A stretch of 32,000 nucleotides of DNA from Zymomonas mobilis subsp. mobilis ATCC 10988 (lineage in GTDB: Bacteria > Pseudomonadota > Alphaproteobacteria > Sphingomonadales > Sphingomonadaceae): contig NC_017262.1 in assembly GCF_000175255.2 (NCBI RefSeq), positions 1,080,001 to 1,112,000 on the forward strand, given 5' to 3'. Shown piece after piece: positions 1-32,000 of the stretch. Under the pieces are notes generated by a model. The model was not told where the DNA came from, made no database searches, and was given only the letters and a program-made list of their open reading frames with translations. The number at the start of each line of letters is the position of its first letter. Position 1 is the first letter of the stretch. The position numbers and the translations under genes are program-made.

Positions 1-350
1 CGACCATCTTTCTTTAAGGCTTTAGCTGTCTCATCAACAATATTGATAAGAGGGACAGCTGATATCTCAGCGACGGCATCAGCGACGAGATGCATCGTGT
101 TAGTGCAAATGAGGACACAATCGGCTCCAGCCTTTGCTAAGCCTGCCCCAGCGGCACCGAGAAGCTTGGCAGCGTCATCCCAGCGGTCAGCCTTTTGAAG
201 CGCAACAACCTCTGCAAAGTTCAAAGAATGCATAAGCAGATCTGCTGAGACTAATCCACCGCGTGCATCACGGATAGCTTCATTGATAATCTGGTAATAA
301 GTGACCGTGGATTCCCAACTCATACCGCCAATAAGGCCGATTTTTTTCAT
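1..350 (-). CDS. Aspartate/glutamate racemase family protein (aspartate racemase-like), N-terminal part; the gene continues beyond the window edge
   Basis: The reverse complement from ATG (348-350) translates without stops to MKKIGLIGGMSWESTVTYYQIINEAIRDARGG...CVLICTNTMHLVADAV.... The GGMSWEST and CTNTMH (catalytic Cys) motifs are typical of Asp/Glu racemases. It is absent from the ORF track because it runs off the window. Confidence 0.8.
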   Translation of the reverse strand, partial: MKKIGLIGGMSWESTVTYYQIINEAIRDARGGLVSADLLMHSLNFAEVVALQKADRWDDAAKLLGAAGAGLAKAGADCVLICTNTMHLVADAVAEISAVPLINIVDETAKALKKDG

Positions 351-506
351 ATGCCAATCTCACGAAACTGATTGTTAATAGCCCTAAGAATGCCATGCCT
401 TTTGTAAAAAAAACGCGCTTTTTTTGAGGAATTTAAGGGTAAAACTGCAAATTATTTTCTTATTATTAGGAATAAATGCAAAAATATTGTTCTTATAGAA
501 GAGTCG

Positions 507-983
507 GTGTATCATTTTTCGATGATCGACTACCGAGACCGGCATATATTATCTTTATTACAAGCTAACGCAGAAATGCCATTGGCCGAGATTGCGGAAC
601 GGGTTGCTCTATCTGTTTCGGCTTGTTCTCGTCGTGTCGCGCGATTGCGTGAGGAAGGCTATATAAAAGGCACTATTGCTCTTTTGGATAGAAAGAAGAT
701 CAATCTTCCGACAACTATTTTCCTTCTTGTCAAAACGGGATTGCACACAGGAAATTATCTTGAGCAATTTCATGCAGCCGTGAGTGCCATTCCTGAAATC
801 GTCGAAGTCCATAGGCTCACTGGAAATTTTGATTATATTTTAAAATTAGCTTTGCCGAATGTCGAATATTATGATGTTATTTATAAACAGATACTAAAAC
901 ATGTCGCCTTCTATGATATGTCTGCCTATATTTCTATGGAGACAGTAAAAATATCACCTGCTTTACCGACAAATTATATTTAA
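507..983 (+). CDS. Lrp/AsnC family transcriptional regulator
   Basis: The 158 aa ORF has an N-terminal HTH ([46 protein letters not shown]) and a C-terminal AsnC/RAM-type domain ([16 protein letters not shown]). The start may be GTG 507 or ATG 522. Confidence 0.85.
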
Positions 984-1336
984 AAAGAATTTTCTTCTAA
1001 AATTTTATTAAATAATTCGTCATCTTGGCTAAGATTTTTTTTACCTATATCAATTTCTTGTAAAAAAGCGATAATTTGATCTATCTTATTTTCTGAAATT
1101 TGGGATTGTTGGCTTTGGTATAGTAAGAAATCAAGAATAGAAGGCATGCCAGCCGCTTGCGCTATAGCTTCAAGATTTTTGACAGACATCACCGAATGAT
1201 GATTCATATCGACGGCGCGTGAAAGCGTTGTCGCGGCCTTTATATTAGCTCTACGTGCTAATTCTGCCCAGCTTACATCCATTTTATCTCGGATGCTGTA
1301 AAGCCATTTGGCAATAATCTCTTTTTGTCTCATCAC
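980..1336 (-). CDS. Hypothetical small DNA-binding protein (XRE/repressor-like HTH at the N-terminus)
   Basis: The 118 aa ORF contains [22 protein letters not shown], which resembles an HTH. The coding sequence is AT-rich. Its stop codon overlaps the convergent Lrp-family gene stop (980-983). Confidence 0.5.
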
Positions 1337-1482
1337 CTTATCTCAGTAATAAGTGAGGCTGAAGGTAATCTTTATATAAATGAGTATATAAACAAAATGT
1401 TAAATTTTATAAAAATGATATTGTTTTGTTGTAATAATATTCAGAATATTAAGGCTATTGGATAGATAACAAGAAATATATT

Positions 1483-1701
1483 ATGAACTATCACTCAAAA
1501 CACTTGGGAAGGCCAAGTGGAAAGCTAACAAAACGCCGTAAAGAAATTCTGGAATATTGGAGACAATATGGCCCTGTCTCTTTAGGAAAATTGGCACGTG
1601 ACTGCCATATTTTTGATAGGTCTACAGCAAGACGGTTTCTAATAACCTTTGAAAAAATGGGTATTTTACAGCCGCCTCGGGCAAATTTTTTAAAAAAATA
1701 G
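1483..1701 (+). CDS. Hypothetical small protein, possible winged-helix DNA binding
   Basis: The 72 aa ORF is divergent from the 118 aa gene. The segment RRKEILEYWRQYGPVSLGKLARDCHIFDRSTARRFL resembles an HTH. It is very AT-rich, and no clear Shine-Dalgarno sequence was verified. Confidence 0.4.
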   Translation: MNYHSKHLGRPSGKLTKRRKEILEYWRQYGPVSLGKLARDCHIFDRSTARRFLITFEKMGILQPPRANFLKK

Positions 1702-2000
1702 AGAAAAAATAAAAAATCTATTTTTATGTTGTAAATTAAAAAATATACAATGATTTATCAGGTTAAATAATTTTTTAAAAAACATTATATTAAAAAATAT
1801 TTTTACTTGTTGTAAAATAATATTTATTAAAATTTATGTAATATTTATTTTAAAATTGGAGATTTATATGGTTGCAAAAGATTTGTTTTTGGAATTTTAG
1901 TCTCTTTTCTCATATATCTGAAATATATTGAGACAATTCAATATTGATAAACCAAACATGTTTGGGCGTTTTTGGTATAATTATTCAATTTATTTTAGAA

Positions 2001-2026
2001 TATAAATATAAATATAAATATAAATT
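2001..2026. repeat. Hexanucleotide microsatellite (TATAAA) x ~4.3
   Basis: Direct reading shows tataaa tataaa tataaa tataaa tt, about 165-190 bp upstream of the sacB ATG and inside a ~490 bp extremely AT-rich spacer (1702-2189). Confidence 0.9.
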
Positions 2027-2085
2027 TAGTTTTAAGTAAAAACTTCCGAAAAAAATGTGACTTCGCTTGAAATGTCGAAGCGTGT

Positions 2086-2130
2086 CTTTCGAAAAGGCAG
2101 CCTATTTCAATATTTCTGCCTTTTTGAAAG
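2086..2130 (+). promoter_or_regulatory. Long inverted repeat (15 bp arms, 15 nt spacer) in the sacB upstream/leader region
   Basis: CTTTCGAAAAGGCAG (2086-2100) and CTGCCTTTTTGAAAG (2116-2130) are reverse complements apart from one G.U position. The right arm contains a T-run. The repeat ends 60 bp upstream of the sacB ATG. Confidence 0.6.
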
Positions 2131-2189
2131 TCGAGAACAAGAATTAATCTTTTTTCGGCTTTATTTCATCATTTATTAGGATAGTTCTT

Positions 2190-3461
2190 ATGTTGAATAA
2201 AGCAGGCATTGCAGAGCCGAGCTTGTGGACTCGTGCGGATGCTATGAAAGTGCATACCGATGATCCCACGGCAACCATGCCTACCATTGATTATGACTTT
2301 CCTGTCATGACTGATAAATATTGGGTTTGGGACACTTGGCCCTTACGCGATATTAACGGTCAGGTTGTCAGCTTCCAAGGTTGGTCGGTGATCTTTGCTT
2401 TGGTCGCTGATCGCACCAAATATGGTTGGCATAATCGCAATGATGGCGCCAGAATTGGTTATTTCTATTCACGTGGTGGAAGCAACTGGATTTTTGGTGG
2501 TCATCTTCTGAAAGATGGTGCCAATCCGCGTTCTTGGGAATGGTCTGGTTGCACGATTATGGCACCGGGTACGGCCAATTCTGTCGAAGTATTCTTTACG
2601 TCTGTCAATGATACGCCGTCAGAATCCGTTCCTGCCCAGTGCAAGGGCTACATCTATGCCGATGATAAATCGGTATGGTTTGACGGTTTTGATAAAGTGA
2701 CCGATCTGTTTCAGGCAGATGGCCTTTATTATGCTGATTATGCAGAAAATAATTTCTGGGATTTCCGCGATCCGCATGTCTTCATTAACCCCGAAGATGG
2801 CAAAACATATGCCTTGTTTGAAGGTAATGTTGCCATGGAGCGCGGTACGGTCGCTGTTGGCGAAGAGGAAATTGGCCCTGTTCCACCAAAAACCGAAACG
2901 CCTGATGGCGCTCGCTATTGTGCTGCTGCCATTGGTATTGCACAGGCCCTTAATGAAGCCCGCACCGAATGGAAATTGTTACCGCCTTTGGTAACCGCCT
3001 TTGGTGTCAATGACCAGACGGAGCGGCCTCATGTCGTTTTCCAGAATGGCTTGACCTATCTCTTTACGATCAGTCATCATTCGACTTATGCCGATGGTTT
3101 GTCGGGTCCTGATGGGGTTTATGGCTTTGTTTCTGAAAACGGCATTTTTGGCCCTTATGAACCGCTGAATGGTTCCGGTTTGGTTCTCGGTAACCCCTCT
3201 TCACAGCCTTATCAGGCTTATTCCCATTATGTGATGACAAATGGGCTGGTGACCTCCTTCATTGATACCATTCCGAGTTCTGACCCGAATGTCTATCGTT
3301 ATGGTGGCACCTTGGCACCGACCATCAAATTGGAATTGGTTGGCCATCGCAGCTTCGTTACCGAAGTGAAGGGTTATGGCTATATTCCGCCACAGATCGA
3401 GTGGTTGGCAGAAGATGAATCTTCTAATTCTGCGGCAGCCCTGTCTTTATTGAATAAATAA
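2190..3461 (+). CDS. sacB: Levansucrase (GH68 beta-fructofuranosidase/fructosyltransferase)
   Basis: The 423 aa ORF carries GH68 motifs: WDTWPL (nucleophile region), FRDPHVF (RDP motif) and DQTERPHVVF (acid/base Glu). The sequence matches my memory of Z. mobilis SacB (MLNKAGIAEPSLWTRADAMKV...). Confidence 0.95.
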   Translation: MLNKAGIAEPSLWTRADAMKVHTDDPTATMPTIDYDFPVMTDKYWVWDTWPLRDINGQVVSFQGWSVIFALVADRTKYGWHNRNDGARIGYFYSRGGSNWIFGGHLLKDGANPRSWEWSGCTIMAPGTANSVEVFFTSVNDTPSESVPAQCKGYIYADDKSVWFDGFDKVTDLFQADGLYYADYAENNFWDFRDPHVFINPEDGKTYALFEGNVAMERGTVAVGEEEIGPVPPKTETPDGARYCAAAIGIAQALNEARTEWKLLPPLVTAFGVNDQTERPHVVFQNGLTYLFTISHHSTYADGLSGPDGVYGFVSENGIFGPYEPLNGSGLVLGNPSSQPYQAYSHYVMTNGLVTSFIDTIPSSDPNVYRYGGTLAPTIKLELVGHRSFVTEVKGYGYIPPQIEWLAEDESSNSAAALSLLNK

Positions 3462-3538
3462 GATTTATTCATTGTAAATGACGTTTCTGATTATGCTTGA
3501 ATAAAGCATTATCATCTTTTGAGTTTATTTCAACTTAA

Positions 3539-3571
3539 GGGTCATCAGGGCATTTTGCCCTGATGACACCC
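3539..3571 (+). terminator. Strong intercistronic stem-loop between sacB and sacC (partial terminator or mRNA stabiliser candidate)
   Basis: GGGTCATCAGGGC-ATTTT-GCCCTGATGACACCC forms an 11 bp perfect stem, extended by 2 G-C pairs across a one-base bulge. No U-tract follows, so it is not a canonical intrinsic terminator. Confidence 0.5.
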
Positions 3572-3616
3572 TTCCTATTCCTAATAATAATTTCAAGAAA
3601 GTGTATATTACTTTAA

Positions 3617-4858
3617 ATGTTTAATTTTAATGCCAGTCGCTGGACGCGAGCCCAAGCGATGAAAGTGAATAAATTTGATTTGACGACCTCTATGCCGGAA
3701 ATCGGCACTGATTTTCCCATTATGCGTGATGACTTGTGGCTGTGGGATACTTGGCCATTACGGGATATCAATGGCAATCCTGTCAGCTTTAAAGGCTGGA
3801 ATGTTATTTTCTCTTTGGTCGCTGACCGCAATATTCCGTGGAATGATCGCCATTCTCATGCCCGCATCGGCTATTTCTATTCCAAAGATGGTAAAAGCTG
3901 GGTTTATGGTGGCCATCTATTGCAAGAATCGGCCAATACCCGCACGGCAGAATGGTCCGGCGGCACGATTATGGCACCGGGTTCCCGTAATCAGGTCGAA
4001 ACCTTCTTTACCTCGACTTTATTCGACAAGAATGGCGTCAGAGAAGCCGTTGCTGCTGTCACGAAAGGCCGCATTTATGCGGATAGTGAAGGCGTTTGGT
4101 TCAAGGGTTTTGACCAGTCAACGGATTTGTTTCAGGCTGATGGTCTGTTTTATCAAAATTATGCAGAAAATAATCTCTGGAATTTCCGTGATCCTCATGT
4201 TTTCATCAATCCTGAGGATGGTGAGACCTATGCTTTGTTCGAAGCCAATGTTGCCACTGTCCGTGGAGAAGACGATATAGGCGAGGATGAAATTGGTCCT
4301 GTTCCGGCCAATACGGTCGTTCCAAAAGATGCCAATTTATGCTCGGCCTCTATTGGTATTGCGCGTTGTTTGTCGCCGGATCGCACCGAATGGGAGCTGT
4401 TACCGCCTTTGTTGACAGCCTTTGGTGTCAATGACCAGATGGAACGGCCTCATGTCATTTTCCAGAATGGTTTGACCTATCTCTTTACGATCAGCCATGA
4501 TTCGACTTATGCCGATGGCTTAACCGGTTCCGATGGTCTTTATGGCTTTGTTTCCGAAAATGGTATTTTTGGCCCCTATGAGCCGCTGAATGGTTCTGGC
4601 CTTGTTCTCGGTGGCCCCGCGTCACAGCCGACCGAAGCCTATGCTCATTACATCATGAATAATGGCTTGGTTGAATCTTTTATCAATGAAATCATTGATC
4701 CCAAAAGCGGCAAAGTCATTGCGGGCGGTAGCTTGGCACCGACGGTTCGCGTTGAATTACAGGGACATGAGACTTTCGCAACCGAAGTCTTTGATTATGG
4801 CTATATTCCCGCATCTTATGCTTGGCCGGTATGGCCTTTCCCTGATCGTCGCAAATAA
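3617..4858 (+). CDS. sacC: Extracellular sucrase (GH68), tandem paralog of sacB
   Basis: The 413 aa ORF has the same GH68 motifs (WDTWPL, FRDPHVF, DQMERPHVIF) and long identical blocks with sacB. The sequence matches my memory of Z. mobilis SacC/InvB (MFNFNASRWTRAQAMKV...). Confidence 0.9.
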   Translation: MFNFNASRWTRAQAMKVNKFDLTTSMPEIGTDFPIMRDDLWLWDTWPLRDINGNPVSFKGWNVIFSLVADRNIPWNDRHSHARIGYFYSKDGKSWVYGGHLLQESANTRTAEWSGGTIMAPGSRNQVETFFTSTLFDKNGVREAVAAVTKGRIYADSEGVWFKGFDQSTDLFQADGLFYQNYAENNLWNFRDPHVFINPEDGETYALFEANVATVRGEDDIGEDEIGPVPANTVVPKDANLCSASIGIARCLSPDRTEWELLPPLLTAFGVNDQMERPHVIFQNGLTYLFTISHDSTYADGLTGSDGLYGFVSENGIFGPYEPLNGSGLVLGGPASQPTEAYAHYIMNNGLVESFINEIIDPKSGKVIAGGSLAPTVRVELQGHETFATEVFDYGYIPASYAWPVWPFPDRRK

Positions 4859-4946
4859 TTTTTGACGACAAAAAATTGCGCTGAAATAACGCCAATCATA
4901 CCGGAAGATATAAAACCGGTTGTCCATTTTCAGATGAAGTGGGAGA

Positions 4947-5021
4947 TGGTGGGCGCGGCTGGGATTGAACCAGCGGCCACTGCGATGTGAACACAGTGCT
5001 CTACCACTGAGCTACGCGCCC
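4947..5021 (-). tRNA. tRNA-Val (anticodon CAC)
   Basis: The reverse complement GGGCGCGTAGCTCAGTGGTAGAGCACTGTGTTCACATCGCAGTGGCCGCTGGTTCAATCCCAGCCGCGCCCACCA folds by hand into a cloverleaf. It has a 7 bp acceptor, a GCTC/GAGC D stem, a CTGTG/CGCAG anticodon stem with loop TTCACAT, a GCTGG/CCAGC T stem with TTCAATC loop, and an encoded CCA. Confidence 0.9.
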
Positions 5022-5087
5022 TATATGCTGCGAAGCAGTAAGAAAAACCCGAAGCTTTGTCCAGAGTTTTTTCAAATAGCAGGATAA

Positions 5088-5129
5088 ATTATAAAAATAT
5101 CCCTGCCAGCCGGTTTGACTAGCAGGGAT
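5088..5129 (-). terminator. Rho-independent terminator downstream of lon
   Basis: On the minus strand the hairpin ATCCCTGC-(15 nt)-GCAGGGAT (5099-5106 / 5122-5129) is followed by ATTTTTATAATTT. It starts about 20 nt after the lon stop codon. Confidence 0.6.
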
Positions 5130-5148
5130 ACGGGGTAAGTGTTTTTTA

Positions 5149-7578
5149 TCAATGATGCACAGGGCTGACACCATCTGACGCATGATGGTTCAAAGCCGTC
5201 GGCGGGAAAGCGGCCAGATCATCGGCTTCGCTCCAGTCGATAGGATCAAGCTTTTCAGTCAAAGCGAGTACCAGAACCTCATCAACATGCGATACCGGAA
5301 TAATCTTGAGACCCTTTTTAATGTTTTCCGGTAATTCAATCAGGTCTTTCTGATTTTCTTCCGGAATCAACACCGTTTTGATCCCGCCTCTTAGGGCGGC
5401 AAGAAGTTTCTCTTTCAATCCACCAATCGGCAGGACGCGACCTCTTAAGGTGACTTCACCGGTCATAGCGACATCGCGGTGCACTGGGACACCTGTCAGA
5501 ACCGACGTAATCGCTGTCACAATACCGATACCCGCTGAAGGTCCATCTTTTGGAACAGCACCTTCCGGCAAATGGATATGGACATCTTTCCGAGTAAAGA
5601 TACTGGGTTTAATGCCATAGAAGGGTGCACGTGATTTGACGAAGGACAACGCCGCTTGAATGGACTCCTTCATCACATCGCCAAGTTTACCCGTCGTGCG
5701 GATATTGCCTCTACCTGGGACAGTGACACTTTCGATCGTCAGCAATTCTCCCCCGACCTCTGTCCATGCCAGACCCGTGACGACACCGACCTGATCTTCT
5801 TTTTCGGAAATACCAAATTTATACCGCCGGACGCCCGAAAAATCGCTCAGATTTTTAGCCGTGATCGTGATCGTTTTGGCTTTCTTTTCAAGAATACGCC
5901 GCAAGGCTTTACGGGCAATTTTAGCCAGTTCACGTTCCAGCGCACGAACACCCGATTCACGGGTATAATAGCGGATAAGATCACGGATAGCGTCTGTCTC
6001 AACCGTAAATTCGCCTTTTTTCAAACCATGGGATTTTATTTGGCGCGGTAAAAGATGGCTGGTCGCAATCTCGATTTTTTCGTCTTCGGTATAACCTTCA
6101 AGACGGATGATTTCCATGCGGTCGATTAGAGGGGCAGGCAAATTCAAAGAATTGGCCGTTGCCACAAACATGACATCCGAAAGATCAATATCGGTTTCAA
6201 GATAATGATCCTGAAATTTATTATTCTGTTCGGGGTCTAAAACCTCAAGCAAGGCGGATGCCGGATCACCACGGGAATCCTGTCCCAATTTGTCAATTTC
6301 ATCGAGCAGAAAGAGCGGATTAAAGCTTTCTGCTTTTTTGATATTGGTGACGATTTTACCCGGAAGCGAGCCAATATAAGTCCGACGATGGCCGCGTATT
6401 TCGGCCTCATCACGAACGCCGCCAAGCGATTGTCTGACAAAGTTACGACCCGTGGCCTTGGCGATAGAGCGTGCCAAGGAGGTTTTACCCACACCCGGAG
6501 GCCCAACGAGGCAAAGGATAGGCCCTTTCAACTTGTTCGTACGAGCCTGAACCGCGATATATTCGACAATTCGTTCTTTAACCTTATCAAGGCCGAAATG
6601 TTCTTCACCAAGAATTTTTTCAGCGGCGATGATATCCTTTTTAACCCGTGTTTTCTTGCCCCATGGCATATTCAACAAGGTTTCAAGATAAGAACGCACC
6701 ACCGTTGCTTCGGCAGACATAGCGCCCATCGTCCGCAATTTTTTTAATTCCGAAGTGGCCTTGGCCTTCACCTCTTTCGGAAGTTTCGGGTTATTCAGCT
6801 TTTGCGTGAATTCAGAGAGTTCGTCGCCGTCCTCTTCTTCTTCGCCATTCCCGCTGCTTTCGCCTGTGGAAAGTTCTCTCTGAATAGCTTTGAGCTGTTC
6901 ATTGAGGTAATATTCCCGCTGGTTTTTTTCCATCTGGCGTTTGACGCGGCTTCTGATCTTGCGTTCAACCTGTAAAACGCCAAGTTCGCCTTCCATCAGG
7001 CCAAACGTCATTTCCAGTCTTTTAAAGGGGTTCAGCTCTTCAAGAAGCGGCTGTTTGTCGGCTACTTTGACAGCCAAATTAACAGCGATCGCATCAGCCA
7101 GTCGAGATGGGGCATCAATCTCTTTGATTTCATGGGCAATATCGCCCGGTAATTTGCGATTGAGTTTAGCGTAATGTTCGAACTGATCCTTGACCGAGCG
7201 CATCAGAGCCTCGACCTCGTCATTTTCGACGGAGGTATCCTCAAGGGGTTCTACTTCGGCGATGAGATGGCCACTGGAATCGTCCATGTCGCTTATTTTG
7301 GCGCGTTTCCGGCCTTCTACCAACACCCGCACGGTGCCGTCGGGTAATTTAAGAAGTTGTAACACATTCGCGACCACGCCAATGTCATAAAGCGCTTCAC
7401 GATTAGGGTCTTCTTCAGCCGGGTCGCGTTGGGAAACGAGAAAAATAGTCTTCTCTGCTGCCATCACGCTTTCAAGCGCTGCTACCGATTTTTCACGACC
7501 GACAAAAAGCGGCGCGATCATATGAGGAAATACGACGATGTCGCGCAGCGGTAAAACGGGAAGGGTTTCTTTCATCAC
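5149..7578 (-). CDS. lon: ATP-dependent Lon protease (LonA)
   Basis: The 809 aa ORF has an N-terminal LON domain (LPVLPLRDIVVFPHM), AAA+ Walker A (GPPGVGKTSL), Walker B (LFLLDEIDK) and the protease motif PKDGPSAG. Confidence 0.97.
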   Translation of the reverse strand: MMKETLPVLPLRDIVVFPHMIAPLFVGREKSVAALESVMAAEKTIFLVSQRDPAEEDPNREALYDIGVVANVLQLLKLPDGTVRVLVEGRKRAKISDMDDSSGHLIAEVEPLEDTSVENDEVEALMRSVKDQFEHYAKLNRKLPGDIAHEIKEIDAPSRLADAIAVNLAVKVADKQPLLEELNPFKRLEMTFGLMEGELGVLQVERKIRSRVKRQMEKNQREYYLNEQLKAIQRELSTGESSGNGEEEEDGDELSEFTQKLNNPKLPKEVKAKATSELKKLRTMGAMSAEATVVRSYLETLLNMPWGKKTRVKKDIIAAEKILGEEHFGLDKVKERIVEYIAVQARTNKLKGPILCLVGPPGVGKTSLARSIAKATGRNFVRQSLGGVRDEAEIRGHRRTYIGSLPGKIVTNIKKAESFNPLFLLDEIDKLGQDSRGDPASALLEVLDPEQNNKFQDHYLETDIDLSDVMFVATANSLNLPAPLIDRMEIIRLEGYTEDEKIEIATSHLLPRQIKSHGLKKGEFTVETDAIRDLIRYYTRESGVRALERELAKIARKALRRILEKKAKTITITAKNLSDFSGVRRYKFGISEKEDQVGVVTGLAWTEVGGELLTIESVTVPGRGNIRTTGKLGDVMKESIQAALSFVKSRAPFYGIKPSIFTRKDVHIHLPEGAVPKDGPSAGIGIVTAITSVLTGVPVHRDVAMTGEVTLRGRVLPIGGLKEKLLAALRGGIKTVLIPEENQKDLIELPENIKKGLKIIPVSHVDEVLVLALTEKLDPIDWSEADDLAAFPPTALNHHASDGVSPVHH

Positions 7579-7616
7579 AACTCCACTGGGGCGGCAAAAT
7601 GCTCACACCTTTTCAT

Positions 7617-7646
7617 AGATATGGTGTCGATCTTTCTGGGTTCAAT
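7617..7646 (-). promoter_or_regulatory. Putative sigma32 (RpoH)-type heat-shock promoter of lon
   Basis: The minus strand reads ATTGAA-N14-CACCATATCT. My remembered consensus is CTTGAA-N13-15-CCCCATNT. The -10 element lies about 40 nt upstream of the lon ATG. Confidence 0.5.
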
Positions 7647-7761
7647 CACGGGGGTCTATCAGGAAAATAACTTATTTGGGAAAAGAATTTAAAATAACAT
7701 AGAATAAAACTTTGTGCATGAGTAACAATAAAAATTTCTACTGATGATAGAAATATCGTGA

Positions 7762-8391
7762 TTGGATAAGATGAAACAATCTTTGTGCCAACAGAATATT
7801 GAACAGAAGCTGGATCAATGGGCCGCCGGAAATCACTTGATACAACAAGGGCTGCATCAATTTGGTTATCCACTTTATCAAGCCGTCGAAAGAGGCGTTT
7901 CCAGTCTGGCTCGGGTGATTGTCGGGCAACAGCTTCATACCAAAGTCGCGGATGGGATATGGCAAAAACTAGTCTGTTCTATCGGAGACATTACGGCTGA
8001 TCGTCTTTTGTCTGTTGACGCGGCGATTTTGCGGCAATGTGGATTGTCACCGTCTAAGATTGCTTATTTGAAAGATTTGGCGATGCGCTCTGTCTCGGGG
8101 TTGGATTTGTTCGCTTTGCCCGAAGGAGATGATGATGCGGTCGATCTTTTGATGTCCGTGCATGGGATTGGTCGTTGGACGGCTGAAAATTATCTGATCT
8201 TTGCCGAAGGGCGTTTGGATATTTGGCCTGCGGCTGATTTAGGGATAAGAATTGCCACCGGATATCTTTATCAATTATCCTATCGGCCTGATATGAAAGA
8301 AACCCGTGGGCTTGGGGATATATTCCGTCCTTATAGAAGTATAATGGCTTTGTTTTTATGGCATCAATATCGAAATAAAAATTTCTGCTGA
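7762..8391 (+). CDS. HhH-GPD base-excision repair protein (DNA-3-methyladenine glycosylase II, AlkA-like)
   Basis: The 209 aa ORF has a helix-hairpin-helix/GPD motif (LMSVHGIGRWTAENYLIFAEGRLDIWPAADLGIRIA). The ATG at 7771 is a more likely start than the TTG at 7762. Confidence 0.8.
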   Translation: MDKMKQSLCQQNIEQKLDQWAAGNHLIQQGLHQFGYPLYQAVERGVSSLARVIVGQQLHTKVADGIWQKLVCSIGDITADRLLSVDAAILRQCGLSPSKIAYLKDLAMRSVSGLDLFALPEGDDDAVDLLMSVHGIGRWTAENYLIFAEGRLDIWPAADLGIRIATGYLYQLSYRPDMKETRGLGDIFRPYRSIMALFLWHQYRNKNFC

Positions 8392-8474
8392 TTTTATTTT
8401 AACTTCAATTTTTTCTAATCTCTTTATTTCTGCCCACTCTTTGTTGTTGTAAATTCTGTTTTAATAGAATTTGC

Positions 8475-8981
8475 ATGACTGCTTCTTCTACTTTTAAAAT
8501 TGAATATATCATACAGGCGCGCAACCTTGCCAAATTAGGGGCAACCAATCGCGATATTGCCGATTTTTTTGGTGTGAGCGAACGCACGATCAATCGTTGG
8601 GTTTTAAAATATCCCGATTTTGCCAATGCTGTCAGAATTGGGAAAGCGGCGGCGGACAATCGGGTTGAGGCTTCGCTCTATCAAAGAGCCGTAGGCTATA
8701 GTTACGATTGCCAAAAAGTGCTGATGGTTTCCGGTAAGCCTGAAGTCGTGGAATTTGTCGAGCATCTTCCGCCCGATATTACAGCCTGTAGTTTTTGGTT
8801 ACGGAACCGCCGTCCTAAACAATGGCGGGAAAAACAAACGGCAGAAATAACCGGCCAGAATGGTGCGCCTATTTTGGCGCGTATAGAACGCGTCATTGTC
8901 GGCGAAGGGCATAGCGGATCTGATCGGCCTATATCCTCTTCGGAATGGGATAACGATCCTGTTGATATGGGAAAGATGTGA
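8475..8981 (+). CDS. Terminase small subunit
   Basis: The 168 aa ORF has an N-terminal HTH (GATNRDIADFFGVSERTINRWVLKYPDF) and a conserved ASLYQRAVGY...WLRNRRPKQWR block typical of phage TerS. It sits immediately upstream of, and overlaps, the large terminase gene. Confidence 0.8.
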   Translation: MTASSTFKIEYIIQARNLAKLGATNRDIADFFGVSERTINRWVLKYPDFANAVRIGKAAADNRVEASLYQRAVGYSYDCQKVLMVSGKPEVVEFVEHLPPDITACSFWLRNRRPKQWREKQTAEITGQNGAPILARIERVIVGEGHSGSDRPISSSEWDNDPVDMGKM

Positions 8982-10267
8982 TGTCTTTTCCGGCTTTAAG
9001 AATTCCGACCGCCAAAGTCTTTAGACCTTTATTAAAACCGGCACGCTATAAAGGCGCTTATGGTGGAAGAGGTTCCGGTAAATCCCATTTTTTCGCGGAA
9101 ATGTTGGTTGAAGATTGTCTTCGCCTTCCGGGATTGCGGGCTGTCTGTATTCGAGAAGTCCAAAAATCCCTGAAGGATTCAGCGAAAAGGCTGATCGAGG
9201 CGAAATTATCGGCATATCATTTGGGAAGCAATGTCGGTTTTCGGGTTTTTCGTGACCACATCCAAACCCCCGGCAATGGCATTATCATCTTTCAAGGGAT
9301 GCAAGACCATACCGCCGAAAGTATCAAGTCTTTGGAAGGATTCTCACGGGCATGGGTCGAAGAAGCGCAGACCCTGTCCCAACGATCTTTGGAGCTTTTA
9401 AGGCCAACCATCAGAACGATTGATTCAGAATTATGGTTTTCGTGGAATCCTCGTTTCAAAACTGATCCGGTTGACCGGATGTTGCGCGGCGAAACGCCAC
9501 CGACCGGTGCTGTTGTGGTTCAGGCTAATTGGGAAAATAACCCGTGGTTCCCCTCGCCGTTGGATCAGGAAAGGCGGGATTGCCTGGCGAATGATCCTGA
9601 TAAATACCGCCATATATGGGAAGGGGGATATGCGGAGATAACCGAGGGGGCTTATTATGCCCAAGCCTTGGCCAAAGCCCGATCTGAAAAACGGATAGCT
9701 GTCGTTGCCGCTGACCCGTTAATGACCTTGCGGGCGGTTTGGGATATCGGCGGCACGGGTGCCAAAGCCGATGCTACCGCGATATGGATTGTCCAATATG
9801 TCGGACGGGAAATCCGTTTCCTCGATCATTATGAAGCGCAAGGGCAGCCTTTATCTGCCCATCTTCATTGGTTGCGTTCGCATGATTATGGCGGGGCTTT
9901 ATGTATCCTACCTCATGATGGCGCGCAGCATGATAAAATCGCCTCGACAACCTATGAAGGCGCGTTGCGTGAAGCCGGATTTTCGGTGCGGGTTATTCCT
10001 AATCAGGGAGCCGGAGCCGCAATGCAGCGGATTGAAGCAGCTCGTCGGTTATTTCCCCAGATGTGGTTTGATGAAAATCACTGCCGTGGCGGTTTGGAAG
10101 CCCTTGGATGGTATCACGAAAAACGGGACGAAATACGAGGGATAGGGTTAGGACCCGATCATGATTGGTCAAGCCATTCCGCGGATGCTTTCGGTTTGGC
10201 GGCTATTGCTTGGGAACCGCCCGTAACGAGCCGGAAAATCACCTATAGCAATAAAGGAATATTTTAA
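8978..10267 (+). CDS. Terminase large subunit
   Basis: The 429 aa ORF has Walker A YGGRGSGKSHFFA, a WVEEAQ Walker B-like motif, and a C-terminal nuclease region (WDIGGTGAKADATAIW). The start is GTG 8978 or ATG 8981, overlapping the terS stop. Confidence 0.9.
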   Translation: MMSFPALRIPTAKVFRPLLKPARYKGAYGGRGSGKSHFFAEMLVEDCLRLPGLRAVCIREVQKSLKDSAKRLIEAKLSAYHLGSNVGFRVFRDHIQTPGNGIIIFQGMQDHTAESIKSLEGFSRAWVEEAQTLSQRSLELLRPTIRTIDSELWFSWNPRFKTDPVDRMLRGETPPTGAVVVQANWENNPWFPSPLDQERRDCLANDPDKYRHIWEGGYAEITEGAYYAQALAKARSEKRIAVVAADPLMTLRAVWDIGGTGAKADATAIWIVQYVGREIRFLDHYEAQGQPLSAHLHWLRSHDYGGALCILPHDGAQHDKIASTTYEGALREAGFSVRVIPNQGAGAAMQRIEAARRLFPQMWFDENHCRGGLEALGWYHEKRDEIRGIGLGPDHDWSSHSADAFGLAAIAWEPPVTSRKITYSNKGIF

Positions 10268-10309
10268 TGAAACGGGCTGAAAAGAGCTTTCTGCCCCGAA
10301 GGGGGCGCT

Positions 10310-12499
10310 ATGTCTTTGGATATTGATAGCAATATAGATTTGAAAGAAAAACAGGCGGATTTCTTACTTTCTAACCATGAGTTATTAGCGGTCTTGCGCG
10401 AAAAAGCCGATCAAGCAGAAAGCTGGCATAATAGTTTACTGGCTGAAGATCAGGCCAATGCTATCGATTTTTATGAAGCGCGACCCTTTGGGGATGAAGA
10501 GGACGGTCGGAGTCAGGTCGTTAGTCCCGATGTCGCCGAGGTAGTCGATTATATGACGATCAGCCTGTTACGGACGATTGTGTCAGGCGATCGCGTGATT
10601 GAATTCGAGCCGATAGCCGCCGAGCAAGCGCAAGATGCCGACGATGCGACCGAGGCGGTCAGCTATGCTTTTATGCATGGACAGGACGGCTATAAAATCT
10701 TGCATGACTGGATACAGTCGGGATTGATTGAAAAAATAGGCATTATCAAAACCGCGGTCCTATCGGAAAGACGTGCTACAATCCGTCATATTACTGTCGA
10801 TGATGATGCCTTGGCAGCTCTGTTGATGGAGGCCGAGGATAATCCCGATATTCAGATTACCTTGAATAGTGACAATGGTAGCGGCCAATATGAGGTAACC
10901 GTTACCCGTTATCAGCTTCAAAAACGCTATGTCGATATGCCGATTCCGTCCGAAGAATATCGCGTTTCGGCCAGAACCCGCCATGAAGATGATGCTGATT
11001 ATCAGGCGCATGTCAGTTATAAAACGCTGTCTGATCTTATTTCGATGGGGTTCGATCGCGATATTGTTGAGAGCCTACCAAGTGATAAGAGTTTTCCCAA
11101 TAGCGATGGCCGTTCTGATGCCAGATGGCGGGATGAATCCTTTCTGTCTGGCAGCAGCGATCAAGCCAATCGCGAAGTTCTCTTATATGAAGAATATGTC
11201 CGCATCGATCGGGATGGCGACGGCATTGCTGAATTATTGCAGATTTTTCGGGTAAAAGATGTCTTACTTTCGATTGAAGAAGTAGACGAAGCGCCCTTTG
11301 TCGTTTGGACACCTTTCCCGCGCGCCCATCGGATGATTGGTAATTCTTTGGCCGAGAAGGTTATGGATATCCAGCGGGTTAAGTCAGTGCTGATGCGTCA
11401 GGCTTTGGATGGGGTTTACCAGACCAATGCGCCCCGTATGGCGGTAAATGTCGATGGTTTAACCGAAGATACTTTTGACGATTTATTGACAATTAGACCC
11501 GGGGCGATTGTCCGTTATCGGGGTGGCATTCCACCAACGCCGTTAAATGCCGGTTTCGATATCCAAAAATCTTTGGGTATGATCGAGTATATGCAGTCGG
11601 CTCAGGAAAGCCGGACGGGGATTACCCGTCTTAATCAGGGATTGGATGCTGACAGTCTTAATAAAACCGCGACTGGTCAGGCCTTGCTTCAGGCGCAAGG
11701 GCAGCAAATGGAAGAATATGTTGCCCGCAATTTTGCACAAAGTCTTGGGCGGTTATTCCAAAAGAAATTATGGCTGATGATTGCATCGGGCGATCCGATG
11801 GCGATCAAGGTTGAAGGTCTGTATAAAACGGTTGATCCGGCTTTGTGGCCGCCGGATATGCGCGTGCGTGTCACGGTCGGATTGGGATCGGGGCGAAAAG
11901 ATCAGCGTTTGGCCTATCGTCAGCAGTTGTTATCTATTCAGCAACAGGCGTTGGCCGTTGGTTTAACCGGTTCCAAGCAGATTTATAATAATATCGCCGC
12001 GATGATCCGAGATTGTGGTTTGGGTAATCCGACTGATTATTTGATTGATCCTGATATTCGCTTGGCAGGTAATCAGGCTGAAAATCCTGTGAATAATAAT
12101 TCGGCTGCAGCGCAAAATTCTTCTGGCAGTGTAGGAAATAATCCCGATTATACAGAGTTGAAAGCCCGACAAGATATCAATCTTCAAGGGCAGAAAATGG
12201 CTGCTGATCAGGAACGGAGTATGGCCGAATTTGCTTTGAAAAAGCAGGAAACCGAGGCCAAGCTGGCGATGCAACAGGAAGAGCATAAACAGCGTTTGGC
12301 CTTGGTGCGCGAAAAAGCCGAAGAAGAGGCCATTTTAGCAAGGCAACGTTCCGATTTTGAAGCCTCGCTTGCCAAGGAAACGGCCGATCGTAATTACCAG
12401 ATCGCTTTGAAATTGGCAGAAGCTGGAAAAAATATTCCAGCGGATAAAAAGGGGGATAGGGTGCCGCAAAACAAAGCAGGGGGCGCATTGGATAAATAA
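10310..12499 (+). CDS. Portal protein (large P22-type size class, with a C-terminal coiled-coil extension)
   Basis: The 729 aa ORF follows terL and has a strong RBS (AAGGGGG). Assignment rests on size and position. The C-terminal ~130 aa are charged and helical (AEFALKKQETEAKLAMQQEEHKQRLALVREKAEEEA). Confidence 0.8.
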   Translation: MSLDIDSNIDLKEKQADFLLSNHELLAVLREKADQAESWHNSLLAEDQANAIDFYEARPFGDEEDGRSQVVSPDVAEVVDYMTISLLRTIVSGDRVIEFEPIAAEQAQDADDATEAVSYAFMHGQDGYKILHDWIQSGLIEKIGIIKTAVLSERRATIRHITVDDDALAALLMEAEDNPDIQITLNSDNGSGQYEVTVTRYQLQKRYVDMPIPSEEYRVSARTRHEDDADYQAHVSYKTLSDLISMGFDRDIVESLPSDKSFPNSDGRSDARWRDESFLSGSSDQANREVLLYEEYVRIDRDGDGIAELLQIFRVKDVLLSIEEVDEAPFVVWTPFPRAHRMIGNSLAEKVMDIQRVKSVLMRQALDGVYQTNAPRMAVNVDGLTEDTFDDLLTIRPGAIVRYRGGIPPTPLNAGFDIQKSLGMIEYMQSAQESRTGITRLNQGLDADSLNKTATGQALLQAQGQQMEEYVARNFAQSLGRLFQKKLWLMIASGDPMAIKVEGLYKTVDPALWPPDMRVRVTVGLGSGRKDQRLAYRQQLLSIQQQALAVGLTGSKQIYNNIAAMIRDCGLGNPTDYLIDPDIRLAGNQAENPVNNNSAAAQNSSGSVGNNPDYTELKARQDINLQGQKMAADQERSMAEFALKKQETEAKLAMQQEEHKQRLALVREKAEEEAILARQRSDFEASLAKETADRNYQIALKLAEAGKNIPADKKGDRVPQNKAGGALDK

Positions 12500-12798
12500 T
12501 GGAGCAAGATCCCATTTTGCGGGCAAGGCGTTGGAAAGCCTTTTATGAAGAAAAGGGCGGGTTGAAAGCTATTTTGCAAGAAATCGGCACCCGTTATATC
12601 CAGCGTATGTCCGAGATTGCCCCATGGGAAGCCGAAGCTGACCGAAAATTATTACGTTTGGCGATGGCTAATCGAATTGTGGGGCAAATTGATAACTTGA
12701 TTCAAGTGATTATTGCAGATGGGCAATTGGCTGATCAGGCCAAAGAACATGCCCGAAAAATAGAGAATTTACCCGAGCGAAAACGTCGCTGGCTGTAG
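12499..12798 (+). CDS. Hypothetical phage protein
   Basis: The 99 aa ORF has a start overlapping the portal stop (TAATG). No motif was recognised. Confidence 0.5.
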   Translation: MEQDPILRARRWKAFYEEKGGLKAILQEIGTRYIQRMSEIAPWEAEADRKLLRLAMANRIVGQIDNLIQVIIADGQLADQAKEHARKIENLPERKRRWL

Positions 12799-12914
12799 GC
12801 CGAGCTATCAAGGTCTTCATTCTATTTATTGAGAAAAAACCGGCTGGGTGGCTGGAAAGAGAGTCACCGGAGTGATCTTCTGCGCCCATTTTACCGGTTG
12901 GACATTCAGGAATA

Positions 12915-13772
12915 TTGATAATGACAAATATAAAAGGCGCAGCCTTGAGGCGACCTCGTCGGTCTATTCAGGAAGCTGCCGAAGCATTGCAAGCCAATTT
13001 GGCACCGGATCAGGATGATCCGATGGCTGGAAATAATGCGGATATGCCGCCATCCGATCAGGCATCCGAGGATCAGAGCAACATGGGCGCAACGGCAGCA
13101 GGAAATGGTGCCAATCAAGGAAATGGTCAGCCAGACATGAGTGCGGCTTGGCAAGAACATTGTCGAGCCTTGCATTACCATTATGCCGACCAGCTTGCTA
13201 AATATGCCGAAGCGATTACCCCGAAAAAACCTGATCCGCAGTTATTGGTCAGTGATCCGGCAAGCTATGCCGCACAATTGGCAAGTTATGAAGACTTAAC
13301 GGCCAAGCGTGACCAAATTGTTCAGGAAGTTATCCAGATTTCTCGCCAGAATGAAATGGCTGAACTGGCTGCCAGAAGAGCATGGGCGCAGGGCGAACAT
13401 CAGCGTTTGATATCGCTTTTGCCTGAATGGGGCGATGATAATCAGAGACCGGCTATCTTGGCGGCTTTTGAAGAAACGGGACGGCATCTCGGTTATCCAG
13501 ATCATGTTTTGGCCGAGGCTGATTCCAACGACATTATGGCTTTGAAAAAAGCCCATGAATGGCGAAGAAAATCCGAAAAATGGGATGCCCTACAACAGGG
13601 TAAGGCGGCGGCTATCAAATCAGCCAAAACATCGAGAAAAACCGCAGTTCCAGGAACGTCCCAGCCTTATGGCGCGGCCAAAAGCCGGAAACTGAATGAA
13701 TCATTGGGGCAGCTTCGCGAAACTGGTGATGTCCGGTCAGCCGCCGCGGCGATGAACGCCCTTTTTAAATAA
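12915..13772 (+). CDS. Putative scaffolding protein
   Basis: The ORF lies between the portal and major capsid genes. It is acidic, Ala/Gln-rich, helical and low-complexity. The likely start is ATG 12921, preceded by AGGA. Confidence 0.55.
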   Translation: MIMTNIKGAALRRPRRSIQEAAEALQANLAPDQDDPMAGNNADMPPSDQASEDQSNMGATAAGNGANQGNGQPDMSAAWQEHCRALHYHYADQLAKYAEAITPKKPDPQLLVSDPASYAAQLASYEDLTAKRDQIVQEVIQISRQNEMAELAARRAWAQGEHQRLISLLPEWGDDNQRPAILAAFEETGRHLGYPDHVLAEADSNDIMALKKAHEWRRKSEKWDALQQGKAAAIKSAKTSRKTAVPGTSQPYGAAKSRKLNESLGQLRETGDVRSAAAAMNALFK

Positions 13773-13797
13773 TCTACTTTTCAAGGAATTTTGAATT

Positions 13798-13887
13798 ATG
13801 TCTGTTGCCTCTAATACCGTCCAAACCTATTCGCGTGTCGGTATTCGTGAAGATCTTTCCGATATTATTTATAATATCAGCCCGACT
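13798..13887 (+). CDS. Major capsid protein, exon 1 (30 codons)
   Basis: The ATG at 13798 is preceded by AAGGAA. It encodes MSVASNTVQTYSRVGIREDLSDIIYNISPT, the conserved N-terminus of an HK97-fold capsid family. Unspliced, the frame reaches a stop 6 codons later (TAA 13903-13905). Confidence 0.75.
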
Positions 13888-14264
13888 GGAGTCTTGGTCC
13901 GTTAATGTAGTTTATACGCTGCATTAAATGAAAAGGCGGTGAATTCGGGGGACGTCCAACCGTCATAGACGAGGATAATCCCGAGCCAAGCTTGAGGTGA
14001 AAATCTCTTGAAGGTGTAACGACTAACAGCCGAGCCTACCGACAAAAAACGATAAAACTGATGCCGTTATTTCTGAAAAAGAAGCGGGTATGATTCTTTT
14101 CATTTTTACTGAAAATGCCGGAAATTTCGGAAGAAATATTTCAGTCTTTTTTGTCCATGGCAGTAATGCTGACACGAGTGCCGCCCGCGAAAGCGATGAT
14201 ATAGTCTGAGCCTTGCAGGAATGTAAGGAAGCAAGGGATAAAGAGCCTTTGCGGTAACAATCTG
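13888..14264 (+). ncRNA. Putative self-splicing group I intron (ORF-less, 377 nt) interrupting the major capsid gene
   Basis: Exon 1 ends in U, which can form a U.G pair in P1 (GACU 13884-87 / GGUC 13896-99). The intron ends in G (14264). A P2 hairpin lies at 13902-10/13919-27. Strings resembling the conserved core elements are P AAUUCGGGGG (13942-51), Q AAUCCCGAGCC (13977-87), R GUAACGACUAACAG (14016-29) and S GAUAUAGUC (14198-206). P4 (UUCGGG/CCCGAG) and P7 (GACUA/UAGUC) can pair. A P9 hairpin lies at 14211-16/14231-36. Excision restores the reading frame. Confidence 0.75.
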
Positions 14265-15152
14265 GAAACACCTTTTGTAACAGCTATCGGTCAAACGACA
14301 GCCAAAAATACCTATACCGAATGGCAGACCGACAATCTTGCCAGCGCTAATGCCCAGAATAAACAGGTCGAAGGGGCTGATCTTGCCAATGAAAGCCGTC
14401 AGCCAACGGTCCGGGTCGGCAATTATACCCAGATCATGACCAAAGTTGTCGGGACATCGACGACCGATCGGGCGGTGCATAATGCCGGACGCGGTGATGA
14501 ACATGCCTATCAGTTGGCACGTGCTGGTCAGGAATTGAAACGCGATATTGAGGCGCGCTTTACCGGTAATTTTGCAGCCATTCCCGGAGATGGGGCAGTC
14601 GTCGCGCGTGAAACAGCAGGAGCTTTGGCATGGCTGCGCAGTAATGCCCATCGTGGCGACGGCGGTGCTAATCCGGTGATGTCCGGTGGCGATAATGGCA
14701 GCGGTTATCCGACAACCGCGGCGACCGCAGGTAAGGCGCGGCTTTATACCGAGGCTTTGTTAAAAGAAGTTTTGGGCGATATCTGGGTCAGTGGTGGTCA
14801 GCCAAATATGGTGATTACCTCTTTGAAACTGAAACAGACGGCAGCAGCCTTTCCGGGGTTGGCTTCCAACCGGCGCGATACGGGCGACCAGAAAGCGCGT
14901 ATTATTGCCGGTGCGGATATCTATGTTTCCGATGTCGGCGAAGTCCAGTTTGTACCTGATCGTTTTTGCGACAATAGCAGCGCTTTGGTCATTGACCCTG
15001 AATATTGGTCGGTTGCGACCTTAGATCCGATTCAGAAACGGTCTTTGGCAACAACGGGGCTGGCTGATCGTGATGCCCTTTATACTGAAATTGCCTTGCG
15101 CTGCCATAATGAAGCAACCTCCGGTGTTTTGGCAGATTTAAGCGCTGCCTGA
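14265..15152 (+). CDS. Major capsid protein, exon 2 (295 codons plus stop)
   Basis: The frame of ORF 14436..15152 stays open upstream to 14205. From 14265 it encodes ETPFVTAIGQTTAKNTYTEWQTDNLASANAQNKQVEGADL...GNYTQIMTKVVGTSTTDRAV...AYQLARAGQELKRDIE, which is typical of this capsid family. Joined to exon 1 it gives 325 aa. Confidence 0.8.
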   Translation, partial: ETPFVTAIGQTTAKNTYTEWQTDNLASANAQNKQVEGADLANESRQPTVRVGNYTQIMTKVVGTSTTDRAVHNAGRGDEHAYQLARAGQELKRDIEARFTGNFAAIPGDGAVVARETAGALAWLRSNAHRGDGGANPVMSGGDNGSGYPTTAATAGKARLYTEALLKEVLGDIWVSGGQPNMVITSLKLKQTAAAFPGLASNRRDTGDQKARIIAGADIYVSDVGEVQFVPDRFCDNSSALVIDPEYWSVATLDPIQKRSLATTGLADRDALYTEIALRCHNEATSGVLADLSAA

Positions 15153-15287
15153 TTTTCGTGATCGGGAGGATGTCTTCTTGCAAGGCATCTTCCCGTAAAA
15201 ATTCGGAAAGGGAATATTCCATGGCTTTTTCTTCTGCCTTGGTCGCCTTTTTCAAAAAAAAGGTCGGGCTGGGCTTGAAATGCGGCT

Positions 15288-15632
15288 TTGATATTCGAGG
15301 CCATGATGGCTGCTGAACGTTTGTTATCCTATAATCCGGTGACGGGGCTTAAAAGTTGGTTCTCCTCTTCAGAGGAGAATCAGGGCAGTTGGCATATCCG
15401 CTATGAACAGGATTGTTCTGCGGCTTTGGAAGCCAATAAACAGGCACAAAATGAAGATTTTGATCGGCGTTCTTCGATGTGGCACGCCGCCCATGTTCCC
15501 GCCGTCGTTTTGATGGAATGGCTGGTGAAATATGGTGTCCGATATTGGGACAAAAATCACGCGCCTGCCGTTCGCCGTTTACTCAATCATCCTGATTATC
15601 GCTATTTGCGCGTTAATCACTTTATTATGTGA
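15288..15632 (+). CDS. Hypothetical phage protein
   Basis: The ORF is 114 aa. A start at ATG 15303/15306 is more likely than 15288. It sits in the head-completion region of the cluster. Confidence 0.5.
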   Translation: MIFEAMMAAERLLSYNPVTGLKSWFSSSEENQGSWHIRYEQDCSAALEANKQAQNEDFDRRSSMWHAAHVPAVVLMEWLVKYGVRYWDKNHAPAVRRLLNHPDYRYLRVNHFIM

Positions 15633-15641
15633 GCATGGCTG

Positions 15642-16301
15642 ATGGCTCTTTTTATTGATGCCCAAAATCTGGACAGTCTCACCCGTTATGATGGCCTCTT
15701 AAAGGCGATTGCCTTGTGGTTGGAACGCGATGATCTGGCCGACGAAATCCCTTATTTCGTGCAACTGGCAGAAGCCCGTTTTCGGCGATTGTTGACTAAT
15801 CCCGAATTGGAAACCGAAATAACGGTAGCGGCAGGCTGTCCTGTTGCGTTGCCGGATGATTTTGAGGCCTTGCGCCTGCTTTATCCGGCAGGCGGTCGTC
15901 GCGATCGGGCTTTTTTGCAGCTGCCGCCAGATGTTTTTCAGCAGGGCAAGCATCAGAATAAATCTGTTTTCACCCTGATCGCAGGGCAATTATGGATATC
16001 GCCTCTTCCTGAAACAGAAACGGCTTTTTCGTTGGTCTATCGTGCGGCTTTGCCGTCTTTATCCTTGAATCGCCAGAGTAACTGGCTGTTGACGTCCCAT
16101 CCCGATATTTATTTATTCGGGTCGTTATTACAGGCCGAGTTCTTCGGATGGAATGACAGCCGTTTGCCGGTCATTAAATCGGCGCTGGATGAAGCCTTGG
16201 GCGAGTTAAATAAAGCAGGATTGCGCAAGCGTTATGCAGAAAGCACCTTGGTTGCGCCATCGCCTGTCGTGGAAGCGGTGAAAGGCACTTACCGATGGTA
16301 A
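15642..16301 (+). CDS. Hypothetical phage protein, candidate head-tail adaptor (positional call only)
   Basis: The 219 aa ORF is coupled to the downstream gene by an ATGGTAA overlap. Its position after the capsid is analogous to podovirus head-completion or adaptor proteins. Confidence 0.4.
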   Translation: MALFIDAQNLDSLTRYDGLLKAIALWLERDDLADEIPYFVQLAEARFRRLLTNPELETEITVAAGCPVALPDDFEALRLLYPAGGRRDRAFLQLPPDVFQQGKHQNKSVFTLIAGQLWISPLPETETAFSLVYRAALPSLSLNRQSNWLLTSHPDIYLFGSLLQAEFFGWNDSRLPVIKSALDEALGELNKAGLRKRYAESTLVAPSPVVEAVKGTYRW

Positions 16302-17716
16302 GTCAGCGTCTTTTATTCGGGGCTTATGAACCCGATCAACCACCGTATATGAGTGGATCACTGCGCCATTTAAGCAATGCCTATGCCACGACAAATGGAT
16401 ATCGTCCGGTCGGAGGCTTCAAGCCTTTTGCGGCGTCTTTGCCAGATGTTTTTATGGGAGCTGCGGCTTTTTTAGGGTCAGATGGTTCGACTTTATTGGT
16501 CGCTGGTACCAAAGACAGTCTTTACCGCTATGTTTCCGGTAATTGGGAGGCCTTGGTAACAGCCTTGCCGGCTTATGGACGATGGCATTTCACCCAATTT
16601 GGGGATCGCATTATTGCCGTTAACGGCAGTGCCACCCGAAAAATAGATATCCTTACTGGAAAAGCCGACAGCATAGCAGATGCCCCGACGGCTGAAATGG
16701 TGACAACTATTCGGGATTTTGTGGTGTATGGCCGCGCGTCAGCCCAGAAGAATCTAATCCAATGGTCGGGCTTTAATAACGAAAACAGCAATGTCATCGG
16801 CACCAATCAGGCCGGTTATCAACCGATGCTGACTGGTGGCGACATAATGGGCATTATGGGCGGCGAATATGGCGTTATTATCCAGCGTTCCCGCATTGTC
16901 CGTATGAGTTACACGGGGGACAGCTATATCTGGCAGTTTGATGAGATCAGCGCCAATATCGGGGCGATTGCGTCAGGCTCTATAGCGCAAGCTGGGCATC
17001 AGGTTTTCTTTCTTTCCGATCGGGGTTTTATGATGACAGACGGCGTTTCTGTCACACCGATCGGCAATGAACGGGTTGACCGGTGTTTTTTTGAAAGCTG
17101 GCCAAGGGACAGTTTGGATCAAATGACAGCGGCGATTGACCCAAGACAGCATATGGTCGCCTGGTTGATGCCCGGTAATCCTTCGATGGTTTTGATCTAT
17201 AATTGGGCAATAGACCGTTGGAGCCGTTTGGATATTGATGCCATCGGGATGTTTTCGGGATTTACCGCCAATACGACCTTGGAAGCCCTTAATACGCTTT
17301 ATCCAGATGGGTTGGATTCTATGCCCTATAGTCTGGATGATCCCCGTTTTTCTGGCGGTGACCCTTTGTTCATTTTTGTCGGAAAGTCGAATAATTTCGG
17401 GATTTTGGACGGTGAGAATTTACCCGCCTGTTTCCAAACCGGATTTTTCTCTGCCGATGGCGGTAATCACAGCCGGATACGGTCGGCAAGATTACTTGGC
17501 GATTTAATCGAAAAAGCTAGCCTAACAATCGAGGGCAGCCATCGTTTAGGTGATCCATCTTCTGGTCGGGTCGTTCGCGATATCACTTTATCAGGTCGAA
17601 TCCCGTTACGGGTCAATAACCGTTATTGTGCGCTCCGTCTGGATATTGAAGGCGGTGCCGCTTGGTCTTTTATCCAAGGCTTTGATTGGGACATTGTTGC
17701 CGGAGAAGGGCGATGA
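16295..17716 (+). CDS. Hypothetical phage structural protein, candidate tail hub or tail accessory protein (positional call only)
   Basis: The 473 aa ORF has a size and position comparable to P22 gp10-type tail accessory factors. No catalytic motif was seen. Confidence 0.4.
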   Translation: MVSQRLLFGAYEPDQPPYMSGSLRHLSNAYATTNGYRPVGGFKPFAASLPDVFMGAAAFLGSDGSTLLVAGTKDSLYRYVSGNWEALVTALPAYGRWHFTQFGDRIIAVNGSATRKIDILTGKADSIADAPTAEMVTTIRDFVVYGRASAQKNLIQWSGFNNENSNVIGTNQAGYQPMLTGGDIMGIMGGEYGVIIQRSRIVRMSYTGDSYIWQFDEISANIGAIASGSIAQAGHQVFFLSDRGFMMTDGVSVTPIGNERVDRCFFESWPRDSLDQMTAAIDPRQHMVAWLMPGNPSMVLIYNWAIDRWSRLDIDAIGMFSGFTANTTLEALNTLYPDGLDSMPYSLDDPRFSGGDPLFIFVGKSNNFGILDGENLPACFQTGFFSADGGNHSRIRSARLLGDLIEKASLTIEGSHRLGDPSSGRVVRDITLSGRIPLRVNNRYCALRLDIEGGAAWSFIQGFDWDIVAGEGR

Positions 17717-17961
17717 TGCTGCGCTTACCGATCGCCGCTACTTCTGTCGCGGATTGGATGCGGCGGGCGGCAATGGCCGTCAACAATTTGATGACGAATG
17801 TTGAACAGCAATCCAGTCAGATGGAGAGCCGTTATCATTGTCCGATACCCGCCAGTGATAACGCGCCGGATAATCCTGAAAAAGGACAGTGGTTTTTCAA
17901 TAAAACCAGCCAAAAAGCGATGATGTGGGATGGCACCCAATGGCAAAATCTGTGGGAATAA
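17713..17961 (+). CDS. Small phage protein
   Basis: An ATGA overlap with the upstream stop gives an 82 aa product. The C-terminal GQWFFNKTSQKAMMWDGTQWQNLW resembles the 'WxDGxxW' motif seen at phage fibre termini. Confidence 0.45.
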   Translation: MMLRLPIAATSVADWMRRAAMAVNNLMTNVEQQSSQMESRYHCPIPASDNAPDNPEKGQWFFNKTSQKAMMWDGTQWQNLWE

Positions 17962-18008
17962 AGAACGCAGATTATCGGTTGGCTGTTTTGAAAACGGATA
18001 AGCGAAAA

Positions 18009-18443
18009 ATGGAAATTGGTATGATTGCCCGTCCTTTGGAATGGGCAGGATGGTCTGCTGCCCGTGATTTTTTAGAACCGGCTTTGCAGCGTTCAGATGA
18101 AAGTTGGGCGGATATTTTGCCTGAACTGGAAGATGGCCAATTACAATTATGGGCGGTTCTACAGCCGGATTCAGCCCTAAAAAAACGCGATATTCTCTAT
18201 GCCGCCGCCGTGACCCGTATTGTTGCCAGTCGTGAAGGTGAAATTGCCGAAATCTATCTGGTGGGTGGTCGTGATTTCGAATTCTGGCTGTCTGATTTAT
18301 CCGAAACCATCGCCCGTTCAGCCCAAGAAATCGGCTGTATCGCGGTCAGAGCCTATGGCCGGACAGGATGGCGGCGGCCTTTGGCAAAATTAGGGTGGCG
18401 GGAAAAAACGGTAGCCTATGAAAAAGCGTTAAAGGAAAAGTGA
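18009..18443 (+). CDS. Hypothetical phage protein
   Basis: This is the 3' part of track ORF 17925..18443. Plausible starts are ATG 18009 or 18021, after the upstream gene ends at 17961. No function was recognised. Confidence 0.4.
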   Translation: MEIGMIARPLEWAGWSAARDFLEPALQRSDESWADILPELEDGQLQLWAVLQPDSALKKRDILYAAAVTRIVASREGEIAEIYLVGGRDFEFWLSDLSETIARSAQEIGCIAVRAYGRTGWRRPLAKLGWREKTVAYEKALKEK

Positions 18444-19115
18444 ATGAGCAAGAAAAGCAAGGCGACAACGGCACCGAGCCGGTTTGCCCGTCCTTATATC
18501 ACGAATAGTGCCAATGCTATCCAGCAAGCCTATAGCGATAATCAGGATAATGTAAGCAATATCAATAGTTTATTGCAGAATAACATCGGAAATGTTGCCA
18601 GTAAAACCCTGAATAACAGTGATATGGATCAGGCTGATACCTATAACCAGTCTGTCTTATCGGGAAAATATCTTTCCCCGTCATCCAATCCCGCTTTGTC
18701 TGATATTATCAAGAATACCAATCAGGATGTTTCGGATAGCGTCAATGGCGCGATTGGGACAAGAGGTCTGACGGGAGGTTCTGCCCAAGCGCAGTTATTA
18801 GCGAAAGAGTTGGGTCAGACAGACAGCAACCTTCTTTATAATAATTACAATACCGAGCGAGGCTATCAACAGCAGGCCTCTGAAAATGCTGCCAATTTGG
18901 GCGATGCGCGGAATAGTAGCATCAATACCCTTGGTAACTATCTGACAACGACAGCAGCTTTGCCGCAATCCTCCTTTTCGGTGCTGGCAAGCAATATGGC
19001 TTCGTTATTGGGCAATTATAACACCACAACCCAAAATCAGGGCATCGGGTCAACCTTGGCCAGTTTAGCTGGGGCGGGATTGTCAGGCTGGGCTTCCAGC
19101 GGTTTTAAAGTTTAG
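18444..19115 (+). CDS. N/S/Q-rich virion protein, candidate internal or ejection protein
   Basis: The 223 aa ORF starts immediately after the upstream stop (TGAATG). It has a low-complexity polar composition and a C-terminal Gly/Ala/Ser hydrophobic tail (GIGSTLASLAGAGLSGWASSGF). Confidence 0.45.
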   Translation: MSKKSKATTAPSRFARPYITNSANAIQQAYSDNQDNVSNINSLLQNNIGNVASKTLNNSDMDQADTYNQSVLSGKYLSPSSNPALSDIIKNTNQDVSDSVNGAIGTRGLTGGSAQAQLLAKELGQTDSNLLYNNYNTERGYQQQASENAANLGDARNSSINTLGNYLTTTAALPQSSFSVLASNMASLLGNYNTTTQNQGIGSTLASLAGAGLSGWASSGFKV

Positions 19116-19127
19116 GAGTCTTTTCAA

Positions 19128-19802
19128 ATGGCGATATCTTTCGGAAATAAAATCAATCAAAATGATGTATTAAATCAGGATGGTTCCGCTCTTAAAAAGG
19201 CGATTAATAGCTTTAGTGATAGCCCTGTTTTTGCATCAGAGCCGATCGAGCAAAAACCAATCAACGATATGGAACCGTCTATTACCTCTCCATCGCCTAT
19301 CAATGGTTATGGGAGTGGAGGCGAAGAAACGCCGATGCCGGAGACGGCTTCTACTACACCGCAAGCGGAGCAACACCCGTCGCCTCATTTTTTCTCGGCG
19401 GGTGGAATAGGCAAGCGGATTGCTGGTGTAATCGGTGACGCCTTATTATTGGCCAATGGCCGCTATCCGCTCTATTTACCTGCGGTAATGGAGCATAATC
19501 GTCGTATCGACCAACAAAATGCCCAGCAACAGCAACGAGATTTTAGCAATAATCTCGCTACTTCGAAATTAAATCAGCAGCAGGCAAATATGGCCGATAA
19601 AGCGGCTAAGCCACAATATCATTTCGGAGCTGATGGGCGGGTTCTGTCTCTCAACCCTATGACAGGAGAGGCGACCCAGATACGCGATCCTGATATGCCG
19701 CTGCCTAGCGAGCATGAACGGATGATTAGTCATATCGTCAATCTTCCGGCGAATGATCCGGAAAGGAAAGCCATTGAACGATTGCTTTTTAAGAATAAAT
19801 AA
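19128..19802 (+). CDS. Q-rich hypothetical virion protein
   Basis: The 224 aa ORF is preceded by AGGAG 6 nt upstream of the ATG. It has Pro/Ser-rich and poly-Q segments (QQNAQQQQRDF, NQQQANM). Confidence 0.45.
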   Translation: MAISFGNKINQNDVLNQDGSALKKAINSFSDSPVFASEPIEQKPINDMEPSITSPSPINGYGSGGEETPMPETASTTPQAEQHPSPHFFSAGGIGKRIAGVIGDALLLANGRYPLYLPAVMEHNRRIDQQNAQQQQRDFSNNLATSKLNQQQANMADKAAKPQYHFGADGRVLSLNPMTGEATQIRDPDMPLPSEHERMISHIVNLPANDPERKAIERLLFKNK

Positions 19803-19981
19803 CATCCATTTTGGATATTATTTTTAAATTAATCCTTAAAATGTTGGATTTATTATAAGAATATCACAATAGATACTTTGGGTATCGGGATTTTTTGTAA
19901 GTAAAATCCAATGTAATCGAAATGTAATCATTAAAATATTTATTTATTTTATGCTCTTATAAGGAGGGGTAGGGCTGCGCT
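19803..19981 (+). promoter_or_regulatory. AT-rich intergenic gap inside the phage cluster with tandem 11 bp direct repeats. It is a putative internal promoter or operator for the tail-fibre module
   Basis: This is the largest non-coding gap in the cluster (179 bp). It contains AATGTAATCGA/AATGTAATCAT in tandem (19910-19931), repeated TTGGAT(A/T)TTATT motifs (19811, 19845), and a strong SD (AAGGAGG) before ATG 19982. Confidence 0.45.
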
Positions 19982-20350
19982 ATGTCTTTTTCGGACTGGT
20001 CGCAAAATGCAGATAGTAACAGCAATATTGGCGGGATCAGTATTGCTGAAGGCTGTCCACCGGGCAATCTTAACAATGCCTTGCGCGAGATAATGGCTGA
20101 AATGCGGTCTGCTATCAATCAGGCTATGGATACGGCCTTGAGCTCGGCTGATATGGCGAGTTTTCGTCAGGCTATTGGGGCTTTGGCGAATAGTGGTGAC
20201 ACTATTGACGGCGTTTTGCGCCGTAAAGGTCAGGGAGTTTTCCCTTATTTTGCCGATGGTTCTTTTTCCGGTGGCCGGATTTATGTGACCAATAGTCAAG
20301 CGGCTGACCCGACAAGTCAGCCGGGGGATATCTGGTTGGTCTATGTATGA
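19982..20350 (+). CDS. Tail fibre-associated protein (conserved alphaproteobacterial phage fibre N-terminal motif)
   Basis: The 122 aa ORF begins MSFSDWSQNADSNSNIGGISIAEGCPPGNLNNALREIMAEMRSA. This matches the 'WS..A..N....GI.I.EG..P..(V/L)NN..R..MA' N-terminus I recall from alphaproteobacterial phage and prophage fibre proteins. Confidence 0.55.
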   Translation: MSFSDWSQNADSNSNIGGISIAEGCPPGNLNNALREIMAEMRSAINQAMDTALSSADMASFRQAIGALANSGDTIDGVLRRKGQGVFPYFADGSFSGGRIYVTNSQAADPTSQPGDIWLVYV

Positions 20351-20793
20351 CTATCAGCCTTAAAGATCAGGATAATTTTTCCCGCGAGATAAGAGCTGTT
20401 TCAATCAGGGGAGCCGATGGCGTGCTTCATTCTGTCGGATCTATTCGTATCCGTGGGCAGGATGAAAGCTTGCATGAGGTCTTTTGCCACAAGCTGGATG
20501 TCTCGGTTTCTGACGCTTTGATAGAAAGCTATTCCCGTCATAATCCTGTGATTTCTTCTGCGGTGACGGTTCAGGTTTCGGGCGGTGTTCCGCCTTATCA
20601 ACATCGCTGGTCTTTGGTGAGTAGCGATAGAGCCGATAGCGTGATGGCTCTTTCTCCTTTTTCGGCAACAACGACTTTTCGAGCCGATGGCGTGCCTCAT
20701 CACCATGCCGCATCAGCCTATTTGCGTGACGATGTTACCGATCAGAATGGCTTTGCCGGTTCGGTTGAAGTCCATTGTATTTTTACGAGGTAA
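20347..20793 (+). CDS. Hypothetical phage tail protein
   Basis: The 148 aa ORF has an ATGA overlap with the upstream gene. Confidence 0.45.
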   Translation: MTISLKDQDNFSREIRAVSIRGADGVLHSVGSIRIRGQDESLHEVFCHKLDVSVSDALIESYSRHNPVISSAVTVQVSGGVPPYQHRWSLVSSDRADSVMALSPFSATTTFRADGVPHHHAASAYLRDDVTDQNGFAGSVEVHCIFTR

Positions 20794-20797
20794 TTTC

Positions 20798-21199
20798 ATG
20801 CGTAAATATTTTGACAGCGTGGCGAGCGCGCTTGACGGGAAGCCGGTCATGGGTGCCTTGATTTTCGTCTATAAAACAGACGGTAGTCTGGCTTCCCTTT
20901 TTTCTGATGATGGAACGACCGCTATTTCCCAGCCTTTGCGGACGGATAGTCTCGGATATTTCGAATTTTATGTTGCGGATGGTCTTTATGATTTGACCAT
21001 TTCCTATGGCGGCAAAATTCGGACGCGTCTTTCTGGCGTTCAAATTTATGATGAATCCCATCTGCAAGGGGGCGGGGCAGCCTTGCCCGACGGCACCCGT
21101 ATTGCCGAATTGCCGGTCGCAGCCATGAACAAGGCTTTGGGTGCGGCCGGAAACTTAGCCCAATTTATCAAAAATTATTCTAATAATTCTATGGAGTGA
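20798..21199 (+). CDS. Hypothetical phage tail protein (small beta-sandwich-like)
   Basis: The ATG at 20798 is preceded by GAGG 7 nt upstream. The track ORF start at 20687 would overlap the previous gene. The product is 133 aa and includes GALIFVYKTDGSLASLFSDDG...GYFEFYVADGLYDL. Confidence 0.5.
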   Translation: MRKYFDSVASALDGKPVMGALIFVYKTDGSLASLFSDDGTTAISQPLRTDSLGYFEFYVADGLYDLTISYGGKIRTRLSGVQIYDESHLQGGGAALPDGTRIAELPVAAMNKALGAAGNLAQFIKNYSNNSME

Positions 21200-21203
21200 T
21201 GCC

Positions 21204-22205
21204 ATGTCTACTTTAACGATTTCGGAAATGACCGATGCAGGATCGGTTACCGAAGATGATTTGATTGAAATTTCCCGTCCGGTTGCCAATGGTTATGCAA
21301 CCTATAAAGCCAAAATCGGCTATATTAAAAATCTGACGACCAATTATGATTCCGTCATTGCCGCTTTGGGGCATGAACCGGTGAGCGTTGATTTAAGCAA
21401 TTTTAACGCCGCAACCTTCCAGCAGAAAGTAGCGATTTCTTACGGCCAGATTACCAAAGGCCTCGGCTATGAGCCGATGAATGTCGATTTCAGTAATTTC
21501 AACGGATCCACTTTCCAGCAGAAAGTGACGCTGTCCTATGGCCAGATTACCGGTGGTCTGGGATATGAACCGGCCAATAAAGACTTGTCTAATATTGATG
21601 GCATGGGTCTGGTCTCAAAAATCAATGCTGTCCGAGGTGCTGCACCGGTTTTGACGACCGGGGGTGAACTGACTGGTAATCTCAATCCGGCTTCAGATGG
21701 TGTGATTACCTTGGGACAGCCTAACCGTAAATGGGCTGAAATCTATGCTTCGAATGGGGCAATTAACACCTCGGATGCCCGTCAGAAGATGGATATTGCT
21801 TCTGTCCCTGATGAGGTTCTGGATGTCTGGGGCAATCTGTCATGGCGGCAGTTTAAATTCAGAAAAGCGGTTGAGACCAAAGGCTTTGATAAGGCGCGCT
21901 GGCATTTCGGTCTGATCGCTCAAGAAGTCGAAGATGCCTATAAAAATGCGGGCTTGGATGCCGAAAGTCTGGGCATGATTTGTCATGACCATTGGGAAGC
22001 CCATACTCGCCGTGAAAAAACCGGTAATATGGGTAAAAATGGCAAGCCGGTCTATCGCGATGTCTTGGTGCCAGCCGGTGAAGCCTATGGTTTGCGCTAT
22101 AGCGAATGTCAGGCGATCGAAGCCGCATGGCAGCGGCGTGAAATTATTCGGCAGCAGGCTGAAATTGACGCTTTGAAAGCGCAGCTCACCCAAGCACAGG
22201 CTTAA
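21204..22205 (+). CDS. Tail fibre protein with a C-terminal intramolecular chaperone (peptidase S74) domain
   Basis: The 333 aa ORF contains LGQPNRKWAEIYASNGAINTSDARQKMDI...WRQFKF...RWHFGLIAQEV, the S74 auto-cleaving chaperone signature (SDxRxK, Ser at 21771-73). It also has an internal 32 aa tandem repeat and a C-terminal coiled coil. Confidence 0.8.
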   Translation: MSTLTISEMTDAGSVTEDDLIEISRPVANGYATYKAKIGYIKNLTTNYDSVIAALGHEPVSVDLSNFNAATFQQKVAISYGQITKGLGYEPMNVDFSNFNGSTFQQKVTLSYGQITGGLGYEPANKDLSNIDGMGLVSKINAVRGAAPVLTTGGELTGNLNPASDGVITLGQPNRKWAEIYASNGAINTSDARQKMDIASVPDEVLDVWGNLSWRQFKFRKAVETKGFDKARWHFGLIAQEVEDAYKNAGLDAESLGMICHDHWEAHTRREKTGNMGKNGKPVYRDVLVPAGEAYGLRYSECQAIEAAWQRREIIRQQAEIDALKAQLTQAQA

Positions 22206-22209
22206 GATA

Positions 22210-24864
22210 ATGACAGCTTCTCCGGCACCTTTTATTCCTGACCATCCTGATATCTATCTGCTTTCCGGCGATGGGCTGGTTCGCAATAACATGCATGTCG
22301 AAGACGGGCGGGCAGGCTATCTGCCTAATGATACTTCGACCAGTGAAAGTCAGGCTTTGTTAGCGCGTGGATATGCCCGTTATTATCTCGCTTCTGGGGA
22401 TGTAAAAGCCCTCAATAATGCCCGAAAATTGGCGGACGCCGCATTGAGTTACTTCTTTGCCGGAAAAACGCCACCTGCAAGCGGGTTATGGTATCATCAT
22501 TGGGTGGTGAATGCAGGGCAGGGCTTTAACGTCAAAGGCCCCTCTAATCCCAATGGTCATGCCTATGACGGGAATGTCGGAGAAACTGTTACCTTTAAGG
22601 ACGGGAAGGCTCAACTTCCCGCCAGTCTTGCCAATGTTTATAATGTTTTTCAGGGAGAACTAAGCTGGCAAAATGTCTATGCCGATCTATCCAAAGGGCA
22701 GTTTTTTGACATAGATTATTTTGTTGATCGTGATGGCTATATTTTCCGCTGGCAAAGCGGATATGCGGCGGATGTTGTTTTTACATCGGAGGCACAGCCT
22801 CAGACCGCTATTCCGGCGGGCTGTTTGCAGATGAAAAATACTGCCTTGAATGGTCAATATCAGGTTAGTTATTCGCTCTATCAAGAAGACACTATTCCCT
22901 ATGCCAGCCAATTTGAAGGCTGGCCGATGTGGCGGCATTTGATGCCGGATGAACAGGTTATGGCAGGCGATGCCATTCATTGGTTTATTGATCTGTTTTA
23001 TCTGATGCAGGCGATTGATACAGACAATAGCGCCAAATGGGAAAGCTCTTATCAGGCGATGCTGGCTTTATGGCAAGAGGCCTGTGTTTTGACTTCATCA
23101 GAGACCTGTTTTTTCAAGCGTTCTACTATCGGCACCTATGATAGTTGGCCTTTGACCTATTTTTACGCCTATGCTGACGGGAATATTTCTTATACTCCGC
23201 CAACCGATTATTGCCGCTATGGTCGGGATAAAACGAGCGGGGTCGCTTATTTCGATCTACCTGAACACAGCCATCGCTTGGGATGGGTGTTTCAAAATGA
23301 CGCTTTGAATTTAGGTATTACGCCTGATTTGAATGTAGCGGTTGAAGCGGCGGCCTCTCGATCGACCAATTTGGCCGTTATTTTGTCGGACGATCAGAAA
23401 CGGCAATATAAATATAATTTTTGTCCTGATACGACTGTTCAAAGCTATAGCCTGCCACTGCAACAATTTATGGATTATACCGATGTTGCCGAATGGGTGC
23501 CGGGGAATACTGATTTTGTTTATGGCACGGCAACTGCCACCACTGAACGCCTGACAACGGCAGAGGGGCGGGCAGTGATGGCGCGTCATTATGTTTTGTC
23601 TGATAGTTCTGCGGGTGTCGGCTTTGCTACGGCTGCCTCCAATCAAACATGGAGTGGGGCAGAGGCTTTGGCCTTGTCCTATATAACAGACAGCAGTCAT
23701 ATTATATTGGTTGTAGTCGATAATTCAGGATGGCATTGGCAGGTGACTTTGCCAGCGAATGCCGATGCAACTTTACAGAGTTTTCCTTGGGCGAATTTTG
23801 TTCTTGCTGGATATCAGACTAATAAAGCCCCATTTCCCGATAAGCCAGATAGCACGGCACCGATAAAAACGGTTCAATTCCAGATAGCCAGTGATGTAAA
23901 AACACCGCAAACGCTTTATCTGGTAGCCGCTTATAATAAAATGCCGGCTAAAATAGCGGATCAGGCGAAAATTATTTCCGCGCGTGTTTTTTCTAGCTGT
24001 GCGGATGCCGTGACTATTCAAATCGGCAATGCCTCGATTGAAAAGGCGACGACGATAAGACAACCCTATTCCCCCGGGTTGCTGCCTTTCCAGCATGCGA
24101 CCATCGGATCGGGACGCTCTCCTTCTGGGGGTGGTGGTCTATGGCAAGGCCCCGCCTATATCGGTTATCAGAATCCGGTGCCTTGGATGCTATTAAATCG
24201 GCATGATGAAGCCTGTAACATGCTGCAATTGATGCAGGATTCTCAAAAACATTATACGGCACAAAATCAGGCTGCCTTAACGGGGCCTTTTACGCCTTGC
24301 TATATTTTTGCCCAATGGGATGCCGAACAATATGGCGCGCCTTATAATTTTATCTTTGGAGGCCCCGATCCCAACTGGGGCTGGGGTGGATTCCAATATC
24401 GGGCTTTTCATAACGTCGCCGATTATTGGGCTAGAATGACTTCGGCTTCTGTCATCGCAAAAGCCGACGGAAATTCGGCTCAAAAAGCAACGGCTTTAGC
24501 AAAAGACATTGCCAGTTCTTTTATGGATTGGTTAGTCGATTGGCTGGATAGTAATCCAGAGGCACGATCCTTGCCTGCGCTATTTCTTTCCAGTCAGGCA
24601 CCTGAAATAAAGGGAGATAATCCCGATCAGACAGCACTGGCTTTGAAAGGCGCTTTATGGTGCGGGCAGGCCGGTTATGACAAAACCAAGGCGGAAAAAA
24701 CTGTCGAGCGTCTTTATGCCATGCTGCAAAACTTTCAGATATCTGACGGCGATATGGCAGGAAGCTATTCACCGCAGCCGGAAGAGCATCGCTTTTATGG
24801 TTTCTGGGCGGGAGAAATTTTGGATGCTTTAAGTGTGTACGCGCTTGCCCGTGCATCTTTTTAA
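22210..24864 (+). CDS. Large hypothetical protein (884 aa) coupled to the tail-fibre genes, candidate tail-associated glycan-binding or depolymerase protein
   Basis: It starts 4 nt after the tail-fibre stop on the same strand. No signal peptide or TM segment is evident. It is aromatic/Trp-rich, and its C-terminal third is helical-repeat-like (..YRAFHNVADYWARM.., ..ALKGALWCGQAGY.., ..FYGFWAGEILDALSVYALA). Confidence 0.5.
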   Translation: MTASPAPFIPDHPDIYLLSGDGLVRNNMHVEDGRAGYLPNDTSTSESQALLARGYARYYLASGDVKALNNARKLADAALSYFFAGKTPPASGLWYHHWVVNAGQGFNVKGPSNPNGHAYDGNVGETVTFKDGKAQLPASLANVYNVFQGELSWQNVYADLSKGQFFDIDYFVDRDGYIFRWQSGYAADVVFTSEAQPQTAIPAGCLQMKNTALNGQYQVSYSLYQEDTIPYASQFEGWPMWRHLMPDEQVMAGDAIHWFIDLFYLMQAIDTDNSAKWESSYQAMLALWQEACVLTSSETCFFKRSTIGTYDSWPLTYFYAYADGNISYTPPTDYCRYGRDKTSGVAYFDLPEHSHRLGWVFQNDALNLGITPDLNVAVEAAASRSTNLAVILSDDQKRQYKYNFCPDTTVQSYSLPLQQFMDYTDVAEWVPGNTDFVYGTATATTERLTTAEGRAVMARHYVLSDSSAGVGFATAASNQTWSGAEALALSYITDSSHIILVVVDNSGWHWQVTLPANADATLQSFPWANFVLAGYQTNKAPFPDKPDSTAPIKTVQFQIASDVKTPQTLYLVAAYNKMPAKIADQAKIISARVFSSCADAVTIQIGNASIEKATTIRQPYSPGLLPFQHATIGSGRSPSGGGGLWQGPAYIGYQNPVPWMLLNRHDEACNMLQLMQDSQKHYTAQNQAALTGPFTPCYIFAQWDAEQYGAPYNFIFGGPDPNWGWGGFQYRAFHNVADYWARMTSASVIAKADGNSAQKATALAKDIASSFMDWLVDWLDSNPEARSLPALFLSSQAPEIKGDNPDQTALALKGALWCGQAGYDKTKAEKTVERLYAMLQNFQISDGDMAGSYSPQPEEHRFYGFWAGEILDALSVYALARASF

Positions 24865-24873
24865 GAAAAGGCT

Positions 24874-26958
24874 TTATACTCTGGGGCGGTTTCTGATGTA
24901 AACTTGCGCAGATTCCGCCGAGAGGGGCGAGGAATAATAATATCCCTGAATAAGATAGACACCGAGATGGGCGAGAAGATCAACCTTTTCTTTATCTTCT
25001 ACGCCTTCGGCTACGCAATCCAAACCGATCTCTCGGCAAAGGATGATGATCGATTTAATGATTTTATAATTCCGGTTGTTATATTCGAGATTAGTCACAA
25101 AACTGCGGTCGATTTTGATTTTATTTAAAGGGAAATTCTGGAGATGGGATAAGCTGGAATATCCGGTTCCAAAATCATCCAAGGCAATACTGGCACCAAC
25201 CGCCTGAAGTTTTTTGACGTTATCAAAGGCGGCTGCAAAATTATGCATGACCGCTGTTTCTGTTAACTCAAACTCTATCCGTTCAGGGTCAATATTCGAT
25301 TGTTTTAAAATATCGAGCAGAAGATTGATTTGTTTCTCATGAGAAATGTCATGTGCAGACAAATTAAAGGAAAGTTTGATCGAATGAGGCCATTTTTTAG
25401 CTTCGTTTAATGCCTTCTTAAACAGAATAGGGGTTAGGCGAATGATCGCCCCCGTTTGTTCTGCCACTTGAATAAATTTGTCAGGCGCAATCCTACCTAA
25501 GCCGGGACTGTCCCACCGTGCCAGACTTTCGAAGGTGATAATTCCACCATTACGGGAATCGATAATCGGCTGAAATTGGATAAAGAATTCTTTGTCAAAA
25601 TCGGCTTTTTCTAAAGCCCGTTCAATAAGTGCCAGTTCTTTTAATTTTAGTTCATGATTGACATCAAAGACCACAATCTGGCCTTGTCCGCCCTGCTCTT
25701 TGGCATAGTAAAGCGCATAATCGGCATGTTCAAATATCTGCTGTGTGCTGTTAGCTGTGCCAAAATAGGAACGCGCGCAGCCTGCTGAGCAACTGATAAC
25801 GATTTGATTATTTCGGGCAGAAATCGGATGAGAAATCGTCTCAAGAATAGAGGCAATCTCTTGATTAAGGATTGTGCTTTCCTTGTCTCCCGGCAAAATA
25901 AAGCCAAATTCATCATTACCAATCCGGTAAACTAGCGCCTTATGCCGGAGCGCGAGATATAATCTGTGACCGATCTTATCGAGGATAAAATCCCCGATAT
26001 CGTGGCCATAGATTTCATTGATCCTTTTAAAGCCGTCGATATCAATAATCCCAATCGAAAAAGGAATGCTATCGTCTCTATAAGGCGAATTGACAGCTTG
26101 AAGATCAGCAAAAAATTGCCTCCGGTTTGCCAAACCGGTGGTTGAGTCATAGCAACTAGCCTGTTGCTCGATTTCTTTTTCTATCGTGAGCAAAGGCAGC
26201 GGCGGAGATTCCGTCTTGTCCTTTTTCTGTGAAGAGAACCAAGATGAAAGATGGTAGGCTTCAAACAGATAAAGCAAAATGGCGTTGCAAAAGAAAAATT
26301 CGATATCTTCTAAAAAGGCCGAAAATTTCGGTGGGATAAAGTGGAATAAGTTTAAAAAATAGATGAACTGGCTGGTAAAAAAGACAATGAAAGAGCTTAT
26401 TTTTAGGCGGTAAATGCAGAAAAAACCAAAAATGATCGTCGGGATAAAAGGAAAAATAATATCATTGAAAATACTGTTCCGATCGGCATTGGTATAAAGG
26501 CAAACCGGAATGGTTATAAAAATAACAAAAATGAGCTGAGCTAAAAATCGGAACAAATTGGTCGGATTTGGAGGTAAACTGGTCTTATTCTTATGTTTCC
26601 GGCAATGGTGCCCAAAGAGTAGCATACTGCAAAAACTTACCGCCAGCACAATTATAATAAGATTACTTTTGTGGAAGTAATTTATTAAAATCTTCAACAA
26701 GGAATAATTGTTCACCGAGATAAAAGTGAACATTAAAGATAACGTTAAAATCGTCTGAAACTTTATATTGAATTTACAATATCTGATATTGGATGCGTGA
26801 TTTTTTAAAATTCCAAGCTGAATAAAGTAATTTTTGAGGCGGTGCCGCAGCCGGTAGAGAAGAACCGTTTTCTGTCGTGGAAAATAACGCCTGCCATGTT
26901 TGACGGCTTTATTTTTGGTAAGCATGACAGGCGGTTCCTGATCCGCCTGCTCTATCAA
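24874..26958 (-). CDS. Membrane-bound GGDEF-EAL domain protein (cyclic-di-GMP turnover)
   Basis: The 694 aa ORF has an AT-rich polytopic N-terminal ~250 aa. The GGDEF domain carries RIGNDEFGF at the active-site position. The EAL domain has FESLARW, DDFGTGYSSL, EGVE and QGYYY. The true start is uncertain (26958 or internal Met). Confidence 0.85.
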   Translation of the reverse strand: MIEQADQEPPVMLTKNKAVKHGRRYFPRQKTVLLYRLRHRLKNYFIQLGILKNHASNIRYCKFNIKFQTILTLSLMFTFISVNNYSLLKILINYFHKSNLIIIVLAVSFCSMLLFGHHCRKHKNKTSLPPNPTNLFRFLAQLIFVIFITIPVCLYTNADRNSIFNDIIFPFIPTIIFGFFCIYRLKISSFIVFFTSQFIYFLNLFHFIPPKFSAFLEDIEFFFCNAILLYLFEAYHLSSWFSSQKKDKTESPPLPLLTIEKEIEQQASCYDSTTGLANRRQFFADLQAVNSPYRDDSIPFSIGIIDIDGFKRINEIYGHDIGDFILDKIGHRLYLALRHKALVYRIGNDEFGFILPGDKESTILNQEIASILETISHPISARNNQIVISCSAGCARSYFGTANSTQQIFEHADYALYYAKEQGGQGQIVVFDVNHELKLKELALIERALEKADFDKEFFIQFQPIIDSRNGGIITFESLARWDSPGLGRIAPDKFIQVAEQTGAIIRLTPILFKKALNEAKKWPHSIKLSFNLSAHDISHEKQINLLLDILKQSNIDPERIEFELTETAVMHNFAAAFDNVKKLQAVGASIALDDFGTGYSSLSHLQNFPLNKIKIDRSFVTNLEYNNRNYKIIKSIIILCREIGLDCVAEGVEDKEKVDLLAHLGVYLIQGYYYSSPLSAESAQVYIRNRPRV

Positions 26959-27144
26959 AAGCGCTCTTTTTGGAGACAGATTTACTTGATAGGCAGGCTG
27001 AATATATAGATTGTTATTTTATTAGGGCGTAAAGAGTAATTTTTCTCACAAGATATTAGAGTGGATATTACGGGACTCTGGATTATTTTCAATAAAATTT
27101 ATTACAGAAATCGATTTTTTTGTCTAAAAATTTCAAATGTTAAC

Positions 27145-27810
27145 TTAACCTTGATAGGCTTCACCACGAAAATTCTGGGCAATAACATACCATTCCGAAG
27201 ATTCCCGGCGGCTGGCGGGGGGTTTTGCATGTTTTACCTGACCAAAAAGGCGTTTCAATAAAGCGACCAAGTCTTTATCCGCGCCACCGGCCAAAACTTT
27301 GGCAACAAATGAGCCGCCTTCACGAAGGGTTTCGCTGGCAAAAACAGCGGCTTCTTCAACCAAAGCCATCGTTCTTAAATGGTCGGTTTGGGCATGACCG
27401 ATAGTATTTGCAGCCATATCGGATAAAACAAGATCAGCAGCACCACCCAAGGCTTCGATAAGTTTTTTCTGGGCTTCTGGGTCGGTAAAGTCATTTTGGA
27501 AAATGGTGACGCCTTCAATGGGCGCGGCTTCCAAAAGATCAATCCCAACGATTTTAGCTTGAGGTGCTTTTTTTCTGGCTACCTGACTCCAGCCACCGGG
27601 AGCGATCCCCAGATCAATGATACGTCTGGCATTTTTGAGCAAAGAAAAGCGTTCATCCAATTCTATCAATTTAAACGCCGCGCGTGAGCGATAGCCTTCG
27701 GCTTGTGCTTTCTGAACATAAGGATCGTTTAATTGGCGCTCTAACCAGCGGGTCGAAGCGGCAGTTCGCCTTCTGGCTGTTTTTACTCTTTGATGTCCCG
27801 GCGTTTTCAT
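27145..27810 (-). CDS. rlmE: 23S rRNA (uridine2552-2'-O)-methyltransferase RlmE (FtsJ/RrmJ)
   Basis: The 221 aa ORF contains WLERQLNDPYV...RSRAAFKLIELD...DLGIAPGGWSQV...VLSDMAAN, which are typical FtsJ motifs. Confidence 0.9.
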   Translation of the reverse strand: MKTPGHQRVKTARRRTAASTRWLERQLNDPYVQKAQAEGYRSRAAFKLIELDERFSLLKNARRIIDLGIAPGGWSQVARKKAPQAKIVGIDLLEAAPIEGVTIFQNDFTDPEAQKKLIEALGGAADLVLSDMAANTIGHAQTDHLRTMALVEEAAVFASETLREGGSFVAKVLAGGADKDLVALLKRLFGQVKHAKPPASRRESSEWYVIAQNFRGEAYQG

Positions 27811-28910
27811 AGAAATCTTTCTTGGTTAAAGGGTCTGCTGCAATAGCCATAACGGGCAATCAGGTCACGCAATATACCTTCGCGGATACCCCTATCAGCG
27901 ATATGAACCGCATTTATTGGCCATATTTCAACAATGGCATCTAAAATCGCGCAGCCAGCAACAATTAAATCTGCCCGATCTTCCCCGATGCAGGTGATTT
28001 TCGCCCTTTCTTTAATCGACATTAAGGAAAGCTGTTTACTGATCTGGCGTAATGCCGCCGTTGGGGCGATCAATCCATCTACCATGCGGCGATCATAGCG
28101 CGGCAATTCCAGATAAATACTGCCCAATGTGGCGACTGTCCCGCTTGTCCCAAGCAAGCTGCGTGGGGTGAGCCTTTGTTTTTTGAGGCGGTCAGAAAAA
28201 GAAAGAAACAGTTTTTTGACCTGTTCCTTCATCGCCTGATAGGCCTGCTTCCTGTCTGCTAGACTATTTCCGCGATATCCCAGACTTTCAGTCAGGGAAA
28301 CAACCCCCCATGGCACGGAAACCCAATCGAGCACTTTGGGGCCATTATGGTCGCTCATGGTGAGAATGAGTTCTGTCGAACCGCCGCCAATATCGAAAAT
28401 CAGGGAAGGAACGTCTTTTTCTGTTAAAAGCATATGACAGCCAAGAACCGCTAACTGAGCTTCTTGTTCTGCCGAGATGATTTCCAGCAATAGGCCTGTT
28501 TCTTTGTAAACTCGCTGCACAAAATTGCGACCATTCAAGGCGCGGCGGCAAGCTTCTGTAGCGACCGAACGTGCCAAGAAAACATTCCGTTTTCTTAATT
28601 TTTCAGCGCAAACACTAAGCGCAGCCAAGGCGCGATCAATAGCCGCATCGGAAAGCCGATGGCTGGCCGCCAAACCTTCCCCAAGACGAACGATTCTGGA
28701 AAAGGCATCAACGACCATAAAATCATGCTTTTCAGCACGAGCAATCAACAGACGACAATTATTGGTGCCAAGATCAAGCGCACCATAAACGCGGGGACGA
28801 GTCAGGTTAAACGTATTTTGGGGGCTGGCCACTAAACTGGAATCGGTCAGATAACGGCCGCCCGACCGTTGTCTAAAAGTCGGAACGGCCCTGAATAGAG
28901 GTGGGGCCAT
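27807..28910 (-). CDS. Ppx/GppA family phosphatase (exopolyphosphatase-like)
   Basis: The 367 aa ORF has ASKHA-fold motifs ALDLGTNNCRLLIA and FDIGGGSTELI. Its stop overlaps the rlmE start (ATGA). Confidence 0.85.
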   Translation of the reverse strand: MAPPLFRAVPTFRQRSGGRYLTDSSLVASPQNTFNLTRPRVYGALDLGTNNCRLLIARAEKHDFMVVDAFSRIVRLGEGLAASHRLSDAAIDRALAALSVCAEKLRKRNVFLARSVATEACRRALNGRNFVQRVYKETGLLLEIISAEQEAQLAVLGCHMLLTEKDVPSLIFDIGGGSTELILTMSDHNGPKVLDWVSVPWGVVSLTESLGYRGNSLADRKQAYQAMKEQVKKLFLSFSDRLKKQRLTPRSLLGTSGTVATLGSIYLELPRYDRRMVDGLIAPTAALRQISKQLSLMSIKERAKITCIGEDRADLIVAGCAILDAIVEIWPINAVHIADRGIREGILRDLIARYGYCSRPFNQERFL

Positions 28911-29071
28911 GATCGTCCTGTCCTAATGGTAGATTAAACGGCAAAATTACCGATTTGTTACAAGGGATAGTATAGATACGGGGGGCTGGCGGCAAGCATT
29001 GGAGGTCTAATTATCCGTGGTCGGCATAAAGCGAATGGGAACAAAAAATAGAAGTATTTTAAAAAAGAGGC

Positions 29072-29100
29072 TTGACACTACCACCAGATAGCATTAGTTC
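29072..29100 (+). promoter_or_regulatory. Putative sigma70 promoter for tRNA-Gln
   Basis: TTGACA (29072-77), a 17 nt spacer, then TAGTTC (29095-100). The mature tRNA 5' end lies 14 nt downstream. The -10 element is weak. Confidence 0.4.
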
Positions 29101-29113
29101 GCAGCTCGAAAGT

Positions 29114-29187
29114 TGCCCCGTCGTCTAAAGGTAAGACTACGGACTCTGACTCCGTCAATTGTGGTTCGAATCCACACGGGGCATCCA
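29114..29187 (+). tRNA. tRNA-Gln (anticodon CUG)
   Basis: TGCCCCGTCGTCTAAAGGTAAGACTACGGACTCTGACTCCGTCAATTGTGGTTCGAATCCACACGGGGCATCCA folds by hand. It has acceptor TGCCCCG/CGGGGCA, D stem GTCT/AGAC, anticodon stem ACGGA/TCCGT with loop CTCTGAC, T stem TGTGG/CCACA with TTCGAAT loop, and an encoded CCA. Confidence 0.9.
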
Positions 29188-29869
29188 ATCAAAACCTCCT
29201 TTAAAATAAACCACTATCCTTCCTATATTAAGATCATTATTCCTTCATAGAATAATTCTGATAGGGCTTATTTATATTTCATTTTATTTCCTCATAATAA
29301 ATATATCTCCCCAATTTTAAGAAGATATATTCCTGTTTATTCGGATATTTCCCTTGAAATAGAAGGTTTTTATTATTTGATAGCGGTCATTTTATTTTGA
29401 AATAAGGCCTGTTCTTTCTTTTGTGATTTCTAATTTAAATTATCTCTATTCTTGCTGATAACCACGTTAGGTCAGCAAGCCATTAATCTGGTGATATCTT
29501 TTCCTCCTCTTACCAAGACATCTATTGACTCCTGATAGCGGAACGTGAACCCTCCTTTTCCGTGGAATCATACTGTCCCTGAAAACATATGGCGAAAGCG
29601 ATAGACTTGGGGCTGTTTTGTCCTGCGGGCTGTTCTGGCTCTATCTTGTTTTCATCCGAGGAGTATTTGATGGCTGAAACCGACATACAGGCGGCAACAA
29701 AAAGCCGGATCGATAGCCTTTCAAATTCTAAAAATTGTAACTGTTTATTTTTCGATTATTGATAATTCATTGTATTGATAAATAATCATGCCATACCAAT
29801 ATACTCGATAAGACGAGCTTATTTAGGCATCTGATTTTATCCGATGCATCAGGAATAGGGAGTGGGAAT

Positions 29870-32000
29870 ATGCCATCTTTTGCCAAAGCCCTTGAGCAAA
29901 CACTTCACAATGCCTTGGCTATCGCCAGCCGTCGTCATCATGAATATGCCATGCTTGAGCATTTGTTGCTCGCCTTGATTGATGATGAACATGCTTCGCA
30001 AGTGATGGCGGGTTGCGGTGTCGATCTCGCAGAATTGAAGCGTTCTCTTACGACGTATCTCGATACCGAACTGGATGCTTTGAAAATAGAAGGCAACAGT
30101 GATCCTTCTCCTACGAGCGGTTTCCAGCGCGTGATCCAGCGGGCTATTTTGCATGTCCAGTCTTCCGGTCGGGATGAAGTGACGGGTGCCAATGTTTTGG
30201 TCGCCCTTTTCTCCGAAAGAGAGAGCTATGCCGTCTATTTTCTGCAACAGCAGGATATGAGCCGATTGGATGCTGTCAGCTTTTTAAGCCATGGTGTTGG
30301 AAAGGGCGGTGTCGCGGCGGATAATCAAGCCGAAGAAGAAAAGACCCAGCAGCGACCATCCGAGGTTTCTAAAAAGAACGAAAGCGCTTTGAAGCAATTC
30401 ACGGTTAATCTGAATGAAAAGGCTGAAGTTGGACGGATTGATCCTTTGATCGGTCGTTCTGCCGAAGTTGATCGCACAATTCAGATATTGTGCCGTCGTT
30501 CCAAGAATAACCCGCTTTATGTGGGTGATCCGGGGGTCGGCAAAACCGCGATTGCAGAAGGCCTTGCCCGTAAAATTATTGAAGATCAGGTGCCGGAAGT
30601 CCTGAAGGATACCGTCATCTATTCTTTGGATATGGGGGCATTGCTGGCTGGCACCCGTTATCGTGGGGATTTTGAAGAAAGACTGAAAGCCGTCGTAACC
30701 GAACTGCAAAAACAGCCGAAAGCTGTTTTGTTTATCGATGAAATCCATACGATTATAGGCGCTGGTGCAACCTCGGGCGGGGCAATGGATGCCTCTAACC
30801 TTTTGAAACCGGCTTTGTCCAGTGGGACTATCCGTTGTATTGGTTCGACCACCTATAAGGAATTTCGCAATCACTTTGAAAAGGATCGCGCTTTATTACG
30901 TCGATTCCAGAAAATTGATGTTGTCGAACCCACTGTCGAAGATGCCGTCAAAATTCTGAACGGCTTGCGGCCTTCCTTCGAAGAGCATCATAGCGTGCGT
31001 TACACCTCGGATGCCATTCGTTCGGCGGTAGAATTATCTGCCCGTTATATCAATGATCGCAAGCTGCCGGATAAGGCTATTGACGTGATTGATGAAGTGG
31101 GCGCAGCGCAAATGCTGTTACCGCCCTCCAAAAGACGGAAGGTCATTTTGGCCAAGGATGTGGAAGCTGTCGTCGCAACGATGGCGCGGATTCCACCGAA
31201 AACGGTCTCGAATGATGATAGCCAGATTTTGGCCAATCTTGAAACCGATTTGAAGCGGGTTGTCTTTGGTCAGGATAAAGCCATCAAGACTTTGGCTTCG
31301 GCGATCAAATTAAGCCGTGCCGGTTTGCGGGAAATGCATAAGCCGATTGGTAGCTATCTGTTTTCAGGTCCGACGGGGGTTGGTAAAACCGAAGTTGCCC
31401 GTCAGTTGGCTTCCTTGCTGGGTATCCCGCTGAAACGCTTTGATATGTCCGAATATATGGAACGTCATTCGGTTAGCCGTTTGATCGGTGCGCCTCCGGG
31501 CTATGTCGGATATGATCAGGGTGGTTTGTTGACCGATGCAATCGAGCAGAATCCGCATTCTGTTTTGTTGCTGGACGAAATTGAAAAGGCACATCCTGAT
31601 CTGTTCAATATTTTATTGCAGGTGATGGATAACGGTAAACTGACCGATCCGCATGGAAAAACGGTCGATTTCCGGAATGTCATTTTAATCATGACCAGCA
31701 ATGCCGGTGCTTCTGACATGGCTCGCGAAACGATCGGCTTTGGTGATCTGACGCGGGAAGGGGAGGATTTCGAGGCTATTAAAACGATGTTCTCGCCGGA
31801 ATTCCGCAACCGTTTGGATGCGGTGGTTCCCTTTGGCTATCTGTCGCCGGAAATGATCCAGCGAGTGGTGGACAAGTTTATTCTTGAACTTGAAATCCAG
31901 TTGGCTGATCGCAAAGTCGACATTGCCTTTGATGATGAAGCTCGCGAATGGTTAGGCAAAAAAGGCTATGATCGTCTCTATGGCGCTCGTCCTATGGGAC
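29870..32000 (+). CDS. clpA: ATP-dependent Clp protease ATP-binding subunit ClpA (5' part, runs off the window)
   Basis: An open frame from ATG 29870 to the window end encodes MPSFAKALEQTLHNALAIASRRHHEYAMLEHLLLALIDD... (Clp N domain). It has two AAA+ modules (GDPGVGKTAIAEGLA with FIDEIHT, and GPTGVGKTEVARQLA with LLLDEIEKAH). It is absent from the ORF track because no stop falls inside the window. Confidence 0.95.
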   Translation, partial: MPSFAKALEQTLHNALAIASRRHHEYAMLEHLLLALIDDEHASQVMAGCGVDLAELKRSLTTYLDTELDALKIEGNSDPSPTSGFQRVIQRAILHVQSSGRDEVTGANVLVALFSERESYAVYFLQQQDMSRLDAVSFLSHGVGKGGVAADNQAEEEKTQQRPSEVSKKNESALKQFTVNLNEKAEVGRIDPLIGRSAEVDRTIQILCRRSKNNPLYVGDPGVGKTAIAEGLARKIIEDQVPEVLKDTVIYSLDMGALLAGTRYRGDFEERLKAVVTELQKQPKAVLFIDEIHTIIGAGATSGGAMDASNLLKPALSSGTIRCIGSTTYKEFRNHFEKDRALLRRFQKIDVVEPTVEDAVKILNGLRPSFEEHHSVRYTSDAIRSAVELSARYINDRKLPDKAIDVIDEVGAAQMLLPPSKRRKVILAKDVEAVVATMARIPPKTVSNDDSQILANLETDLKRVVFGQDKAIKTLASAIKLSRAGLREMHKPIGSYLFSGPTGVGKTEVARQLASLLGIPLKRFDMSEYMERHSVSRLIGAPPGYVGYDQGGLLTDAIEQNPHSVLLLDEIEKAHPDLFNILLQVMDNGKLTDPHGKTVDFRNVILIMTSNAGASDMARETIGFGDLTREGEDFEAIKTMFSPEFRNRLDAVVPFGYLSPEMIQRVVDKFILELEIQLADRKVDIAFDDEAREWLGKKGYDRLYGARPMG

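Follow-up and report, generated by a model that had tools for sequence, protein, structure and literature searches.

What is a complete set of phage structural genes doing on a bacterial chromosome that carries nothing else of the phage: is it the rest of a decaying prophage, or a particle locus which the host keeps for its own use? The question is raised by positions 8475-24864 of the window, that is, of the whole 32-kb stretch of Zymomonas mobilis DNA analysed here. This block of 16.4 kb holds 19 genes, all on the + strand, is 94.6% coding (intron not counted) and runs from terS and terL over an SU10-type portal, scaffold, capsid, adaptor, nozzle and internal proteins to the fibres, which bears out the late-operon order of about 20 co-oriented ORFs given in a preliminary description. 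The borders are likewise as first described, with 83 bp to an HhH-GPD (alkA-like) gene on the left and 9 bp to a convergent GGDEF-EAL gene on the right; no direct repeats were found flanking the block, and the tRNAs of the window (4947-5021 and 29114-29187) do not abut it. The coupling of many genes was also rightly noted: genes overlap at six junctions, and at four others they lie 0-4 nt apart. In family profile searches, the cluster proteins gave no match to tube, sheath or tape-measure families, nor to integrase, repressor, replication or lysis (holin/endolysin) families, in agreement with the earlier reading of the cluster and its surroundings, and neither lysis genes nor regulators were found within the 32-kb window. 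No TM-like segment was detected in any cluster protein, and PADLOC returned no matches on the cluster. Cargo, defence, toxin or immunity genes were not found in it either, and its retention is not explained by such cargo.

The packaging and head genes, the capsid gene apart, are preceded by a small palindrome:

8451..8472, + strand: palindrome AAATTCT-N8-AGAATTT, read from the sequence, ending 2 nt before the terS ATG
8475..8981, + strand: small terminase subunit TerS, 168 aa (phrog_309, 1.3e-44; dN/dS 0.055-0.11)
8981..10267, + strand: large terminase subunit TerL, 428 aa (Terminase_3, 6.5e-28; dN/dS 0.016-0.028)
10310..12499, + strand: portal protein, SU10 type, 729 aa (PF23899 SU10_portal, 3e-177)
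12499..12798, + strand: conserved 99-aa protein after the portal gene (dN/dS about 0.03)
12921..13772, + strand: head scaffolding protein, 283 aa (phrog_3927, 5.9e-14; ORF opens at TTG 12915)
15306..15632, + strand: conserved 108-aa virion-module protein (phrog_3982, 3.5e-13)
15642..16301, + strand: head-to-tail adaptor, 219 aa (PF24175 SU10_adaptor, 1.8e-25)

The palindrome is kept in three mobilis-type lineages, is degenerate in subsp. pomaceae, and is a candidate operator or translation-control element. TerS carries an N-terminal HTH (HTH_23 match at residues 17-43, 3.9e-6); the terL start overlaps the terS stop, the ORF opening at GTG 8978, and the product is annotated in strain ZM4 (ZMO0379) as a PBSX-family terminase large subunit (PMC8237431, PMC1931599). 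The portal protein (ZMO0380 in ZM4) shares 28-31% identity with LUZ24-like and other podovirus portals, and the adaptor also matches the head-to-tail adapter of PDB 9nwi (1.4e-12) and the SU10 adaptor 7z47 (6.6e-9). The 99-aa protein had no family match in profile searches, its homologs following the portal gene in relatives too; those of the 108-aa protein lie between the capsid and adaptor genes.

The capsid gene differs from its neighbours in being interrupted:

13798..13887, + strand: major capsid protein exon 1, 30 codons, ending in U
13888..14264, + strand: group I intron, 377 nt (Rfam RF00028), predicted to be self-splicing, without ORF and ending in G
14265..15152, + strand: major capsid protein exon 2, 295 codons plus stop
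15164..15194, + strand: hairpin right after the capsid stop codon, its stem with compensatory changes in four lineages

The statement that all ORFs appear intact did not hold here, since the 377-nt insert changes the reading frame; the capsid ORF first proposed (14436-15152) covers no more than the 3' portion of the gene, and the intron was missed. By its sequence and predicted fold the insert was identified as a group I intron, and its precise removal restores a full SU10-type capsid protein. RF00028 is matched over the full model at 45.1 bits (E 2.8e-10; gathering score 50), the orthologs from pomaceae and the AN0101 lineage reaching 52.2 and 50.1 bits; the P1 helix has a U.G pair at the 5' splice site, the core is invariant, and compensatory changes occur in 15 pairs. 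The spliced product of 325 aa aligns with PF17236 SU10_MCP from position 5 to 291 of 292 (1.6e-88), and its junction YNISPT|ETPFVTAIG is identical to that of relatives with an uninterrupted capsid gene. Capsid dN/dS (0.014-0.027) is the lowest in the cluster. The capsid gene is therefore probably functional once spliced. Features of phage group I introns are present (a 5' exon ending in U, P1 with U.G, an intron-final G, a match to the full catalytic-core model, a position within a strongly conserved part of a phage gene that is essential), but the Zymomonas intron is ORF-less and resides in a gene that a bacterial genus has passed on vertically. It occupies one and the same codon in all five lineages, and where its length was measured, in four of them, it spans 377-433 nt. 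The hairpin behind the gene could terminate transcription in part or stabilise the mRNA.

The remainder of the cluster encodes tail, internal and fibre proteins:

16295..17716, + strand: tail nozzle protein, 473 aa (phrog_3287 virion structural protein, 3.8e-61)
17713..17961, + strand: 82-aa protein, weak PHROG matches, same-position homologs in relatives L029 and L031-L033
17940..18443, + strand: 167-aa protein (phrog_7642, 9.5e-5; dN/dS 0.10-0.25, highest in the cluster)
18444..19802, + strand: two N/Q/S-rich proteins (223 aa, 18444-19115; 224 aa, 19128-19802) with homologs in relatives
19803..19981, + strand: AT-rich intergenic gap of 179 nt with conserved CTTAAAATGTTGGATTT, preceding the fibre module
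19982..21199, + strand: three small tail/fibre-module proteins, 122, 148 and 133 aa (weak matches; dN/dS 0.08-0.16)
21204..22205, + strand: tail fibre, 333 aa (phrog_7121 tail fiber, 8.1e-55)
22210..24864, + strand: 884-aa tail protein, last gene of the cluster (phrog_2871 tail protein, 3.7e-128)

The nozzle protein also matches "nozzle gp16" of PDB 8zkk (2.7e-5). In Sphingomonas relatives, the position of the 167-aa protein is taken by a glucosaminidase; the two share no similarity. Profile searches gave no family match for the two N/Q/S-rich proteins, which from position and composition are probable internal or ejection proteins, and the gap behind them may contain a promoter. The 122-, 148- and 133-aa proteins are present in every Zymomonas lineage with the region recovered, weak matches being to SprB (148 aa) and CarboxypepD_reg (133 aa). 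The fibre ends in an intramolecular chaperone domain (Peptidase_S74, 1.1e-15), and its gene contains an internal tandem duplication of 96 nt (21373-21564). The 884-aa protein (ZMO0400 in ZM4) is a probable receptor-binding or depolymerase protein; a homolog of 46% identity closes a siphovirus-type tail module in locus L011. The receptor-binding genes are the fastest diverging of the cluster, identity to pomaceae being 57% for the fibre and 67% for the tail protein versus 92% for the capsid protein.

Synteny and selection were examined across five lineages: the window strain with ZM4-type strains, the W26 MAG, an 89% lineage, strain AN0101 and subsp. pomaceae. The sources include MAG and Logan assemblies as well as a 1.98-Mb AN0101 isolate contig and a 168-kb pomaceae contig, the latter two arguing against chimeric MAG or Logan loci. 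All five have the cluster at the same location, with lon/alkA-like on one side and GGDEF-EAL/rlmE/ppx on the other, and with gene order and both borders unchanged; it is also present in ZM4, NCIMB 11163, CP4-type and ATCC 29191-type strains. None of the 19 genes is broken in any lineage examined, and contiguous integrase, lysis or replication modules, which would have made the window strain a simple deletion derivative, were found in none of them. All 19 genes are under purifying selection, with a pooled dN/dS of 0.049-0.087, as in the flanking housekeeping genes (0.053-0.064), and per-gene values from 0.014 (capsid) to 0.25. Over all ten lineage pairs cluster dS climbs with that of lon (0.43 vs 0.16; 0.94-1.35 vs 0.86-1.00; 2.2-2.8 vs 1.65-1.9), the absolute values being rough as dS above 1 is saturated in most pairs, and dN/dS comes out the same in the two pairs with the least divergence. 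The cluster has thus co-diverged with its host and is vertically inherited in Zymomonas. Its composition is fully ameliorated (GC3 0.46 against 0.45 in the host flanks, codon-usage r = 0.87; the GC content of portal genes in relatives is 57-66%).

Outside Zymomonas the relatives are, from their gene content, ordinary temperate prophages or phages of about 40 kb with an endolysin after the tailspike. These SU10-type Sphingomonadaceae prophages and ~40-kb IMG/VR phages (e.g. L015, L025-L038, IMGVR_UViG_3300017645_000008) share terL, portal, small protein, scaffold, capsid, small protein, adaptor, nozzle and internal proteins with the cluster, in the same late-module order and at 30-73% protein identity. 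In contrast to the cluster, they lie at unrelated loci, are mosaic, have 57-66% GC and carry their own S24 repressors, helicase-primases, RusA and methylases before the terminase genes, as well as the endolysin. In 12 genomic relatives at other loci, S24 repressors, DnaB or AAA_25 helicases, HTH_36 and VapE were found upstream of the terminase genes, and in a 40-kb viral contig a GH108 endolysin directly follows the tailspike gene. Their capsid genes are uninterrupted except in L015, where the interruption is at a different codon.

Since the cluster is kept at the same spot in every lineage examined and under strong selection, the host probably uses it, and the preference of the preliminary description for domestication over recent truncation is supported on both counts. 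We give somewhat more credence than doubt to the full reading that the late module of an SU10-type temperate podovirus was domesticated in the Zymomonas ancestor and is kept by the host for GTA-like particles delivering host DNA. The module would have entered the ancestral chromosome between the alkA-like and GGDEF-EAL genes, every early, integration and lysis function would then have been lost, and the host would have retained the working gene set. Self-splicing of the intron would repair the capsid pre-mRNA, scaffold, capsid and portal proteins would assemble procapsids, and TerS and TerL would load them with DNA which, as the cluster is unable to excise or replicate, must be of host chromosomal or plasmid origin. 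Adaptor, nozzle, internal proteins and fibres would finish a short-tailed particle, to be released by lysis genes encoded elsewhere and to deliver host DNA into other Zymomonas cells. Published transcriptomes show that the cluster genes are transcribed in ZM4, those in the ZMO0378-0400 range being differentially expressed (PMC8237431, PMC9816438, PMC4578398, PMC7487341, PMC10273749), and no report of such Zymomonas particles was found in the literature searched.

The same expression data bear on the possibility that the cluster is the late part of a split virus, supplying virions to a replicating partner (a native plasmid, another chromosomal site or a satellite) whose DNA would mainly be carried. 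Six genes (ZMO0383, 0387, 0388, 0392, 0397 and 0398) are down-regulated once all four native ZM4 plasmids are removed (PMC9816438), phage genes are present on pZM36, and co-regulation of plasmid-borne prophage genes is seen in other data sets (PMC8237431; bioRxiv 10.64898/2026.05.23.727408); the HTH kept in TerS suggests sequence-specific packaging, and on any reading the genes for lysis and regulation have to lie elsewhere. However, the named pZM36 phage genes are myovirus-type (tail sheath, tail tube, own small terminase; PMC8237431) rather than the missing podovirus modules, no PLSDB plasmid shares DNA with the cluster, the formerly called prophage ZMO1920-1952 is a ZM4-specific conjugative element (PMC6870993, PMC3964314), and a partner would be needed in all five lineages across dS above 2. 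We therefore consider a split virus unlikely.

We are equally doubtful of a PBSX-like killer or other non-transfer particle, serving strain competition or some non-genetic use with packaged DNA as a by-product. PBSX itself is myovirus-like, with its own repressor and lysis genes within the locus; the Zymomonas cluster has neither these nor myovirus features. Common to both are a host-kept, chromosomally fixed defective phage and the Terminase_3 family ("PBSX family" in ZM4, PMC8237431). PBSX sets a precedent in packaging host DNA yet acting as a bacteriocin, a question also raised for FpGTA of Faecalibacterium prausnitzii (PMC12946183), and the fast divergence of the receptor-binding genes fits strain-specific targeting. 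Strong constraint on the terminase cannot separate the two uses, as tails may attach to filled heads only; yet the internal or ejection proteins are strongly constrained as well (223-aa protein, dN/dS 0.038 vs the AN0101 lineage), which fits genome delivery, and the cluster contains no detected toxin or immunity gene. We know of no short-tailed killer particle. A recently truncated or neutrally decaying remnant without host function, to which the missing early, integration and lysis genes would conform, is rejected as highly improbable given identical borders in five lineages, dS of 0.4-2.8 tracking lon (divergences at which a remnant free of selection would no longer have intact ORFs), 19 of 19 genes intact everywhere at dN/dS 0.05-0.09, intron and hairpin kept with compensatory changes, and fully ameliorated base composition.

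Among gene transfer agents, the RcGTA type (Rhodobacter capsulatus, Caulobacter, Dinoroseobacter) is encoded by a contiguous head-to-tail cluster of ~15-16 kb, from terS to fibres, without integrase, replication or lysis genes inside; it is siphovirus-like, with a tape-measure gene, a long tail, a head for ~4 kb and a TerS without DNA-binding specificity. The Zymomonas cluster is likewise contiguous from terS to fibres and free of such genes, and has in common with it an alphaproteobacterial host, vertical inheritance and purifying selection. The two are not homologous: SU10-type portal, capsid, adaptor and nozzle stand in place of tube and tape measure, TerS has an HTH, and nothing points to a reduced head. 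For RcGTA both the particles and the transfer of DNA have been proven; for the Zymomonas cluster they are predicted. Another prophage-like element conserved in Sphingomonadales is reported to be absent from seven Z. mobilis genomes (PMC5381585). It may be the RcGTA-like cluster.

GTAs in general have been described (PMC12946183, PMC9662315), and FpGTA, a podovirus-like GTA-like element published in 2026 (PMC12946183), weakens the expectation that domesticated particles of podovirus type would be a novelty. By its description, it shares short-tailed-phage terS, terL, portal, scaffold and capsid, near-ubiquity in one genus and lysis genes outside the head operon. It differs in its Gram-positive host and in its two operons (10.5 kb and 5.5 kb, ~125 kb apart, the second with holin and endolysin) as opposed to a single 16.4-kb block including fibres with no lysis genes nearby, and its particles of ~40 nm with 8.4-8.9 kb DNA were shown experimentally, while Zymomonas particles are predicted; the Zymomonas capsid gene has an intron. 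In the TerS of FpGTA no DNA-binding domain is obvious, and terminases of GTAs are described as typically non-specific (PMC12946183), whereas packaging in Zymomonas may begin at a defined site instead of randomly, as TerS keeps its HTH. Neither capsid protein length, which is the same as in relatives, nor the size of the longest related viral contigs (40-44 kb) gives a sign of a shrunken head, so a headful could hold the entire 16.4-kb cluster, which fits poorly with a strict definition of GTAs. Next to FpGTA, the Zymomonas cluster is a new and independent example, but not a new kind of element. For the genus, the inference that particle production is maintained by the host is well supported by these data, and the use most likely made of it would be that of a gene-transfer-agent-like particle.

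The particle gene cluster at 8475-24864 of the window (16.4 kb) comprises 19 genes, all of them on the + strand, according to the ORF listing and to family searches, in which the matches to SU10_portal, SU10_MCP and SU10_adaptor all lie above the curated cut-offs. The gene list includes, in order:

TerS, + strand: phrog_309 (1.3e-44); HTH_23 domain at the N-terminus
TerL, + strand: Terminase_3 (6.5e-28)
Portal, 729 aa, + strand: SU10_portal (PF23899, 3e-177)
99-aa protein, + strand: no assigned function, positioned between portal and scaffold
Scaffold, + strand: phrog_3927
Major capsid protein, + strand: SU10_MCP (PF17236, 1.6e-88)
108-aa protein, + strand: phrog_3982
Adaptor, + strand: SU10_adaptor (PF24175, 1.8e-25), with the SU10 adaptor 7z47 as PDB match
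Nozzle, 473 aa, + strand: phrog_3287 (3.8e-61), with the PDB entry 8zkk 'nozzle gp16' (2.7e-5)
Four unannotated proteins, + strand: two of the four rich in N/Q/S, listed after the nozzle
Three small fibre-module proteins, + strand: listed before the fibre
Fibre, + strand: Peptidase_S74 chaperone domain
Tail protein, 884 aa, + strand: phrog_2871 (3.7e-128), end of the cluster

SU10-type portal, major capsid protein and adaptor are joined by a nozzle, as in the structural module of an SU10-type podovirus, and since the family searches matched no tube, sheath or tape-measure family among the cluster proteins, the architecture is that of portal, adaptor and nozzle known from short-tailed phages. 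Identity to the portals of isolated phages, chiefly LUZ24-like Pseudomonas podoviruses, amounts to only 28-31%. The preliminary description had proposed a podovirus-type late gene set devoid of integration, regulation, replication and lysis genes, and the family searches agree: within and beside the cluster they matched none of the integrase, repressor, replication and lysis families. An intact temperate prophage is hence rejected, as integrase, att repeats, repressor switch, replication module and lysis cassette were not found in or beside the cluster; a tailocin, consisting of a tail only, is rejected as well, capsid, portal, scaffold and both terminase subunits being present, including the most constrained genes (capsid and terL). 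Upstream, the cluster is flanked by two levansucrase genes, tRNA-Val, lon and an HhH-GPD (alkA-like) gene, and downstream by GGDEF-EAL, rlmE (FtsJ), ppx and tRNA-Gln. The gaps first reported at its borders, 83 bp on the alkA-like side and 9 bp on the GGDEF-EAL side, were confirmed, and likewise no direct repeat was found to bracket the cluster. Six gene junctions overlap and four more are spaced by 0-4 nt. None of the cluster proteins carries a TM-like hydrophobic segment, the cluster gave no defence-system match, and for the unknown proteins neither NCBIfam nor PADLOC produced a meaningful match. A 167-aa protein was considered as a glucosaminidase, the occupant of that position in Sphingomonas relatives, and rejected, as there is no similarity between the two. 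The 884-aa tail protein has no PDB relative by sequence; its AlphaFold2 model, built on a 7-sequence alignment, reached a mean pLDDT of 50 and a pTM of 0.39.

Homologs of the portal and tail proteins led to Zymomonas loci of five lineages:

Lineage 1: window strain and close relatives, namely ZM4 (portal ZMO0380, tail protein ZMO0400), NCIMB 11163, CP4-type and ATCC 29191-type
Lineage 2: W26 MAG, portal identity 94%
Lineage 3: Logan assembly, portal identity 89%
Lineage 4: strain AN0101 and a MAG, portal identity 86%
Lineage 5: subsp. pomaceae, portal identity 77%

Synteny at lon/alkA holds throughout: in all five lineages the order runs from the levansucrases over lon and the alkA-like gene to terS, through the cluster to the 884-aa tail protein, and on to GGDEF-EAL, rlmE and ppx, with identical internal gene order and no extra phage gene at either end. 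Nei-Gojobori estimates point to purifying selection, the pooled dN/dS of the cluster (0.049-0.087) resembling that of the flanking housekeeping genes (0.053-0.064); single genes range from the capsid (0.014, the lowest) and terL (0.016-0.028) up to 0.25 in the 167-aa protein. Over ten lineage pairs the dS of the cluster scales with that of lon, with 0.43 versus 0.16 in the closest pair, 0.94-1.35 versus 0.86-1.00 in intermediate pairs and 2.2-2.8 versus 1.65-1.9 in pairs with pomaceae, where values above 1 are saturated and approximate only; dN/dS comes out the same in the least diverged pairs. The cluster has been ameliorated to host composition (GC3 of 0.46 in the cluster and 0.45 in the flanks, codon-usage r = 0.87), and the portal genes of the relatives outside Zymomonas have a GC content of 57-66%. 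No cluster ORF is disrupted among the lineages examined, and conservation between them extends to fibres, nozzle and internal proteins alike. As 19 genes have diverged by one to two synonymous changes per site and every ORF is still unbroken, selection in the host maintains the block, and for the same reason a recently truncated prophage is rejected. We therefore have little doubt that this is an anciently domesticated, selectively maintained particle locus.

Some local peculiarities accompany this pattern. In the closest pair, the W26 MAG locus (L018) and the window, the dS of the cluster is nearly three times that of lon and about twice that of the alkA-like gene (0.23), which could reflect codon bias in lon or exchange of cluster alleles between strains. 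The alkA-like gene lies between the copies of a 19-nt direct repeat, AATAAAAATTTCT[A/G]CTGAT (7727-7745 and 8374-8392, 18/19 identical), and is much more diverged than lon (55% versus 89% amino acid identity to pomaceae); both features may be due to chance or be a trace of the arrival of this gene. The fibre gene contains a 96-nt tandem duplication (21373-21564, 74% identity) encoding 32-aa repeats, and its pomaceae ortholog measures 371 aa versus 333 aa in the window, so the repeat number may differ between lineages.

The capsid gene deserves separate attention. The preliminary description stood up except for this gene: the ORF at 14436-15152, taken as the capsid, is its 3' part only, an intron having been missed. 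Exon 1 is a 30-codon ORF (13798-13887) encoding the conserved N-terminus (…REDLSDIIYNISPT), and reading resumes in a different frame at 14265 (ETPFVTAIG…). The joined exons encode 325 aa and match SU10_MCP over positions 5-291 of 292, with a junction (YNISPT|ETPFVTAIG) that is letter-identical to relatives without the interruption. The insert of 377 nt (13888-14264) is preceded by U and has G as its last base (...CCGACU|GGAG...AAUCUG|GAAACA), and the end of the 5' exon pairs with an internal guide sequence in P1 (GACUGG/CUUGGUC), the canonical U.G pair lying at the splice site. The splice features are those of a group I intron: an exon-final U paired to G in P1, an intron-final G and an exact excision restoring the frame. 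At gathering thresholds, Rfam detected only two tRNAs in the whole window; the match of the window copy to the full RF00028 model (Intron_gpI; 45.1 bits, E 2.8e-10, gathering score 50) came only from a permissive search of 13780-14380, and the orthologous introns scored 52.2 bits in pomaceae and 50.1 bits in the AN0101 lineage. As the single-sequence MFE fold of the region is not significant (z = -1.6), comparative evidence is required: the interruption occurs at the identical codon in all five Zymomonas lineages, with lengths of 377, 402, 412 and 433 nt in the four measured, and a comparison across lineages with coding dS of 0.9-2.5 revealed an almost invariant catalytic core, variable peripheral loops and compensatory changes in 15 predicted pairs. 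From model match, splice features and conserved core, the insert is very probably a group I intron and the capsid gene expressed through self-splicing. Upkeep of this predicted ribozyme is independent evidence for a continued need of the capsid protein. For genome annotation it means that the Zymomonas capsid gene is mis-called as two ORFs.

Outside Zymomonas, one of about 35 relatives has an interrupted capsid gene, at a different codon. In this metagenomic prophage (L015, 14004-15827) an insert of about 870 nt, including a LAGLIDADG-type ORF and without match to any Rfam family, follows codon 48; mobile introns may repeatedly target the capsid genes of this phage group.

We recovered 20 genomic relatives from outside Zymomonas, mostly from Sphingomonas, Sphingobium, Sphingopyxis and Pelagerythrobacter, all of them mosaic and none with lon, alkA, GGDEF-EAL or rlmE homologs near the locus. 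The upstream regions of 12 of them hold Peptidase_S24 repressors (4), AAA_25 helicases (5), DnaB (3) and HTH_36 (3) proteins, besides VapE, methylases and VRR-NUC, and L015 shows the full series from CI-like repressor, RusA and primase-helicase to terL, portal and onward. IMG/VR relatives extend up to 40-44 kb, and in one 40-kb viral contig the gene after the tailspike encodes a GH108 endolysin carrying a PG_binding_3 domain. With repressor and replication genes upstream in relatives and, in one of them, an endolysin after the tailspike, the Zymomonas block corresponds to the part of such a phage from terS to the fibres, cut off precisely on either side. Outside Zymomonas, portal identity did not exceed about 59% among the viral contigs and genomes searched, no close free phage able to re-seed the locus was found in the collections searched, and PLSDB contains no plasmid copy of the cluster. 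Nor did an 'empty site' emerge: in the two Sphingomonas genomes whose rlmE is closest, ppx-rlmE is kept without adjoining GGDEF-EAL, alkA, lon or phage genes, and as this neighbourhood is different, the insertion is not datable by synteny. ZMO1920-1952 of ZM4, once called a prophage, was considered as the missing early or lysis half; it is actually a high-GC, ZM4-specific conjugative element.

Two of the related loci, from Sphingomonas sp. ASY06-1R (L012) and a Sphingomonas MAG (L014), have terL 3.5 kb from the portal gene and a late module interspersed with cellular-looking genes (DUF4287, PAP2 phosphatase, GDSL or DUF4886-like, TMP-TENI-like). They may represent moron-rich prophages or a further locus in partial domestication; as for an older, wider domestication, their upstream ORFs have no informative match and neither locus shares synteny with Zymomonas. 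In a Logan contig (SRR22103699, L011), a siphovirus-type tail module with tube and a 1489-aa tape-measure protein has as its last gene a homolog (46% identity) of the 884-aa tail protein, so that this receptor-binding module moves between phage morphotypes.

A GC-rich hairpin directly 3' of the capsid stop (15164-15194) varies in sequence by lineage while compensatory changes keep its stem, and looks like a partial terminator or stabiliser setting the capsid mRNA level. Two further candidate control sites are a perfect palindrome (AAATTCT-N8-AGAATTT, 8451-8472) 2 nt short of the terS start, conserved in three lineages and degenerate in pomaceae, and a 179-nt AT-rich gap before the fibre module (19803-19981) that holds CTTAAAATGTTGGATTT, conserved even in pomaceae. 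Matches to promoter and terminator consensus sequences were not enriched relative to shuffled sequences (28 vs 27.0 and 25 vs 20.3), so we claim no promoter. On the - strand at 980-1336, within a very AT-rich stretch (GC 0.29-0.35 at 1000-2500), lies a gene whose 118-aa HTH product weakly resembles phage CII/CP76 (Pfam, 5e-4) and PHROG phage repressors (E about 3e-3); the pomaceae locus (L001) has a similar-sized gene at the matching position (993-1358, - strand). Given the co-variation of the cluster with the adjacent levansucrase genes in published transcriptomes, this protein is a possible regulator.

The ZM4 annotation names ZMO0379 a large terminase subunit of the PBSX family (PMC8237431, PMC1931599), and genes in the ZMO0378-0400 range recur as differentially expressed, often alongside the neighbouring levansucrase genes ZMO0374 and ZMO0375 (PMC8237431, PMC9816438, PMC4578398, PMC7487341, PMC10273749). 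ZMO0379, 0395 and 0397 were expressed more strongly at 30 °C than at 45 °C (PMC8237431); ZMO0383, 0387, 0388, 0392, 0397 and 0398 were down-regulated in the plasmid-free strain ZMNP (PMC9816438), and ZMO0384, 0388 and 0391 up-regulated by phenolic aldehydes (PMC4578398). Low-Mg medium led to down-regulation of ZMO0381, with ZMO0383 and 0389 also appearing in that data (PMC7487341), and a plasma-treated mutant up-regulated a phage terminase large subunit and a putative phage major head protein (PMC10273749). This repeated differential expression indicates that the cluster is transcribed and regulated.

Several traits of a GTA (viriform) are found here: particle genes reside in the chromosome without autonomous replication, integration or excision, inheritance is vertical with co-evolution with the host (five lineages, dS scaling, composition), and the structural genes are under purifying selection. 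The reading as a domesticated locus is supported as far as sequence analysis reaches, and the cluster appears to be an independently derived domesticated phage particle or GTA-like locus, with a genus-wide, putatively self-splicing capsid intron as a further trait. It differs from the RcGTA type, a siphovirus-type set with tape-measure and long tail, in having SU10 families and no tape-measure or tube match. There is a different conserved prophage-like element in Sphingomonadales, which we take to be the RcGTA-like cluster. That element is reported to be absent from seven Z. mobilis genomes (PMC5381585). The literature searched describes neither the present cluster as a GTA, domesticated element or particle producer, nor its intron, and neither electron microscopy nor particle proteomics turned up; the idea of such a domesticated short-tailed particle locus is no longer without precedent, given the GTA-like element FpGTA of Faecalibacterium prausnitzii (PMC12946183).

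The host would make short-tailed, DNA-filled particles, and as the locus is unable to excise or replicate, the packaged DNA would have to be host DNA; release would use lysis genes located elsewhere, and the particles would deliver DNA to other Zymomonas cells. True DNA transfer of the GTA type we regard as an evenly balanced proposition. Strong constraint on the terminase is also compatible with a PBSX-like killer particle, which the cluster may encode, or a split virus with a partner replicon, which it may represent. Weighing both parts together, we lean somewhat towards a domesticated, maintained particle locus with GTA-type DNA transfer. Such a locus would deviate from a textbook GTA in its retained TerS HTH domain and in the absence of any suggestion of a reduced head: the capsid protein equals that of relatives in length, with no sign of head reduction, and the HTH domain together with the related viral contigs of 40-44 kb hints against random packaging of sub-locus size. 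Packaging may hence start at a defined site, and a headful might hold the whole 16.4-kb locus. Extended to its limit, this leads to a tentative and rather doubtful picture, in which Zymomonas would possess an unrecognised, independently evolved GTA family from an SU10-type podovirus. With DNA binding retained in TerS and a head that would probably be of full size, at about 40 kb, its particles may package chromosomal DNA in one direction from a start within or close to the cluster, as a permanently anchored lateral-transduction engine able to carry the 16.4-kb locus and neighbouring host genes, with a capsid supply that would depend on a conserved self-splicing intron.

Whether short-tailed domesticated particles transfer DNA, whether a TerS with retained DNA-binding domain packages directionally or randomly, and why a domesticated capsid gene should carry a genus-wide self-splicing intron thereby become testable questions, and as the host is genetically tractable and industrially used, decisive experiments on ZMO0378-0400 of ZM4 are straightforward. 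For strain engineering, the cluster points to a so far unrecognised way in which production strains may exchange DNA horizontally or lyse. If true, the proposed reading would give GTAs a further origin, from another type of phage, in an alphaproteobacterium with a small genome.

Follow-up and report, generated by a model that had tools for sequence, protein, structure and literature searches.

A group I intron in the major capsid gene of a phage gene block in Zymomonas mobilis

In a block of phage genes on the chromosome of Zymomonas mobilis subsp. mobilis ATCC 10988, the reading frame of the major capsid gene closes after 35 codons and reopens downstream. What separates the two parts, is it removed from the RNA, and where did it come from? 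We address these questions using a 32,000-nt stretch of DNA (the window; NC_017262.1, positions 1,080,001 to 1,112,000), to which all coordinates refer. The parts of the split gene and intron described are all on the forward (+) strand.

The split capsid gene

A Shine-Dalgarno-like AAGGA, read from the sequence, lies at 13783-13787, 10 nt 5' of the capsid ATG. Exon 1 (13798-13887) comprises 30 codons, encodes MSVASNTVQTYSRVGIREDLSDIIYNISPT and ends in U13887. Its amino acid sequence is 100% identical in Z. mobilis AN0101 (locus L215) and Zymomonas sp. W26 (locus L223). The frame continues with GVLVR to a TAA at 13903-13905, where translation of unspliced RNA would halt five codons into the insert. 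Exon 2 (14265-15152; 295 codons plus the stop codon at 15150-15152) begins with ETPFVTAIGQ. Deletion of 13888-14264 (377 nt) in silico produces a 978-nt ORF for a protein of 325 aa. A single Pfam SU10_MCP (PF17236) match covers residues 7-322 of this protein (profile positions 5-291/292, E 1.6e-88), and the protein also matches PHROG 1328, annotated as 'major head protein'. A sequence-only reading of the window had proposed a capsid gene split by an ORF-less insert at 13888-14264, and the reading frames, the 325-aa join and the single-stretch Pfam match agree with it.

When 13 uninterrupted homologues (57-69% identity) are aligned with the protein, none has a gap at the junction, and the sequence around it, NISPT|ETPFVTAI, is almost invariant; ISPT and ETPF are contiguous, as had been anticipated. 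The best 40 capsid homologues from cultured phages are single uninterrupted pieces. Removal of the insert restores an uninterrupted conserved gene, as expected for a group I intron. The junction of the spliced mRNA is predicted to read ATAATATCAGCCCGACT|GAAACACCTTTTGTAACAGC, the tryptic peptide across it would be EDLSDIIYNISPTETPFVTAIGQTTAK, and the target site in intron-less capsid genes reads ...ATCAGCCCGACTGAAACACC... G is present at both 13888 and 14265, so that boundaries moved by +1 would produce the same mRNA. We place the exon end at U13887 and the intron end at G14264, the canonical choice, which is kept in 26/26 members of the family described below.

Every Z. mobilis genome examined in public databases is annotated with a 35-aa ORF and a 304-aa 'DUF5309' protein that begins at an ATA start inside the insert, a pipeline error of the kind that had been predicted from the sequence. 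Once the intron is recognized, the full capsid protein of 325 aa is recovered for a species of industrial importance.

Judged by sequence comparison, the insert (13888-14264, 377 nt, no ORF, with G14264 as the terminal omega-G) is a genuine group I intron, identified by a match to Rfam RF00028 (Intron_gpI) and by covariation within its family. The Rfam match spans 13899-14228 and includes all 253 model positions (E 3e-10 locally, 1.5e-8 for the whole window). Such a search had been suggested as a check; the match is full length, but its 45.1 bits fall under the gathering threshold of 50, which is passed by the homologous copies in W26 (50.9) and AN0101 (50.1) and at loci L172 (51.6) and L157 (51.4). 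Scanning the window at Rfam gathering thresholds returns two tRNAs only; the intron appears only when an E-value threshold is used, and it is then the sole significant non-tRNA RNA match. The boundaries obey group I rules, as had been claimed: in 26/26 family members the last base of the 5' exon is U and the last base of the intron is G, and the U-G wobble with the internal guide (U13887-G13896 in the window copy) is found in 20/20 aligned members.

The ribozyme fold and its P7.1 arm

Covariation was scored in an alignment of 20 distinct family members from which two variable loops were cut out. Locus L123 was omitted, as it diverges too far in P1/P2 and P8 for a reliable alignment. The structure scored comprises P1, P2, P3, P4, P5/P5a, P6/P6a, P7 (as a pseudoknot), the P7.1 arm, P8, P9 and P9.1. 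Across the alignment, 92.3% of cells are paired, versus 36-45% in slid controls (3' strands displaced by 1-3 columns), and compensatory (both-side) changes occur in 37/76 pairs, versus 6-13 in these controls. The pairing and covariation values are not attained in any of 500 shuffles. RNAalifold, run with no supplied structure, recovers all helices except the pseudoknotted P7. P4, P6 and P7 are invariant across the family and carry no covariation evidence; P2, P3, P6a, P8, P9 and P9.1 all covary among the 20 sequences. Helices P3 to P9 occur in order, with the P3/P7 pseudoknot and with comparative support, and every helix is intact in the window copy.

P1 (13884-13899) is formed by exon GACU (13884-87) and the internal guide GGUC (13896-99), and has the wobble U13887-G13896 at the 5' splice site. 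This U-G pair is found in 20/20 members, and covariation with the exon codon is seen in the middle pairs (AU 11, CG 4, UA 2, GC 1), with codon/guide combinations ACU/GGU, UCU/GGA, GUU/GAC and CCU/GGG. P2 (13902-13927) is a 9-bp hairpin (13902-10/13919-27) with a loop of 8 nt, and 4/9 of its pairs covary. The P3 5' strand GGCGGUG (13935-13941) pairs with 14179-14185 (98.6% paired, 3/7 pairs compensatory); its 3' partner, UGCCGCC (14179-14185), is assigned by the Rfam match, covariation and RNAalifold. P4, P5 and P5a occupy 13944-13985 (P4 13944-50/13979-85, P5 13954-57/13973-76, P5a 13961-64/13968-71); P4 is invariant and the inner P5/P5a pairs covary. P6 and P6a follow at 13986-14014 (P6 13986-87/14013-14; P6a 13991-98/14003-10, with a GAAA tetraloop and 7/8 pairs covarying).

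The P7 5' strand GACUA (14021-14025) pairs with UAGUC (14202-14206) as a pseudoknot with P3. It is invariant in 20/20 members, and the two P7 strands match the R and S elements of the Rfam consensus. P8 (14186-14195) is the CGC-GAAA-GCG hairpin, in which 2/3 pairs covary. It is followed by J8/7 and the P7 3' strand (AUGAUAUAGUC, 14196-14206), a segment that is invariant in the family and matches the Rfam consensus. The 3' part of the intron forms P9 (14211-14228; 14211-17/14222-28, GGAA loop, 99.3% paired, 6/7 pairs covarying) and P9.1 (14231-14252; 14231-37/14246-52, 5/7 pairs covarying). P10 is weak: it is 63.6% paired across the family, and the window copy forms 4/5 pairs, the other being a C-A mismatch. 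We also considered and rejected a hairpin spanning the 3' splice site (it is present only in a subset of relatives and absent from the Zymomonas copy).

The family structure confirms several helices that had been read from the single sequence, namely P1 GACU/GGUC, the 9-bp P2, P4, P7 GACUA/UAGUC and the CGC-GAAA-GCG hairpin. Two of its assignments need revision. The P9 pairing proposed there (14211-16/14231-36) is 47% paired across the family, below the shuffle mean, and the region instead forms P9 and P9.1. A large insertion, of ~150 nt, had been assigned to the P8 region, but covariation puts the P3 3' strand (14179-14185) after the insertion. The insertion is thus an arm between P7 and P3' (the P7.1/P7.2 position), and P8 is the small GAAA hairpin.

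The P7.1 arm (14026-14172) has base stems (14027-30/14168-71 and 14034-36/14159-61) that are conserved across the family. Its distal segment (119 nt, 33% GC) is specific to Zymomonas and lies at the position where relatives encode the Zn-ribbon C-terminus of an HNH endonuclease. An impression from the MAFFT alignment that the Zymomonas insertion aligns with the relatives' Zn-ribbon coding segment was dropped: nhmmer finds no match between the distal segment and the relatives, and a permutation test returns a mean z of 0.1, versus 3.7-7 among the relatives. Also set aside as a sign of ORF ancestry were tblastn similarities between HNH proteins and the intron (NPEPS..EGVTT, NADTSA.RESDDIV), which involve RNA-constrained segments only, in three different frames. 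Judged by position and length only, the arm may have descended from the endonuclease ORF.

In Zymomonas the arm forms an extended, branched hairpin with 4 compensatory pairs among the three Zymomonas lineages, versus 0-1 in slid controls, although 48/500 shuffles reach this count and the structure was derived from the same three sequences. These counts are suggestive of a structure kept by compensatory change. The arm diverges by 15.8%, versus a pS of 0.49 at synonymous sites. Locus L172, the minimal relative (276 nt), lacks an arm of the Zymomonas type and has a 20-nt loop in its place, which indicates that this arm is not needed for the fold.

The arm also bears on the subgroup, for which the sequence-only reading favored an IC type. 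In the Michel-Westhof scheme, IC3 introns have a compact core without P7.1/P7.2; those of Azoarcus tRNA-Ile and cyanobacterial tRNA-Leu are in tRNA anticodon loops and have no arm between P7 and P3'. The P4, P6 and J6-7 strings of the Zymomonas intron (GCCGAGCCAAGC... and GAAGGUGUA.AGACUA) appear to resemble those of bacterial IC3 introns. Unlike IC3 introns, however, it has a conserved, covarying P7.1 arm, present in 20/20 aligned members, and its host is a protein-coding phage gene. The architecture is IA-like, as judged by arm position: one covarying arm provides the extra helices between the P7 5' and P3 3' strands. An arm at this position and a phage context are shared with IA2/IA3-type phage introns (T4 td/nrdB/nrdD, SPO1, Twort, Bastillevirinae), but the Zymomonas intron has a single branched arm, not separate P7.1 and P7.2.

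A homing intron family at one capsid site

Relatives were sought using a two-block pattern of conserved core strings (a first pattern, GAAGGTGTANNGACTA, was too loose, and its matches were mostly chance among those listed). The core-string scan returned ~100 viral contigs and 24 genome contigs. Using nhmmer and tblastn, we identified ~29 loci at which capsid matches flank an intron match near codon 30/31. Boundaries were set for 26 of these, including the window copy, and place the intron at capsid codon 29/30-31. The host capsids are SU10-type and 30-58% identical to the Zymomonas protein. Hosts include viral contigs, MAGs of Sphingomonadales, Pseudomonadales and Peribacteria, and the two other Zymomonas genomes.

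In 14 relatives (860-980 nt) the intron contains an intact ORF, 242-295 aa long, whose product has an HNH motif (Pfam PF01844) and zinc fingers of the FCS type. The start of the ORF and its HNH domain lie in the P2 loop; the next part reads through P3-P7 as ...NAVNSG...NPEPS...EGVTT.GRAYRRW, and the P7.1 loop encodes a CxxC...C zinc ribbon. Several members have an ORF that extends across P3', P8 and P7' and terminates after ...SAPRESDDIV, so that their ribozyme is for the most part protein-coding as well. The shorter derivatives have lengths of 530, 529, 476, 412, 380, 377 and 276 nt, and two of the short forms are near-identical to full-length sisters (L231 with L157, and L172 with L126).

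The window intron encodes no endonuclease, as had been noted: there are stops in all three frames, and the longest open segment is 60 codons. Given the intact HNH ORFs in 14 relatives, the Zymomonas copy is a non-autonomous derivative. It is a short, ORF-less form of a homing intron family aimed at this exact capsid site: the ORF part in the P2 loop has been deleted, and the P7.1 loop is occupied by an AT-rich, apparently structured, non-coding arm. The P2 loop is hypervariable and differs in each Zymomonas lineage.

An in-frame stop occurs 0-8 codons into the intron in 26/26 family members. We infer that this early stop would keep ribosomes off the folding ribozyme core, a role for which the T4 td intron is presumably an analogue.

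Group I introns are documented in the capsid genes of mycobacteriophage LittleE and lactococcal phage Tuc2009 (PMC3706429). As in the Zymomonas family, a self-splicing intron lies in the strongly expressed major capsid gene of a temperate phage or prophage, the exon ends in U and the intron in G, and the split was found via uninterrupted homologues (PMC3706429). The Zymomonas capsid differs in being of the SU10/PF17236 podovirus type with an alphaproteobacterial host. The LittleE intron has an opposite-strand LAGLIDADG-like ORF, in contrast to the same-strand HNH ORF over the core in the Zymomonas family, of which the window copy has none (PMC3706429). No sequence relationship to the LittleE and Tuc2009 introns is detectable by blastn against phages. 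HNH ORFs that overlap conserved ribozyme elements, and poor or partial detection by covariance models, are described for phage introns (PMC11878797). The usual loop-encoded arrangement of IA phage introns is exceeded in several relatives of the Zymomonas intron, whose ORF extends from the P2 loop to a point slightly beyond the P7 3' strand.

A lysin-gene group I intron of Streptococcus thermophilus phages, reportedly described by Foley and co-workers in 2000, is said to have an HNH-type ORF and ORF-less deletion derivatives at the same site; that study is cited in PMC3952083 and PMC5601072. The Zymomonas family is similar in having members with an HNH ORF alongside shorter ORF-less derivatives; the host gene and the phylum differ. 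The best blastn matches of the P7'-P9.1 part of the intron (query 302-373) are to introns of S. thermophilus, Bacillus and Lactobacillus JCL1032 phages, over ~70 nt. Blastn of the intron against plasmids returned nothing. Against phages it returned partial matches of ~70-90 nt only, with no full-length relative in a collection of 50,697 cultured-phage records, and the L172 intron as a blastn query returned only partial core matches (Aeromonas and Listeria phages).

For Zymomonas, our literature search returned neither a native group I intron nor a GTA. The family appears to be undescribed: the intron family, its target site and its host are new, and elements of this kind are already known. To our knowledge, group I introns in protein-coding genes are rare in alphaproteobacterial chromosomes. 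The intron leaves knowledge of how group I introns work unchanged. The family's value lies in its distribution and coding arrangement: a homing intron family with HNH ORFs targets one invariant SU10-type capsid site across very divergent podoviruses, and its ORF-bearing and graded ORF-less members, with the ORF over the ribozyme, provide a natural system for the study of dual RNA/protein coding and intron decay.

Selection, splicing and the host cluster

The genes around the intron occur in the order two levansucrase genes, a tRNA, Lon, an HhH-GPD gene, a 16.4-kb phage block (8475-24864) and a GGDEF/EAL gene. The block encodes terS, terL, an SU10-type portal, a scaffold, the capsid, an adaptor, virion/tail proteins, a tail fibre with an S74 chaperone and an 884-aa tail protein. 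Integrase, replication and recognizable lysis genes were not seen in the block. It may be GTA-like: only head and tail genes lie between host genes, and a second lineage has the head half in the same gene order, again under purifying selection. The earlier description of the cluster as possibly domesticated is reasonable, and the selection data add strength to it. Two published elements are not pertinent here: an 'ancient Sphingomonadales prophage' is reported absent from Z. mobilis and is unrelated (PMC5381585), and the 'hidden HNH' element of ShiLan does not belong to the group I introns (PMC11855218).

Does the intron still splice? The spliced capsid gene has a dN/dS of 0.014 at a dS of 0.78 relative to AN0101, and of 0.026 at a dS of 0.35 relative to W26. 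The terS, terL, portal, scaffold and adaptor genes and two small ORFs are intact in AN0101 (dS 0.8-1.5, dN/dS 0.03-0.14). The ribozyme core differs by 2.7-7.4% between Zymomonas lineages, and all core substitutions are pair-preserving or at unpaired positions, one of them fully compensatory (C148-G273 to U-A). Strong purifying selection on the capsid and head genes implies that splicing is very probably functional, and we conclude, from sequence evidence of this kind, that the intron very probably splices in vivo.

The alternative is that the intron is a dead relic that no longer splices, with a capsid pseudogene in a decaying cluster. Consistent with this are the loss of the endonuclease ORF, the lack of integrase, replication and recognizable lysis genes in the cluster, the Rfam score under threshold, and the indels that accumulate in the P2 and P7.1 loops. 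However, dN/dS values of 0.014-0.026 in both exons, at dS 0.35-0.78, are not expected of a disrupted gene, the neighboring head genes are all intact, and no helix of the Zymomonas copy is broken. The core is far more conserved than synonymous sites, with only pair-preserving changes. In addition, ZM4 cultures transcribe the cluster genes ZMO0379 (terminase large subunit), ZMO0395 and ZMO0397 (PMC8237431, Table 2), and expression of a 'putative phage major head protein' is mentioned elsewhere (PMC10273749). We consider decay of the intron to be quite improbable.

The evidence is best explained, with high confidence, by a capsid-gene group I intron, a short ORF-less derivative of a homing family, that is spliced out. 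Splicing would follow the standard group I pathway. The capsid pre-mRNA would fold into the P1-P9.1 ribozyme, and free guanosine would attack the phosphate after U13887, held by P1 GACU/GGUC. The freed 3'-OH of exon 1 would then attack after G14264, joining ...CCGACU to GAAACA... to form the mRNA for the 325-aa capsid. On RNA that remains unspliced, ribosomes would halt at the TAA five codons into the intron.

A ribozyme that controls capsid production had been called unusual. This is overstated, as capsid-gene introns are documented (PMC3706429) and there is no sign of regulation as opposed to obligatory splicing. In its regulatory form, the proposal is that splicing acts as an allosteric or condition-dependent switch for the capsids of a domesticated particle cluster, with the P7.1 arm as a sensor or protein-binding domain. 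In its favor, divergent Zymomonas lineages share a syntenic cluster that has structural genes only and is under purifying selection, the arm is more conserved than synonymous sites with stems kept via the 4 compensatory changes, and cluster expression shifts with temperature and stress (PMC8237431, PMC10273749). Against it, neither the sensitive Rfam scan of 13750-14400 nor that of the whole window detected a riboswitch or another known RNA family in or beside the intron, and no known aptamer family is adjacent or inside, as would be found in a c-di-GMP-II/group I tandem. The evidence from the arm involves three sequences and a structure derived from them, with its count reached by 48/500 shuffles; L172 does without such an arm; and the low divergence could equally reflect recent intron exchange. 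We give regulated splicing very little credence. A broader suggestion goes beyond a stranded selfish element: a domesticated ribozyme in a domesticated, GTA-like podoviral cluster, which after the loss of its endonuclease would have kept, or evolved from coding space, a structured 120-140-nt P7.1 domain preserved by compensatory change, with splicing efficiency controlling capsid output. This reading is unlikely. The cluster, being structural-only, expressed and strongly constrained, may make particles; if so, capsid supply would depend on the ribozyme.

There is practically no probability that the insert is another intervening element (a group II intron, an IS/MITE insertion or a translational bypass/recoding site): a match resembling group II domain 5 at 13993-14010 is very weak (14 bits, E 4.9), is at chance level and sits on the P6a hairpin, whereas the full group I model matches the insert, the fold is backed by covariation, the boundaries as read from the sequence have neither terminal inverted repeats nor a target duplication, and insertion at the same site in capsids that are 30-58% identical, with P1 covarying with the exon, is a group I signature.

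One further pattern is seen around the intron. Six further Z. mobilis genomes, including CP003715, have 0-1 differences from the window in the 503 nt that span exon 1 and the intron (13798-14300), versus 53-66 per 3.9 kb overall. In an 8-kb comparison, the lowest divergence is centered on the intron. Synonymous divergence is 0.18 for codons 1-45 (6/~33 sites), 0.29 for codons 1-75 and 0.53 beyond codon 75 (codons 1-75 versus the rest, p = 0.003). This dip fits co-conversion of exon flanks during homing or exchange, and could also be due to constraint near the splice sites.

Insertion sites in the capsid family

The group I introns near codon 30 of SU10-type capsid genes occupy two classes of insertion site that are offset by 3 nt. 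In class A, comprising the window intron (13888-14264) and the related class-A loci, the intron lies between CCG ACU and GAAAC (ISPT and ETPF in the protein) and carries the guide GGUC. In class B (L040, L047, L099, L123, L146 and L235; L numbers denote loci in viral contigs, MAGs or genomes), it lies between GCG CCU and xxxGAAAC (ITP and EETPF) and the guide is GGGC. P1, which pairs the end of exon 1 with this guide, has re-adapted to the shifted exon sequence. Capsid genes of other viral contigs are split at further positions by segments that share the group I core string: after codon ~252 (L006, 2646-2909; L048, L084 and L066), at about codon 248 (L146) and at about codon 110 (L191). Some genes contain two introns, and the SU10-type capsid family seems to be an intron hotspot.

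Near the 3' splice site, the last 6 nt of the intron are complementary to the first 8 nt of exon 2 in about half of the relatives (L135, L140, L191, L198, L204, L238 and L123). The resulting hairpin spans the splice site (e.g., GGGGUG followed in exon 2 by GAUACCCC, and GGAGUG followed by GAAACUCC), and its pairs covary. The Zymomonas copies lack this hairpin, and pairing across the whole family is 44%.

Endonuclease genes overlapping the ribozyme

The full-length relatives L157 (intron nt 24-863, reverse strand), L238, L198, L154, L140 and L235 carry an HNH endonuclease ORF that starts in the P2 loop and extends across P3-P7, the P7.1 loop, P3', P8 and P7', so that ~840 of ~920 intron nucleotides encode both ribozyme and protein. 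The ORF ends in SAPRESDDIV, with the UGA stop directly 3' of UAGUC. Inspection by eye of L135, L140, L154 and L198 identified GGAGG-type ribosome-binding sites preceding the HNH start codons in the P2 loop, lying inside short inverted repeats (e.g., CATCGCCTC...GAGGTGATG). This arrangement suggests that a hairpin masks the ribosome-binding site, limiting endonuclease translation.

Divergence and annotation of the Zymomonas capsid gene

Relative to L215, the copy in Z. mobilis AN0101, nucleotide divergence across the entire 8-kb comparison is at its minimum at 13800-14400. Within the capsid gene, synonymous divergence is 0.18 for codons 1-45 and climbs to 0.53 past codon 75; codons 1-75 (0.29) differ from the remainder (p = 0.003). 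The low-divergence stretch may be a co-conversion tract, left by intron homing or by exchange between the lineages.

The public capsid annotation, P0001 (MKSLCGNNLETPF..., 304 aa), starts at an ATA codon at 14238-14240, within intron helix P9.1, and exon 1 plus its read-through is called as a separate 35-aa gene. Both calls are artefacts of the unrecognised intron.

The surrounding phage-derived cluster

The capsid gene belongs to a 16.4-kb block (8475-24864) that consists solely of podovirus head and tail genes, including an SU10-type portal, capsid and adaptor, with host genes on both sides; no integrase, replication or lysis genes were recognised within it. Synteny of the head half is kept in a divergent Zymomonas lineage (dS 0.8-1.5, dN/dS 0.014-0.14), and expression of some genes of the block has been reported in ZM4 (PMC8237431). 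One possibility is that the block is a domesticated, GTA-like cluster that forms particles; we found no literature on such a cluster in Zymomonas.

A perfect 14-bp hairpin (15163-15195; predicted -24.5 kcal/mol, z -3.7) begins 11 nt past the capsid stop codon. As it lacks a U-tract, this stem-loop may either stabilise the mRNA or serve in attenuation.

Elsewhere in the window, a weak Rfam match to 'Plastid-ycf2 5'UTR' (4949-5021; 35.5 bits against a cut-off of 65.7) lies on the opposite strand to a bona fide tRNA and is almost certainly its mirror-image artefact.
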